Shown: piece after piece, positions 1 through 64,000 of the stretch | Layout: every line of letters begins with the position of its first letter | Numbering within the stretch: position 1 is the stretch's first letter | From: Alphaproteobacteria bacterium | Lineage (GTDB): Bacteria; Pseudomonadota; Alphaproteobacteria; G965222575 | Length of the DNA stretch: 64,000 nt | NCBI GenBank assembly: GCA_965222575.1 | Contig: OZ244958.1 | Coordinates: 1-64,000, forward strand | Reading direction: 5' to 3' | Translations under genes and position numbers: made by a program | Notes under the pieces: generated by a model | What the model was told of the DNA's origin: nothing | The model's database searches: none | What the model saw: only the letters and a program-made list of their open reading frames with translations

Positions 1-56
1 ATACCCAGCAATAAAAAGGCACGACGCGTAAAAACATTCTCGTAAAAGAACTTCAC
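1..56 (-). CDS. mrdA: penicillin-binding protein 2, N-terminus only (runs off window edge)
   Basis: GTG at 56 overlaps the mreD stop (GTGA); reads MKFFYENVFTRRAFLLLG, matching the FTRRA-hydrophobic N-terminus of alphaproteobacterial PBP2; mreC-mreD-mrdA synteny. Confidence 0.7.
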   Translation of the reverse strand, partial: MKFFYENVFTRRAFLLLG

Positions 57-535
57 TCTTCACTCCTTAAAAAAGACAAAAATAACACCATAGGCGCATA
101 AAGCCCTATGAGAATCCCCCAATGCAACAAGAAGGTCTTAAAAGAAAGCCACTGAACACTATAAAAAGATTCCACAGCCCACCAACAACTGACCGCAAGA
201 GCCGAACAAATCATAAAGAAACCCAACTGGTAAAGAAACTGCCTTCTGAACAGGCGCATGCGATACATCCATGCACTATAATAAGCAACCCCCAGAACAA
301 TAAACAAAATCCCAGGGGAAGACCCTAAAAGAAGGTCCAATCCTAACCCTAAACCCCCAACAAAAAAGGCATTAATCGTCGCAGGAAAGTAAAAACTCAG
401 GAAAAAAACAGAAATAAAAGACAAAAGAAGGGACATATGAATCCCTTGTGGTAAAATCAGCCCCAAAACAAAGGATATCCCCACCAACTGAAGACCTAGT
501 AGAAGATAAAACTTTAAGAGCTGTCCCAATGGCAT
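53..535 (-). CDS. mreD: rod shape-determining protein MreD (membrane)
   Basis: Highly hydrophobic, contains GLGLDLLLGSSPG (MreD-like GLxxDxxxG..G); lies directly downstream of mreC; start MPLGQ at 535 chosen to avoid overlap. Confidence 0.75.
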   Translation of the reverse strand: MPLGQLLKFYLLLGLQLVGISFVLGLILPQGIHMSLLLSFISVFFLSFYFPATINAFFVGGLGLGLDLLLGSSPGILFIVLGVAYYSAWMYRMRLFRRQFLYQLGFFMICSALAVSCWWAVESFYSVQWLSFKTFLLHWGILIGLYAPMVLFLSFLRSEE

Positions 536-542
536 GCTAACT

Positions 543-1343
543 TCATTCCTGTTCAGACAAAAAGACCGATACAACGCTTAGATCCGAAAAATCTACAAAA
601 GACGTAATGTATAAGACATCTTTATACCGCTCCAAAATGCCCACCGGCAAATCCGGTGGGAACACCCCCCCTTGACCAGACGTCATCACAATGTTCCCCA
701 TCTCTAAATCATCAGACTCTACAAATTTTAGCCTTAACCTGTTCCGACTCCCTTCTCCCACAGCAATCCCATCAATGACCCTATCCCCCTTGCCAATCAC
801 ATAAACAGGAATCCGCGACTCCTTAGCATTGAGTAACAACACTCTTGAGGTCTTTTTTCCTCCATATAAAACCCGCCCCACAAGACCGCTGTCATTAATC
901 ACCACCGCATTATCTTCTACCCCCTGACTCACCCCTACATCAATTAAGCACCAGCCCGTATTACCGCCTACTGCCATAGGCCCCCGATGCAGACCAATCA
1001 CTGTGCCAGAAACCACCGGTAAAGAAATTTTTTCCACCACATTGAGAATCTTCTCATACCCCTGATTAATGCGATACAGCCGCTGTGCTTCTACATACCA
1101 CTGCACCAAACGGACGTTTTCTTCCTTCAACAGCGCATTTTCCTCTTTTAACAAGACAATCCCCCCTACAAACCGCCTGAGTTCATAAGCCTTCCGAAGA
1201 GGGAAAGAAGAGTGTCTACTCACCCAAGAGGTATAATCCAGCACCATCAAGTTCATCTGCTCAAACCATGAAGGCTTCTCCTTCCCCAGCATCAATAGCC
1301 CTATTGCTACAAAACAAAAAAGCCCAAATGACCCCCAATTCAT
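543..1343 (-). CDS. mreC: rod shape-determining protein MreC
   Basis: N-terminal TM, coiled coil LKEENALLKEEN, motifs GLVGRV, SRVLLL and TSGQGGVFPPDLPVG; start MNWGSFG at 1343 preferred over the ORF start inside aspS. Confidence 0.9.
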   Translation of the reverse strand: MNWGSFGLFCFVAIGLLMLGKEKPSWFEQMNLMVLDYTSWVSRHSSFPLRKAYELRRFVGGIVLLKEENALLKEENVRLVQWYVEAQRLYRINQGYEKILNVVEKISLPVVSGTVIGLHRGPMAVGGNTGWCLIDVGVSQGVEDNAVVINDSGLVGRVLYGGKKTSRVLLLNAKESRIPVYVIGKGDRVIDGIAVGEGSRNRLRLKFVESDDLEMGNIVMTSGQGGVFPPDLPVGILERYKDVLYITSFVDFSDLSVVSVFLSEQE

Positions 1344-1387
1344 GGAATTTCTCTCATAAGAAGGCGCTAAAGGTATCTCTTCCATTT

Positions 1388-3160
1388 CTATTTCTTCTTC
1401 AACGGCTTCACAAGAAGATGCAGGTCTTTCATCTGTTGCGTCTCCACCTCGCAAGGAGACCCCATCATCAAGTCCTCGCCTTGTTGATTCATTGGGAACG
1501 GCATAACCTCACGAATCGTTTGCACATCAGCGAGTAACATCACTATGCGCTCTATCCCCGGCGCAAGCCCCCCATGAGGAGGTACGCCATAATGAAAAGC
1601 TTCATATAGCCCGGAAAACTTTTCTTTAATGTCCTCCTCTGTATACCCTGCAATGCTAAAGGCTTTTTTCATGATATCAAGGCGGTGATTGCGGATAGCA
1701 CCTGAGCTTAACTCTACCCCATTACAGACCATATCATACTGTTGGCTTACAATATTGGCAGGATTTTGCGTCACCAGCACCTCTAGTTCCCCCAAGGGCA
1801 TGGAGAAAGGATTATGGGCAAAATCCCACCTCCCACTTACAGGGTCGCGTTGATACATGGGATAATCCGTTATCCAACAAAACGCCATGCCTTTTTTTAC
1901 TAAATTCAACACATTGCCTAGTTTTTTTCGCGCAACACCCGCAAAGTGCAACGCCTCAGCTTCAGGGGCGCAAACAAAAAAGACACCCCCTCCCTCAGAA
2001 ACCTTGGTAAGGGCTTTGAGTCTCTCATGGCGTGTGTGCGTTAAATGCTTAGCAATAGGACCCTGCTGTTCAGGATTATACACAATATACCCCATGCCTT
2101 TCGCCCCTTCTTCCTTTGCCCACTCATTGAGTTTGTCAAAAAACCCGCGCGGACGAGAGGCTACCTGCTCAACAGCAATCGCTTTCACAACACACCCCCT
2201 CTCAATAGCACGCGCAAAAAGCCCAAAATCGCTACGGGCAAACACTTCCGTCACCTCCACAATTTTCAACTCTAACCGCAAATCAGGCTTATCCGTTCCA
2301 TAACTCCCCATGGCCTCCTGATACGAAAGACGAGGAAACTCCCCATCAATACACGTATCAGTAAACTGACTGAAAAGACTTGCCATGACTTCTCCCATCA
2401 CCTGAAAAATGTCTTCGCGAGTCACAAATGCCATCTCCATGTCTAGTTGATAAAATTCCCCAGGACTTCTATCCGCTCTAGCATCTTCATCTCTAAAACA
2501 GGGCGCAATTTGAAAATACTTATCAAATCCCGACGCAATGATAAGCTGCTTGAAAATCTGAGGGGCTTGAGGAAGCGCATAGAAACGTCCCGGATGTAAG
2601 CGACTTGGGACCAAAAAATCTCTTGCCCCTTCAGGACTTGAAGAGGTAAGAATAGGCGTTTGTATCTCCAAAAACCCCCGCTCCTCCATGAGCTTTCTTA
2701 TTGCGGAAATGACCTGACTTCTCAACACAATACATCGGCGCGTTCCACTGCGTCTTAAATCCAAATAACGGTACTTAAAACGCAATTCTTCAGGATAAGG
2801 AGGCTCCCCAAACACAGGAAGCGGTAACTCATCAGCCTTTGATAGAACCTTTATGTCCTCTATCCCTACCTCCACACGCCCCGTCGAGAGCCCCGCATTC
2901 ACTGTATCATCACTGCGCTTTAGAACCTCTCCTGTAATGGACACAACACTTTCTGAACTCATGGACTCTCCTACTGGAAACATCTTATGCCCCGTGTCTA
3001 CAACACACTGCGTAATACCGTAATAATCACGCAAGTCAATAAACAATAACTGCCCATGATTCCGCTTCCTGTGAATCCATCCCGCAAGACGCACCCTTTG
3101 ACCAACATCTTCAAGACGTATCTGAGCGCAAGTATGCGTTCGAAAAGGGTGTCGTGTCAT
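1388..3160 (-). CDS. aspS: aspartate--tRNA ligase
   Basis: RTHTC N-terminus, PEGARDFLVPSR, QIAPCFRDED, GVPPHGGLAPGIER class II motifs. Confidence 0.98.
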   Translation of the reverse strand: MTRHPFRTHTCAQIRLEDVGQRVRLAGWIHRKRNHGQLLFIDLRDYYGITQCVVDTGHKMFPVGESMSSESVVSITGEVLKRSDDTVNAGLSTGRVEVGIEDIKVLSKADELPLPVFGEPPYPEELRFKYRYLDLRRSGTRRCIVLRSQVISAIRKLMEERGFLEIQTPILTSSSPEGARDFLVPSRLHPGRFYALPQAPQIFKQLIIASGFDKYFQIAPCFRDEDARADRSPGEFYQLDMEMAFVTREDIFQVMGEVMASLFSQFTDTCIDGEFPRLSYQEAMGSYGTDKPDLRLELKIVEVTEVFARSDFGLFARAIERGCVVKAIAVEQVASRPRGFFDKLNEWAKEEGAKGMGYIVYNPEQQGPIAKHLTHTRHERLKALTKVSEGGGVFFVCAPEAEALHFAGVARKKLGNVLNLVKKGMAFCWITDYPMYQRDPVSGRWDFAHNPFSMPLGELEVLVTQNPANIVSQQYDMVCNGVELSSGAIRNHRLDIMKKAFSIAGYTEEDIKEKFSGLYEAFHYGVPPHGGLAPGIERIVMLLADVQTIREVMPFPMNQQGEDLMMGSPCEVETQQMKDLHLLVKPLKKK

Positions 3161-3294
3161 CTCATTAAAACTAGCATTTCTACTCCAAGACTACCCTACC
3201 CTCAGTAATGTTTTCAACGCTTCTTTAACAAAACCTTCCTAGAGTTCTCATCAAAAGAGTACAATTCTTCTCTTCAATATTGGCTGGATAGTAT

Positions 3295-4737
3295 ATGAGT
3301 CTTTCATTTTTTTATCCCAAAGTGACAGGAGAAGATGTCTCTTCAGAAGGAAAAAGAAAAAGCCACCTCTTCGGTCCAGCCCTCATTCTTTATAGCCTAG
3401 CAGCTCTTCTGGGGATAGAAGCCATTGTCAATGTTGTTCTTGCCCCTAGCGATTTTAGTGTATCGTCTCTTTTGACTTGGCTCTGCGTTGTCAAAATTAG
3501 TAGCGCAACTGCTATCGCTACCCTAACATTCTACTGGAGTGACGAACAATTTTCTCACTTCAAAGTCATTTTCCTAGCCCGCCGTTGCTTACAACGATAT
3601 GCCCGCGGAGATTTTCAACTCTCCGCCCCCGCCTATCCTACTGGCTCCCTAGCAGGACTATGCGATGGACTCAAACACTTCAAGGAAACCGTAGAACCCA
3701 TGATGAAAACCCTCGCCCAGCAAACAGCACATACCCAACAAGAAATAAAATGGCGCAAAAATCAAGAAAAAATCACACAACAAGTCGAATTCTCCGTCAC
3801 CGTTATTATGAAAAAAGTCGTCACCGAATCCGAAGAACTCATCCGTAACGCCATGAAAGTAAAAGACAATATTCGCCACGCGACACACTTGACAAAAGAA
3901 GTCGCTAACTCCTCTTCCGCAGCAAGCCAAAACGTTCAAACCGTCGCCTCAGCCGTAGAGGAAGTCAGCCACTCCGCAACACAAGTAGGCAACCTAGTGA
4001 CAAAATCCTCCGCTATCACAGCCAAAGCCATGCAACAAGCAAAAAAAACCGACGAAACCGTTCAAGGCCTCAACGCCACAACCCTCGCCATCGGTAAAGT
4101 CGTCAAACTCATCAGTGATATCGCAGAACAAACAAACCTCCTAGCCCTCAACGCTACCATCGAAGCCGCAAGAGCAGGCGAATACGGCAAAGGATTCGCC
4201 GTCGTCGCCTCCGAAGTCAAAAACCTCGCCTCCGAAACAGCCGAAGCTACTGAAGAAATTATTCGCCAAATCCAAGCTATTCAACTCGTTAGCAAAAACT
4301 CCATCCGCGCCATTCACTCCATCAGTGATACCATCCTCTCTATCAACGATATCGGACAAACCATCGCTTCCACCGTCAAAGAACAAAACCTAGCCACAGC
4401 AGAAATCGCTAAACGCTCCGCCGATACAGCAGAAGATACCTACAATGTCTCCGATGGTATCGCCAAAGTCCGCTCCTCTATCATCTCTCACTCAAAAACC
4501 ACCGACCACATGGCCTCCTCCATCTCACAGCTAGGACACCAAATTACCGACCTCAACCAGCACATCATACAATTCCTCCAACACCTAAAATCCGCCTCCG
4601 CTCCCCCCCAATCCAACATTCTCTCCAACCTCTCACTCCCCTCTCCCGCTCAACTCCAATCCCTCAAGCGAATCCCTTCCCCTCAACTCAACACCCGCAC
4701 CACAAGCCCCACAAGCCCCACTTCCCCTAGCCTCTAA
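3295..4737 (+). CDS. methyl-accepting chemotaxis protein
   Basis: Signalling hairpin [40 protein letters not shown]; two N-terminal hydrophobic segments. Confidence 0.93.
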
Positions 4738-4752
4738 CACACCAGAACCCGC

Positions 4753-5154
4753 CTACCTTCCCAATAAAGGCCAAGAAACCCCCTCCATTCTCGCCAACAC
4801 TTCATCACAAGAAACCTGAGTCTTGCCACTTTCTTGCGCTAGCAACGTTTGCTCAACAGCAAAATCAAAAATACTCAAGATAGCCTCTTGAGTCTCTTGT
4901 TGAAATGTCCGATCCACCCAACTCTTGACAGCTTCCGTTTTCTCCACCACCCCCTCCACACCACAAGCCGCTCCCCACCCTAACAAGGTCATATACTCCG
5001 ATAACATCTCTTGGGAAGACCTCTCCCGCACTACCTCCACTTCCTCAACCCCCTCAACACCACTGCGCCCCCACAATAGCCAAACTACGCCAACCCCTAA
5101 TAACAACACAACTAACAACAAAAACACCATCCCTTTCCTAGACCACCTCACCAC
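4753..5154 (-). CDS. hypothetical membrane-anchored protein with two Cys
   Basis: 133-aa ORF with an N-terminal TM, 9 bp downstream of nuoK, codon composition like other minus-strand genes. Confidence 0.6.
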   Translation of the reverse strand: MVRWSRKGMVFLLLVVLLLGVGVVWLLWGRSGVEGVEEVEVVRERSSQEMLSEYMTLLGWGAACGVEGVVEKTEAVKSWVDRTFQQETQEAILSIFDFAVEQTLLAQESGKTQVSCDEVLARMEGVSWPLLGR

Positions 5155-5163
5155 GCACCTCCC

Positions 5164-5484
5164 TTATCCCTTAAGGTCTGAAATCTCTTGCACAGCAATA
5201 CTCCCCTTAAGACGAAACCAAGCAATAATAATAGCAAGTCCAATAGCCACTTCCGCTGCAGCGACTGTTAATACGAATAGCGCAAAAACCTGTCCAAATA
5301 AATCTCCCCAATACGCCCCAAAAGACACAAAATTTATCACCACTGCTAGCAACATAAGCTCTAAACACATAAGAAGAGCGATTAAGTTTTTGCGATTCAC
5401 AAATACCCCTACAACTGCCACCATAAACACCATAGTAGATAAAGAGGCATAATGAACAATAGAAATGGAAGAGAGGACTGTCAT
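5164..5484 (-). CDS. nuoK: NADH-quinone oxidoreductase subunit K
   Basis: [11 protein letters not shown] and [14 protein letters not shown] motifs; operon order. Confidence 0.96.
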
Positions 5485-6080
5485 AGGTCTATGCCCTTGT
5501 GAAAATCCACTTGCACGATGCGAATGGAGCTTCTTCTGAGTGCTTGTTGGTATTGCCTTTTCGTGGAAGAGGGACGCAATGTTAAAACAATAGCCCCTAT
5601 CATAGCAACTAGTAAAATCAGTCCTACTCCTTGAAACACAAAGATATAATGCGTATACAACAGATGCCCTAAGGCTTTCACACTCCCCTCAGGGGGAAGA
5701 AAAAAGGGGGAGGAGTGTGCTTCTTTCTCAGCAGACGGTAAAAACCACACCCTCAGTCCCACAATCAGTTCAACAGCAAGTAAACCTCCCACACTTAACC
5801 CCAACGGAAAGTACACCAAAAAGCCTCTTTTCAGAGAAGCAAAATCCGCTTTGAGCATCATCACTACAAACAAAAACAACACAGCCACAGCCCCAACATA
5901 AACTATGACCATAATCCAAGCTATGTACTCTGCCCCTAGCAAGAGGAATAAACCAGTAGCGCTACTAAAAGCCAAAATCAAAAACAACACACCATGAACA
6001 GGATGGCGCGAGGAGATGACCATCACTGAAGACCCTAACACCAGCAGAGAAAAAAAATAAAAAGCAACGGACACTAGCAT
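5481..6080 (-). CDS. nuoJ: NADH-quinone oxidoreductase subunit J
   Basis: [28 protein letters not shown]. Confidence 0.96.
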
Positions 6081-6081
6081 G

Positions 6082-6576
6082 TTATGTAAACGGGGCGTCC
6101 TTCTTCAGATTCTCTGCAATTTCTCTCTCCCATCGGTCTCCATTCTCTAAAAGCTTCTGTTTGTTATACAAAAGCTCCTCTCTGGTATAAGTAGAAAATT
6201 CATAACCCGGTCCTTGTACAATAGCATCCACAGGACAAGCTTCTTGACAAAACCCGCAGTAAATACATTTTGTCATATCAATATCATATCTCACCGCACG
6301 CCTGCTTCCATCAGTTCTTTCTTCGGCTTCAATGGTAATAGCTTGCGCCGGACAAACAGCCTCACAAAGCTTGCAAGCGATACAGCGCTCTTCCCCATTA
6401 TCGTATCGTCTTAAAGCATGCTCGCCTCTAAAACGATGAGAAAGAGGCGCTTTTTCATAGGGGTAGTTGACCGTGACCTTAGGCTTGAAAAGATAACGAA
6501 AGGTCAACCACAAGCCCTTGAGAAGGTCTAAGAGTAAAAAGGACTTCATCCAGTAATAGAGCTGTTTTTTTTTCAT
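6082..6576 (-). CDS. nuoI: NADH-quinone oxidoreductase subunit I
   Basis: Two CxxCxxCxxxCP 4Fe-4S motifs, [11 protein letters not shown]; start MKKKQ at 6576 preferred. Confidence 0.97.
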
Positions 6577-6592
6577 AACTCCCTTTGTTTTC

Positions 6593-7588
6593 CTATAACT
6601 CCCAGAAGACGATAACGCTTGCAACCCCCACCAACCAAACCAAAGACAACGGCAAAAACACCTTCCATCCTAGACGCATCAACTGATCATAACGATAGCG
6701 TGGTAAAGTCGCTCTCACCCAAATAAATCCATATAAGCATACCGCTACCTTCAAGATAAACCAAAGTCCCCCCGGAACAAAAGATAAAATCTTAAGAGGC
6801 GGCAACCAACCGCCGAGAAATAAAATCGTCGTCATGGCACTCATGAGAATCATGTTAGCGTACTCTCCAAGATAAAATAACGCAAAAGGCATGGAAGAAT
6901 ATTCTACCTGATAGCCCGCTACAAGCTCTGCTTCCGCTTCCGGTAAATCAAAAGGGTGACGATTCGTTTCAGCAAGCGTACAGATAAAAAACACAACAAA
7001 CATAGGAAATAAAGGAATGAAAAACCACATGTTCTCTTGGGCTAGAACAATTTCAGAAAGATTCAAAGACCCCGCACACAGTAAAACACACAAAATCACA
7101 AATCCAATACAGATTTCATAAGAAATCATTTGTGCCGCTGAACGCACTGCCCCTAGAAAAGCGTACCTTGAATTGGACGCCCAGCCTGCAATCACAACGC
7201 CGTAAACCCCAAGAGAAGAAATCGCAAACAAGTATAATATTCCAACAGAAATATCCGCTATCACCAACTCAGGCCCCAAAGGAATCACCGCCCAACCCAT
7301 ACACGCCAAAACAAATAACAGAACAGGGGCTAAAAGAAACAAAATAGGCCGGGCCGCTGTAGGCACAATGGACTCCTTAAATAACAGCTTCACCCCATCA
7401 GCTACAGGCTGCAAAAGACCAAAATAACCAACCACATTAGGGCCTCTCCGTAACTGCATAGACGCAATAATTTTCCTTTCCGCATAAGTCGTCCAAGCCA
7501 CTGCCACTAACAAAAGACCAATATACGCCAAGACTTTCACACTAATGACTAACCCCCCCACAATAATAGGCCAAATAGTCTCCATCAT
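6593..7588 (-). CDS. nuoH: NADH-quinone oxidoreductase subunit H
   Basis: [35 protein letters not shown]; ATGA overlap with the nuoG stop places the start at 7588. Confidence 0.97.
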
Positions 7589-9615
7589 ACCGCTACCCGC
7601 TTCGTGGAAAAAATAGCCGAACACTTAGACAGCGTCTCACTAGCCCTAGCAATCACATTCGTTAAATAAAAGTCTTCCACAAAAGGCTTAAAAGGCTCTT
7701 GCACCATCTTGCCCTCCTTGCCAAGTAAGTCCCAATCCACAGCTTTGTGCCGCCCCCTTTGCGCCTTGAAGGCTTCTTGCAAACTCAACGCCGTGCTATA
7801 ACGCCAACGCTTCCCCAAAACAGCTGCTACCTTCCCAGCAATTTGCCAATCCTCCAAAGCTTCTCCCGGAGCATTAAGAGCCTGTATCCCCTGTTGAACA
7901 CGCCCCTCAGTATTGACCCAAAGAGCTGTTTTCTCCGCCCAAGCCGCAGCCGGTAACACCACATCGGCTGACTCTGCCCCCACATCCCCATGACTGCCCT
8001 GATACACCACAAAAGCCTCCCCCTCTACAGCCACTTCATCGTACCCCATCAGAAAAACAACTTTCAACGACCCTTCCCGCACCCCCTGTAAAATGCCAGC
8101 CGTATCTCTACCCCCCGCCCCCGGTACAAAACCTACCTCCAACCCATTACAGAGCCCCGTTGTCGTCTGCAAGACATTATACCCAACCCAATCCTTCCGA
8201 CACACCCCAAAACTCTTCATCATAACAGACAGATTGTGCAAAATCGCCTCCCTATCCCTACGCCTGAAAACCTCTAGCCCCACAATCACCATAGGCTTCC
8301 GCGCCCCTCTTAAAGCCCCCGCAAAAGAATGCTTCATCCCAAGCAAGTCCAATATCCCAGACGGATAAGACGATACATGCTCATAGTCATAACGCAAATC
8401 TTCTCCAACGCCAATCACTCCAACAGGAACCCCTCTTAACCTCTGCTTTCTAATACGGGCATTGAGAACCGCACTCTCTTTTCGCGGATTCGTCCCCACT
8501 AATAACAAGCAATCCGCCTCTTCAAGACCTCTAATACCACTATTAAAGCGCCAATACGCAGCATTCTCCCCCGGTACCAAACACCCCTCAGGACGACAAT
8601 CCCCATGAGGCGTCCCTAATACCTTCATCAACTCTTGAAAAGCAACATAATCTTCCACAGATGACAAATCTCCTCCTATACCGCCCACTTCCAAAGGCTC
8701 TACCCCCTCCATAGCACGCCCAATAGCCTCCAAGGCCTCTTGCCAAGAAACAGCTTCAAGCCTTCCCCCTTTCCTCACATAAGGCACATCTAACCTCTGA
8801 TTCTTAAGACCATCATAACAAAATCTTGTCTTATCAGTAATCCATTCTTCATTAATCGCTTCATTCAATAAAGGTAAAATGCGCATCACTACCCCACCGC
8901 GTACATCCACCCGCACATTAGCCCCCAACCCATCCATAGCATCTATGGTCTCCGTTTTCCTAAGCTCCCAACTCCGCGCTGTAAATAAATAAGGCTTAGA
9001 ATTTAACGCCCCCACAGGACATAAATCAATAACATTGCCCGATAGCTCCGAATCCACAGCCTTTTCTAAAGTGCTAATTTCCATCTCCTCCCCCCGATTC
9101 AACGCGCCCATAACAGGCGTACCCGCCACCTCTTCACAAAATCTAATACACCGCGTACAGTGAATGCAACGCGTCATAGCCGTGGCAATCAACGGCCCCA
9201 TCTCCTTTTCCTCAACAGCTCTCTTCTCAAAATTATACCGACTCAGTCCCGCTCCATACGCCATGGCTTGGTCTTGTAAATCACACTCCCCCCCCTGATC
9301 ACAAATAGGACAATCCAAAGGATGATTAATTAACAAAAACTCCATCACCCCTTCCCGCGCCGTTTTCACACGTTGCGTGTTCGTATATATCTTCATCCCA
9401 TCAGCCACAGGCATGGCACAAGACGCAACAAGCTTCGGGGCTTTCTCCACCTCTACCAAACACATGCGACAATTGCCCGCTATGGCTAGACGAGGGTGAT
9501 AGCAAAAATGCGGAATCTCTTTGTCCGCTAAACGGCAAGCCTGAAAAACCGTGAGACCTTTCGCAACCTCCACAGGCTCATCATCAACAAAAATACGAAA
9601 AAAAACAGACATCAC
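7585..9615 (-). CDS. nuoG: NADH-quinone oxidoreductase subunit G
   Basis: [45 protein letters not shown]. Confidence 0.98.
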
Positions 9616-10886
9616 GAAGCTTTAGGGAGGGCATTCTTAAGACGCTCTTCTATCTCTTGACGAAAATGTCGAATCAGACCCTGAATAGGCCACGCAGCAG
9701 CATCCCCAAGAGCACAAATCGTATGCCCTTCCACCTGCTTTGTCACCTCCCAAAGCTTATCAATATCAGCAACCTCTCCTTCTCCCTTACTCAGACGCTT
9801 AAGCATACGCCACATCCACCCCGTCCCTTCACGACAAGGCGTACACTGACCACAACTCTCATGCTTATAAAATCGCGCAAGATTCACAATCGCTTCTATG
9901 ATATCTACACTTTTATCCATCACAATCACAGCCCCTGTCCCAAGTCCAGAATGTTGCGCCGCCAAAACATCAAAGTCCATACTCACATAATTACAAACAG
10001 AAGCCGGTATCAACGGCACAGAAGACCCCCCAGGAATCACAGCTTGCAAATTGTTCCACCCCCCCCTCACACCCCCACCATATTTTGTAATAAGCGTTTT
10101 TAACGAAATCCCCAGCTCTTCCTCCACATTACAAGGCGTGTTGACATGACCACAGAGCGTAAAAATCTTTGTCCCTGTATTATTGCTATTCCCAAGAGAG
10201 GAAAACCAACCCGCCCCCCGCCGGAAAATTTCTCCCAAAACAGCAATGGTCTCCACATTGTTCACCGTAGTAGGACACCCCCACAAGCCTGCACTAGCCG
10301 GAAAAGGAGGCTTCAAACGCGGTAACCCCTTCTTGCCTTCCAAACTCTCAAGCAATGCCGTCTCCTCCCCGCAAATATAAGCCCCAGCTCCCCGATGAAG
10401 AATAATCTCAAAACCAATGCCTAACACCGCACTAGAACCTAATAAACCTGCCCCATAAGCCTCTGTAATCGCTTTCTCAAGTACCCTAGCTTCCTCATAA
10501 AACTCACCCCGAATGTAAATGTACGCAACCCCCGCCCCAATAGCATAACCTGCCAATACACAGCCCTCCAAAAGACGGTGCGGATCAAATCTCATGATAT
10601 CCCTATCCTTACAAGTCCCAGGTTCAGACTCATCGGCATTCACCACCAAATAAGACGGGACACCCTTCTGAGGCGGCGGCATAAATGACCATTTCACTCC
10701 CGTGGGAAATCCCGCTCCACCGCGACCCCTCAGACCAGAAGCTTTGACTTCCTCAATGAAATCTTTCCTATCCCTTGATAAAAGAGACCGCATATCTTTC
10801 CAAATCCCACGCCGCCGCGCACCCCTAAGATACGGGTCTCCCTCCCCATAAAGGTTGGTAAAAATTTTCTCTTGCTCTTTCAACAT
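9612..10886 (-). CDS. nuoF: NADH-quinone oxidoreductase subunit F
   Basis: [38 protein letters not shown]. Confidence 0.98.
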
Positions 10887-10910
10887 TGCACGCCTAACAC
10901 CCTTGCCCTC

Positions 10911-11492
10911 TTACCCCTCTTCCGATAACGTCTTTGTAACAGCCCGCGCCCCTTGCCTCCCCTTAGCACTCCCCTGCGGCAAAGGCTTCTTAGCCTTCAA
11001 TGAAAAGATAAGCTTCTCTAAAAAAGCCCCATCTACATCCTCATAAGTCCACTCATTCACCTGTAACACCGGTGCATTAGCACAAGCCCCTAAACACTCC
11101 ATCTCCCTTAAGGTAATCAGTCCATCCTCTGTGGTCTCTCCGTTCCTAATACCCGTTAAACCGCAAAGGATTTCTCTCAAGGAATCAGCCCCTCTCAAAC
11201 AGCACGGCAATGTACGACATAACTGTACCAAATACTTCCCTACAGGTTTTTCATTAATAAGCGTATAAAAAGACGCCACTTCCGCGACTTTGATATAAGG
11301 CATGGAAAGCTTCTCACCAACCACTTCCATAGCAGCCGGCGTCACATGACCGCCTAATTGGGCTTGGGCTAAATACAAAAGAGGCAATACCGCACTCTGA
11401 GACTTTGAAGACGGATACCGTTTCAAAATCTCCACAATCTGCACCTCGCTATCAGGACTAAAACTAAAAGACCCAGACATACCCAACTTCAC
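10911..11492 (-). CDS. nuoE: NADH-quinone oxidoreductase subunit E
   Basis: CRTLPC and [10 protein letters not shown] 2Fe-2S motifs. Confidence 0.96.
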
Positions 11493-12667
11493 CTATCAAT
11501 TTCCCCAAATACAATATCCAAACTCCCAATAATAGCAGCAGCATCCGCTATCATATGACCCCTACACAAAAAATCTAATCCCTGTAAATGACGAAAGCCC
11601 GGAGAGGATATCTTACACCGATAAGGACGATTGCTCCCATCAGACACAAGATAAACGCCAAATTCCCCCTTAGGGGCTTCTACCGCTTGATAAATCTGCC
11701 CCTTAGGAACATGCATCCCTTCCGTATAAAGCTTAAAATGGCGAATCAACGCCTCCATAGAGGTCTTCATCTCCTGGCGCCGCGGAGGAGAAACCTTAGG
11801 ATTGTTTACCATCACTTCTCCTGAAGGCATCTCTTCTAGACACTGCTGTATCATCTTCACCGATTGACGCATTTCCTCCATACGACACAAATATCTATCA
11901 TAACAATCTCCATGCTGTCCAACAGGAATATCAAACACCATCTTTTCATACACATCATAAGGTTGCGCTTTTCTTAAATCCCAAGGAAGACCACAGGCCC
12001 TTAACATGACCCCTGTAAACCCCCAATCTTGAGCCTCTGATGCTGTTAGACTCCCGATATCTACATTGCGTTGCTTAAACAAGCGATTTTCTGTCAATAA
12101 ATCCGATAAATCCTCCATAATCCTCCCAAAACCACGCGCCCAAACCGCAATCTTCTCCAACAGCGTCGGCGGTAAGTCCCTATGAACGCCCCCAGGACGA
12201 AAATACGCACAGTGAAGACGTGCTCCACTGGCCTCCTCATAAAACTCCATCAATTTCTCCCGCTCCTCAAACCCCCAAAGAGCCGGCGTCATAGCCCCAA
12301 CATCCAACGCCTGCGTGGTAATATTCAGTAAGTGATTTAACACACGACCAAGTTCCGCAAACAACACCCGTATATATTGCGCACGCAAAGGAGGTGTAAT
12401 CCCTAAAAGAGCCTCTACAGCCAAAACATACCCATGCTCCTGATTCAGAGGGGAAACATAATCCAGCCTGTCAAAATACGGCAACGCCTGAAGATAGGTC
12501 TTATGCTCAATCAGTTTCTCAGTCCCACGATGCAAAAACCCAATATGAGGGTCTAAACGTTCACAAACCTCTCCATCCAATTCCATCACAAGCCGCAAAA
12601 CCCCATGGGCCGCAGGATGCTGAGGCCCAAAATTTAACAGATAATTCTTGATGGTCTTTTCTCCCAT
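11489..12667 (-). CDS. nuoD: NADH-quinone oxidoreductase subunit D
   Basis: [25 protein letters not shown]-terminus. Confidence 0.98.
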
Positions 12668-12671
12668 GCCT

Positions 12672-13331
12672 TTACCCTTCCTCAGAAGGGGGGGCTTTTT
12701 TTTCTTTCGACCCTCCCCCTCCCACTTCTTCTTCTGCTGCTTCTTGCTTCAATAGCGCCTCTTTCGCCTTCCCCACTCCTTCCCAAGGACTCAACATATC
12801 ATAGGTCCGGTAATTCTGATCTAATGACACCGGCTGATAGAGAACTCTCCCCTCTCCTTCATCATAGCGAATCTCTTTATGGCCCGTGAGAGGAAAATCT
12901 TTGCGCAAGGGATGACCTTCAAACCCATAATCCGTCAAAATCCGCCGCAAATCCGGATGAGAGCTAAACAGTATCCCATACATATCCCACACCTCCCGCT
13001 CAAACCAATTAGCACAAGAAAATACCTCCACCACAGACGGCACAGTCACTCCCTCCTCTATGGGAAGTCGGATCCGAATACGCATATTAAAGCTCATAGA
13101 CAACAGGTGATACACAACATCAAAACGCTTCACCCGCTCTGGAGTGTCCACAGCGCAAATATCAAGCAATTGTGTAAAGGCGCATTTCGCATCATCCCGC
13201 AAAAATACTAACACAGACTCCAAGCTCCCTTTGTCCTCTAGTACCATCTCCAACTGCTCCTCGTACCTTAACTCAAACGCCTGATTGGGAAGGGCGGTTT
13301 TCAACCACTTGATAACAGCAGAGTAAGTCAT
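12672..13331 (-). CDS. nuoC: NADH-quinone oxidoreductase subunit C
   Basis: [35 protein letters not shown]; start uncertain (13331 or 13388). Confidence 0.96.
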
Positions 13332-13339
13332 AGCATCTG

Positions 13340-13882
13340 TTATCTTTGTAAGAGAGTCTTCGTTTGACGAATTTTCTTCTGTAAACACAAAATACCATAC
13401 ACCAACGCTTCCGCTGTCGGAGGACAGCCCGGTACATAAACATCAACAGGAATCACCGTATCACAACCTCTCACCACACTATAAGAATAGTGATAATACC
13501 CCCCTCCATTAGCACAAGACCCCATGGAAATCACATAACGCGGCGCAGGCATCTGGTCATAAACTTTCCTCAAAGGTAACGCCATCTTGTTGGTGAGCGT
13601 CCCAGCGACAATCATCACATCAGATTGTCTAGGAGACCCCCGTGGCACCATCCCTAATCTATCTAAGTCATAACGCGGCATATACGCATGTATCATCTCC
13701 ACCGCACAGCACGCAAGACCAAAAGTCATGGGCCAAAGAGACCCACTCCTAGCCCATTGAGATAATTTCTCCAGAGACGATAACACAAACCCTTGCTGCG
13801 CAAACCCTTCCTCTTCCACAAACAGCGCGCTACTGAACGCACTACTCTTGTTCAGTTCCACTCCAGTGCTCCTTTCTTCCAC
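13340..13882 (-). CDS. nuoB: NADH-quinone oxidoreductase subunit B
   Basis: [27 protein letters not shown]; start may be the GTG at 13861. Confidence 0.97.
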
Positions 13883-14226
13883 TCATAGACAAATCCAATG
13901 GTCAAAATTACCAAAAATACCACCACAGATACAAACCCAAACACCCCTATCTCCCTAAGAGAAACAGCCCAAGGAAATAATAACGCAACCTCAAGGTCAA
14001 AAATAATAAACAAAATGGCCACAAGATAAAAACGGATATCAAATTGCTCAGAAGGGCGCCCGAATGGATCAAATCCCGATTCGTAAGAAGACAATTTTTG
14101 CGCATCTGCTTCTTTCGGAGAAAGCATAAAAGAGAGACCCAAAGCTCCTAATGCTACCACCAACGCTAACAGGAAAAAAATAGCAATGGAAAGATAAGGT
14201 AAGAGAAAAGTCATCATTTGCCGCAC
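13852..14226 (-). CDS. nuoA: NADH-quinone oxidoreductase subunit A
   Basis: [24 protein letters not shown]. Confidence 0.97.
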
Positions 14227-14301
14227 CCTTGTTTTTAGGCTATCATCATATCTTCGCCCCTCTTCAGTAAATCATCTTCCATCCCCTTACACAAGAATTT
14301 T

Positions 14302-14976
14302 ATGCCACAGCAACTCCTTGTATACACCCAGCGTTTTGAAGATATTTCAAAAACCATTACCGCACTCTCAAAACAGACCACCATCATCGCCGTTAGCAAA
14401 ACCCAATCTCCTCAAAAAATACAAGATATGATGACAGCAGGCGTCTTAAATTTCGGTGAAAACCGCATGCAAGAAACGAAAAAAAAATGGCCCCCTCTCC
14501 TGAAAACTTCTCCTCATGTACGTCTGCACTTTATCGGCCAACTACAGAGCAACAAAGCCTACGACGCTGTCACCCTCTGTCATCTGATTCACACTATCGA
14601 TAGACCTTCCTTAGTCAAACAACTAGCTCTTGCCATGGACAAAATAGGCAAACGTCCCCGCTGCTTCCTCCAAGTCAATACAGGAAAAGAAAAGAAAAAA
14701 GGAGGGGTGCTAGAAACCCAATTAGAAAAATTGTGGCGCTACACGCAAAAATGTGCACTCCCCATTGTAGGTCTCATGGGTATGCCACCAGCACACCAAG
14801 ACCCAAAACCTCATTTTCACTTGCTACGAAAATGGCAAAAACGTCTTGCTCTGCCTCACTTAAGTATCGGTATGAGCCAAGACTATATAGAAGCAGTCAA
14901 CGCCGGTAGCACTTATGTCCGCATCGGCACGGCTCTCTTCGGAAAACGACTACCTGAAGATAAAATCCTGTCCTAA
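14302..14976 (+). CDS. yggS: PLP homeostasis protein, YggS family
   Basis: AVSK (PLP lysine), FGEN, HFIGQLQSNK, LSIGMS.D, RIGTALFG. Confidence 0.95.
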   Translation: MPQQLLVYTQRFEDISKTITALSKQTTIIAVSKTQSPQKIQDMMTAGVLNFGENRMQETKKKWPPLLKTSPHVRLHFIGQLQSNKAYDAVTLCHLIHTIDRPSLVKQLALAMDKIGKRPRCFLQVNTGKEKKKGGVLETQLEKLWRYTQKCALPIVGLMGMPPAHQDPKPHFHLLRKWQKRLALPHLSIGMSQDYIEAVNAGSTYVRIGTALFGKRLPEDKILS

Positions 14977-15681
14977 AAATACCTCTCTAACCTTCTCATC
15001 CTCTACAATTTCGTCAGGCGTTCCGGAAGACACAAGTTGTCCCTTATGCAAAACATACCCTCTATCAATAACTTTCAATGCTTCATAAACATTATGGTCT
15101 GTTATCAAAATACCAAGACCGCGCTTCTTCAGCTTTTCTATCACCAAAGTCACTTCCCCCACTGCCACCGGGTCTACGCCAGCTAAGGGCTCATCAAGAA
15201 GAAAAAAGAAAGGGTCTGCTGCTAATGCACGCACAACCTCTCCGCGCCTCTTCTCTCCTCCAGACAATAATTCCACACGCGTAGACCGTACATGGTGAAG
15301 AGAAAATTCCAAGAGCAACTCCTCCAGCTTCTCATAACGCTTCTTCTTATCCTTTTCCCAAAACTCCAACACAGACAGTATATTTTCCTCCACACTCATC
15401 CCAAGAAATAATGACTTTTCCTGCGGTAAATAACTCAACCCCAGTCGCGCCCGTTGATACAACGGCAATCCCGAAATGTCCGTCCCATCTAAAAATACGG
15501 TCTCCTCCGTCAAGGTCAGTCCCGCTATAGCGTAAAACGCTGTCGTCTTCCCAGCACCATTAGGCCCCAATAACCCAACAACCTCCCCCCTCTTCACCTC
15601 CATACACAAATCAAACAATACCTGCCTCTTGCGATAAAAAGTGGATAAATGACGAACCTCCAATGTCATATCCTTCCTCAC
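14950..15681 (-). CDS. lptB: LPS export ABC transporter ATP-binding protein
   Basis: GLLGPNGAGKTT, YLPQE, LSGGE, LLDEPLAGVDP, ILITDHNV. Confidence 0.95.
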   Translation of the reverse strand: MRKDMTLEVRHLSTFYRKRQVLFDLCMEVKRGEVVGLLGPNGAGKTTAFYAIAGLTLTEETVFLDGTDISGLPLYQRARLGLSYLPQEKSLFLGMSVEENILSVLEFWEKDKKKRYEKLEELLLEFSLHHVRSTRVELLSGGEKRRGEVVRALAADPFFFLLDEPLAGVDPVAVGEVTLVIEKLKKRGLGILITDHNVYEALKVIDRGYVLHKGQLVSSGTPDEIVEDEKVREVFLGQDFIFR

Positions 15682-16172
15682 TCAAGAGACTCTATCTTAA
15701 CCGACCCCAACGCCTCAAAAGACCCTTCCTCATAATTTATCACAACCTTGTCCGAAAAAAATACACGCTTCACACGCCTATCAATCACCTTCACATTCCC
15801 GCTCACAATAACTGTCTTCTTCTGAAAATCACATACCAATTTCTCACCCTCAACCTCAATAAAATCCCCCCAAATCCCCTTTAACCCCCCCTCCGCCTCA
15901 ATCATAATAGGCTTCGAAAACCGCAGCCGCTTCGCCTCACGGTCAAACAAATCATACTCCAAAATAATCCGCAGACTACCAGCCGATAACCTAGTCTTCT
16001 CCCCATAACGCAAAACAGGACCCTCCCGCACCTCAAGAACACGACCAGAAATCTGCAATACCCCAGCCTCAAGAGAAAAATCTTCCCCCAACTCTAACAT
16101 CTCTTGCCCCTCTAATACCCCCCAGAACAATAAACTCAACCCACACAAAATAACAAAACTAATCCGCATCAA
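15678..16172 (-). CDS. LptA/OstA-like protein (divergent)
   Basis: Signal peptide, beta-rich, SGNVKV motif, position between lptC-like gene and lptB. Confidence 0.55.
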   Translation of the reverse strand: MMRISFVILCGLSLLFWGVLEGQEMLELGEDFSLEAGVLQISGRVLEVREGPVLRYGEKTRLSAGSLRIILEYDLFDREAKRLRFSKPIMIEAEGGLKGIWGDFIEVEGEKLVCDFQKKTVIVSGNVKVIDRRVKRVFFSDKVVINYEEGSFEALGSVKIESLE

Positions 16173-16806
16173 CCCGAACCTCTACCCCATGCCTAGCAAG
16201 AACCTCCCACGAAACAACATCAATCTCTAAATACCGTAGCCTCCCCCGCACCCTCTGCCGATACACCCCCTCCATCTTCCCTTCTAAAATTACCCGACTC
16301 TCCAAAAAAGAAACCCCCAACTCCTCCGCCCGCACAGATACTTCCCGCACATGATCTTCTACTTCTACAAAATCTTCAATAAATCCTACCTCCTTCCCAA
16401 TATCAATCTCTATCCCACTTCCTCTCAAAGTATATTCCCCCACCCCATCCCTTGCAGTTGTAAACATAAGATTCTCAAACCTCACCTGCCTCTCCTTCAC
16501 CCCACCGCTCACAAAATCCATCTCCCCCTCCCCCACACGAGACACCCCACCATAAGAATACACAGACGCCTGTACCCCCTCTAAAGAAAAACCCCCCTTC
16601 CTATCAAAAGTTAACTCCTCAAAAACAAACCCTTCCATCCTCTCCTCAATCCCTCTCATCACCATCATCCCAAAAGACCACAATACCAAAACTACACCCC
16701 CTACAATACTCCCTCTACGCAATAAACGCCGACGCAAAGACCACCTCATAGCCCAATGACTAATCTCCTGACTCCTATCCGCTTTTTTAAAGCCTAAGCT
16801 AGACAT
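16159..16806 (-). CDS. LptC-like protein (divergent)
   Basis: Basic N-terminus, single TM, beta-rich periplasmic part; rnd-lptC-lptA-lptB synteny typical of alphaproteobacteria. Confidence 0.5.
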   Translation of the reverse strand: MSSLGFKKADRSQEISHWAMRWSLRRRLLRRGSIVGGVVLVLWSFGMMVMRGIEERMEGFVFEELTFDRKGGFSLEGVQASVYSYGGVSRVGEGEMDFVSGGVKERQVRFENLMFTTARDGVGEYTLRGSGIEIDIGKEVGFIEDFVEVEDHVREVSVRAEELGVSFLESRVILEGKMEGVYRQRVRGRLRYLEIDVVSWEVLARHGVEVRVDAD

Positions 16807-16810
16807 ATCG

Positions 16811-17470
16811 TCACCTCGTCGTATGAGAAAAAATATCCTCTTCTTCCCAACCAGCAACATCAAGAAGAGACCGATACGGCAAAAAATCAAAGGCAGCCTT
16901 CACAAAATGAACACGACTCTCTCTGTGCAACATCTCATCTAACACCAGCACAAGATCATGCAAGTGCAACACATCACAAGCCGCATAAATCATCTGCTCA
17001 GACGTTATCTCCTCGCGCCCCCAATCAGAATCTTGCTGCTTCTTAGAAATGTCTACCCCCAACAAAGTACGACATAAATCTTTCAAAGAATGGCGGTCAG
17101 TGTAAGTACGCGCAAGTCGAGAGGCAATCTTCGTACAATACACAGACTGACAAAGTACTCCAAAAGTTTCATACAAAATACCAATATCAAAGCGCGCAAA
17201 ATGAAAAATCTTCGTAACAGAAGAATCCCGCAAAAGAGACTGTAAACGCGGCGCTTCCTTTTGTCCCTTTTTCACTCGTACCAAGTACACCTCCCCCTCC
17301 CCATTGTAAACCTGTACCAAACACAACCTATCACGACCCCGAAACCGTAACCCCATAGCCTCCGTATCAACAGCTACGCTACTAGCAGATTCATACCCCG
17401 GCGGCAAATCTCCCTCATAAAGAGTAATCTGTTTATCTCTATGATTTATAGAAGCCTTCTTCATCCTCAT
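16811..17470 (-). CDS. rnd: ribonuclease D-like 3'-5' exonuclease
   Basis: AVDTE, RDRLCLVQ, KIFHFARFD, CTKIASRL, YAACDV (DEDD family). Confidence 0.9.
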   Translation of the reverse strand: MRMKKASINHRDKQITLYEGDLPPGYESASSVAVDTEAMGLRFRGRDRLCLVQVYNGEGEVYLVRVKKGQKEAPRLQSLLRDSSVTKIFHFARFDIGILYETFGVLCQSVYCTKIASRLARTYTDRHSLKDLCRTLLGVDISKKQQDSDWGREEITSEQMIYAACDVLHLHDLVLVLDEMLHRESRVHFVKAAFDFLPYRSLLDVAGWEEEDIFSHTTR

Positions 17471-17556
17471 CCCTAATCATACGTTATAAAGCGACACAAT
17501 GCTTAGCGTGCTCTGAATACTAATCACAAGAGAGGAAAAAAGTAAAGAGCGAACTG

Positions 17557-17586
17557 TTGACAAAGGCACACCCTTTATCATATTCT
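17557..17586 (+). promoter_or_regulatory. putative sigma70 promoter of infC
   Basis: TTGACA (17557-62) N18 TATTCT (17581-86). Confidence 0.5.
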
Positions 17587-17695
17587 AGTACTTCCATTAG
17601 CGATACCTAAATTAGAAAGACAATCTTAAAGACTCAAAAAGACCTGTCAAGAATAAGGAACGTTTCATGTTAAATCCGACTTTACCTCTTACCAC

Positions 17696-18190
17696 GTGCG
17701 CGTAAACACAGGTATTACAGCGACAACGATTCGTCTCATAGGCCCAAAGGGTGAAAATCACGGTATCGTACCATTAAGTCAGGCCTTGGGGATGGCTAAA
17801 GAATCCGGCCTTGACCTGATTGAAATCGTGCCTGATGAAAAACCGCCTGTTTGTAAAATCTCCAATTTTGGCAGGTTTAAGTACCACGTCCAAAAAAAAG
17901 CGGCCCTTGCCAAAAAAAAGCAAAAATCTCTACAAATTAAAGAAATAAAGCTACGTCCTAACATCAGCGAGCACGACTACCAAGTCAAGTTTCGCGCCAT
18001 TAGTCGATTCTTACAAGAGGGGCACAAGGTAAAAGTCACCCTTCAATTCCGAGGGCGAGAACTGCTACACCAAGAACTAGGACTCAATCTTCTCAACCGC
18101 TTAAGCGAAGACCTTCCCTCTACAGCTAAAATCGACAGACCCGCTACCATGGAAGGCCGGTACGCCAACATGATTCTCTCACCAGCATGA
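17696..18190 (+). CDS. infC: translation initiation factor IF-3
   Basis: LDLIEI..PPVCKI, KEIKLRPNI..HDY..K, KVKVTLQFRGRE; true start uncertain. Confidence 0.96.
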   Translation: MRVNTGITATTIRLIGPKGENHGIVPLSQALGMAKESGLDLIEIVPDEKPPVCKISNFGRFKYHVQKKAALAKKKQKSLQIKEIKLRPNISEHDYQVKFRAISRFLQEGHKVKVTLQFRGRELLHQELGLNLLNRLSEDLPSTAKIDRPATMEGRYANMILSPA

Positions 18191-19188
18191 CAAAAATCCT
18201 CCTCTTCCTAGTAGGACTGCTGTTTCTCTTTCCTCAAGAGGGGAATAGTAGCGCCAATATTCTCTTATATCACAGATTCGGAGAAGACAATAAACCGTCA
18301 ACAAGTGTTACCTTAGAACAATTTGAAGCCCACCTCCAAGAGCTAAAATGGGGGGGGTATGCCCTTTGGCCCTTGGATGCCCTCATAGATCACCTCCGCT
18401 CCAAACAACAAATTCCAGATAAAACAGTCGTTCTCACTGTGGATGATGCCTTCATTAGCACTTATACAGTCGCTTGGCCCCTCTTGAAGCAATACAACAT
18501 CCCCCTCGCACTCTTCGTCGTCACCGATATGCTGGACATGAACGCCCCCGCCTACATGACATGGGACCAAGTGCGAGAACTATCCCAAGCAGGCGTCATC
18601 ATTGGCACACAGCTAGCTTCTCACCCGCACATGCCTCTTCTTTCCCTAGAAGAAAATCAGAAGGAAATTCAAAAATCAAAACAGCGTATCAAAGAGGAAA
18701 TTGGAAAATCTCCTGTATTCCTAGCCTATCCTTACGGAGAATATAGCGCCGATATTCGTAAACTTGCTGAAAAAGAAGGATTCTTAGCAGCCTTCGGACA
18801 ACATTCCGGTAGCGTTTCCCTATCCGGCAACCTGTTCGAAATCCCCAGATTCTCCATGAATATGCACTACAGTACTCTCAATCGTCTCAAACTCGTCGCT
18901 AACGCACAAAGCATTGAAATCGTAAGCTTTCTCCCCTCTAATCCTGTCTTATCTTCCGCAACGTCCGTCATAGAGATTGTCTTCCTCTCTCCCCCCTCCT
19001 ACATACAAGAAAAACTGAACTGCTACCTCTCCTCAAAGCCCATCTCCCTTGAATGGCTCACAAAAACCCATGTGCGCCTCTCTCCTCCTCCCTTCCCAAA
19101 AGGCAGAACACGTCTGAGTTGTACCTACCCCTCCGCAACTACTCCCGTCCGTTGGCATTGGCTCGGTGCACAATTCATCAGATACTAA
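18187..19188 (+). CDS. secreted polysaccharide deacetylase (CE4)
   Basis: Signal peptide, ILLYHRF, LTVDDA, H.SHPH-like QLASHPH, FLAYPYGEY. Confidence 0.9.
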   Translation: MTKILLFLVGLLFLFPQEGNSSANILLYHRFGEDNKPSTSVTLEQFEAHLQELKWGGYALWPLDALIDHLRSKQQIPDKTVVLTVDDAFISTYTVAWPLLKQYNIPLALFVVTDMLDMNAPAYMTWDQVRELSQAGVIIGTQLASHPHMPLLSLEENQKEIQKSKQRIKEEIGKSPVFLAYPYGEYSADIRKLAEKEGFLAAFGQHSGSVSLSGNLFEIPRFSMNMHYSTLNRLKLVANAQSIEIVSFLPSNPVLSSATSVIEIVFLSPPSYIQEKLNCYLSSKPISLEWLTKTHVRLSPPPFPKGRTRLSCTYPSATTPVRWHWLGAQFIRY

Positions 19189-19195
19189 ACCTCCC

Positions 19196-20083
19196 CTAAG
19201 GAGAAAACGCAGCCTCAACCAGACCATCAAAGTCTCTTAAACTCATGCCTCTTATCACCGATTGTAACAGCTGTACATAAGCCATACGCCTCTCAGAATA
19301 ATACTTCATCCCTACTGATAAAGAAAGACTATCCACAGGCTGCGAAGAAGCCCTCTGTTGCGCTCTTAAAGAACGAAATTCTTCATAAAAATGGTGGCTG
19401 TTCAGATTGAACATATAACTAACAATACTCTCCTCTAAAGACTCAAAAATACGCACCGTAAAAGAGGTCTCCTCGTTAATCCCCTCAGGTTTCATCCCCT
19501 TCTGGTGAAAAACCCGTTGCCCAAAAATCGCTTTCCCAACTTTCGTAAACCGAGAAGTCCCCCATCCAGACTCCACTGCCGCCTGAGCTAACACTAAAGA
19601 CACAGGCACAATATCTACCCTCTTAAGCAACGCCTCTCTTCCAGCAGAGGACTCTAAACCATAGGCTTCATATAAAGAATCAAGACGTTCCTGCTCTCCT
19701 GTACCCTCTACTTCCTCTAACCCCAACAGCCATACCCTATCTTCCCATATCGCCTCCTGAACCCTCAAAATCAGAGGCAATAGTGTACACACAAAAATTT
19801 GTTTCTTCTTCTTTGTTTCCAGCGACTCCATTTCTACCGGAAAAGTGTTGAGAATCGGCAATTGAATATCCTCTAGCACAGAAGCAGAACGCAACCCACC
19901 AAGGTCACACGCATAGCTATCCTCATCCCCCTTTAACACCTTACCTGCCCCCAAACGACTAATCCCCTCTTGCCAAAACAGAATGCTCACCCCTATCAAT
20001 ACAATGCCCCAGCCTCTTTGAAAAAAGAGTTTAGTCAAGTACTTGAACACCATAGCGGGCTTCACAACAATATCCCTGCTCAT
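19196..20083 (-). CDS. glucosaminidase-domain (Bax-like) peptidoglycan hydrolase
   Basis: RVDIVPVSLVLAQAAVESGWGTSRF, YMFNLNSH, YYSER. Confidence 0.9.
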   Translation of the reverse strand: MSRDIVVKPAMVFKYLTKLFFQRGWGIVLIGVSILFWQEGISRLGAGKVLKGDEDSYACDLGGLRSASVLEDIQLPILNTFPVEMESLETKKKKQIFVCTLLPLILRVQEAIWEDRVWLLGLEEVEGTGEQERLDSLYEAYGLESSAGREALLKRVDIVPVSLVLAQAAVESGWGTSRFTKVGKAIFGQRVFHQKGMKPEGINEETSFTVRIFESLEESIVSYMFNLNSHHFYEEFRSLRAQQRASSQPVDSLSLSVGMKYYSERRMAYVQLLQSVIRGMSLRDFDGLVEAAFSP

Positions 20084-20142
20084 ACTTCTATCAGAAACAC
20101 CACTATACCATGAAAACGCACCCGTTCAGAGTCCTTTTTTCT

Positions 20143-20715
20143 TCACTCCACCGGCAAGACTTCCTTCACCTCAGGAATATAGTACTTCAATAAATTTTCA
20201 ATCCCATTCTTTAAGGTAACACTGGCCGCCGGACACCCAGAACATGCTCCCTGCATATGCAAATACACGCACCCATCCTTGTATCCATGAAAAACAATAT
20301 CCCCCCCATCTCTTGCAACCGCAGGACGCACTTTACTATCCAAAAGCTCTATAATCTTCTCAACAATCTCCCTGTTCTCCTCCCCCTCCCCCTCCCCCAC
20401 CACCTTATGGGGACTCTTTCTGTCCCCCTCGTCATACAAAAGAGCCACCCCAGAGGCATAATGGTCAACAATAGCCGTCAAAATAGAAGGCTTCAAGTGC
20501 TTCCATTGCGCTTCCTCCTCCTTTGAAACAGAAATAAAATCTCCGCCAAAAAATACACCACTCACCCCCCTAATCTTAAAAAGAGCCACCGCTAAAGGAG
20601 ACACACATGCCTCTTCAACAGAAGCCACATCCAATGAACCTTCTTGCAAGACCTGTTGTCCCGGCAAAAACTTCAACGTACCAGGATTAGGAGTCGGCTC
20701 TATCTGAACAAACAT
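20143..20715 (-). CDS. NifU/NfuA-family Fe-S cluster carrier
   Basis: EPTPNPGTLKF N-domain; VRPAVARDGGD, GACSGCP. Confidence 0.95.
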   Translation of the reverse strand: MFVQIEPTPNPGTLKFLPGQQVLQEGSLDVASVEEACVSPLAVALFKIRGVSGVFFGGDFISVSKEEEAQWKHLKPSILTAIVDHYASGVALLYDEGDRKSPHKVVGEGEGEENREIVEKIIELLDSKVRPAVARDGGDIVFHGYKDGCVYLHMQGACSGCPAASVTLKNGIENLLKYYIPEVKEVLPVE

Positions 20716-20723
20716 TTTTTCCT

Positions 20724-22146
20724 TTACCCTCCATTATTCACATTCCCCAAATCAAATTCCTCATGCAAAACCTCTAAAGCACGCTTCACATCTCCCTCTT
20801 CCACCAGCACACTGATACGAATCTCAGAGGTAGAGATAAATTCAATGTTAATACCCTTTCTTCCTAAAGCCTCAAACACCCTAGCAGCTACCCCATGCTG
20901 ATAACGCATGCCAGTCCCAACAACAGAAATTTTCGCCACAGAAGTCTTCGAATATAGTCCCATCCCAAACTTGCGACATAAGGGCAACAGGAGTTCCTGT
21001 GCCTTCCCTAGTTGTGCACGCGGAAGGGTAAAGGTCATACTCGTCACCTCTCCCTGCTCAATGTTGCTTTGGGCAATCATGTCTACCAATACCTTTCTTT
21101 CCCCTAAAATCTTAAAAATCTGTCCAGAAATCCCCGACTCATTAGGGACAGAATCAAGCCTGATACTCCCCTTAGATACCGAGTGCGATATGCCTGTTAT
21201 GATTCTGTCATCCATGAGAACTGCAATCTTTCAAGTGTTTCACGATTCTCCACAATCCAGGTCCCACGCTTGTGCTTCGCAAAAGCAGACAATACCCGTA
21301 TAGGAATAGTATACCGCAACGCATACTCCACAGCAAGAGATTGTACAACTAAAGCCCCTACTGCAATCTTTCAAGTGTTTCACGATTCTCCACAATCCAG
21401 GTCCCACGCTTGTGCTTCGCAAAAGCAGACAATACCCGTATAGGAATAGTGTACCGCAACGCATACTCCACAGCAAGAGATTGTACAACTAAAGCCCCTA
21501 AAGAAGATAACTCCAGCATTTCCTGATAGGAGATTCCGTAAATGCGGACAGCTTGCGGGAGAATTGTAGGATCGGCTGTAAACACCCCATCCACATCTGT
21601 GTAAAGCTCACAGATAGAAGCCTTTAGAAATCGTGTTAACACCACCGCCGTCAAATCAGAACCTCCACGCCTCAATACCGTAAGCCGCCCCTGGGCATCA
21701 CTCCCCTGAAACCCCGTCACAACAGGGACACCCCCTTTTTTCATCAATACATCAAGGTCTTGTACATCTACCTCCCCCACTTCCGCAGCATGAGCACAAG
21801 AATTCGTCCTAATAGGTAATTGCCACCCCAGATAAGACCGCGACACAAGCCCTAAAGACTGTAGCGTCAATGCCATCAATCCCGCCGCCACTTGTTCTCC
21901 AGAAGACACAACAGACGCATACTCATAATCCGCCTCCGTTTCCCCCAACTCCCCCAATCCTTCTATCCGCTTAACCATAGAAATTAACCGCCCCGTCTCC
22001 CCAGCCATAGCAGACACCACAACCGTTATCTCATGACCAGCCCTCACCGCCTGCACAACCCGTAAAGCCGCCTGCCTCATAATCCGCAAAGACGATACAG
22101 AAGTCCCCCCAAACTTCATCACAAATCTTCCCATATATCTCCTCAC
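20724..22146 (-). pseudogene. lysC: aspartate kinase split into kinase ORF (21358-22146) and ACT-domain ORF (20724-21215)
   Basis: KFGGTSV, VVVSAM, GGSD and YTDVDGV in the upstream ORF; AKISVVGTGM and ISTSEIRIS in the downstream ORF; separated by a 140-bp tandem duplication and out of frame. Confidence 0.8.
21221..21500. repeat. 140-bp tandem duplication inside lysC
   Basis: 21221-21360 and 21361-21500 identical except A21311/G21451. Confidence 0.97.
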
Positions 22147-22233
22147 TATCCACCTCGCCCTTGTTTGCTAAAGCAAGAGCATGTTATATTGTTTCTACAA
22201 TATCTGTTTTTTCTCAAAAAGAAAAAAGAAATT

Positions 22234-22944
22234 ATGCAACCCTCTTTCTCAGACCAAGCCTCCTCTTGGTGGGACCCCAAAGGACTCTTACACAGCCTCC
22301 ATCTTGTCCGCTTATCCTTTCTCATTCCTTACCTCAAAAACACCTTCTCCTCCGCTCATTCCTCTCTCCCCTTAAAAGATATCACCATCCTAGACTTCGG
22401 CTGCGGCGGCGGGCTACTGTGCGAACCTCTTGCAAGACTAGGTGCCATCGTCACAGGAGTCGATAAATCACAAGAACTCATTTCTGTCGCTTCAGAACAC
22501 CAACAAACCTTCTCTCCCCTGCACCCCATCACCTATCAAGTCGCTTCACACCCCAACACTATCACCCCCCGTAACAAAACCTTCAATATCGTCATGGCAC
22601 TGGATGTCCTCGAACACACTGATAACCCTAAAGACTATTTGCGCACTCTAGGAAAGCGCGTGTCCAAAGGCGGGCACCTCATCCTCTCAGGGCCTAATAG
22701 AACCATTCCAAGCTATCTCGGCGTCATTGTCGCCATGGAATACCTCTTCCAACGCCTACCAGTCGGTACACACCAATGGAAAACATTCTTAAAACCCTCT
22801 GAAATTATCAACCTCCTCGAACCCCTACACTTCAAACCTCGTGCTGCTAGAGGCGTTTCCTTCTCCCTCAAAGACAGAACATTGTGCCTAAGCCACAAAA
22901 CCAATATTCACTATATCCTCTGCACCAAACATACCCCCTCCTAG
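22234..22944 (+). CDS. ubiG: ubiquinone biosynthesis O-methyltransferase
   Basis: WWDPKG, ILDFGCGGGLLCEPLARLGA, LPVGTHQWKTFLKPSE; start MQPSF preferred. Confidence 0.92.
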   Translation: MQPSFSDQASSWWDPKGLLHSLHLVRLSFLIPYLKNTFSSAHSSLPLKDITILDFGCGGGLLCEPLARLGAIVTGVDKSQELISVASEHQQTFSPLHPITYQVASHPNTITPRNKTFNIVMALDVLEHTDNPKDYLRTLGKRVSKGGHLILSGPNRTIPSYLGVIVAMEYLFQRLPVGTHQWKTFLKPSEIINLLEPLHFKPRAARGVSFSLKDRTLCLSHKTNIHYILCTKHTPS

Positions 22945-23057
22945 CCCCTAAATCTTCCCGTCCCCACGGACTCCTATAAGCCTGCTCTTCCTTCCATAAA
23001 CAAAGATTTAATCTCTTGAAAATATGATGAAAGAACGAAAATTCTTTCTTCCACGTT

Positions 23058-25058
23058 ATGAATAACCTTTCTCTTTCCTCCTCCCTAGCCTCTCATCCCA
23101 ATGCTCTTGTAACACTTGGCAAAGACAACACCTTAAGAGTCTCCTCCTCTTTGAAAGATCGGGTCGTTTCATGGGTAAAAAATACCTTCTCTTCCCGTAG
23201 TACTCTTATGGCTAAGAATCAAAAAATTTGCCAAGCTGTCACACAAGACCTCCTCAAAAGCGGCCAAAGAGAATGGTCTGTGAAGTCTTTTCTCAGCACG
23301 CAATCTGCCCTAGAAAGGTGCAAAAAACCTTTAAGAGCCCGAAACATTCAATACTTGATTGCAGAATTTCGCTCCTTAGACTCCTCAAAACCCAAAGGCG
23401 GGGGGCTTATCTCGCCAACCCCTGCTAATAAACCCAATATAAAACCTTCTGCTTTCTTAGAGTATCTTCTCCCCGATGCAAAGAGCCAAAAGGCTTTACA
23501 AACCCTCAGAGAACAAGGTCTTCCCTTCTACGGCTTAGGAGATATCAAAGAGTATTTACACTTGCCTGCTAACACTTCAAACGCAGAGCTCGCTTTGCAC
23601 TTACGCAACACTCTGAATACCTCCCAAGACAAAGCAGAAACAATATTGTCAGATTACCAAGACATATTGGAAGCCACAGCAGTAGATCTCGATCAAGCGG
23701 ATGACGATGCCTTGCAGAGCCTTAATCCGTCCATGGAATCAGTAGCTCTAGATAAAGCGGATGACGATGACTCGAGGAGCCTTAATCCGTCCATGAAATC
23801 ACTAAATCTAGATAAAGATAAAGCGGATGACTATGCCTTGCAGAGCCTTGATAGGTCCATGACAGCCCTTAAAAAACAAAACGTCCTCCAACAAGCTACT
23901 CATGATTTGTGTGCTGCTCTGTTAAGGAAACTTGAAACACAGCAGTTACAGAACGAAGGGGACATACCGGCAGACTTTTCCCATGAGCAACTGCAAGGTC
24001 TCACGAAAAAATTGCAGTCCCTAAAAGCAGAAAAAGCAGCGATAGAAGCGAAAAAATCACAAATGAATGGCCTTTTATCAAACGCTTACCAAAAGCAAGA
24101 AACCAATATGCTGAGTCTTATCAACCTGAAAAACAGCGGGATTGGAGAAGGAGAAGGGACAATAGCAACAATGCAACGGGAATTCTTACAAAACAAGCAG
24201 AAAGACTTAGACTCTCTTGGACAGACCATTCAAAGGTCTGAAGTCTTTCTCCAAAACCTTGAAAAAAAATTAGAGGAAAAAGGCGAGGCAATCCAAACAC
24301 TAGAATCTCAACTAGATGAACAGGAGCCCCCCTCCCTAAAGGAGAAAAAACAAGAGTTTATGGCCTTCAAAGAAACCCTACCCCAAGAAGCAAAAGACGC
24401 GCTAGAAACCTTAGAAGAAGCCTTTGGCACAAACTTTCGCACCAAAGACGACGTACACGGCGCTATGGGCTTGCCTACCTCCTCCTTCCTTAAACAACTC
24501 ACAAACTATACAAAACAGCTCGCACACACACAAAAGACTCTAGAAGACCTAGCCTATAAGGTCGCCTCTTTCAAAACAAAAAATGGCTACTTAAAAGATC
24601 ATTTCCAAAAAACGGTGCTTGCAACGCTAGCACAACATCACCGTTCCATAACAGAAGCCCTGGAAAGCACAAAATCAGAACACCTCAACGCCGAGAAACA
24701 ACAAAAAGCCATCCTAACATTAGAGAAGACATTGTTTGCTTTAGAGATACAACCAGAACTAAAAGCCTTAGTAGAAGAATATGACGATACAGAAAAGGCG
24801 CTGGATGAATTTGACAGAATGGCCGATGAAGCCCTCCGTATGGGGCCTACCATTGATGTAGAAGAAATGGTAATGGATAAGGCGCTGGAGGAATATAACA
24901 GAATGAACGAGGAATATAACAGAATGAAAGAGGAATCCCTCCGTATGGGGCCCATGGATAAGGCCCTGGAGGAATTTGAGAGAATGGCCGATGAAGCCCT
25001 CCGTATGGGGCCTATCATCGATGTACAAGAAATGGTAAAAGATATCCCCTCCGAATAA
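23058..25058 (+). CDS. hypothetical coiled-coil protein with internal repeats (possible secreted effector)
   Basis: 666-aa ORF with Ser-rich N-terminus, long heptad-like E/K/Q/L region and two repeat blocks; no family recognised. Confidence 0.8.
   Translation: MNNLSLSSSLASHPNALVTLGKDNTLRVSSSLKDRVVSWVKNTFSSRSTLMAKNQKICQAVTQDLLKSGQREWSVKSFLSTQSALERCKKPLRARNIQYLIAEFRSLDSSKPKGGGLISPTPANKPNIKPSAFLEYLLPDAKSQKALQTLREQGLPFYGLGDIKEYLHLPANTSNAELALHLRNTLNTSQDKAETILSDYQDILEATAVDLDQADDDALQSLNPSMESVALDKADDDDSRSLNPSMKSLNLDKDKADDYALQSLDRSMTALKKQNVLQQATHDLCAALLRKLETQQLQNEGDIPADFSHEQLQGLTKKLQSLKAEKAAIEAKKSQMNGLLSNAYQKQETNMLSLINLKNSGIGEGEGTIATMQREFLQNKQKDLDSLGQTIQRSEVFLQNLEKKLEEKGEAIQTLESQLDEQEPPSLKEKKQEFMAFKETLPQEAKDALETLEEAFGTNFRTKDDVHGAMGLPTSSFLKQLTNYTKQLAHTQKTLEDLAYKVASFKTKNGYLKDHFQKTVLATLAQHHRSITEALESTKSEHLNAEKQQKAILTLEKTLFALEIQPELKALVEEYDDTEKALDEFDRMADEALRMGPTIDVEEMVMDKALEEYNRMNEEYNRMKEESLRMGPMDKALEEFERMADEALRMGPIIDVQEMVKDIPSE
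23681..23861 (+). repeat. three ~60-bp in-frame tandem repeats (LDxADDDALQSLNPSM)
   Basis: Units start at 23681, 23741 and 23801. Confidence 0.9.
24793..25035 (+). repeat. in-frame imperfect repeats (KALEEFERMADEALRMGP)
   Basis: Three CCCTCCGTATGGGG-containing units plus a duplicated GAGGAATATAACAGAATG. Confidence 0.9.
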
Positions 25059-25297
25059 CCCCAGCTCTTTACTAGCGCCCACTCCTTCACGATGGTCTTG
25101 TCATCAACGGGTAGGCAATACCAAGCTTTTAGGACGTGATAGCCTTGAGAATCAGGAATGCCTTGTCAACAAGAGGATTTTCCTGTATTATAATTTCTAC
25201 AGGAACAAAACAACAAGGAGCGATCCCCCGTCATACAATCAAAATGGTTGTCTATATAGTTGTTGTCAATGACTGTCTGTTGGTCTAACCATATGGT

Positions 25298-26611
25298 TTG
25301 TCTTTGATGATTCTTTTTATAGTAGCAAGTCTGCTTTTTTTGACTTTATCGGCCTTTTTTTCTGGTTCTGAAACAGCTCTCATAGCCTCTTCCAGGGCGC
25401 GCATGCACACATTAGCTAAGGCTAACAACAAGCGTGCAAAGATTGTCACGGCGTTAACGAAGAACAATGAGCGTCTTATGGGCGGGATTTTATTTGGCAA
25501 TAATCTCGCCAATGTTGCGGTTTCCTCCACTGCCACCTATTTTTTACTGAACGCTCTTGAACCGCTAGGGTTATCACGACAAAGCATTCTCTTCGGGGCG
25601 ACTCTTTTTATCACATTGATTATTTTCATGTTTGCGGAAGTTTTACCTAAAAGTCTGGCCTTGCGCCAAAGGGAAGCAGTGGCTTTACTTGTAGCCCCTA
25701 TTCTCCGGTTTTTTCTGATACTTTTCTCTCCTATCAGCCAAACGCTTCATAATGTCATTAGCGGCATTCTCAACCTTCTGAAAATCCCAATGTCAACGCA
25801 TACAAAAACCGCCACAGGAGAAGAACTGAAAGGCAATCTACAGCTATATGCCTTACAAGGGACTCTCTCAAAAACAGACAAAAACATGATTGACGCTATA
25901 TTAGACCTAGACGACATCAAGGCTGAAGACATTATGGTACACCGCACGAATATACAATCATTGGAACTGTGCACGCCTTGGGACGAGGTTCTGATTTTTC
26001 TCAAGGAGCAGCCTTTTAGTCGATTTCCAGTAGTAGACGGAGAGATTGATAATGTAGTGGGTGTTGTTCTAGCACGGGATATTCTTCAAGTAGGGACTTA
26101 CAATGGTCTATCTGTGCCCCATCGAGTTCCTCAGAAAAAGACTTCGTCGTCCCTTAAGGCTCTGATGAAAGAGCCATGGTTTATTTCTGAGCATACGACC
26201 TCGCGTGAGGTTTTAAGGGGGTTTCGCAAGAAGCGTTCTCATTTAGCTCTTGTGGTAGATGAGTATGGTTCGTTACAAGGTCTTGTGACATTAGAAGACA
26301 TTTTAGAGGAAATCATAGGGGACATTGAGGATGAGTATGACATCCCGGAAGTGAAGACTCGTTCGTTTCCAGATGGCAGCCACATTATACATGGGGATAC
26401 TTCAGTGCGGGACATTAACCGGCAATTTGATTGGGAGTTACCGGAAGATAATGCCCCGACGATTGCGGGACTTTTACTGAACGCTTTTCAGAAGATGCCA
26501 TCTTCTGGGGATAGTATGATGTTGGAAGGGTTAAAATTTGAGGTATTAAGGGTTCAAGATCAGAGGCTTCACACGATACTAGTGCACCCGTTGGAGAGAA
26601 AAAGATCTTGA
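25298..26611 (+). CDS. HlyC/CorC (CNNM-CBS-CorC) family transporter
   Basis: SAFFSGSETAL, GNNLAN, FAEVLPK, SRFPV, VVDEYG, VTLEDILEEIIG. Confidence 0.95.
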   Translation: MSLMILFIVASLLFLTLSAFFSGSETALIASSRARMHTLAKANNKRAKIVTALTKNNERLMGGILFGNNLANVAVSSTATYFLLNALEPLGLSRQSILFGATLFITLIIFMFAEVLPKSLALRQREAVALLVAPILRFFLILFSPISQTLHNVISGILNLLKIPMSTHTKTATGEELKGNLQLYALQGTLSKTDKNMIDAILDLDDIKAEDIMVHRTNIQSLELCTPWDEVLIFLKEQPFSRFPVVDGEIDNVVGVVLARDILQVGTYNGLSVPHRVPQKKTSSSLKALMKEPWFISEHTTSREVLRGFRKKRSHLALVVDEYGSLQGLVTLEDILEEIIGDIEDEYDIPEVKTRSFPDGSHIIHGDTSVRDINRQFDWELPEDNAPTIAGLLLNAFQKMPSSGDSMMLEGLKFEVLRVQDQRLHTILVHPLERKRS

Positions 26612-26654
26612 GGTTTATGGACAAGGGGCAGAGAATTTTTTACCTTGTATAAAA

Positions 26655-26727
<73 letters not shown>

Positions 26728-26761
26728 CCTCTTTTTTTTTTGGATATTGTCAAAGGCAGGG

Positions 26762-28954
<2,193 letters not shown>

Positions 28955-29134
28955 TCCCCCATTCTAACTCATTCAATTTCCTGCAACAATACCTGTAAAC
29001 CCGCTAACCACTCAATATCCTAAGACTCTTTCCCCTCCCTAAAACCCCTCACTAGCTAAAAATCCACAAAAATCAACCCCCTCATAAATGCGCTATCCCC
29101 CCCTCCTCCACATGAGAACAAACAATTAGCGACC
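28955..29134 (-). promoter_or_regulatory. CRISPR leader
   Basis: 180-bp non-coding stretch between the cas2 stop and the first repeat. Confidence 0.75.
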
Positions 29135-29428
29135 CTATAATACCAACGGATCCCTTAATATATCACGACCAGGTTTTGCCCCATAATGCTCTACTCTTCT
29201 TTGCCAATTTGACCCAAGATAATAAAACCTCAAACTATCTTTTCCAGAATCATGAATATCTAATAACTTCCCTTTCAATTCTACCCATTGAAAAGGGCTA
29301 ATCTCACACTCAAATACCGAATTCTGAACCCGCATCCCGTAATCAAGACAGGTCTTACTGATATCTCTTAATCTCTTCCTCCCACCAGAGCTTTCCACAT
29401 TAACATCATAGGTAATCAATAACATCAT
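29135..29428 (-). CDS. cas2: CRISPR-associated endonuclease Cas2
   Basis: LITYDV, GMRVQNSVFEC, DSLRFYYLG. Confidence 0.97.
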   Translation of the reverse strand: MMLLITYDVNVESSGGRKRLRDISKTCLDYGMRVQNSVFECEISPFQWVELKGKLLDIHDSGKDSLRFYYLGSNWQRRVEHYGAKPGRDILRDPLVL

Positions 29429-30435
29429 TTTGCTGTAAATGGCGGATAAATTTCTATATCTTCCCTGAAATAACGCGCTAATAATCGCGCTTGAATGTGC
29501 GGAATCAACCCTATCGGTATCTTCTTACCAAGATAGCCGTGTGTTATCACTTTTTGTTTGCGCTTCTGCCACTCTGTCAGAAATCGTTTCTTAGCTTTAT
29601 CTCTCATACGAACCGCTCCACTGCCCTCCAATACAAAATCATCCAATTGCATCTGCTTCCGATTCATGAGAGTCAATACAAACCGATCACACCACCAACT
29701 CCGCATCTCTTCCAGTATATCAAGTGCTAAACTTACTCGACCAGGACGATCCCTATGTAAACAACCAACGTAAGGGTCTAAACCTACTCCTTGCAAAGAA
29801 GAGGCTACCTCATAGGTTAACAAGGTATAGGCAAAAGAAAGCATCGCATTCACAGGATCCCTAGGGGGATATTTTACACGCCCTTTGAATTCAAAACCTT
29901 CAACAATAATCAATTGATCAAACACTGAAAAATAGCACGCCGCAGCTTCCCCTTCAAGCCCCCTTATTTTTTCTAAATTCTCCGTATGCTCCAACCGTCT
30001 TAGGGAAATACTCAAACTTCCAATGACTTGTGCTATCCCTTCCGACTGACCATGATTGCGTTGATGACGCAATAGTGTTTGACGCGCATTCATAATCTTT
30101 GATGCTATCACTAAACGCGCTAGTATATGGGGTGATTTATCGGCAGCACGATATTGTGAACGCCTCAATAACACATTCCCTCTTTCACGACCTTGGAGGC
30201 GCGCTTGAAATTTCCCATATTCTGTAAAAAAGGAAAGACCAACACCTCTTTCTCCGCACATCCCCATTAACGCCGGAGACACCATGATATGACCAAAACA
30301 GATAATATGCTCAATAGCATGTAACGGTAATTGATGCGCTTTTTTTCCCTCAATGTCAATGACCAATGTCTCGCGCTCCTTGTGTAGGTAACTCCCCTCC
30401 GTCGTGATATATAGGCTATTGAGAAAGGTCTTCAT
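29425..30435 (-). CDS. cas1: CRISPR-associated endonuclease Cas1 (I-C)
   Basis: RGLEGEAA..YF, PPRDPVNAMLSF.Y, GLDPYVG.LH, SLALDILEE; start MKTFLN at 30435. Confidence 0.97.
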   Translation of the reverse strand: MKTFLNSLYITTEGSYLHKERETLVIDIEGKKAHQLPLHAIEHIICFGHIMVSPALMGMCGERGVGLSFFTEYGKFQARLQGRERGNVLLRRSQYRAADKSPHILARLVIASKIMNARQTLLRHQRNHGQSEGIAQVIGSLSISLRRLEHTENLEKIRGLEGEAAACYFSVFDQLIIVEGFEFKGRVKYPPRDPVNAMLSFAYTLLTYEVASSLQGVGLDPYVGCLHRDRPGRVSLALDILEEMRSWWCDRFVLTLMNRKQMQLDDFVLEGSGAVRMRDKAKKRFLTEWQKRKQKVITHGYLGKKIPIGLIPHIQARLLARYFREDIEIYPPFTAK

Positions 30436-31042
30436 CTTGAAAAAGCTTTGCTGTATACGCCACACTACAGTCTCTTGCCCTAGGAGAACAGTAATCAAAA
30501 AAAGAACACGCCTTACAAGACGTTTTGTACACCGCTTTAGGAAGTCTCCCAGAATGTAGCAACTCCCTTGTTGCTTCAATCGTTTTTATTGTGAATGAAC
30601 GTAGTTGATCATCCAACTCGATTTTTTCTCTTTTTCTCACTTGCCAATACCAAATAAAAGCTCTAGGAATATGGGTACCTCTCATTTCTTCAAGACACAA
30701 TGCCTGGGCACATAGCTGAACGCGGTCACTATCATTTGCCTTAGGCTTACCCCGTTTATACTCAATAGGGATAACAGTAGACAAGGCGATATCTATTTCC
30801 AGAAGATCGAGAACACCTGCTATCCTTAGCTTTTCCGAAAACACGCGGACACCACGCTCTGTCCGTAGCTTCCCACGAGATTCTGCCTCTTGGCTATGAA
30901 CACGTTCATGCAACAGCTTGCCTTCAGCACTCAACGCATTATCGAACCAAAGCTGCTCACTATGTATGTACGCACACTGCCGTGGACAAAAGACATAGTG
31001 TTGAAGCGCAGAAATTGGTATCGGCTCATACACAAAACGCAA
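30416..31042 (-). CDS. cas4: CRISPR-associated exonuclease Cas4
   Basis: ISALQHYVFCPRQ, PIEYKRG, QLCAQALCLEE, C-terminal CxxCS....C. Confidence 0.97.
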   Translation of the reverse strand: MRFVYEPIPISALQHYVFCPRQCAYIHSEQLWFDNALSAEGKLLHERVHSQEAESRGKLRTERGVRVFSEKLRIAGVLDLLEIDIALSTVIPIEYKRGKPKANDSDRVQLCAQALCLEEMRGTHIPRAFIWYWQVRKREKIELDDQLRSFTIKTIEATRELLHSGRLPKAVYKTSCKACSFFDYCSPRARDCSVAYTAKLFQDEDLSQ

Positions 31043-31066
31043 CCCCTAGAAGAAAACCTCCATACA

Positions 31067-31945
31067 CTATCCTATACGCTTATCAAGCTCAACACCTTCT
31101 GGCATCTCTTCCTCTGCGGTAACTTTATAGTCACTAAAATCACGACAGACATCACCGACCGCTTTCTTTATTTCTACCTTCTGAAAGAGATCATAAGCTG
31201 CCGCACGCCCTAGTTTGGAATCATGCTTGAAGACATAAAGACCACGGGGAGTCATCAAGCCCCGCGCTGCCGAGCGATCATGTTCAAACATGTTCTTCAA
31301 TGCCTCAAAAAACAACTCTAAATCTTCTGCGCTAAAGCCAGTTTTCTCAGCAAGATGGGCTGATATAAATCCATAACATTGATACAACCCATAAGGAACT
31401 GTCGATTTACGACCCATGGTTTGCCCTTTTTCTTTATCACTTTCTTTTGTTGCGGCCATTCTTGTAATGGTATGATCATGGTACACAATTGGATCAATGG
31501 AACGAGAAAATGTCAGCTGAATCGGACCTCGCACCACACCACAATTTACCTCTGTACTCATGACCGCTCCAAATGTGCGAATATCATAATACGTGTCACA
31601 CATCCATTTCGTCAGAGCTTTTGCTTTATCCTCCCCTTTTGGAAGTTTTTTGTGCTTGCTATTCTTATCTTCTTGGATTCCGTTTGCTTCACGGGCCTCT
31701 AAATGCAAATCATTGAGTACCTTTCCTTCTCTGGACTTGATGTAAATATCGTATCCTTCCCCCTTATTTTTTATATCGACATAGTTGCGCACTTTTCTTT
31801 TTAAGCACACATCAGTTACAAGACCATGCCCCGTTTCTGGGTCAAATCGGGGGAGATTCCCCGCATCCGGGTCCCCATTAGGATTGCCATCTTTCACATC
31901 AAATAGATAGACAAAATCATAGCGATTCTCAAGTGGGTTATTCAT
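31067..31945 (-). CDS. cas7: Cas7 (Csd2), type I-C
   Basis: NPNGDPDAGNLPR, TDVCLKRKVRNY, DIRTFGAV, TMGRK, DRSAARG. Confidence 0.97.
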   Translation of the reverse strand: MNNPLENRYDFVYLFDVKDGNPNGDPDAGNLPRFDPETGHGLVTDVCLKRKVRNYVDIKNKGEGYDIYIKSREGKVLNDLHLEAREANGIQEDKNSKHKKLPKGEDKAKALTKWMCDTYYDIRTFGAVMSTEVNCGVVRGPIQLTFSRSIDPIVYHDHTITRMAATKESDKEKGQTMGRKSTVPYGLYQCYGFISAHLAEKTGFSAEDLELFFEALKNMFEHDRSAARGLMTPRGLYVFKHDSKLGRAAAYDLFQKVEIKKAVGDVCRDFSDYKVTAEEEMPEGVELDKRIG

Positions 31946-31947
31946 AG

Positions 31948-32337
31948 TTATTCTCCTTCGTTATTAAGTTTTTCTTCATTAGACTTCTTAGTGTAAAGGT
32001 CCTGTAATTGGTGGTAATAGCCAATCATAAAGCGCCCCTGATTCTCTAGGGATAGGGTCTTAGGAATGCACTCTTTTCCTCCAATTTTATAAAAAATTTC
32101 ACACAAAAGCTTCTCATAATGGATTTTGAAACCCGTTTCTAACTTTCCTAAATGGTACTTTGCGAGTTTATCTAATACAGGAAAAACAGTCGCTGGATGA
32201 GAAGAGGCCTTAGAGTAATATCGATCTGTGATAGTACTTCCAATGCCAGGATTGGCGTCCTTTTGGATTTTTTCCAGCACGGCAAAAGCACGCCCAAGAC
32301 AATATGCTGTATTATTGTTTTCTTTGTCTAAACTCAT
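31948..32337 (-). CDS. cas11: Cas11 small subunit from an internal in-frame start within cas8c (129 aa)
   Basis: ATG at 32337 (MSLDKENNNTAYCLGRAFAVLE) preceded by GAGGA 7 nt upstream; internal Cas11 translation is established for type I-C. Confidence 0.75.
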   Translation of the reverse strand: MSLDKENNNTAYCLGRAFAVLEKIQKDANPGIGSTITDRYYSKASSHPATVFPVLDKLAKYHLGKLETGFKIHYEKLLCEIFYKIGGKECIPKTLSLENQGRFMIGYYHQLQDLYTKKSNEEKLNNEGE

Positions 32338-33702
32338 TTTTAAGTCCTCATTTTTGTTACGATTAAGCCAAGCCTTGATAAGGGAGGCACGCGTGTGGTT
32401 AACATTTGCCTCCGGGTTTTTACAGCGGGCAACTGCCGCACTTAACACTGTATAAGGATAGGGAGTGCCAGTAAGAATACTCCGCATCATCTCTCCTCCC
32501 ATCTTCGGAGGAATATTTTTCCAGTCTTCCTGTACAGCAATACTTTTCAGAAGGAGATTTAGCGGTTTATATTCGTTCGCATACGGAGGAACTACAATCT
32601 TTAATTCTTCAAAGTATTGTTGATATTTCTTACTGAGGTCTTCCACTGTCCCTGTAAACCAAAAGCGAATGGAAATACGGGCTGCATTTGGTGATAACCC
32701 TAGAAGATGGTAGCTATTTTTTCCTTCATCTCTACTAAATTTTCCACTGTTTATTGATTCTAAAAGAGCTTTAACTACCTCCGTATACTTATCAGGGGGG
32801 GTATCCTCTTTCTGACTTCTTTCTTTTTCTTCTTTTACGTCTTTTACGCCAAATAATGCTGTTGCAAACTTTTCAGCGTCATCATCTGCTTCTTTCAACC
32901 AGAACACTGTGGTCGTATCACCAACCTTATATTTAAGATCGCTCCCTTTCCGAAGCAAGTCGCTAAGAGCAGAAACATAGGAAAGGGTAGCCTCCCGACT
33001 AACGGGAGCATTGCGTCCCTGTTCCTGACCATAGGAGCAAAAAACATCCTCATTGAAAGAGACAATATTTGCCCCCGAGGTGTTTGCTCCACTCACATTC
33101 TTGATGGACTTATGCAATCTTGTAGGGTCACACGACTCTCCCGTTAGCAAACAGATCATCTGTGCTCCGTCAGAATTATCCTCCGCCGAGACAAAGTCGA
33201 AGACAAAGTCTTTGATCCCCTCTTCGAGGGGCTCTTTGAATATGATATCAGATATTAACTCCCCGCCTATTCTGAAAGTAACATTGCCAGCCTTCTCATA
33301 TTCTTCCTTAAAAGAGGGGGCATTTTTAACCGCTTCTAGAGGACTGTTCTTTAAGAATCTCAGTACAATATCAAGGCATTCCTTCCTTTTCTCATTTTCA
33401 ATACATGCAGCAAACTCTTTTTGTTTTTCTATAAAGGCTTTGTGCTTTTCGTCCACATTCTTTTTATCATCATTGACACCCAACACATATGTAGGGTTAT
33501 CGCAAAGCAAATTCGGCAATATGTTATTGCTTTTCTTCACTCTTAGTGGCACAGTGTATTCATTCTCTTTATCGTAAGTAAGATTAACGATTTCTGCCTG
33601 TTCATTGAGTACGACTTCTAGGACATTCTTTTGCTCCACAAGATGGAGTGGAAGAAGATTTCGTTTGCGTTGATAGTATGTGTGTAAAGCCTGTAAAATC
33701 AT
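31948..33702 (-). CDS. cas8c: Cas8c (Csd1) large subunit
   Basis: MILQALHTYYQR, GANIVSFN, LGLSPNAARISIRFW, QGRFMIGYYHQ. Confidence 0.95.
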   Translation of the reverse strand: MILQALHTYYQRKRNLLPLHLVEQKNVLEVVLNEQAEIVNLTYDKENEYTVPLRVKKSNNILPNLLCDNPTYVLGVNDDKKNVDEKHKAFIEKQKEFAACIENEKRKECLDIVLRFLKNSPLEAVKNAPSFKEEYEKAGNVTFRIGGELISDIIFKEPLEEGIKDFVFDFVSAEDNSDGAQMICLLTGESCDPTRLHKSIKNVSGANTSGANIVSFNEDVFCSYGQEQGRNAPVSREATLSYVSALSDLLRKGSDLKYKVGDTTTVFWLKEADDDAEKFATALFGVKDVKEEKERSQKEDTPPDKYTEVVKALLESINSGKFSRDEGKNSYHLLGLSPNAARISIRFWFTGTVEDLSKKYQQYFEELKIVVPPYANEYKPLNLLLKSIAVQEDWKNIPPKMGGEMMRSILTGTPYPYTVLSAAVARCKNPEANVNHTRASLIKAWLNRNKNEDLKMSLDKENNNTAYCLGRAFAVLEKIQKDANPGIGSTITDRYYSKASSHPATVFPVLDKLAKYHLGKLETGFKIHYEKLLCEIFYKIGGKECIPKTLSLENQGRFMIGYYHQLQDLYTKKSNEEKLNNEGE

Positions 33703-33703
33703 G

Positions 33704-34381
33704 TTATTTCCATACTCTTTCCCATGGCGTACTTTCAGAAGAAGGACGTATCTCTTGACTATGCCACTGGGGGAGTTTTATTGTCCCGTTTTCCATTTTT
33801 GCATGAAAAAATCTTGGATCGGCCTTATTGGGATTCTTGGGGTCAGGAAAATCCATGTCATAGAGCATCCATCCTAAATCCCGTGTTTCCTCTATGGTCT
33901 TTTCGGGTGCTGATTCTTCCATGAGACGGAAGGAACAGGAAAACTCTCGCGTCCCTAAATAGGGCTGATTAAAACATTGACCCTTGCGCGCACGGCGCGT
34001 GAACATCTCTACAGACTTACGATAGTTCTCCCCAGAACACTCTTGAGAGGCTTTGAGACACCCATGGAGTCTATAGGCAACATCACGTAAAAAGAGCCCT
34101 GCACGTTGCTGGCGGTTGTCCTCAATGTATTTGGGAGAAGATTGTTTAGATACCCTGATGCCCTTAAGCTCATTTCGTCTCAGATTCATCCACTTGATGG
34201 GTTTTAACACCTCAATGCGCGTGATTTGCCAAAAAATCCCCGGCTTCCAGAAAATCGCATCAAAAATAGCACGGGCCGCCGACGGCGTTATCACATCGTA
34301 AGATACCCGCTCAACCTTCATCTCCGGGCGCGTAAAACAGGCAAAATCCCCTTCTACATGCAAACAAAATTCCTTGCTCAT
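33704..34381 (-). CDS. cas5: Cas5 (Cas5d/Cas5c)
   Basis: ACFTRPEMKVERVSYDVITPSAAR, GQCFNQPYLGTREF, DLGWMLYD. Confidence 0.97.
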   Translation of the reverse strand: MSKEFCLHVEGDFACFTRPEMKVERVSYDVITPSAARAIFDAIFWKPGIFWQITRIEVLKPIKWMNLRRNELKGIRVSKQSSPKYIEDNRQQRAGLFLRDVAYRLHGCLKASQECSGENYRKSVEMFTRRARKGQCFNQPYLGTREFSCSFRLMEESAPEKTIEETRDLGWMLYDMDFPDPKNPNKADPRFFHAKMENGTIKLPQWHSQEIRPSSESTPWERVWK

Positions 34382-34397
34382 CCTTTCCTATCTTCTC

Positions 34398-36641
34398 TCA
34401 AAGAACAGTATCTTCAACAGACAACTCCCATGTTATGCCTGTCTTGTCCTTATAAACACCTTTTAAGACTTTATAATAGAGATTATCTCCAATTTCTTCA
34501 ACCATTTTTATTGCTTTCAATTTCAATAATTCTTTTGGATAGAGTCCAACGGTGTAACGCTGGAGTCTTCGTAGGATAAACCCCAGAGGCTTTTCTTCAC
34601 GCACTTGATGTTTAAGTGCGTAAAGCGCCTTTTCAGCCTCTTTATTATAGGGAACAAAAACCGAAGTCGTTTTATCCTCAATGAACTGAAAGTCCTTGCC
34701 TGCTGTGCGAAATTGAAATGTCCCTTGGGCAGCATCTCTTTGCAGTTTCTCCTCCATTTTAGATGTATCAAAAGCGTCTTCTTTGCGGTTGCTCCTTCTA
34801 AATAAACACTCAAAATATTGTTGACATAGTTCCGGGGTCTCCAGATTATTGATATCAAAGTCTTCTCGTGAACAAAGAGATATCATAACATTTTTGCCAT
34901 CCTTAAGCCTTCCTTTTGGAGGCTCAGACGGAAAAACATACACATCCCCTTTTTCGAGTTTCCCTTCCCGATTACAACGGCCAGCGGCCTGAACAATAGA
35001 GTCCAATCCCGCTAAAGCACGAAACACAACAGGAAAATCTAAATCAACCCCAGCCTCAATAAGATTAGTACTAATGACCCAAGTTGGCTCTCTTCTCTCT
35101 AAGCGCTGACGAATTGTCTCAATAACCTCAGAGCGATGCTGCGCACACATCAATGTGGATAAATGATACACTTCTTCAGTTGGTCTCTTGCAAGAGACCA
35201 ACTGAAATAGCTCTAAGGCCTCTTTACGCTTATGAACAACACACAAACCGCTTTCATGCTCCAATATCCGCGGACAAATATCTTCCCATGAAGATTCTTT
35301 ACACAACTCTTTCTGATTCGGAAAATGATACCGAACGCGACTAAGTTTTTCGTAGTATTCTTCAGGGGCTTGAAGTATCTCTTTCGTCAAGATTTTCTCT
35401 AGCTTTTCTCTCCCTAGGAAATCAGTGTGCTTGTCAAAATTAAGAGGCGTTGCAGTAGACAACAAAAACGTCACCCCATAGCTCTCTTGAAGCACTCTTA
35501 TTATATGCCGAATAGGGTTTTGGTGCTCTAAGGGCAACAATTGCCATTCATCGAGAACAATAATACTATCAACAAGGTTGTGCAGTTTTCGGCACCGACT
35601 AGGACGGGCAGCATAAAGGGATTCAAAGAGCTGTACTGTTGTGGTAATGATTAAAGGAGCATCCCAATTTTCAGCAGCTAACCGCACCCAATGCTCCACA
35701 GAGCCCGGTCTCTCCTCCTCCTTTTTATCCGGGTCCATATTGCTATGGTGCTCCAGAATAATGTTTTCATCTTTCAGCCGAGCAAAGACCTTCCGAAAGG
35801 TATCGGCTGTTTGCTCTATAATACTTGTATAAGGAATGGCATAGATGATTCTGGATTTTTTGTGTTTGATTGCGTGTTCTAAGGCAAATCCTAAACTCGA
35901 CAAGGTCTTGCCGCCACCCGTAGGAACCGTTAGTGTGAATACACCGGGGGGCTTGTGCCCAGAGGCTTGGCATTGCTCTAAGATTTTTGAACGCATGCAA
36001 TTGATAGGCGTCGTTTTATCTGTCAAACGCTCCATATAGCCCGTAAAGCACTCAGACATCTCCTCCATTTTCACAGAGGTTTCGCGCTTATGTGACTGCT
36101 CTTTATTCATAAATTCTTCCGTATCAAGATAATCGGCATCCACAAGACAAGAAAATACCATGCGTATCCATACATGTAGCTCCTCACACTTCTTTACATC
36201 CTCGGGAAGGGTAGGCGTACTATTGCTATTCTTTTTAATGTTTTCTGGTGCTTGCTCTAGTGCTTGTGTTAGGAATTTTTTGTCTTCGTCAAAAATCTCC
36301 GTTAGACTTCGTCCATTTCCACAAACATAATCAGGTAATCCGGCATGGTGTCCAGCAATTATATAGGCAAGGATTTTTCCAAAGCATTCTCCAAGTTCTT
36401 GATGAGCGTATAGTGCGCCAGTGGAGGCATGGTGTGTGTCATTGGATTTTTTTACTTTTCCTCGAAGATAGCATTGAAAGGGACGACGATATTTCCCAAA
36501 ATCGTGCCATAGCCCTGCCAGATAAGCCCATTGCTTTCCTATTTTTTCTCCGGCAAATTGTTCCGCCAATTGAGCAACTCTAAGGAGATGTTCCTCGAGC
36601 TTATGTTCCCTTTTATCTTTCAAGTGAGCTAAAAATAGCAT
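34398..36641 (-). CDS. cas3: Cas3 HD nuclease-helicase
   Basis: LEEHL, WHDFGK, IAGHHAGL, LVDAD, VPTGGGKT, SAT, QAAGRCNREG. Confidence 0.97.
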   Translation of the reverse strand: MLFLAHLKDKREHKLEEHLLRVAQLAEQFAGEKIGKQWAYLAGLWHDFGKYRRPFQCYLRGKVKKSNDTHHASTGALYAHQELGECFGKILAYIIAGHHAGLPDYVCGNGRSLTEIFDEDKKFLTQALEQAPENIKKNSNSTPTLPEDVKKCEELHVWIRMVFSCLVDADYLDTEEFMNKEQSHKRETSVKMEEMSECFTGYMERLTDKTTPINCMRSKILEQCQASGHKPPGVFTLTVPTGGGKTLSSLGFALEHAIKHKKSRIIYAIPYTSIIEQTADTFRKVFARLKDENIILEHHSNMDPDKKEEERPGSVEHWVRLAAENWDAPLIITTTVQLFESLYAARPSRCRKLHNLVDSIIVLDEWQLLPLEHQNPIRHIIRVLQESYGVTFLLSTATPLNFDKHTDFLGREKLEKILTKEILQAPEEYYEKLSRVRYHFPNQKELCKESSWEDICPRILEHESGLCVVHKRKEALELFQLVSCKRPTEEVYHLSTLMCAQHRSEVIETIRQRLERREPTWVISTNLIEAGVDLDFPVVFRALAGLDSIVQAAGRCNREGKLEKGDVYVFPSEPPKGRLKDGKNVMISLCSREDFDINNLETPELCQQYFECLFRRSNRKEDAFDTSKMEEKLQRDAAQGTFQFRTAGKDFQFIEDKTTSVFVPYNKEAEKALYALKHQVREEKPLGFILRRLQRYTVGLYPKELLKLKAIKMVEEIGDNLYYKVLKGVYKDKTGITWELSVEDTVL

Positions 36642-36842
36642 AAACGCTTTTCAATTTTTAATTGTCAGTATTATTGTACACTTTAATACTTCTGAGATAC
36701 AAATCTCAAGAGGAAACTATTAGGAGCGGTGGAAAAATTGATGGGGAGAACTTGCTGGAGATTACAGCACATACCCCATGCTCACAGCAACCCTGAAGAA
36801 CACTATTGGTAGTTATTTAAGAGAAGATACTTTTCTCTACTC

Positions 36843-36877
36843 AAAAAAAAGAGGCTTACCACGAAGGGTAAGCCTCT
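36843..36877 (-). terminator. intrinsic terminator
   Basis: AGAGGCTTACC-CTTCGT-GGTAAGCCTCT stem-loop followed by a T run on the minus strand. Confidence 0.8.
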
Positions 36878-36907
36878 GGCCTCGCAGCCGAAGCTACAAG
36901 GGGAATT
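36843..36907 (-). ncRNA. candidate ~65-nt two-hairpin small RNA upstream of cas3
   Basis: cUUCGg hairpin (36880-36901) followed by the terminator; TTGACA at 36942-36937 upstream; no ORF. Confidence 0.4.
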
Positions 36908-37032
36908 AACAATAGAGTGACATATCTGTGCAGCTTTGTCAAAGCAACTTTTTCAAGATTCAATATCAGTATTCTCACTCAAGAGAGTATAGACAGCAAA
37001 GACTTATAGATAGCGCATTGCTGTGATGTCTC

Positions 37033-37498
37033 TTAAGCGCTAGACACATGGCGGTGTATCCAGTCTATAAATTCCTCTTCTGTCACACTATGATCGGCAA
37101 TCCCAACACACACGTTTTCTATGTCTTCTGTAAGCCGGTTTCTTGCCTCCTACCCATTCTCTTTGCTTCTATAAGTACCCCCTTTGTTGTTCCAAAAAAT
37201 ATATTTTTGCATTTATGATCCTCACCTGATTCTCCAGCAGAAAAAGGGCACATGTAATCCAGCCTATGCGTTTGTTTCCATCTAGGAAGGGATGGTTTTG
37301 AATGAGACTGCACGCATAACAAGTAGCAAGCACTACAATATCATCAATGCCTTGATAATAATGAAGATTCTTAGGGCGTTCTATGGCAGAGATGAGTAAT
37401 CCTTCATCCCGCAGACCAGAAAGCCCACCGCCATATTTAGCCATTTGCTGATGATAGGCATCAAGGACTGTATCTTTATCAATCCATTGGATGGTCAA
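37033..37498 (-). pseudogene. Doc/Fic family toxin interrupted by a ~73-bp insertion
   Basis: GLRDEGLL.SA..RP and HPFLDGNKR Fic motif; the typical C-terminus (LTEDIENVCVGIADHSVTEEEFIDWIHRH) continues in another frame at 37140-37033. Confidence 0.8.
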
Positions 37499-37504
37499 GA
37501 TATA

Positions 37505-37645
37505 TCAACGCTTAGCAAGTCTTTTCAGAGCCTCATGATCTCGGCGCATAATCTCTTTGACCAGCTCTTGATTGGTCTTGCGATCAGGGCGAGGAGGGCT
37601 ATGGGGTTTCCTTGAGATTTTCTCTTTAAGGGGGGTTGGCTTCAT
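37505..37645 (-). CDS. 46-aa putative antitoxin of Doc
   Basis: GGAG SD plus ATG; MKPTPLKEK...ELVKEIMRRDHEALKRLAKR; C-terminal helix resembles Doc-associated antitoxins; ends 6 nt before the doc start. Confidence 0.65.
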   Translation of the reverse strand: MKPTPLKEKISRKPHSPPRPDRKTNQELVKEIMRRDHEALKRLAKR

Positions 37646-37668
37646 TGTTACTCTCCATATTGACCCTA

Positions 37669-37697
37669 AGTATACACAATTGTGTAGAAAAATGCAA
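37669..37697 (-). promoter_or_regulatory. TA operon promoter with palindromic operator
   Basis: TTGCAT-N17-TATACT with extended TG; perfect palindrome TACACAATTGTGTA at 37673-37686. Confidence 0.6.
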
Positions 37698-37731
37698 ATC
37701 TCTAAAGAGAGGACTAGAAAGACTTTTCGTC

Positions 37732-37760
37732 TTGACTTCTCCTTAAATTTCTTCTATAGA
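37732..37760 (+). promoter_or_regulatory. putative sigma70 promoter of riboswitch-btuB
   Basis: TTGACT-N17-TATAGA immediately before the riboswitch. Confidence 0.5.
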
Positions 37761-37764
37761 AACT

Positions 37765-37960
37765 AGTGCTAGAGGTGACGGTTTTTCACAAGCCGTAAAA
37801 AGGGAAGTATGGTGCGGAATTCCTCCAAAACCATCGCTGCTCCCGCAACTGTAGGCGACGAGCCTCATAGTCAAAGTACCCACTGACCGCAAAGCGTACG
37901 CGGTTGGGAAGGAAGACTGTGAAGCGTACAACTCGCAAGCCAGGAAACCTGCCTCTACGC
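37765..37960 (+). promoter_or_regulatory. cobalamin (AdoCbl) riboswitch
   Basis: AAAAGGGAAG..GGTG, GCTGCTCCCGCAACTGTA, CCACTG...GGGAAGG and B12 box AGCCAGGAAACCTGCC, upstream of a TonB-dependent receptor. Confidence 0.95.
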
Positions 37961-38061
37961 CATCATCGTACCTGCTACACGGGAAGCGTACAGGAACGTC
38001 AACGTTCAGGTGATGTACAACAAATCTGCCCCATCCCGTTGGCTAGAGAATAAGATTAGGT

Positions 38062-39933
38062 GTGCATATGAAGAAATGGGTACCCATTGGGACTATACTA
38101 TCTCTTTGCTTTTCTTACCTGCCTATGGCACTGACAAAACCTCTCCATCTCTCCATTTTCGTCCCTAAAGACTTACAAGACAATGCCTTCGGTTCTCGCT
38201 TCACAACCATCACAGAAGAGCAACTCAAACACCAATACATCTCAACCTTCACAGATGCCTTACAAAATGTTCCCGGCCTCAACATAGGACAAAGCGGTAG
38301 CATAGGGGGACTGAGCTCCGTTTGGATACGCGGGGCGGAATCAAACCATTTTGCCCTCTTCATCAATGACATAGAGATTCCAAGATTTTCCGGTAGCCCA
38401 GACTTGTCTAAAATCCCTAGTAACCAAATTGAACGCATCATAATCACACGCGGACCCCAAGGAGACCTTTCCGGTGCGGCAGCAGGAGCTATTCATATCT
38501 ACACATACAACAAGGCATTTTCTACCAAAGACTCTGTCCTCACAGTACGAGCTGGTCATACAACCTCTTTGTCTCTCCATCTTGAAAACGCCACCGATAC
38601 AACAACAGTCCAAAGTCGCTTATCATACCAACAAGACCAGGGCTGGGATGCTTCTCTTGACCTGAATGGGCAAAAAGATGGCGCTAGACATTTTGCGCTG
38701 TCTCTGAATACAACACATGCACTACAATCCTCTCTCTTAGTGTCTGCTAATATGCTCTATGCCAACATAACCAGTGAGTTTGATAACATCTCCCCCGGCT
38801 GCGGCTCCACAGCGTGCTATGTCAAAGAAGCCCCTTATACCTCCAACACGCAACTCGGGGGATTTCGCGTGAGCGGAACATACCAACAGGGAAACCTCGT
38901 CCACACACCAAACTTCTCTCTGTTTCGAGAGACTTCAACATACAAAAGCACCACCACCGCAAGCTCTACAGATACAGTGGCTCTTGCCCAGTATCAAGTC
39001 TCCTACAAAGAGGGGACACACCAGACAATAAAGGCTACACTAGCCTACAAGGTGGAAACATTTGCGAATTCTTACGCAGGGAAAACCCCCAAAAGTCGCA
39101 CGCAACGCAGTCTCATTTTAGGATATCAAGGACATATCACAAAGACCTTTCGTCTACGCACTAGTCTCCGACTTGAAGACAATGACCGATTCCAAAATGC
39201 CACCGGATGGTCTATAGCTAGTTCCTACGATATCATCCCTTCCTTCCTACGCCTTCATGGCTCCATAGGGCAAGGGCAAGTGCCACCAACCTTCTTTGAA
39301 CAATTCGGCTTTATCCCAGGGGAATTTATGGGCAATTCCTCACTGAAACCAGAAAAAACACTGGGGGGAGATACCGGGCTTACACTCTTTCTCTGGGGCA
39401 ACGCTACCTTCATTGACCTCACCATCTTCAAGAGCGTACTCACCAACGAAATCAAAGGATACGGCCAATCTGTACAGAACCTCACGCAAAAGAGTCTCCG
39501 CACAGGCCTCGAGATGACCTTTGAGACAACATCGTCAACCCTCTTTTCTCTCAGAGCCTCCTATACCTATCTCAAGGCAACAGACGCCCACGGAAAGCCC
39601 GAAACACGACGCCCCACACATACCGCTTCTGTGCAGCTCTCTTTGTTACTCGCCAAGAATTTTCGCATCAGTGTCAACACGACCTACAGCGGACGTTCCC
39701 TGCAACAGGACTTCAGTGCCTCCTCCGCCGCCTCCGCCTCCTCCGCCTCCGCCGCCGCCCCCATCCTCATCACCCGCCCCGCTAGCATAGCCCTCTCTTT
39801 ACAAGCCGGACTCTCTCTCAGCAAACAACTAGAACTCTTCTCATCCTTCTCAGCACCAACCCAACACGCCACCCCTCTCGGCTACGCAAAAAGACCATTC
39901 AGAATCCTCATCGGCATGCAAATAAAACAGTAA
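38062..39933 (+). CDS. btuB: TonB-dependent receptor, probable cobalamin transporter
   Basis: Plug motifs DALQNVPGL, SVWIRG, IERIIITRGP; GNSSLKPE; B12 riboswitch upstream. Confidence 0.85.
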   Translation: MHMKKWVPIGTILSLCFSYLPMALTKPLHLSIFVPKDLQDNAFGSRFTTITEEQLKHQYISTFTDALQNVPGLNIGQSGSIGGLSSVWIRGAESNHFALFINDIEIPRFSGSPDLSKIPSNQIERIIITRGPQGDLSGAAAGAIHIYTYNKAFSTKDSVLTVRAGHTTSLSLHLENATDTTTVQSRLSYQQDQGWDASLDLNGQKDGARHFALSLNTTHALQSSLLVSANMLYANITSEFDNISPGCGSTACYVKEAPYTSNTQLGGFRVSGTYQQGNLVHTPNFSLFRETSTYKSTTTASSTDTVALAQYQVSYKEGTHQTIKATLAYKVETFANSYAGKTPKSRTQRSLILGYQGHITKTFRLRTSLRLEDNDRFQNATGWSIASSYDIIPSFLRLHGSIGQGQVPPTFFEQFGFIPGEFMGNSSLKPEKTLGGDTGLTLFLWGNATFIDLTIFKSVLTNEIKGYGQSVQNLTQKSLRTGLEMTFETTSSTLFSLRASYTYLKATDAHGKPETRRPTHTASVQLSLLLAKNFRISVNTTYSGRSLQQDFSASSAASASSASAAAPILITRPASIALSLQAGLSLSKQLELFSSFSAPTQHATPLGYAKRPFRILIGMQIKQ

Positions 39934-39961
39934 ATGTCTTTACCGGTTATTAAAAAAACAC

Positions 39962-39990
39962 TTGAAAATCCATAATATTTTTGTTATAAT
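39962..39990 (+). promoter_or_regulatory. near-consensus sigma70 promoter of the S8 protease array
   Basis: TTGAAA-N17-TATAAT with extended -10 TG. Confidence 0.7.
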
Positions 39991-40034
39991 TCCAAGACCC
40001 GTTGCCTTCTAGTAAACTGAAGCAAACACATACC

Positions 40035-42818
40035 ATGAAAAAATTCTTGTGGACACTCCCTCTAGTCTGCTTTCTCCCTCTATTAGTAGGCTGTGGAGGT
40101 AGTGGTGGTGGCGGTAGCAGTGGTGGTGGTGGCGGCCAAGTTAACCAAACGACTGGTACTGGTGAAGACGACTCTGGCGGTAACACTCTTGTCCAGAACC
40201 CTAGCCCTCCTATTCCCCCTATCCAAACCCCTCCTGTTGTGACCATCCCTGACTCTGACCCCCCCCTTGTCCAAGATACTCCGGAGGAAGTCGAGGAGAA
40301 AAAATTCGCAGCTCTTGTGACGCGCACTAGGGCAGCAGCGGCAGCGGTAAAATTTCAGATACAACGTCCTACCGAAGCGGACATCGCAAGCTTTCCCATC
40401 ATCAAAAGCAAAGAATTTAAAGACTCTGCTTACTGGACAAATAAAAATGATAAAAACTACATCCTAAGCTTTAGAGTTAGCCGCGAGTATAAAGGCAACA
40501 AATTTGTCTATGATGTACTAGGCTTATCGGAAGTTTATGCTCGGAATATCACTGGAAAATATATGAGTGGCATCTCTCAAGGGGAGCCTGTGAAAATCGG
40601 CGTCTGGGATTCAGGCATAACAAAAAGCGCTTTGAATTACAGAATCAGCAGAGAAAAACACCATGATACCTTAAAAACCCGAGTTACAGGGGTTTCGGTA
40701 GAAAACATGAATGAAAATGGTGATACTATCGATAAGGATGTCAAACTGTCTGACAAAGATACGCTTCTACGGGGGACAGTGATTGCTGCCCTGATTGCTG
40801 CTGGGAAAGATTATAGCATTGACAGAGGAGGCGACTATGAAGGCATACATGGCGTAGCCTACGACGCAACCCTCTTTTCTGTTGCCCAAAAATTATCAAT
40901 AGGTACAAGAGACATAGATACAAGAGATAATGCTGGAAAGACAATAGACCTAGAAAAAGTCGTAAAAAGATTTGTGAAAGAGGGCGTAAAAGTCCTCAAC
41001 ATAAGCTTTAACGACCAAAATGCGCCTCCTATTGCAGGCGGGCCGGACTGGTTTACCCCTTCAATGATTAAATCCTTAAAAGACGCTGACATTGTGACAG
41101 TCATGACGGCAGGACAGGTTTCACGAAACGAACCTTGGTATCCGGGTACAAAAGCATACGGCGCAGGAATGAAAGGATATGGATTAGTCATTGTAGAAGC
41201 CACAGCAGACAATAAAAAAGATAGGAAGAATGGGGAAGAATTTATTAAGCAAACCGATGTTACTGACAAAATCTTTCTTGGAAAACCACCAGACGTCATC
41301 ATTAATGGGGTTTCACACTCTTATAGCGGTAGCAACAGTGCTGCCTGTGGAGAGGAGTGGAAGTATTGCCTCACTGTCATCACACAGTGGTTTGGAAGCG
41401 GAAGCCCCGGAAGCAGCGCGGGGCTTCAATCACCACGCGCTTACCTTGCTCAGGATAAAAAGGGCGATAGTATCACAGAAAGAAAAACGAATGACTCTCC
41501 TGTTGTAACAGGAGCTGGTGCCGCTCTTGCAAGCGGAGCAGTGGCGTTATTACGGGGGGCTTATCCTACATTAAAAGGCAATGAGATTGTTGCTCTTTTG
41601 CTGGATTCTGCTATCAAACCACCAAAAGACACGCTCCTTGCTGACAAAGAGCAGTGGCGCGCAAAGTTCGGACGGGGTATTTTAAGTGTCAAAGAAGCAC
41701 TGAAACAATCTTTTGAAGCAGCGGTTCCCGCGCAAACTGCTAGTTCTTATGAGGCTACTGGGTTTTCTCTTTCTGCAGGAGGAGTGCGTGTAGCCCCCAG
41801 TCTTGGTGCCTTACCTCTTTTGAAACCGCTCAAGGGCAATACTCCCTTACAGATTTTGTTTTTTGATAAGTTCAGAGACCCTAATAGATATTGGGTACAA
41901 GACATAAACGATACATTTCTGTCTTTTGCTTCAAGAGGGGAAGAGAAGCCTGTGTTGTCTTTCTTTTCTTCTGTTTCCAGCACACTAAAGGCAGAAGTTG
42001 ACAAAGGGAGATTGTTGTTGAATAAGGAAGAGGGGAAAATGGCTTATGAAGGGGTGTTAGGAGAGGTGCCTTATCGTGTAGGGATTGGAGGAGAAATACT
42101 AGAGGAAGAGGATAGAGTATTAGCCTTAGCGTCTCACGGAGACCTTTTGGAGGAGAAGCGGTCTTTTTCATTAGGGTCTGGTTTTTACTTAGGGTTTGCT
42201 CAAGGAGAAAAAGAGGGGTATCGTGTGTATAGTGGATATCGTAAGACATTCGGGAGTGGGTTTTTGTATGGGGAAGCTGGTATTGTGAGAGAAGGGGAAG
42301 CCTTTTTAGGAGGGAGAGGTACAGCCTTTATGGAGTTTTCTAATGGAGGGAGGACTTGGTATGGGAGGATACAGGGGCGAATGCGTGTTGGGGGATTTGA
42401 GATGAATGTTGCGGCTTATATGGGGCGTAGTTTTTCTGGAGGGGAGGGGTCTAGGAGCAGTTGGTTAAGGCTTAAAGAAGGGAGAAGCCAAAGTGGGGGC
42501 ATCAGTATTAAAAGGGGGTTATCAAGAAAGAGAAGTATAGAGCTTGGGGCGCTTTTCCCTCTTAAAAGCTCTTATGTGGGAGAGATGTCTCAATTGGAGG
42601 TCTTAAAAGGCGACCTATTAGGGACTTTGCGTTGGTCACAACATGATGTAAGATTGTCCTCAGAAGGAAGAGAAAAGCTTTTTTATGGCTCTTATACGCA
42701 AGTCGTGAAGACAGGAGGGAAGATACACCTATCCTTCGGAGTGAGACTACAAAGAAACCATGTCCCTAATAGGGTACCGGAAAGCTTTTACCTCTTACAA
42801 TATCGGCGTGCTTTCTAA
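40035..42818 (+). CDS. S8 subtilase-like lipoprotein, copy 1 (catalytic His and Ser lost) with C-terminal OM-type domain
   Basis: Lipobox LVGC; IGVWDSG; LLRGTVIAA in place of HGT; GAGAA in place of GTSMA; shared C-terminal module ending YRRAF. Confidence 0.85.
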   Translation: MKKFLWTLPLVCFLPLLVGCGGSGGGGSSGGGGGQVNQTTGTGEDDSGGNTLVQNPSPPIPPIQTPPVVTIPDSDPPLVQDTPEEVEEKKFAALVTRTRAAAAAVKFQIQRPTEADIASFPIIKSKEFKDSAYWTNKNDKNYILSFRVSREYKGNKFVYDVLGLSEVYARNITGKYMSGISQGEPVKIGVWDSGITKSALNYRISREKHHDTLKTRVTGVSVENMNENGDTIDKDVKLSDKDTLLRGTVIAALIAAGKDYSIDRGGDYEGIHGVAYDATLFSVAQKLSIGTRDIDTRDNAGKTIDLEKVVKRFVKEGVKVLNISFNDQNAPPIAGGPDWFTPSMIKSLKDADIVTVMTAGQVSRNEPWYPGTKAYGAGMKGYGLVIVEATADNKKDRKNGEEFIKQTDVTDKIFLGKPPDVIINGVSHSYSGSNSAACGEEWKYCLTVITQWFGSGSPGSSAGLQSPRAYLAQDKKGDSITERKTNDSPVVTGAGAALASGAVALLRGAYPTLKGNEIVALLLDSAIKPPKDTLLADKEQWRAKFGRGILSVKEALKQSFEAAVPAQTASSYEATGFSLSAGGVRVAPSLGALPLLKPLKGNTPLQILFFDKFRDPNRYWVQDINDTFLSFASRGEEKPVLSFFSSVSSTLKAEVDKGRLLLNKEEGKMAYEGVLGEVPYRVGIGGEILEEEDRVLALASHGDLLEEKRSFSLGSGFYLGFAQGEKEGYRVYSGYRKTFGSGFLYGEAGIVREGEAFLGGRGTAFMEFSNGGRTWYGRIQGRMRVGGFEMNVAAYMGRSFSGGEGSRSSWLRLKEGRSQSGGISIKRGLSRKRSIELGALFPLKSSYVGEMSQLEVLKGDLLGTLRWSQHDVRLSSEGREKLFYGSYTQVVKTGGKIHLSFGVRLQRNHVPNRVPESFYLLQYRRAF

Positions 42819-42835
42819 TACCAAGTAGTACAAAA

Positions 42836-45445
42836 ATGAGAGAGTTCAGGAATACCCTTTTTGTTATAGCTTTATCTTTGTGTGTTGTAGCACTAGAAGG
42901 CTGTGGAGGTAGCGGCGGTGGTGGTAGTAGTAGCGGTGGCAGTGGTGGTGATACTAGTGAAACAACAAGTACGGGTACTAGTGGAACAAATACCCCTGGC
43001 AACTATGAGCGCGCTCTTAATGGTGAGAAGGTGAATGCTGTTTTTCCACTTCAAAAACCCGAAGGCTCTACAGATTCTGATGAAGACTTCATCGATAGCT
43101 TCAAAACAGACGAATACAAGAAAAACGGCTTCCTTTATGATTTTCTAGACCTGCGGCAATTCTATGCCCGAGGCATAACAGGAAAGGGCATCACTATTGG
43201 TATATGGGATTCAGGCTTCGACCCCGCACAGATAGGAGATGATACACTAAAGGACAGAACCAAAGGCTTTGCGCTATCAAATGACCCTGACAACTACCGA
43301 CTAAGACCTGATAAAACAATAGTGGTGACACTACCAGATAAACCACCACAGGTCTTGACATTTAATGATGAGAGACTTAAGACTTATGATTTCCCCCTTA
43401 CAGAAGACTTTGATGACGACACCTCCCCCAACCATGGCACACAAATGCTTTCCTTTATTGCTGCCGGGAAAGAGGGCTATGGTATACATGGCGTAGCCTA
43501 TGAGGCTTCGGCCTTTGTTATTGCGAACCCCTCAAATAACTTCCCACTCGACAGCATAACAGAAGGGGTAATAGGATACGGCAACAAGTTCATACCGGCG
43601 TTGCATCTCTGGGAATCCCAAGGGGTGAAAGTGGTCAATCTTAGTCTAACTTTGGACTTCGATGGGGCATCGGTGAACACTCAGACAGTGATGACAAACC
43701 TGATGACAAAAAAGGTACCAAAAGCATTAAAAGACCTAGATATTATCCTTGTCATAGCAGCAGGAAACGACGGATATGACGAAAATCCTGCTTTTCCGGG
43801 GCGCGCGGTGACAGAGATGAACGGGTGGGGATTAGTCATCACAGAAGCCGTTGTGTTAGCAACGGGAAAGTCTCGCACCTATACAGAAACTTCAGTTCAA
43901 AACCGATATAATCTCCTTAAAGAAAAGACCTCTGCCTTAATCACTGACGATAAGCTACCACCCTATATACAGGATAAAACAGGCCAGATTCTCTTAAGAA
44001 TGTATGACACAGGAAACAGCAACCCCTGTGGAAGTGCGAAAGCCTTTTGCCTCACTGTTTTAACCACAGCCCACGGAGCCTTAAGCGACGCAGTAGATAA
44101 GCCTAAAGTCTATATTAAGGGCAAAGATGATATTACCAAAGATGAAACAATAGTAGGCTCTTCTATGGCGACAGCTATAACAACTGGGGTCATAGCGTTG
44201 TTACGACAAGCTTATACCAAATTAGAAGGCAATGAGATTGTGAAGCTTATGTTAGAGAGCGCTCATAAAATACAGGGGAAGGAAGAGATATACGGACAAG
44301 GGATTTTAAGCCCCTGGAGAGCCCTTCTTCATCATTTTGGAAAGAAGACGGTTGTGGGGACAACTTCTAGTTCTTATGAGGCTACTGGGTTTTCTCTTGA
44401 TGAAGGAGAAGTGCGTGTAGCCCCCAGTCTTGGTGCCTTACCTCTTTTGAAACCCCTCAAGGGCAATACCCCCTTACAGATTTTGTTTTTTGATAAGTTC
44501 AGAGACCCTAATAGATACTGGGTACAAGACATAAATGATACGTTTCTGTCTTCTGTTTCAAGAGGGGAAGAGAAGCCTGTGTTGTCTTTCTTTTCTTCTG
44601 TTTCCAGCACACTAAAGGCACAAGTTGGCAAAGGGAGATTGTTGTTGAATAAGGAAGAGAAGAAGATGGCTTATGAAGGGGTATTAGGAGAGGTGCCTTA
44701 TCGTGTAGGGATTGGAGGAGAGGTACTAGAGGAAGACGATAGAGTATTAGCCTTAGCGTCTCACGGAGACCTTTTGGAGGAGAAGCGGTCTTTTTCATTA
44801 GGGTCTGATTTTTATTTAGGGTTTGCTCAAGGAGAAAGAGAGGGGTATCGTGTGTATAGCGGGTATCGTAAGACCTTTGGGAGTGGTTTTTTGTATGCGG
44901 AAGCTGGTATTGTGAGAGAAGGGGAAGCCTTTTTAGGAGGGAGAGGTACAGCCTTTATGGAGTTTTCTAATGGAGGGAGGACTTGGTATGGGAGGATACA
45001 GGGGCGAATGCGTGTTGGGGGATTTGAGATGAATGTTGCGGCTTATATGGGGCGTAGTTTTTCTGGAGGGGAGGGTTCTCAGAGCAGTTGGTTAAGGCTT
45101 AAAGAAGGGAGAAGCCAAAGTGGGGGCATCAGTGTTAAAAGGAGTTTATCAAGGGATAGAAGTATAGAGCTTGGGGTACTTTTCCCTCTTAAAAGCTCTT
45201 ATGTGGGAGAGATGTCTCAATTGGAGGTCTTAAAAGGCGACCTATTAGGGACTTTGCGTTGGTCACGGCACGATGTAAGATTGTCCTCAGAAGGAAGAGA
45301 AAAGCTTTTTTATGGCTCTTATACGCAAGTCGTGAAGACAGGAGGGAAGATACACCTATCCTTCGGAGTGAGACTACAAAGAAACCATGTCCCTAATAGG
45401 GTACCGGAAAGCTTTTACCTCCTACAATATCGGCGTGCTTTCTAA
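42836..45445 (+). CDS. S8 serine peptidase lipoprotein, copy 2 (subfamily A)
   Basis: LEGC lipobox; WDSG, HGTQM, AAGND, GSSMAT; shared C-terminal module. Confidence 0.9.
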   Translation: MREFRNTLFVIALSLCVVALEGCGGSGGGGSSSGGSGGDTSETTSTGTSGTNTPGNYERALNGEKVNAVFPLQKPEGSTDSDEDFIDSFKTDEYKKNGFLYDFLDLRQFYARGITGKGITIGIWDSGFDPAQIGDDTLKDRTKGFALSNDPDNYRLRPDKTIVVTLPDKPPQVLTFNDERLKTYDFPLTEDFDDDTSPNHGTQMLSFIAAGKEGYGIHGVAYEASAFVIANPSNNFPLDSITEGVIGYGNKFIPALHLWESQGVKVVNLSLTLDFDGASVNTQTVMTNLMTKKVPKALKDLDIILVIAAGNDGYDENPAFPGRAVTEMNGWGLVITEAVVLATGKSRTYTETSVQNRYNLLKEKTSALITDDKLPPYIQDKTGQILLRMYDTGNSNPCGSAKAFCLTVLTTAHGALSDAVDKPKVYIKGKDDITKDETIVGSSMATAITTGVIALLRQAYTKLEGNEIVKLMLESAHKIQGKEEIYGQGILSPWRALLHHFGKKTVVGTTSSSYEATGFSLDEGEVRVAPSLGALPLLKPLKGNTPLQILFFDKFRDPNRYWVQDINDTFLSSVSRGEEKPVLSFFSSVSSTLKAQVGKGRLLLNKEEKKMAYEGVLGEVPYRVGIGGEVLEEDDRVLALASHGDLLEEKRSFSLGSDFYLGFAQGEREGYRVYSGYRKTFGSGFLYAEAGIVREGEAFLGGRGTAFMEFSNGGRTWYGRIQGRMRVGGFEMNVAAYMGRSFSGGEGSQSSWLRLKEGRSQSGGISVKRSLSRDRSIELGVLFPLKSSYVGEMSQLEVLKGDLLGTLRWSRHDVRLSSEGREKLFYGSYTQVVKTGGKIHLSFGVRLQRNHVPNRVPESFYLLQYRRAF

Positions 45446-45465
45446 TACTAGGCAGTACAGAAAAA

Positions 45466-48306
45466 ATGAGAGAGTTCAGGAATATCCTTTTTGTTATAGC
45501 TTTATCTTTGTGTGTTGTTGCACTAGAAGGCTGTGGCGGTAGTAGTGGTGGCGGTGGTGGTGGTGGTGAAACAACATATACACCCCCGCCCCTAAGACTG
45601 CCAAAAACTGATGCTGCCAAGAGCAACTATGGGCGCGCTCGTAGTGGTGAGGATGTGAATAATGTTTTTCCACTTACAGATACGGATGAAGACTTTATCG
45701 AGAGCTTCAAAACAACGGAGTATAAAGAAACAGGCGGGGCTGTTTATGACGCACTAGGCTTACGGTATTTCTATGCAAGAGGCTTGACTGGGGAAGGAAT
45801 GGAAGTTGCCGTACTGGATAAAGGCTTCAGCAGAGCGCATGCCGAAACAGCCGACGCCGATACCTCAAAAATAGATAGCTTACAATCCAGGATGTTTTGG
45901 CTCGATATACTAGTAGAAGGGAAGAACCTAAAGGACAACAACAAGCATACCTCATCACCACATGGCACCTACATGAGTATGATTATAGCTGCTGGGAAAG
46001 ATGATGTTAAACAACATGGCATAGCCTACAATGCTGAGGTCTATCATTTTAAAATACTTCACAAGCTGGACCCTTTCAAAATTTTGAGCAAAAATGGGCA
46101 GAAAAAACTAACCAAGGAGAACGAAAGGCGCGCATACAACCGACAAGTGGAAGCATTTGGAGTACCAAATAAGAATAATCACGAAATAGTTTCTGTTTAT
46201 AGCCTCAGATACGCAACCGACTTGCACGCAAAACTCAGTCAAGAAGATCAGAAGAAGTTGGAAAAAGCGGGACCAGAATACACCAAAAAGCTCTATTACG
46301 CATATCTAAAAGAACCTCACGAAAAGGGCATGAAGGTGATCAATATGAGTATGTTTTCTCCTACTGGTATAAAAAACATAAGTGGTGTGTATCAACTTCC
46401 AGACGATTTTAACCCCGATAACCCCGTCGGCGGGTTCCAGAACTTGATAAAGACTTATCAAGAGAATATGAAGAAACCGCTAAACGACCGCGACAGGTTT
46501 GATATTGTTCTATCGTTATGCGCAGGCAACGAGGGTATCCCTCAGCTTGCTAGCCCTGCTAACATAGCGCACTGGCTTGAGGTAAAAGATGAAAAAACAG
46601 GAGAACATCTAGGAGGATACGCCATTACCTCCACTAGTGTCGCCTCCACGGAATTGGGTCATCTTTTACCGGGAGGGACTTTTGATCCCAATAAAATAAT
46701 CTCTAATGTGAGAGACGCTGGATATAAGACCAATTTTCCCAATAAATGTGGAACGGGGAAATCCCAAAAATTTTGTCTAGCAGTCGTTGAAACAATCATA
46801 AACGTAAACCCCGATGAATCCCCCATTTTATGGGGGTGGAAACCGGAGAAAGCCTCTGAGAAGTGCGAAGCATATCGAGCAAGTGACAAAACAAAGACAG
46901 GTAATGATAATCCGTGCGAGGACTGGATTTTACCGAGATTTCCTGAAAATAACCCTATATTTTCTAAAGAAGCAATAAAAAAAATGATTAGATATGAAAC
47001 CACCAATCGCCCCCTGGTTGGAACTTCTGCTACGACAGCTGTAGTAAGTGGGGTAGCAACTTTGTTACGACAAGCTTTTCCTAAATTAAAGGCCTATGCG
47101 ATTGTGAAGCTTATGTTAGAGAGCGCTCATAAAATGCCGCAGAAACGTCTATACGGACAAGGGATTTTAAGCCCCTGGAGAGCCCTTCTTCTTCCTTTTG
47201 GACTGAAGACGGTTGTGGGGACAACTTCTAGTTCTTATGAGGCTACTGGGTTTTCTCTTTCTGCAGGAGGAGTGCGTGTATCGTCTAGTCTTGGTGCCTT
47301 ACCTCTTTTGAAACCGCTCAAGGGCAATACTCCCTTACAGATTTTGTTTTTTGATAAGTTCAGAGACCCTAACAGATATTGGGTACAAGACATAAACGAT
47401 ACATTTCTGTCTTCTGCTTCAAGAGGGGAAGAGAAGCCTGTGTTGTCTTTCTTTTCTTCTGTTTCCAGTACACTAAAGGCAGAAGTTGGTAAAGGGAGAT
47501 TGTTGTTGAATAAGGAAGAGGGGAAGATGGCTTATGAAGGGGTGTTAGGAGAGGTGCCTTATCGTGTAGGGATTGGAGGAGAGGTACTAGAGGAAGAAGA
47601 TAGAGTATTAGCCTTAGCGTCTCACGGAGACCTTTTGGAGGAGAAGCGGTCTTTTTCATTAGGGTCTGGTTTTTACTTAGGGTTTGCTCAAGGAGAAAGA
47701 GAGGGGTATCGTGTGTATAGTGGATATCGTAAGACATTCGGGAGTGGTTTTTTGTATGGGGAAGCTGGTATTGTGCGAGAAGGGGAAGCCTTTTTAGGAG
47801 GGAGAGGTACAGCCTTTATGGAGTTTTCTAATGGAGGGAGGACTTGGTATGGGAGGATACAGGGGCGAATGCGTGTTGGGGGATTTGAGATGAATGTTGC
47901 GGCTTATATGGGGCGTAGTTTTTCTGGAGGGGAGGGTTCTCAGAGCAGTTGGTTAAGGCTTAAAGAAGGGAGAAGCCAAAGTGGGGGCATCAGTGTTAAA
48001 AGGAGTTTATCTAGGAAGAGAAGTATAGAGCTTGGGGTACTTTTCCCTCTTAAAAGCTCTTATGTGGGAGAGATGTCTCAATTGGAGGTCTTAAAAGGCG
48101 ACCTATTAGGGACTTTGCGTTGGTCACAACATGATGTAAGACTATCCTCAGAAGGAAGAGAAAAGCTTTTTTATGGCTCTTATACGCAAGTCGTGAAGAC
48201 AGGGGGGAAGATACACCTATCCTTCGGAGTGAGACTACAAAGAAACCATGTCCCTAATAGGGTACCGGAAAGCTTTTACCTCTTACAATATCGGCACACT
48301 TTCTAA
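45466..48306 (+). CDS. S8 serine peptidase lipoprotein, copy 3 (subfamily B)
   Basis: LEGC; VAVLDKG, HGTYM, CAGNE, GTSATT; shared C-terminal module. Confidence 0.9.
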   Translation: MREFRNILFVIALSLCVVALEGCGGSSGGGGGGGETTYTPPPLRLPKTDAAKSNYGRARSGEDVNNVFPLTDTDEDFIESFKTTEYKETGGAVYDALGLRYFYARGLTGEGMEVAVLDKGFSRAHAETADADTSKIDSLQSRMFWLDILVEGKNLKDNNKHTSSPHGTYMSMIIAAGKDDVKQHGIAYNAEVYHFKILHKLDPFKILSKNGQKKLTKENERRAYNRQVEAFGVPNKNNHEIVSVYSLRYATDLHAKLSQEDQKKLEKAGPEYTKKLYYAYLKEPHEKGMKVINMSMFSPTGIKNISGVYQLPDDFNPDNPVGGFQNLIKTYQENMKKPLNDRDRFDIVLSLCAGNEGIPQLASPANIAHWLEVKDEKTGEHLGGYAITSTSVASTELGHLLPGGTFDPNKIISNVRDAGYKTNFPNKCGTGKSQKFCLAVVETIINVNPDESPILWGWKPEKASEKCEAYRASDKTKTGNDNPCEDWILPRFPENNPIFSKEAIKKMIRYETTNRPLVGTSATTAVVSGVATLLRQAFPKLKAYAIVKLMLESAHKMPQKRLYGQGILSPWRALLLPFGLKTVVGTTSSSYEATGFSLSAGGVRVSSSLGALPLLKPLKGNTPLQILFFDKFRDPNRYWVQDINDTFLSSASRGEEKPVLSFFSSVSSTLKAEVGKGRLLLNKEEGKMAYEGVLGEVPYRVGIGGEVLEEEDRVLALASHGDLLEEKRSFSLGSGFYLGFAQGEREGYRVYSGYRKTFGSGFLYGEAGIVREGEAFLGGRGTAFMEFSNGGRTWYGRIQGRMRVGGFEMNVAAYMGRSFSGGEGSQSSWLRLKEGRSQSGGISVKRSLSRKRSIELGVLFPLKSSYVGEMSQLEVLKGDLLGTLRWSQHDVRLSSEGREKLFYGSYTQVVKTGGKIHLSFGVRLQRNHVPNRVPESFYLLQYRHTF

Positions 48307-48326
48307 TACTAGGCAGTACAGAAAAA

Positions 48327-51188
48327 ATGAGAGAGTTCAAGAATATTCTTTTTGTTATAGCTTTATCTTTGTGTGTTGTAGCACTAGAAGGCTGTGGAGG
48401 TAGCGGCGGCGGTGGTACTGGTGGTGAAACAACATATACACCCCCGACAACCACAATTCTTACTAGGCCTCCTGTGGTGGTGGGGAGTTTTTGGTCTACT
48501 GTCAATAAAGGGGGGTTGAAAATTAAAAAAGGAGACTATACAGGTACGGATGAAGACTTCATCGAGAGCTTCAAAACAAAGGAGTATCAAGATACTGGGG
48601 GGGCTGTTTATGACGCACTAGGCTTACGGTATTTCTATGCAAGAGGCTTGACTGGGAAAGGAATAAAAGTTGCCGTACTGGATTCTGGCTTCAACAAAAA
48701 GCAGTTCTACGGCCCCGACCAAAAACGAAATACCGTTGACGATATAAAAGATACCTTAAAAGAAAGGATGTTTTGGCTCCCTATACCAGTAGAAGAACCA
48801 GTAGAAGGGAAGTCCCTACTGAAGAAGAACAAAAGGCGTACCTCAACACATGGTACCTACATGAGTATGATTATAGCTGCTGGGAAAGATGATGTTAAAC
48901 AACATGGCATAGCCTACAATGCTACGCTCCATCATTTTCAAAAACTTCACAAGCTGGACCCTCTCGAAGTTTTCAAAACTTTTAGCAAAGATGGGCGGGA
49001 CAAAATAAAGGCTTATGAAGCCTCATCCTTAACAACAATAACGTCTATTTTGAACCTCAAAACCGCAAACAACTCACTTCTTTACAACTCTCTCTTTTCA
49101 GGCGATCAACAAAAGTTGAGCACTGCAGTAACAGAATACACCAACAAGCTCTATTACGCACATCTCACAGAATCTCACAAAAAGGGCATGAAGGTGCTCA
49201 ATATGAGTATGCTTGTGGCTACTAGTAAAATAGTGAGGTATGAAACTTCAGGAGAGTGGTGGGAAACATGGGAACTTCCAGACGATTTTAACCCCGATAA
49301 CCCCGTCGGCAGCTACCAGAAGTTGATAAAGGCTTATCAAGAGAATATGAAGAAACCGCTAAACGACCCCGACAGGTTTGATATTGTTCTATCGTTATGT
49401 GCAGGCAACGAGGATAGCTCTGAGCTTGCTAGCCCTGCTAACTTAGCGCACTGGCTTGAGGTAAAAGATAATGGAAAAAGTCTAGGAGGATACGCCATTA
49501 CCTCCACTAGTGTTGCCTCCAAGGAATTGCGTCATCTTTTACCGGGAGAGACTTTTAATCCCAATAAAATAATCTCTGATGTAACAAAGGCTGGATATGA
49601 TAGGAATTTTCCCAATAAATGTGGAAATGGGAAATCCCAAAAATTTTGTCTAGCAGTCGTTGAAACAATCATAAACGTAAACCCCGATGAATCCCCCATT
49701 TTATGGGGGTGGAAACCGCCCTCTGCCATTGAGAAGTGCAAAGAATATCGAGCAAGTGACAAACCAAGGACAGGTAATGAAGGTAAGTCGCCGTGCGAGG
49801 ACTGGACTTTACCTATCTTTCCTGAAAAAAACCCTATATTTTCTCAAGACGCAATAAACAAAATGATTTTACATGAAACCACCAATCGCCCCCTGGTTGG
49901 AACTTCTGCTACGACAGCTGTAGTAAGTGGGGTAGCAACTTTGTTACGAGAAGCTTTTCCTGCCTTAAAGGCCTATGAGATTGTGAAGCTTATGTTAGAG
50001 AGCGCTCATAAAATACCGGGGAAGGAAGAGATATACGGACAAGGGATTTTAAGCCCCTGGAGAGCCCTTCTTCATCATTTTGGAAAGAAGACGGTTGTGG
50101 GGACAACTTCTAGTTCTTATGAGGCTACTGGGGTTTCTCTTGATGAAGGAGAAGTGCGTGTAGCCCCCAGTCTTGGTGCCTTACCTCTTTTGAAACCCCT
50201 CAAGGGCAATACCCCCTTACAGATTTTGTTTTTTGATAAGTTCAGAGACCCTAATAGATATTGGGTACAAGACATAAATGATACGTTTTTGTCTTCTGTT
50301 TCAAGAGGGGAAGAGAAGCCTGTGTTGTCTTTCTTTTCTTCTGTTTCCAGCACACTAAAGGCACAAGTTGGCAAAGGGAGATTGTTGTTGAATAAGGAAG
50401 AGAAGAAGATGGCTTATGAAGGGGTATTAGGAGAGGTGCCTTATCGTGTAGGGATTGGAGGAGAATTTGTAGAGGAAGAAGATAGAGTATTAGCCTTAGC
50501 GTCTCACGGAGACCTTTTGGAGGAGAAGCGGTCTTTTTCATTAGGGTCTGATTTTTATTTAGGGTTTGCTCAAGGAGAAAAAGAGGGGTATCGTGTGTAT
50601 AGTGGATATCGTAAGACATTCGGGAGTGGTTTTTTGTATGCGGAAGCTGGCATTGTGAGAGAAGGGGAAGCGTTTTTAGGAGGGAGAGGGACAGCCTTTA
50701 TGGAGTTTTCTAATGGAGGGAGGACTTGGTATGGGAGGATACAGGGGAGAATGAGCGTTGGGGAATTTGAGATGAATGTTGCGGCTTATATGGGGCGTAG
50801 TTTTTCTGGAGGAGAGGGGTCTAGGAGTAGTTGGTTAAGGCTTAAAGAAGGGAGAAGCCAAAGTGGGGGCATCAGTGTTAAAAGGAGTTTATCTAGGGAT
50901 AGAAGTATAGAGCTTGGGGCGCTTTTCCCTCTTAAAAGCTCTTATGTGGGAGAGATGTCTCAATTGGAGGTCTTAAAAGGCGACCTATTAGGGACTTTGC
51001 GTTGGTCACAACACGATGTAAGACTATCCTCAGAAGGAAGAGAAAAGCTTTTTTATGGCTCTTATACGCAAGTCGTGAAGACAGGGGGGAAGATACACCT
51101 ATCCTTCGGAGTGAGACTACAAAGAAACCATGTCCCTAATAGGGTACCGGAAAGCTTTTACCTCTTACAATATCGGCACACTTTCTAA
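48327..51188 (+). CDS. S8 serine peptidase lipoprotein, copy 4 (subfamily B)
   Basis: LEGC; VAVLDSG, HGTYM, CAGNE, GTSATT; shared C-terminal module. Confidence 0.9.
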   Translation: MREFKNILFVIALSLCVVALEGCGGSGGGGTGGETTYTPPTTTILTRPPVVVGSFWSTVNKGGLKIKKGDYTGTDEDFIESFKTKEYQDTGGAVYDALGLRYFYARGLTGKGIKVAVLDSGFNKKQFYGPDQKRNTVDDIKDTLKERMFWLPIPVEEPVEGKSLLKKNKRRTSTHGTYMSMIIAAGKDDVKQHGIAYNATLHHFQKLHKLDPLEVFKTFSKDGRDKIKAYEASSLTTITSILNLKTANNSLLYNSLFSGDQQKLSTAVTEYTNKLYYAHLTESHKKGMKVLNMSMLVATSKIVRYETSGEWWETWELPDDFNPDNPVGSYQKLIKAYQENMKKPLNDPDRFDIVLSLCAGNEDSSELASPANLAHWLEVKDNGKSLGGYAITSTSVASKELRHLLPGETFNPNKIISDVTKAGYDRNFPNKCGNGKSQKFCLAVVETIINVNPDESPILWGWKPPSAIEKCKEYRASDKPRTGNEGKSPCEDWTLPIFPEKNPIFSQDAINKMILHETTNRPLVGTSATTAVVSGVATLLREAFPALKAYEIVKLMLESAHKIPGKEEIYGQGILSPWRALLHHFGKKTVVGTTSSSYEATGVSLDEGEVRVAPSLGALPLLKPLKGNTPLQILFFDKFRDPNRYWVQDINDTFLSSVSRGEEKPVLSFFSSVSSTLKAQVGKGRLLLNKEEKKMAYEGVLGEVPYRVGIGGEFVEEEDRVLALASHGDLLEEKRSFSLGSDFYLGFAQGEKEGYRVYSGYRKTFGSGFLYAEAGIVREGEAFLGGRGTAFMEFSNGGRTWYGRIQGRMSVGEFEMNVAAYMGRSFSGGEGSRSSWLRLKEGRSQSGGISVKRSLSRDRSIELGALFPLKSSYVGEMSQLEVLKGDLLGTLRWSQHDVRLSSEGREKLFYGSYTQVVKTGGKIHLSFGVRLQRNHVPNRVPESFYLLQYRHTF

Positions 51189-51208
51189 TACTAGGCAGTA
51201 CAGAAAAA

Positions 51209-54061
51209 ATGAGAGAGTTCAGGAATATCCTTTTTGTTATAGCTTTATCTTTGTGTGTTGTAGCACTAGAAGGCTGTGGAGGTAGTAGCGGCGGCGGTGG
51301 TGGTGGTGGTGGAACTACGCCCCCAAATCCTCCTATCGAAAATACTCCTATCGAAAATCCTCCTATCGAAAATACTCCTATCGAAAATCCTCCTATCGAA
51401 AATCCTCCTACTGTGCTGGGGGATTGGTCTACTGTCAATGAAGGGGGGTTGAAAATTAAAAAAGGAGACTATAAAGGTACGGATGAAGAGTTCATCGATA
51501 GCTTCAAAACAACGGAGTATAAAGAAACAGGCGGGGCTGTTTATGACGCACTAGGCTTACGGTATTTCTATGCAAGAGGCTTGACTGGGAAAGGAATAAA
51601 AGTTGCCGTACTGGATAGTGGCTTCAGCAGAGCGCATGCCGAAACAGCCGACGCCTTTACCTCAAAAATAGATAGCTTACTAAAGAGGATGTCTTGGCTC
51701 CCTTTATCATTAACAGGGTACAAATCATTAACAGGCATCCTAAAGAAGAACAACAAGCGTACCTCACCACATGGTACCTACATGAGTATGATTATAGCTG
51801 CTGGGAAAGATGATGTTAAACAACATGGCATAGCCTACAATGCTACGCTCCATCATTTTCAAAAACTTCACAAGCTGGACCCTCTCGAAGTTTTCAACAC
51901 TTTTAGCAAAGATGGGCGGGACAAAATAAAGGCTTATGAAAACTCATCCTCAACAACAATAACGTCTTTTTCTGACCTCAGAAAGGCACAAGGTGGACAC
52001 ATTTACCAATATCTCAGTCAATTAGATAAGGACAAGTTGAACGCTGCAGTAACAGAATACACCAACAAGTTCTATTACGCACATCTCACAGAATCTCACG
52101 AAGAGGGCATGAAGGTACTCAATATGAGTATGTATAGCCCTACTAAGACAACTCCGAAACTTCCAGACGATTTTAACCCCGATAACCCCGTCGGCAGCTA
52201 CCAGAAGTTGATAAAGGCTTATCAAGAGAATATGAAGAAACCGCTAAACGACCCCGACAGGTTTGATATTGTTCTATCGTTATGTGCAGGCAACGAGGGT
52301 AGCTCTGAGCTTGGTAGCCCTGCTAACATAGCACACTGGCTTGAGGTAAAAGATACAGATGGAACAACAAGTCTAGGAGGATACGCCATTACCTCCACTG
52401 CTGTTGCCTCCAGGGGATTGGATCATCTTTTACCGGGAGGGGAGTTTGATTCCTCGAAAATAGTCTCTAATGCGCTGAAAACTGGACTTAATGTTACTCC
52501 TCCCAATAAATGTGGAACTGGGAAAGCCAACAAATTTTGTCTATCAGTCGTTGACACAATCATAAACGTAAACCCCGATGAATCCCCCATTTTATGGGGG
52601 TGGAAACCGGACAATGACGAGACTAAGGAGTGTCAAAAAAAGCGAAACGACAACCCTCTATACATAGGTTTTCCGTGCTATGACTGGACTTTACCGAGAT
52701 TTAGAGATGTATTTAAGCAAGAAGCAATAAAAAAAATGCTTGAATATGAAAAAACCAATCGCCCCCTGACTGGAACTTCTACTACGACAGCTATAGTAAG
52801 TGGGGTAGCAACTTTGTTACGAGAAGCTTTTCCTGCCTTAAAGGCCTATGAGATTGTGAAGCTTATGTTAGAGAGCGCTCATAAAATACCGGGGAAGGAA
52901 GAGATATACGGACAAGGGATTTTAAGCCCCTGGAGAGCCCTTCTTCATCATTTTGGAAAGAAGACGGTTGTGGGGACAACTTCTAGTTCTTATGAGGCTA
53001 CTGGGGTTTCTCTTGATGCAGGAGGAGTGCGTGTAGCCCCCAGTCTTGGTGCCTTACCTCTTTTGAAACCGCTCAAGGGCAATACCCCCTTACAGATTTT
53101 GTTTTTTGATAAGTTCAGAGACCCTAATAGATATTGGGTACAAGACATAAACGATACATTTCTGTCTTCTGTTTCAGGAGGGGAAGAGAAGCCTGTGTTG
53201 TCTTTCTTTTCTTCTGTTTCCAGCACACTAAAGGCGCAAGTTGGCAAAGGGAGATTGTTGTTGAATAAGGAAGAGAAGAAGATGGCTTATGAAGGGGTAT
53301 TAGGAGAGGTGCCTTATCGTGTAGGGATTGGAGGAGAAGTACTAGAGGAAGAAGATAGAGTATTAGCCTTAGCGTCTCACGGAGACCTTTTGGAGGAGAA
53401 GCGGTCTTTTTCATTAGGGTCTGATTTTTATTTAGGGTTTGCTCAAGGAGAAAAAGAGGGGTATCGTGTGTATAGTGGGTATCGTAAGACCTTTGGGAGT
53501 GGGTTTTTGTATGCGGAAGCTGGCATTGTGAGAGAAGGGGAAGCCTTTTTAGGAGGGAGAGGGACAGCCTTTATGGAGTTTTCTAATGGAGGGAGGACTT
53601 GGTATGGGAGGATACAGGGGCGAATGCGTGTTGGGGGATTTGAGATGAATGTTGCGGCTTATATGGGGCGTAGTTTTTCTGGAGGGGAGGGGTCTAGGAG
53701 CAGTTGGTTAAGGCTTAAAGAAGGGAGAAGCCAAAGTGGGGGCATCAGTGTTAAAAGGAGTTTATCTAGGAAGAGAAGTATAGAGCTTGGGGCGCTTTTC
53801 CCTCTTAAAAGCTCTTATGTGGGAGAGATGTCTCAATTGGAGGTCTTAAAAGGCGACCTATTAGGGACTTTGCGTTGGTCACAACATGATGTAAGATTGT
53901 CCTCAGAAGGAAGAGAAAAGCTTTTTTATGGCTCTTATACGCAAGTCGTGAAGACAGGAGGGAAGATACACCTATCCTTCGGAGTGAGACTACAAAGAAA
54001 CCATGTCCCTAATAGGGTACCGGAAAGCTTTTACCTCTTACAATATCGGCACACTTTCTAA
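51209..54061 (+). CDS. S8 serine peptidase lipoprotein, copy 5 (subfamily B)
   Basis: LEGC; VAVLDSG, HGTYM, CAGNE, GTSTTT; shared C-terminal module. Confidence 0.9.
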   Translation: MREFRNILFVIALSLCVVALEGCGGSSGGGGGGGGTTPPNPPIENTPIENPPIENTPIENPPIENPPTVLGDWSTVNEGGLKIKKGDYKGTDEEFIDSFKTTEYKETGGAVYDALGLRYFYARGLTGKGIKVAVLDSGFSRAHAETADAFTSKIDSLLKRMSWLPLSLTGYKSLTGILKKNNKRTSPHGTYMSMIIAAGKDDVKQHGIAYNATLHHFQKLHKLDPLEVFNTFSKDGRDKIKAYENSSSTTITSFSDLRKAQGGHIYQYLSQLDKDKLNAAVTEYTNKFYYAHLTESHEEGMKVLNMSMYSPTKTTPKLPDDFNPDNPVGSYQKLIKAYQENMKKPLNDPDRFDIVLSLCAGNEGSSELGSPANIAHWLEVKDTDGTTSLGGYAITSTAVASRGLDHLLPGGEFDSSKIVSNALKTGLNVTPPNKCGTGKANKFCLSVVDTIINVNPDESPILWGWKPDNDETKECQKKRNDNPLYIGFPCYDWTLPRFRDVFKQEAIKKMLEYEKTNRPLTGTSTTTAIVSGVATLLREAFPALKAYEIVKLMLESAHKIPGKEEIYGQGILSPWRALLHHFGKKTVVGTTSSSYEATGVSLDAGGVRVAPSLGALPLLKPLKGNTPLQILFFDKFRDPNRYWVQDINDTFLSSVSGGEEKPVLSFFSSVSSTLKAQVGKGRLLLNKEEKKMAYEGVLGEVPYRVGIGGEVLEEEDRVLALASHGDLLEEKRSFSLGSDFYLGFAQGEKEGYRVYSGYRKTFGSGFLYAEAGIVREGEAFLGGRGTAFMEFSNGGRTWYGRIQGRMRVGGFEMNVAAYMGRSFSGGEGSRSSWLRLKEGRSQSGGISVKRSLSRKRSIELGALFPLKSSYVGEMSQLEVLKGDLLGTLRWSQHDVRLSSEGREKLFYGSYTQVVKTGGKIHLSFGVRLQRNHVPNRVPESFYLLQYRHTF
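51326..51410 (+). repeat. 15-bp tandem repeat AAT(C/A)CTCCTATCGAA encoding N(P/T)PIE, five full units plus a partial
   Basis: Directly visible in the linker of copy 5. Confidence 0.95.
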
Positions 54062-54078
54062 TACCAAGTAGTACAAAA

Positions 54079-57000
54079 ATGAGAGAGTTCAAGAATATTC
54101 TTTTTGTTATGGCTTTATCTTTGTGTGTTGTAGCACTAGAAGGCTGTGGAGGGTAGCGGCGGTGGTGGTAGTAGCGGTGGCAGTGGTGGTGATACTAGTG
54201 GAACAACAAGTACGGGTACTAGTGGAACAACTACGCCCCCGACCCCACCTACCCCGCCTCCTGTTGACAATAAAATTGATGATACTAAAGCTCCTGTTGA
54301 CGATAAAGCTCCTGTTGACGATAAAGCTCCTGTTGACGATAAAGTTGTTGATGGTGGTGGAATAACAACTACGCCCCCGACCCCACCTACCCCGCCTCCT
54401 GTTGACGATAAAGTTGTTGAGGCTATAAAACTGTTGACGATTGTTGATGACGATAAAACCGTTGATGATACTAAAGCTGTTGATGCTAAAGCTACTGTTG
54501 ACGATAAAATTGATGATGCTAAAGTTGTTGATGAAGGTGTTTTTGACGATAAAACTGTTGTTGACGATAAAATTGAGGCTATAAAACTGTTGACGATTGT
54601 TGTTGACGATAAAATTGATGATACTAAAGCTGTTGTTGACAATAAAGTTGTTGATGCTAAAGCTGTTGATGAAGGTGTTTTTGACGATAAAACTGTTGTT
54701 GACGATAAAATTGAGGCTATAAAACTGTTGACGATTGTTGTTGACGATAAAATTGATGATACTAAAGCTGTTGTTGACAATAAAGTTGTTGATGCTAAAG
54801 CTGTTGATGAAGGTGTTTTTGACGATAAAACTGTTGTTGACGATAAAATTGAGGCTATAAAACTGTTGACGATTGTTGTTGACGATAAAATTGATGATAC
54901 TAAAGCTGTTGTTGACAATAAAGTTGTTGATGCTAAAGCTCCTGTTTTTGACGATAAAACTGTTGTTGTTGAGGCTATAAAACTGTTGACGATTGTTGTT
55001 GACGTTGATGACGATAAAACTGTTGTTGACGATACAATTGATGACGATAAAACCGTTGATGATAATAAAACTGTTGTTGACGATAAAGTTGTTGATGCTA
55101 AAGCTGTTGATGAAGGTGTTTTTGACGATAAAACTGTTGTTGACGATACAATTGATGACGATAAAACCGTTGATGATAATAAAACTGTTGTTGACGATAA
55201 AGTTGTTGATGCTAAAGCTGTTGATGAAGGTGTTTTTGACGATAAAACTGTTGTTGACGATAAAATTGATGCTATAAAACTGTTGACGATTGTTGATGAC
55301 GATAAAATTGATGATGCTAAAGCTGTTGTTGATGGTCGTATTTTTGAAGATAGCAAAATCAGAAATGCCCTCGCTCTTAGCAATCCTGAGAAGAAGACTG
55401 TCAATGATATTTTTCCAATTAAAAAGCACAGCCGTTTAACGGATCAAAGGTTTCTCCTTAGCTTCAAAACAACGGAATACCTGAAAAACGGGTTTCTTTA
55501 TGATTTTCTAGAACTGCGGCAATTCTATGCCCGAGGCATAACAGGAAAGGGCATCACTGTTGGCATATGGGATACAGGCTTCGACCCCAATGTTATGGGA
55601 AAGGATACGCTAAAGGCGAGAACCAAAGGCTTTGGGATAAAATATCTTCTAAGCAATAGCGAAATAGTGGTCTTGTCGATAGAGCCGAGTAAACGCATTC
55701 AACTTGATGATCTTAGACTTAAGACTTATGATTTCCCCCTTACAGACGACTTTGATGACGACTTCCATGGCACACAAATGCTTTCCTTTATTGCTGCCGG
55801 GAAAGAGAACTATGGTATGCATGGCGTAGCCTATGAGGCTTCGGCCTTTGTTATTGCGAACCCCTCAAATAACTTCCCACTCGACAGCATAACAAATGGG
55901 GGGGTAATAGGATACGGCAACAAGTTCATACCGGCGTTGCATCTCTGGGAATCCCAAGGGGTGAAAGTGGTCAATCTTAGTATGAGTTTGGACTTCGATG
56001 GGGCATCTTCGAACACTCAGACAGTGATGACAAACCTGATGGAAGAAAAGGTACCAACAGCATTAGAAAAGCTAGATATTATCCTTGTCATAGCAGCAGG
56101 AAACGACGGATATGACAATCCTGCTTTTCCGGGGCGCGCGGTGACAGAGATGAAGGGGTGGGGATTAGTCATCACAGAAGCCGTTGTGTTAGCAACGGGA
56201 GAGTCTCTCACCTATACAGAAACTTCAGTTCAAAACCGATATAATCTCCTTAAAGAAAAGACCTCTGCCTTAATCACTGACGATAAGCTACCACCCTATA
56301 TACAGGGTAGGAGTACAACAGGCCAGATTCTCTTAAGAATGTATGACACAGGAAACAGCAATCCTTGTGGAAGTGCGAAAAACTTTTGCCTCACTGTTTT
56401 AACCACAGCCCACGGAGCCTTCACCACATCTATGCCTCAATCCTATATTAACGGCAAAGATAAAACAATAGTAGGCTCTTCTTTGGCGACAGCTGTAACA
56501 ACTGGGGTCATAGCGTTGTTACGACAAGCTTATACCAAATTAGAAGGCAATGAGATTGTGCAACTTCTGTTAGAGAGCGCTCATAAAATACAGGGGAAGG
56601 CGGGCATCGGGGAGAAAGCAGTTGAATCGGACACAATATACGGACAAGGGATTTTAAGCCCCTGGAGAGCCCTTCTTGTTCCTTTTGAAGAAGCGGTTGT
56701 AGGGACAACTTCTAGTTCTTATGAGGCCGCTGGGGTTTCTCTTTCTGCAGGAGGAGTGCGTGTAGCCCCCAGTCTTGGTGCCTTACCTCTTTTGAAACCG
56801 CTCAAGGGCAATACTCCCTTACAGATTTTGTTTTTTGATAAGTTCAGAGACCCTAATAGATATTGGGTACAAGACATAAACGATACGTTTCTGTCTTCTG
56901 TTTCAAGAGGGGAAGAGAAGCCTGTGTTGTCTTTCTTTTCTTCTGTTTCCAGCACACTAAAGGCGCAAGTTGGCAAAGGGAGATTGTTGTTGAATAAGGA

Positions 57001-57790
57001 AGAGGGGAAGATGGCTTATGAAGGGGTGTTAGGAGAGATACCTTATCGTGTAGGGATTGGAGGAGAATTTGTAGAGGAAGAGGATAGAGTATTAGCCTTA
57101 GCGTCTCACGGAGACCTTTTGGAGGAGAAGCGGTCTTTTTCATTAGGGTCTGATTTTTCCTTAGGGTTTGCTCAAGGAGAAAGAGAGGGGTATCGTGTGT
57201 ATAGTGGATATCGTAAGACCTTTGGGAGTGGTTTTTTGTATGCGGAAGCTGGTATTGTGAGAGAAGGGGAAGCCTTTTTAGGAGGGAGGGGGACAGCCTT
57301 TATGGAGTTTTCTAATGGAGGGAGGACTTGGTATGGGAGGATACAGGGGCGAATGCGTGTTGGGGGATTTGAGATGAATGTTGCGGCTTATATGGGGCGT
57401 AGTTTTTCTGGAGGGGAGGGTTCTCAGAGCAGTTGGTTAAGGCTTAAAGAAGGGAGAAGCCAAAGTGGGGGCATCAGTGTTAAAAGGAGTTTATCTAGGA
57501 AGAGAAGTATAGAGCTTGGGGCGCTTTTCCCTCTTAAAAGCTCTTATGTGGGAGAGATGTCTCAATTGGAGGTCTTAAAAGGCGACCTATTAGGGACTTT
57601 GCGTTGGTCACAACATGATGTAAGACTATCCTCAGAAGGAAGAGAAAAGCTTTTTTATGGCTCTTATACGCAAGTCGTGAAGACAGGAGGGAAGATACAC
57701 CTATCCTTCGGAGTGAGACTACAAAGAAACCATGTCCCTAATAGGGTACCGGAAAGCTTTTACCTCCTACAATATCGGCGTGCTTTCTAA
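54079..57790 (+). pseudogene. S8 serine peptidase copy 6 (subfamily A), +1 frameshift right after the lipobox
   Basis: ATG 54079 MREFKNILFV...EGC; GGAGGGTAG versus GGAGGTAG in sibling copies gives a TAG stop at 54154; the remainder (54146-57790) is open with WDTG, HGTQM, AAGND, GSSLAT. Confidence 0.85.
54230..55335 (+). repeat. low-complexity VDDK repeat region with 138-bp (x~3) and 114-bp (x2) higher-order units
   Basis: GTTGACGATAAA-type motifs; units at 54533/54671/54809 and 55013/55127. Confidence 0.95.
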
Positions 57791-57807
57791 TACCAGGTAG
57801 TACAAAA

Positions 57808-60465
57808 ATGAGAGAGTTCAAGAATATTCTTTTTGTTATGGCTTTATCTTTGTGTGTTGTAGCACTAGAAGGCTGTGGAGGTAGCGGCGGCGGTGGTGGT
57901 AGTAGCGGTGGCGGTGGAACAAACACGCCTGTTGTTGACAACTATGCGTTAGCTCTTAAGGCTTCTTCCTCTTTTGAGGAGAAGAATCCTTGGCCTACTG
58001 TCAATAAAGTTTTTCCACTTAAAAACCCCGAAGACTCTACAGATTCTGATGAAGCGTTTCTCAAGAGCTTCAAAACAGAGGAATACCAGAAAAACGGCTT
58101 CCTTTATGATTTTCTAGAACTGCCGGAATTCTATGCCCGAGGCATAACAGGAGAGGGCATCACTGTTGGCATATGGGATTCAGGCTTCGACCCCAATGTT
58201 ATGGGAAAGGATACGCTAAAGGCGAGAATCAAAGGAGTTAAGCTAGAAAATCTAACACCTGATAAGCAAATAATGACGTCGCTACCCTATCCACATCTCG
58301 TTCCATTTGACCATTATAGACTTCCTAATTACGAGTTCCCCCTTACAGAAGACTTTGATGACGACATCTCCCATGGCACAACAATGCTTTCCTTTATTGC
58401 TGCCGGGAAAGAGGGGGATGGTATACATGGCGTAGCCTATGAGGCTTCGGCCTTTGTTATTGCTGCAGACACTTTCTCCACGGACATAATTACACCAGAG
58501 GAAGCGGTAGTAGAAGGCGACAAGTTCATACCGGCGCTTCATCTCTGGAAATCCCGAGGGGTGAAAGTGGTCAATTTTAGTATGGGTTTTCGGTTAGAGA
58601 TGTTAGAGGAGGCAGCGAATAAGGAGATAGAACAACTGAAATCATTGCCAGGGATGACACAAGAGGCTTTGGAAGCATACCTCAAGAAGCTGGTGCCTTT
58701 TATTAAGGAAAGGGTAAAAAATCTGATGACAGAAAAGGTACCAGAAGCATTAGAAGCTCTAGATATTATCCTTGTCATATCAGCAGGAAACGACGGATAT
58801 AACGAAAACCCTGACAAAAACTACGAAAATCCTGCTTTTCCGGGGCGCGCGGTGACAGAGATGAACGGGTGGGGATTAGTCATCACAGAAGCCGTTGTGT
58901 TACACAAGGAAATGTCTTTTACCTTTTCAGATCCTTCAGATCAAAAACAATATGAGATCCTTAAAGAAAAGACCTCTGCCGAAATCACTGACGATAAGCT
59001 ACAATCTTATACACAGGATAAAACAGGCCAGATTCTCTTAAAAATGTATGAGACAGGAAACAGCAATCCCTGTGGAAGTGCTAAAGACTTTTGCCTCACT
59101 GTTTTAACCACAGCCCTCTTCCCCACCTACCTAAATGAGCCTAAAGTACATCTTAAAGACAAAGATGAAACAATAGAAGGCTCTTCTATGGCGACAGCTA
59201 TAACAACTGGGGTCATAGCGTTGTTACAACAAGCTTATTCCACATTAAAAGGCAATGAGATTGTGCAGCTTCTGTTAAAGAGCGCTCATAAAATACCGGG
59301 GAAGGAAGAGATATACGGACAAGGGATTTTAAGCCCCCGGAGAGCCCTTCTTCTTCCTTTTGAAGCAGCGGTTCCCGCGCACACTGCTAGTTCTTATGAG
59401 GCTACTGGGTTTTCTCTTGATGCAGGAGGAGTGCGTGTAGCCCCCAGTCTTGGTGCCTTACCTCTTTTGAAACCGCTCAAGGGCAATACTCCCTTACAGA
59501 TTTTGTTTTTTGATAAGTTCAGAGACCCTAATAGATATTGGGTACAAGACATAAACGATACATTTCTGTCTTCTGTTTCAAGAGGGGAAGAGAAGCCTGT
59601 GTTGTCTTTCTTTTCTTCTGTTTCCAGCACACTAAAGGCACAAGTTGGCAAAGGGAGATTGTTGTTGAATAAGGAAGAGAGGAAGATGGCTTATGAAGGG
59701 GTATTAGGAGAGGTGCCTTATCGTGTAGGGATTGGAGGAGAAGTACTAGAGGAAGAAGATAGAGTATTAGCCTTAGCGTCTCACGGAGACCTTTTGGAGG
59801 AGAAGCGGTCTTTTTCATTAGGGTCTGGTTTTTCCTTAGGGTTTGCTCAAGGAGAAAAAGAGGGGTATCGTGTCTATAGTGGATATCGTAAGACATTTGG
59901 GAGCGGTTTTTTGTATGCGGAAGCTGGCATTGTGAGAGAAGGGGAAGCCTTTTTAGGAGGGAGAGGTACAGCTTTTATGGAGTTTTCTAATGGAGGGAGG
60001 ACTTGGTATGGGAGGATACAGGGGCGAATGCGTGTTGGGGGATTTGAGATGAATGTTGCGGCTTATATGGGGCGTAGTTTTTCTGGAGGGGAGGGGTCTA
60101 GGAGCAGTTGGTTAAGGCTTAAAGAAGGGAGAAGCCAAAGTGGGGGCATCAGTATTAAAAGGGGGTTATCAAGAAAGAGAAGTATAGAGCTTGGGGCGCT
60201 TTTCCCTCTTAAAAGCTCTTATGTGGGAGAGATGTCTCAATTGGAGGTCTTAAAAGGCGACCTATTAGGGACTTTGCGTTGGTCACAACATGATGTAAGA
60301 TTGTCCTCAGAAGGAAGAGAAAAGCTTTTTTATGGCTCTTATACGCAAGTCGTGAAGACAGGAGGGAAGATACACCTATCCTTCGGAGTGAGACTAGAAA
60401 GAAACCATGTCCCTAATAGGGTACCGGAAAGCTTTTACCTCCTACAATATCGGCACACTTTCTAA
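57808..60465 (+). CDS. S8 serine peptidase lipoprotein, copy 7 (subfamily A)
   Basis: LEGC; WDSG, HGTTM, SAGND, GSSMAT; shared C-terminal module. Confidence 0.9.
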   Translation: MREFKNILFVMALSLCVVALEGCGGSGGGGGSSGGGGTNTPVVDNYALALKASSSFEEKNPWPTVNKVFPLKNPEDSTDSDEAFLKSFKTEEYQKNGFLYDFLELPEFYARGITGEGITVGIWDSGFDPNVMGKDTLKARIKGVKLENLTPDKQIMTSLPYPHLVPFDHYRLPNYEFPLTEDFDDDISHGTTMLSFIAAGKEGDGIHGVAYEASAFVIAADTFSTDIITPEEAVVEGDKFIPALHLWKSRGVKVVNFSMGFRLEMLEEAANKEIEQLKSLPGMTQEALEAYLKKLVPFIKERVKNLMTEKVPEALEALDIILVISAGNDGYNENPDKNYENPAFPGRAVTEMNGWGLVITEAVVLHKEMSFTFSDPSDQKQYEILKEKTSAEITDDKLQSYTQDKTGQILLKMYETGNSNPCGSAKDFCLTVLTTALFPTYLNEPKVHLKDKDETIEGSSMATAITTGVIALLQQAYSTLKGNEIVQLLLKSAHKIPGKEEIYGQGILSPRRALLLPFEAAVPAHTASSYEATGFSLDAGGVRVAPSLGALPLLKPLKGNTPLQILFFDKFRDPNRYWVQDINDTFLSSVSRGEEKPVLSFFSSVSSTLKAQVGKGRLLLNKEERKMAYEGVLGEVPYRVGIGGEVLEEEDRVLALASHGDLLEEKRSFSLGSGFSLGFAQGEKEGYRVYSGYRKTFGSGFLYAEAGIVREGEAFLGGRGTAFMEFSNGGRTWYGRIQGRMRVGGFEMNVAAYMGRSFSGGEGSRSSWLRLKEGRSQSGGISIKRGLSRKRSIELGALFPLKSSYVGEMSQLEVLKGDLLGTLRWSQHDVRLSSEGREKLFYGSYTQVVKTGGKIHLSFGVRLERNHVPNRVPESFYLLQYRHTF

Positions 60466-60474
60466 TACCAGAAG

Positions 60475-61908
60475 ATGACAGCGCTAAAGCCTATCCTTTT
60501 TGTTATAGCTTTATCTTTGTGTGTTGTTCCCCATAGCAACTATGCGCGCGCTCTTAGGGGTGATAAGGTGAATGATGTTTTTCCACTTCAAAAAGAAGGC
60601 TATGCAGGTTCTGATGAAGCGTTTCTCAAGAGCTTCAAAACAGAGGAATACCAGAAAAACGGCTTCCTTTATGATTTTCTAGAACTGCCGCAATTCTATG
60701 CCCGAGGCATAACAGGAGAGGGCATCACTGTTGGCATATGGGATTCAGGCTTCAACCCCGATGTTATGGGAGAGGATACGCTAAAGGAGAGAACCAAAGG
60801 CATTAAGCTAGAACACATAAAGACGGATAACTCTATAGAGATACCCCCCTACACCCTGAGATTAGATGATAGTAGACTTGCTCATCAAGATTTCCTCCTT
60901 ACAGAAGACATTGATATCCCCCTCTCTCTTTCTCACTCCGGTTATCATGGCACAAAGATGCTTTCCTTTATTGCTGCCGGGAAAGAGGGCTATGGTATAC
61001 AGGGTGTAGCGTATCAGGCTTCGGCCTTTGTTATTGCTGAACAAACCAATTCATTCCCCTACAAAAAGCTCATACCGGCGCTTCACCTCTGGAAATCCCA
61101 AGGGGTGAAAGTGGTCAATTTTAGTCTGACTTTGCAGTTAGAACGTGTCTCTCCAAAGATGCATTACCGCTTGTCTCACCTAACAAGAACAGAACTCCCA
61201 AAAGCATTAGAAGCTCTAGATATTATCCTTGTCCTGGCAGCAGGAAACGAAGGATATAACAAACACTACTCAAATCCTGCTTTTCCGGGAAATGTGGATA
61301 TGAAGGGGTGGGGATTAGTCATCACAGAAGCCGTTGTGTTACCAACGGGAGAGGATTTGAGAGTTAAAGATAAAAAACGATATGAGATCATTAAAGACAA
61401 GACCTCTACCTCAATCACTGACCATAAGCTACAATCCTATATACAGGATAAAACAGGCCAGATTCTCTTAAGAATGTATGACTTAGGAAACAGCAATCCC
61501 TGTGGAAGCGCGAAAGACTTTTGCCTCACTGTTTTAACCACAGCCACCTCTCCTAGCGGCTCAACATATATGCCTCAAGCCTATCTTAACGGCAAAGATA
61601 AACCAGAAGGGGGCTCTTCTATGGCAACAGCCATAGCAACTGGGGTCATCGCTTTGTTACAACAAGCTTATCCCACATTAAACGGCAAGGAAATTGTGCA
61701 GCTTCTGTTAGAGAGCGCTCATAAAATCCCGGGGAAGGAACATATATACGGACAAGGGATTTTAAGCCCATGGAGAGCCCTTCTTCTTGCTCTTGAAAAA
61801 AAGACACCACGCACCACTCTCTCTTACCCCACTTTCGTCCCTCTTTATGCAGGAGACCAGACTATAGGAAAATCTTCACTATTCCGCCCGAAAAAAAACA
61901 AACATTAA
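60475..61908 (+). CDS. S8 serine peptidase copy 8 (subfamily A), lacking lipobox, Gly linker and C-terminal module
   Basis: WDSG, HGTKM, AAGNE, GSSMAT; signal ends SLCVV|PHSNY; similarity to siblings stops after GILSPWRALLL. Confidence 0.85.
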   Translation: MTALKPILFVIALSLCVVPHSNYARALRGDKVNDVFPLQKEGYAGSDEAFLKSFKTEEYQKNGFLYDFLELPQFYARGITGEGITVGIWDSGFNPDVMGEDTLKERTKGIKLEHIKTDNSIEIPPYTLRLDDSRLAHQDFLLTEDIDIPLSLSHSGYHGTKMLSFIAAGKEGYGIQGVAYQASAFVIAEQTNSFPYKKLIPALHLWKSQGVKVVNFSLTLQLERVSPKMHYRLSHLTRTELPKALEALDIILVLAAGNEGYNKHYSNPAFPGNVDMKGWGLVITEAVVLPTGEDLRVKDKKRYEIIKDKTSTSITDHKLQSYIQDKTGQILLRMYDLGNSNPCGSAKDFCLTVLTTATSPSGSTYMPQAYLNGKDKPEGGSSMATAIATGVIALLQQAYPTLNGKEIVQLLLESAHKIPGKEHIYGQGILSPWRALLLALEKKTPRTTLSYPTFVPLYAGDQTIGKSSLFRPKKNKH

Positions 61909-61954
61909 GGAGTGTGTTATAACATGCTGTCATGTTAACAATACACACCCGCTC

Positions 61955-62932
61955 ATGAAACTCCCCTTCCTAAGACCTACTCCTCCTACTACTGCCCTTA
62001 CCCCACAAATAGCGCACCCTAAAACAACTGCTCCTAAAAAGGGAACTCATCATATCACCCCCTCCACACAACCCTCAGCAGAACCAACCCTCAATAATCC
62101 CCTCTTAGAATATGAAAAACGCCTAAAGGAATTAGACAAACATATAAGCATTCTAGAGAGTCATCTAGACAACCCAACAGAAGAGATAAAAGCCCATAAC
62201 CTCAGTGCTATCGAAGAAAGACTAGCGCAACTCTCCGAGCTTAAACACACAAAAGCAAAAGAGTTTGGATACACAGCAACAGACTTAAATAGCATCAATA
62301 AAATGGTACAAGGTTTTGGGTTTAAGATAGAGCTTTTATTAGACCGTAACTACAAGCCGCAAAACCTTCTGGAGGTACAAAAGACCCTAGAGGCTACCAT
62401 TGAAAAGCTAGGGGGAGAAAAGACCATGACACAACAACACGCTACTAACCAAGTCAACGAAACATTTCAAGCCCTTAATCTTCTAAAAACCCAAAACAAG
62501 AAAACACCCCACACCCCTCGTGCTAGTGTTCTAAAAAAACGATTGAAAACCTGCAATCATTTCCCCTTGCGCCATTTCTTCCCCGTTACAAAATGGCAAA
62601 AAGAACTCACAAAACTTAATGACTTGTCAAAAAGGCTACCGGAAGCGAAACAGACCTTTCAAAACGCTCTACAATTACTGGACTCTTTAGAAGCATACGA
62701 GAACCTGCAACAAAAACTAAAAACTACTGAAACAGCAACACCAGACGATATCCCCGCATTGGAAAAAGAACGGGAGAAAGCAACACAAATGTTGGAACTT
62801 CTTAATGAAGAAAAGGGACTAGAGGAGTTAAAAAAAGCCCTAGAACAAAAACAACACCTGTCTCAACAGCTGAAAGACCTCATAGAAACGAGCGCAACTC
62901 CTACACACATGGCAGAGCCAACCATAGAATAA
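61955..62932 (+). CDS. hypothetical coiled-coil protein
   Basis: 325-aa ORF, P/T-rich N-terminus followed by E/K/L heptad-like helices; no family recognised. Confidence 0.7.
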   Translation: MKLPFLRPTPPTTALTPQIAHPKTTAPKKGTHHITPSTQPSAEPTLNNPLLEYEKRLKELDKHISILESHLDNPTEEIKAHNLSAIEERLAQLSELKHTKAKEFGYTATDLNSINKMVQGFGFKIELLLDRNYKPQNLLEVQKTLEATIEKLGGEKTMTQQHATNQVNETFQALNLLKTQNKKTPHTPRASVLKKRLKTCNHFPLRHFFPVTKWQKELTKLNDLSKRLPEAKQTFQNALQLLDSLEAYENLQQKLKTTETATPDDIPALEKEREKATQMLELLNEEKGLEELKKALEQKQHLSQQLKDLIETSATPTHMAEPTIE

Positions 62933-62951
62933 CGGTAACCCTCCCTCTCTC

Positions 62952-64000
62952 TCACCCCCCCCCTCCGTCTGACTTCCCTTGGGAATCTCTCACCCCACAA
63001 TACAGCCTGCCAAAATCATCACTTTTCATCAAACACCCCGAATAAGTCCACAGAAGATACCCTAAAACCAATTTTTTCGGGAAAATCCTCTTCAAAAGCG
63101 ATTCATACACCTTCATCTGATGTAAAATCTCCAAAGATACCTGCTCCAACCCTAGCGGCACTTTAACAGAAGTCTTATACTCAACAAAAATTACCTCCTT
63201 CTCCATGACCATAAGCTGGTCAAGACGCCCAACTTGCTCCTCCTCCTCTACCCCCACCCCCTTCCCTATCAGCGGTACCTCAAACAAAGAAGGAGAACAA
63301 AACAAAATCTCTGACTCAGGATTAGACATTATCTTCTCAATATCTTCCTGCATACGCTCAATCATCTCCTCGCACTCAACATCCTTATACAGTCGTTTCC
63401 GAAAAGGCGCCCCCTTCCCCGCTTGTATGAAGCACTGCAACACCTTATGAAAATCCCTGCCATAAATAGCCGCTTCCTGTATTTCCCTACCTTCTCCTCC
63501 TCCTCCTCCTCCTTGCCGCAAAGAAACAGAAGCCCTCACACGACGATGTGACCCTCTCTCCTCATAGGGCTTCTCAATCCATGTAGGCAAAGACAAGGTC
63601 TCTTCTTGAGCAGCCTTCTCTTTTGTTGCCCCCCCCTTAAGAGACTCCCCAAAAAGACCCCACTGCTCTTGCTTTTGAAGCCTCTTATCAAGGACCCGAA
63701 ACGCCTTGTGCAGTATCTCCCCTAATACACAATTCTCCTCAGGAAGAGCTATGTATAGATGCTCCTGAGCACGCGTTAACGCGACATAAAAAAGACGCAA
63801 TAACTCCTCACGCTCAAAATCCTTTATGGCTCTCCCATAGTCCTCCATAAACAGTAAAGACTCTCCTTTAGACGGTAAATACAAAGGCGAAACCCATAGA
63901 GAAGAAAATTGCTCCTGTAAAAGGCACTGTTGCTTCACGGGCTTGTGAGGATTAAAGGCAAGGTCAGGCAAAAACACCACAGGCGATTCTAAACCCTTAG
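62952..64000 (-). CDS. addA: AddA-type UvrD helicase/nuclease, C-terminal part (runs off window)
   Basis: KGLESPVVFLPD (read at the window edge), RLFYVALTRA, G..FH..LQ, GRLD...VEYKT, QM..Y nuclease motifs. Confidence 0.85.
   Translation of the reverse strand, partial: KGLESPVVFLPDLAFNPHKPVKQQCLLQEQFSSLWVSPLYLPSKGESLLFMEDYGRAIKDFEREELLRLFYVALTRAQEHLYIALPEENCVLGEILHKAFRVLDKRLQKQEQWGLFGESLKGGATKEKAAQEETLSLPTWIEKPYEERGSHRRVRASVSLRQGGGGGGEGREIQEAAIYGRDFHKVLQCFIQAGKGAPFRKRLYKDVECEEMIERMQEDIEKIMSNPESEILFCSPSLFEVPLIGKGVGVEEEEQVGRLDQLMVMEKEVIFVEYKTSVKVPLGLEQVSLEILHQMKVYESLLKRIFPKKLVLGYLLWTYSGCLMKSDDFGRLYCGVRDSQGKSDGGGG

Follow-up and report, generated by a model that had tools for sequence, protein, structure and literature searches.

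NalP of Neisseria meningitidis and SphB1 of Bordetella pertussis consist of a signal peptide with its Cys, an S8 (subtilase) passenger and a C-terminal outer-membrane domain. The passenger of EstA is a GDSL esterase, with a fold different from that of S8. The polymorphic membrane proteins of Chlamydia are clustered paralogues with variable passengers, some of them frameshifted, in a small genome, and Slam and its cargo are separate proteins rather than a fusion. In the excerpts of PMC9289746 used here, lipidated subtilisin-like type Va autotransporters are classed as 'Group 15'; in these and in excerpts of PMC9977779, the beta-helix stalk of subtilase autotransporters is given as ~200-248 residues. 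In the Csp trio of Clostridioides difficile, active CspB is accompanied by the pseudoproteases CspA and CspC (excerpts of PMC7200643 and PMC6636752).

Here we analyzed a window of 64,000 nucleotides (the whole stretch of DNA under study) from an alphaproteobacterium with a reduced genome (1.2 Mb), which is probably host-associated. The ORF list of the window contains an array of eight plus-strand ORFs at 40035-61908 (~22 kb), and a Pfam search matched Peptidase_S8 (PF00082) in 8/8 of them (E 1.2e-11 to 3.7e-22). The intergenic gaps from copy 1 to copy 8 are, in order, 17, 20, 20, 20, 17, 17 and 9 nt, in agreement with an earlier note on this DNA that had described eight co-oriented S8 genes 9-20 bp apart. 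The whole window holds exactly seven C-terminal modules (C-modules) and eight S8 domains, and the array lies on a contig of 1,215,846 bases. The features are as follows:

37756-37970, plus strand: cobalamin riboswitch (RF00174, 92.2 bits)
38062-39933, plus strand: BtuB-like TonB-dependent receptor (TIGR01779, E 2.1e-42, below the cut-off; Plug domain)
39962-39990, plus strand: promoter-like TTGAAA-17-TATAAT with TG extension, 45 nt upstream of copy 1
40035-42818, plus strand: copy 1, lipoprotein-like pseudo-subtilase with Pro-rich tether and C-module (PF00082, E 1.2e-11)
41742-42818, plus strand: C-module of copy 1
42836-45445, plus strand: copy 2, group A, with L-E-G-C, Gly/Ser tether, active-type S8 and C-module
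44369-45445, plus strand: C-module of copy 2
45446-45540, plus strand: example of a conserved junction, with stop codon, 17-20-nt spacer, and the next signal peptide and lipobox
45466-48306, plus strand: copy 3, group B, active-type S8 with large insertions, and C-module
47230-48306, plus strand: C-module of copy 3
48327-51188, plus strand: copy 4, group B, PF00082 and C-module; Asn motif read in translation
50112-51188, plus strand: C-module of copy 4
51209-54061, plus strand: copy 5, group B, Pro-rich tether and C-module
51325-51410, plus strand: Pro-rich repeat tether of copy 5 (15-nt unit, 5.7 times)
52985-54061, plus strand: C-module of copy 5
54079-57790, plus strand: copy 6, group A; start ATG at 54079, long ORF only from 54146
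54258-55336, plus strand: acidic tandem-repeat tether of copy 6 (18-, 33-, 114- and 138-nt periods)
56714-57790, plus strand: C-module of copy 6
57808-60465, plus strand: copy 7, group A, PF00082 and C-module
59389-60465, plus strand: C-module of copy 7
60475-61908, plus strand: copy 8, group A, S8 motifs intact, both ends truncated
61955-62932, plus strand: 325-aa ORF, 46 nt after copy 8

The single near-consensus promoter reported previously was recovered at 39962-39990. This sigma-70-like site, a consensus match only, has 11/12 matches and the top plus-strand score in 37500-57400, and promoter-like sites overall are at chance level (26 found vs 28.1 expected). The btuB-like gene lies directly upstream on the same strand, 101 nt from copy 1. 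No plus-strand terminator-like site was found from btuB, which ends at 39933, to copy 1, between the array genes, or between copy 8 and the 325-aa ORF. The N-terminus of this ORF is rich in Pro and precedes a stretch rich in Glu, Lys and Leu; it matched no family in Pfam or NCBIfam. As judged from the sequence, the eight array genes form one operon behind one strong promoter.

The catalytic D/H/N/S motifs, described as conserved in the earlier note, are so in 7/8 copies only, because copy 1 keeps just the Asp motif (His is replaced by Arg, Asn by Gln, and Ser by Gly/Ala). With the catalytic His, Asn and Ser missing, copy 1 is a predicted pseudoprotease, i.e., a conserved, catalytically dead paralogue, and its role is probably that of a binding, scaffold or regulatory partner. 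The layout of lipobox, linker, S8 domain and module, attributed to seven copies, is present in one frame in six, because a frameshift in copy 6 puts the signal peptide and lipobox in a different frame from the rest of the gene. From its ATG (54079), copy 6 begins with a signal peptide and Cys that match those of its paralogues; right after the Cys codon there is one extra G relative to copies 1, 2, 4, 5 and 7, in a run of just three G, so that the original frame hits TAG at 54154-54156 and the long ORF is in another frame. The S8 motifs of copy 6 are intact, its module shares 96-97% identity with the other six, and the 138-nt unit of its tether occurs 3.3 times at 97% identity. In its present state copy 6 would not be exportable; it may be a pseudogene or a gene in an off-state, or the extra base may be a base-calling error. 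The dead copy 1 and the frameshift in copy 6 had been overlooked before. A Glu at position -2 of the lipobox is not canonical; the proposed lipobox has the canonical form in copy 1 (L-V-G-C) and reads L-E-G-C in copies 2-7. Copy 8 has neither lipobox Cys nor tether nor C-module, and its homology to copies 7 and 2 stops at ~61797-61805, the S8/module junction; it is a truncated end-of-array copy.

The C-module, 358 aa long in 7/8 copies, was confirmed to be near-identical (pairwise DNA identity 95.5-98.0%), and all seven end in Y-R-[RH]-[AT]-F. This tail, a terminal aromatic residue after alternating hydrophobic residues, is found likewise in the distant relatives P0012, P0014 and P0015. The 2/2 modules searched against Pfam matched 0 families at E<=10, Autotransporter included, and 0 NCBIfam families were matched at E<=0.1. 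Among 1.84 billion representative proteins the module had 6 matches; autotransporter barrel models matched 0/5 distant relatives, and the module profile had no match among PDB chains (best single entry E 3.6). Of the two models named in the earlier note for an HMM search, Peptidase_S8 was thus found throughout the array and Autotransporter was absent from the module. The anchor looks like a domain that no database family (Pfam, NCBIfam) describes.

A single-sequence AlphaFold2 model of the module was useless (pLDDT 32.8). With a 16-row alignment (pTM 0.56, mean pLDDT 53.9), ~12-13 long antiparallel strands were predicted in residues 141-358 (block pLDDT 45-89). The first ~140 module residues have no resolved fold in this model, which thus shows no pore helix or autochaperone. 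When the model was compared with the PDB by Foldseek, ~38 of 41 rows among the matches listed were membrane beta-barrels, including EstA (rank 22) and the BrkA beta-domain (rank 37), with 0 matches at E<=0.001 and TM-scores <=0.39. The closest language-model clusters were porin, SlipAM, BBP2 and OmpG barrels (scores 0.89-0.93); with the SlipAM clusters, module residues 148-358 scored 0.93 and shared 133-142 features, fewer than true family members typically share. The structure prediction proposed in the earlier note thus points to a barrel, and the last ~215 module residues are predicted to be an outer-membrane beta-barrel.

Identity among the N-terminal parts is 35-75%, and they sort into the three groups previously recognized: copy 1, group A (copies 2, 6, 7 and 8) and group B (copies 3, 4 and 5). 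The family profile matched subtilisins with E 1.7e-28, and the Ssp (8e7f) passenger in one stretch, at profile positions 99-468, with E 1e-27. The per-domain dN/dS was estimated by Nei-Gojobori counting, with the module of the same genes as internal control; the paralogues compared undergo recombination as well, and the base composition of the genome is strongly biased. It was 0.84-1.77 for the S8 domains and 0.14-0.35 for the modules (all 21 pairs; ratio of means 0.23). For S8, group B gave 1.43-1.77, and the 95% bootstrap interval was >1 in 3/3 pairs; group A gave 0.84-1.32, not significantly >1, with intervals touching or including 1 in 6/6 pairs. Bootstrapping of the six within-group module pairs gave 0.14-0.26, with upper limits <=0.48. 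All S8 frames are open (0 stop codons vs 6-15 expected per pair under neutrality) and the 10-16 indels per pair are all in frame, which excludes neutral decay of the S8 domains. The contrast between S8 and module dN/dS strongly backs the diversified protease arsenal suggested in the earlier note.

The conserved unit, which runs from the module across the spacer into the signal peptide of the following gene, spans ~1.2 kb and has sharp edges; mean pairwise identity at the junctions is 85-92% and collapses at the Gly/Ser tether. Of the 1074 nt of the aligned modules, 84 are variable; 49 of these sites are informative, with 23 split patterns, and in the four-gamete test 701/1176 site pairs were incompatible, indicating a mosaic unit. 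In the S8 domains of group A all three 2:2 splits are present (44, 19 and 9 of 72 sites). From these alignments we conclude that: i) the S8 cassettes between the constant units are under diversifying selection, and ii) purifying selection, together with frequent gene conversion over short tracts, keeps the ~1.2-kb unit near-identical.

The dead domain of copy 1 shares 94% identity with its counterpart in relative P0006 and 92% with that in P0010. The best matches of the active S8 domains in relatives are 58-79% identical, and those of the modules 93-97%. Relatives encode all three S8 groups, on contigs of 10-20 kb with two family members on each. A second, distant lineage (P0012, P0016) likewise has constant ends and a variable middle.

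We favor, with moderate confidence, the view that the locus is one operon of outer-membrane-anchored subtilases that resemble lipidated autotransporters, with S8 domains diversified on a homogenised anchor. The array would be transcribed, and each product would be exported by its Sec signal peptide, probably acylated at the Cys that follows, and inserted in the outer membrane by its C-terminal ~215 residues as a beta-barrel. The S8 domain may cross the outer membrane by way of its own barrel or alongside it, in the manner of type Va secretion, and would be shown at the cell surface, as an active protease, on a flexible Gly/Ser/Pro or acidic-repeat tether. With anchors homogenised and S8 domains diversified, such a locus would thus provide several proteases with one export/anchor device and different exposed surfaces. 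The S8 copies probably differ in specificity, and a likely purpose would be to degrade host or prey protein and/or to evade host recognition or inhibitors. The array looks like a diversified cell-surface protease set, with fast-diverging heads and near-identical membrane-anchor tails.

The 1.2-kb junctions might instead serve mainly as homology arms, with conversion and unequal crossing-over constantly reshuffling, deleting, duplicating or switching off cassettes, so that cells of one population would display different protease or antigen sets and copy 6 would be an off state. The pervasively mosaic constant unit, the mosaic splits within the group A S8 domains, the other cassettes that relatives bear on the same module, their short contigs with two family members each, the constant ends and variable middle of the distant lineage, and the loss of frame straight after the copy 6 lipobox are in line with this. 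Nevertheless we hold it to be unlikely: the copies are complete genes, each with its own start and signal peptide, behind one promoter, and not silent cassettes that serve a single expression site, an arrangement that also contradicts the classical antigenic-variation locus considered in the earlier note. Moreover, the three-G run of copy 6 is atypical as a slippage tract and may be a base-calling error. It is also quite unlikely that the barrel merely anchors periplasmic or nutritional peptidases whose divergence reflects subfunctionalisation, with no outside selective agent. That neither an autotransporter signature nor a beta-helix stalk was found, that the first 140 module residues have no resolved fold, and that a reduced genome may rely on imported peptides would suit such enzymes, but domain-wide dN/dS >1 in group B is hard to square with periplasmic housekeeping. 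The rapid turnover of active domains among relatives also argues against it, and the long flexible or repetitive tethers, up to ~400 residues in copy 6, suggest projection from the surface.

A link to the upstream riboswitch-controlled BtuB-like receptor, with the proteases freeing B12 from host or environmental binding proteins, is suggested by the shared strand, the 101-nt distance and the lack of a terminator-like site from btuB to copy 1. We judge it very improbable, given that the array has its own near-consensus promoter, that adjacency by itself is weak evidence, and that no protein feature points to cobalamin. The dead copy 1, the frameshifted copy 6, the truncated copy 8 and a group A mean dN/dS near 1 could indicate decaying paralogues or an assembly artefact, the least probable account of all. 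The missing stops and in-frame indels, the purifying selection on the modules, the 92-94% conservation of dead copy 1 and the presence of all three groups in relatives argue against decay, and each module is unique and flanked by unique cassettes on a 1.2-Mb contig.

Our verdict is that the array encodes lipoprotein subtilases of an autotransporter-like type, a family on which diversifying selection acts. Like the cargo of Slam (SlipAM, PF04575) barrels, which export surface lipoproteins, its products are lipoprotein-like, with a Gly-rich tether, and are encoded beside a TonB-dependent receptor gene; the module had no SlipAM match in Pfam even at E<=10. Like EstA, which has a 12-strand barrel, the array proteins combine an enzyme domain with a predicted barrel and have no long stalk in between; the sequences are not similar to that of EstA, and the Foldseek match (3kvn) is weak (E 0.034, TMq 0.26). 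In the excerpts consulted, the Csp trio resembles the array in that a conserved dead subtilase is encoded beside active paralogues, but it belongs to a Gram-positive spore germination cascade without a membrane barrel, and there is no sign that copy 1 regulates the other array copies. The polymorphic membrane proteins of Chlamydia share with the array the paralogue cluster, variable passengers, frameshifted members and reduced genome, but they are repeat adhesins, whereas the array passengers are enzymes on homogenised, ~96% identical anchors of an unrecognised barrel family. NalP and SphB1 have the same order of parts, ending in a barrel as predicted here, so that this portion of the architecture proposed in the earlier note stands. 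The start of the S8 region also resembles autotransporter subtilases, through weak NCBIfam EprS matches and the Ssp similarity. This falls short of showing membership in the NalP/SphB1 family: the module matches neither PF03797 nor another autotransporter model, and the ~150 low-confidence residues between S8 and barrel leave no room for a stalk. NalP and SphB1 belong to betaproteobacteria, whereas the array is from an alphaproteobacterium. The excerpts of PMC9977779 and PMC9289746 deal with single genes, whereas the array has eight tandem copies, one of them catalytically dead, with a homogenised anchor.

The eight genes of the array form consecutive, co-oriented ORFs on the + strand (40035-61908), and in all of them Peptidase_S8 (PF00082) was detected above the Pfam gathering score (44.9-79.4 bits vs a cut-off of 21.8). 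They are separated by gaps of 17, 20, 20, 20, 17, 17 and 9 nt. By tblastn, the window contains exactly seven modules, i.e., the 358-aa C-terminal domain of copies 1 to 7 (numbered 5′ to 3′), and eight S8 domains. The modules are 95.5-98.0% identical at the DNA level, and the N-terminal parts, 35-75% identical, fall into three groups: copy 1, group A (copies 2, 6, 7 and 8) and group B (copies 3, 4 and 5). TTGAAA-17-TATAAT with a TG extension (39962-39990) is the top + strand promoter match of the region (11/12), to be read against a total of promoter-like sites in the array region that is at the chance level. On the + strand, no terminator-like site was observed within the array or at either flank, where a btuB-like gene precedes it and another ORF follows. 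The earlier note had described a tandem S8 array behind a near-consensus promoter, with near-identical modules and three protease groups; this description held, and the array is real and far beyond chance. Internal promoters were considered and discarded: TTGATA-18-GATATT recurs inside each module, but at 9/12 it is at the chance level. On the - strand, a promoter-like TTAACA-17-TATAAT (11/12) occupies an equivalent position in all three group B copies (46010-45982, 48898-48870 and 51819-51791), and may simply have been inherited with the paralogues.

The catalytic Asp, His and Ser and the oxyanion Asn are retained in seven of the eight copies, in accordance with the conserved D/H/N/S motifs claimed earlier. 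The claim fails for copy 1, where Arg replaces the catalytic His, Gln the oxyanion Asn and Gly/Ala the catalytic Ser; since the Asp alone is retained, copy 1 is an S8 fold without an enzyme, a pseudoprotease. Copies 1 to 7 have a hydrophobic leader ending in Cys. The lipobox is L-E-G-C in copies 2 to 7 and the canonical L-V-G-C in copy 1; a Glu at -2 is not canonical. Acylation of the leader Cys is probable. Two copies are defective in other ways. Copy 6 starts at ATG 54079 with the family leader and Cys, but one extra G relative to its paralogues leads to an in-frame TAG (54154-54156), and the other 1214 codons lie in another frame from 54146. With the leader out of frame with the rest of the gene, copy 6 is not exportable as assembled. 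The extra G may reflect a recent mutation, a copy in an off state, or a miscalled base. Programmed frameshifting was also considered and rejected, as mutation or error is the simpler account of one additional G where the sequence reads GGG. In copy 8 there is no Cys, no tether (the linker between the lipobox Cys and the S8 domain) and no module, and its DNA homology to copies 7 and 2 ends at ∼61797-61805, the S8/module junction. The earlier interpretation was right in outline, and wrong in two details.

Alignment of the junctions revealed where the constant part of the array begins and ends. Identity jumps at the first module codon, from ∼71% before to 96% after it. Beyond the stop codon, the spacer and the leader and Cys of the following gene are still 85-92% identical, and only within the Gly/Ser tether is the similarity lost. 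Since high identity continues past the stop codon, the conserved unit is ∼1.2 kb long and straddles the gene boundary, and the variable cassette of each copy consists of its tether and S8 domain. Among the seven modules 84 of 1074 sites are variable; the 49 informative sites produce 23 split patterns, and by the four-gamete test 701 of their 1176 pairs are incompatible. These patterns and incompatibilities are the signature of repeated short-tract gene conversion, and simple divergence after duplication does not fit them. The earlier note had also offered an antigenic-variation locus. The cassette type of such a locus, with one expressed copy and silent, promoterless, truncated donors, is at odds with the array, where all eight copies have their own ATG, seven of the eight a full leader, and all belong to one co-oriented operon.

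Selection on the two parts was compared by Nei-Gojobori counting, with the module of the same genes as internal control for the S8 domain. Only ungapped codons were counted, because the alignment is uncertain in the most variable loops.

dN/dS by domain and group of copies
Module, all 21 pairs: 0.14-0.35, ratio of means 0.23 (mean dS 0.087)
Module, 6 within-group pairs: 0.14-0.26 (upper bootstrap limits at most 0.48)
S8 domain, group B, 3 pairs: 1.43, 1.77 and 1.66 (95% bootstrap interval above 1 in 3/3)
S8 domain, group A, 6 pairs: 0.84-1.32 (6/6 intervals touch or include 1)

As caveats, the estimates were obtained by counting, the paralogues compared also recombine, and the genome has a strong base-composition bias. 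A sliding-window scan gave pN/pS values exceeding 1 for most of the S8 windows, against less than 0.6 for most windows in the module. Recombination also marks the group A S8 domains, where all three possible 2:2 splits occur (44, 19 and 9 of 72 sites). Relaxed constraint is no explanation for the S8 values: no stop codon was observed in any S8 pair, where 6-15 per pair are expected from random substitutions at the observed divergence, and every one of the 10-16 indels per pair is in frame. The comparison per domain, which the earlier note had proposed, came out in favor of its diversified protease arsenal: the counts point to positive selection acting across the whole S8 domain in group B, next to an anchor under purifying selection.

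The earlier note had proposed an HMM search of the anchor module for the Autotransporter family; neither of two modules matched any Pfam family at E≤10, including PF03797 (Autotransporter) and PF04575 (SlipAM), nor was any NCBIfam family, autotransporter models included, matched at E≤0.1. A module profile compared with PDB sequences gave one match at E 3.6, effectively nothing, and Pfam revealed no PATR or beta-helix family in the array proteins. For structure prediction the alignment was shallow (16 rows, ∼5 distinct types), because the word-based searches gave few further relatives. With it, AlphaFold2 produced a module model with a mean pLDDT of 53.9 and a pTM of 0.56, in which residues 141-358 form ∼12-13 long antiparallel strands (block pLDDT 45-89) and residues 1-140 stay below pLDDT 50. 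The single-sequence prediction was unusable (pLDDT 32.8), and helices appear only there. Foldseek against the PDB gave no match at E≤0.001 and TM-scores of at most 0.39 for this model. Nevertheless, membrane beta-barrels with 8 to 22 strands make up ∼38 of the 41 rows listed: porins, OpcA, TonB-dependent receptors, FapF, OmpG, FadL, KdgM, and mitochondrial VDAC and TOM, with the autotransporters EstA and BrkA at ranks 22 and 37. Language-model neighbors of the module were porin, SlipAM, BBP2 and OmpG clusters (0.89-0.93), which with their low shared-feature counts serve as leads only. The module ends in a Phe after alternating hydrophobic residues, and so do its distant relatives. Profile comparison by hhalign with the C-terminal 300 aa of Ag43, YfaL and YpjA of E. 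coli K-12 gave probabilities of at most 0.2%, but the positive controls failed too (Ag43-YfaL 28.9%, Ag43-YpjA 0.9%), so that this test and the runs against four other barrels are uninformative. The membrane beta-barrel proposed earlier is favored by the strands and the type of Foldseek matches, and not by match significance; overall, the last ∼215 module residues very probably form an outer-membrane beta-barrel.

The array protein family is very rare. A word-based search with the module through 5.8 billion clusters returned ten proteins, five of them the window's own and five close relatives, whose encoding contigs are 10-20 kb long. HMMER, run in full against 1.84 billion representatives, gave six proteins at E≤0.001 and one at E≤1e-10; four of the six also carry a subtilase or pseudo-subtilase domain. 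Among the distant relatives, P0012, P0013 and P0014 are S8 proteins or resemble them, and are homologous over the C-terminal ∼210-360 residues; P0015 (197 aa) is a fragment with the barrel alone, and in P0011 the match is confined to a short N-terminal stretch. None of these five (P0011-P0015) matched the Autotransporter family (PF03797). The S8 domain is likewise isolated, with outside relatives of at most 27% identity (three S8 proteins). Overall, the word-based searches returned only the window's copies, the five close relatives, P0012 and a further distant relative, P0016, and the three S8 proteins. When the GTDB representative genome contigs, among which the window's own genome is evidently absent, were searched with the module alignment, none of 20 pattern matches was confirmed. 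NuoD of the window is 68-75% identical to diverse Alphaproteobacteria, and no close relative was found by NuoD among the matches listed (best 80 of at least 583 confirmed, from at least 600 pattern matches).

Comparison with the close relatives gave identities of 92-94% for the dead copy-1 domain and 93-97% for the modules, but only 58-79% for the best active-domain counterpart; hence, the active cassettes turn over several times faster than the dead domain and the anchor. A similar design appears at a distance. P0012 and P0016 are near-identical over the N-terminal ∼190 and C-terminal ∼450 residues, and their pseudo-subtilase middle is highly divergent and without catalytic motifs. These two sequences, from one genome or two, repeat the constant-ends/variable-middle design in a distant lineage. 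They are not lipoproteins, because their ordinary leader has no Cys.

Immediately 5′ of the array, and in its orientation, lie a cobalamin riboswitch (92.2 bits) and then a divergent BtuB-like TonB-dependent receptor (37756-39933; TIGR01779, E 2e-42, far below the family cut-off). A 325-aa ORF (61955-62932) begins 46 nt downstream of copy 8. Its N-terminus is rich in Pro and Thr, and a stretch rich in Glu, Lys and Leu comes next; the ORF matched no Pfam family, and a XopZ match (E 0.025) is at the chance level. This ORF may belong to the array operon. Another ORF of 666 aa (23058-25058) has no Pfam match at E≤1e-5. The window also carries a complete type I-C CRISPR-Cas locus on the - strand (26864-36641), notable for a 1.2-Mb genome:

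34398-36641, - strand, Cas3
33704-34381, - strand, Cas5
31948-33702, - strand, Csd1/Cas8c
31067-31945, - strand, Cas7
29425-30579, - strand, Cas1
30416-31042 and 29135-29428, small ORFs of the locus
∼26864 to 28990, CRISPR array, ∼32 copies of a 32-nt repeat starting GTTTCAATCC

Throughout the window the coding strand has a very strong excess of G over C that tracks gene orientation: GC skew is -0.24 to -0.44 at 1-24 kb, where genes are mostly on the minus strand, up to +0.25 over the array (mostly +0.19 to +0.25), and -0.32 over the minus-strand gene at 62-64 kb. This genome of ∼1.2 Mb has a gene for a methyl-accepting chemotaxis protein (3295-4737) and a full nuo operon (5481-14226), in which NuoD, F, G and H were identified; both speak against extreme reduction to an obligate endosymbiont.

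Most informative among the new results are the homogenized unit that straddles the gene boundary, the domain-wide positive selection on the group B proteases alongside an anchor under purifying selection, a conserved pseudoprotease as first gene of the operon, and the extremely rare, unclassified anchor module. We infer the export route, acylation, expression, activity and biological antagonist of the array proteases. The module occurs almost only behind subtilase or pseudo-subtilase domains, and two distant lineages have constant ends and a variable middle independently. It is conceivable that the module belongs to an unrecognized class of self-export devices, possibly a small barrel, Slam-like or of another kind, that carries its lipoprotein cargo in the same polypeptide, rather than being a divergent type Va translocator; that the array is a built-in diversity generator, whose constant 1.2-kb junctions would promote recombination and so reshuffle the positively selected protease cassettes; and that the conserved dead subtilase is an obligatory partner. 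Taken jointly, we consider these propositions improbable. If, on the other hand, the reading of the array products as autotransporter-like subtilases on a barrel anchor holds, an outer-membrane anchor/export domain would have been missed by every family library, and the known range of type V-like secretion would be wider and extend into Alphaproteobacteria. The array would also be a clean natural case of modular evolution within single genes, with a homogenized anchor (dN/dS ∼0.2) and a whole enzyme domain at 1.4-1.8 in the same reading frames. Domain-wide dN/dS above 1 is rare, and here it would suggest an antagonist from outside, such as the immunity of a host, inhibitors or substrates that change. 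The array occupies 1.8% of the 1,215,846-base contig, and at this share of a 1.2-Mb genome the proteases are probably central to the life of this uncultured organism with a host or prey. They would be obvious targets for expression and substrate profiling.

Our literature search found no description of a tandem lipoprotein-subtilase array with a shared barrel. The Chlamydia Pmps are clustered, partly frameshifted autotransporter paralogues in reduced genomes. The likeness of the module to Slam/SlipAM is confined to the language-model neighborhood. Eight subtilase genes in an alphaproteobacterial endosymbiont (PMC9111515) are unrelated: the excerpt of that report concerns a 3.96-Mb Phyllobacterium with 58.9% GC and scattered genes. 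The Csp proteins of C. difficile offer a precedent for a conserved dead subtilase beside active paralogues, as copy 1 is in the array (PMC7200643, PMC6636752). The closest comparison is with the subtilase autotransporters, whose 13 characterized members are mainly beta- and gammaproteobacterial according to the excerpts of PMC9977779 and PMC9289746. In these proteins an S8A domain of ∼400 aa is followed by a beta-helix of ∼200-248 residues and then a translocator; NalP and SphB1 carry a lipid in addition. The NalP/SphB1-type architecture proposed in the earlier note stands as to the order of parts, and the array S8 domain aligns with that of Ssp over its whole length (E 1e-27). It does not stand as to the translocator family, whose models did not recognize the module, nor as to the stalk: unlike in Group 15 (NalP, SphB1, Ssp), only ∼150 residues separate the S8 end from the predicted barrel, which leaves no room for a beta-helix. 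The array proteins would work like lipidated subtilase autotransporters and are only candidate members of that group.
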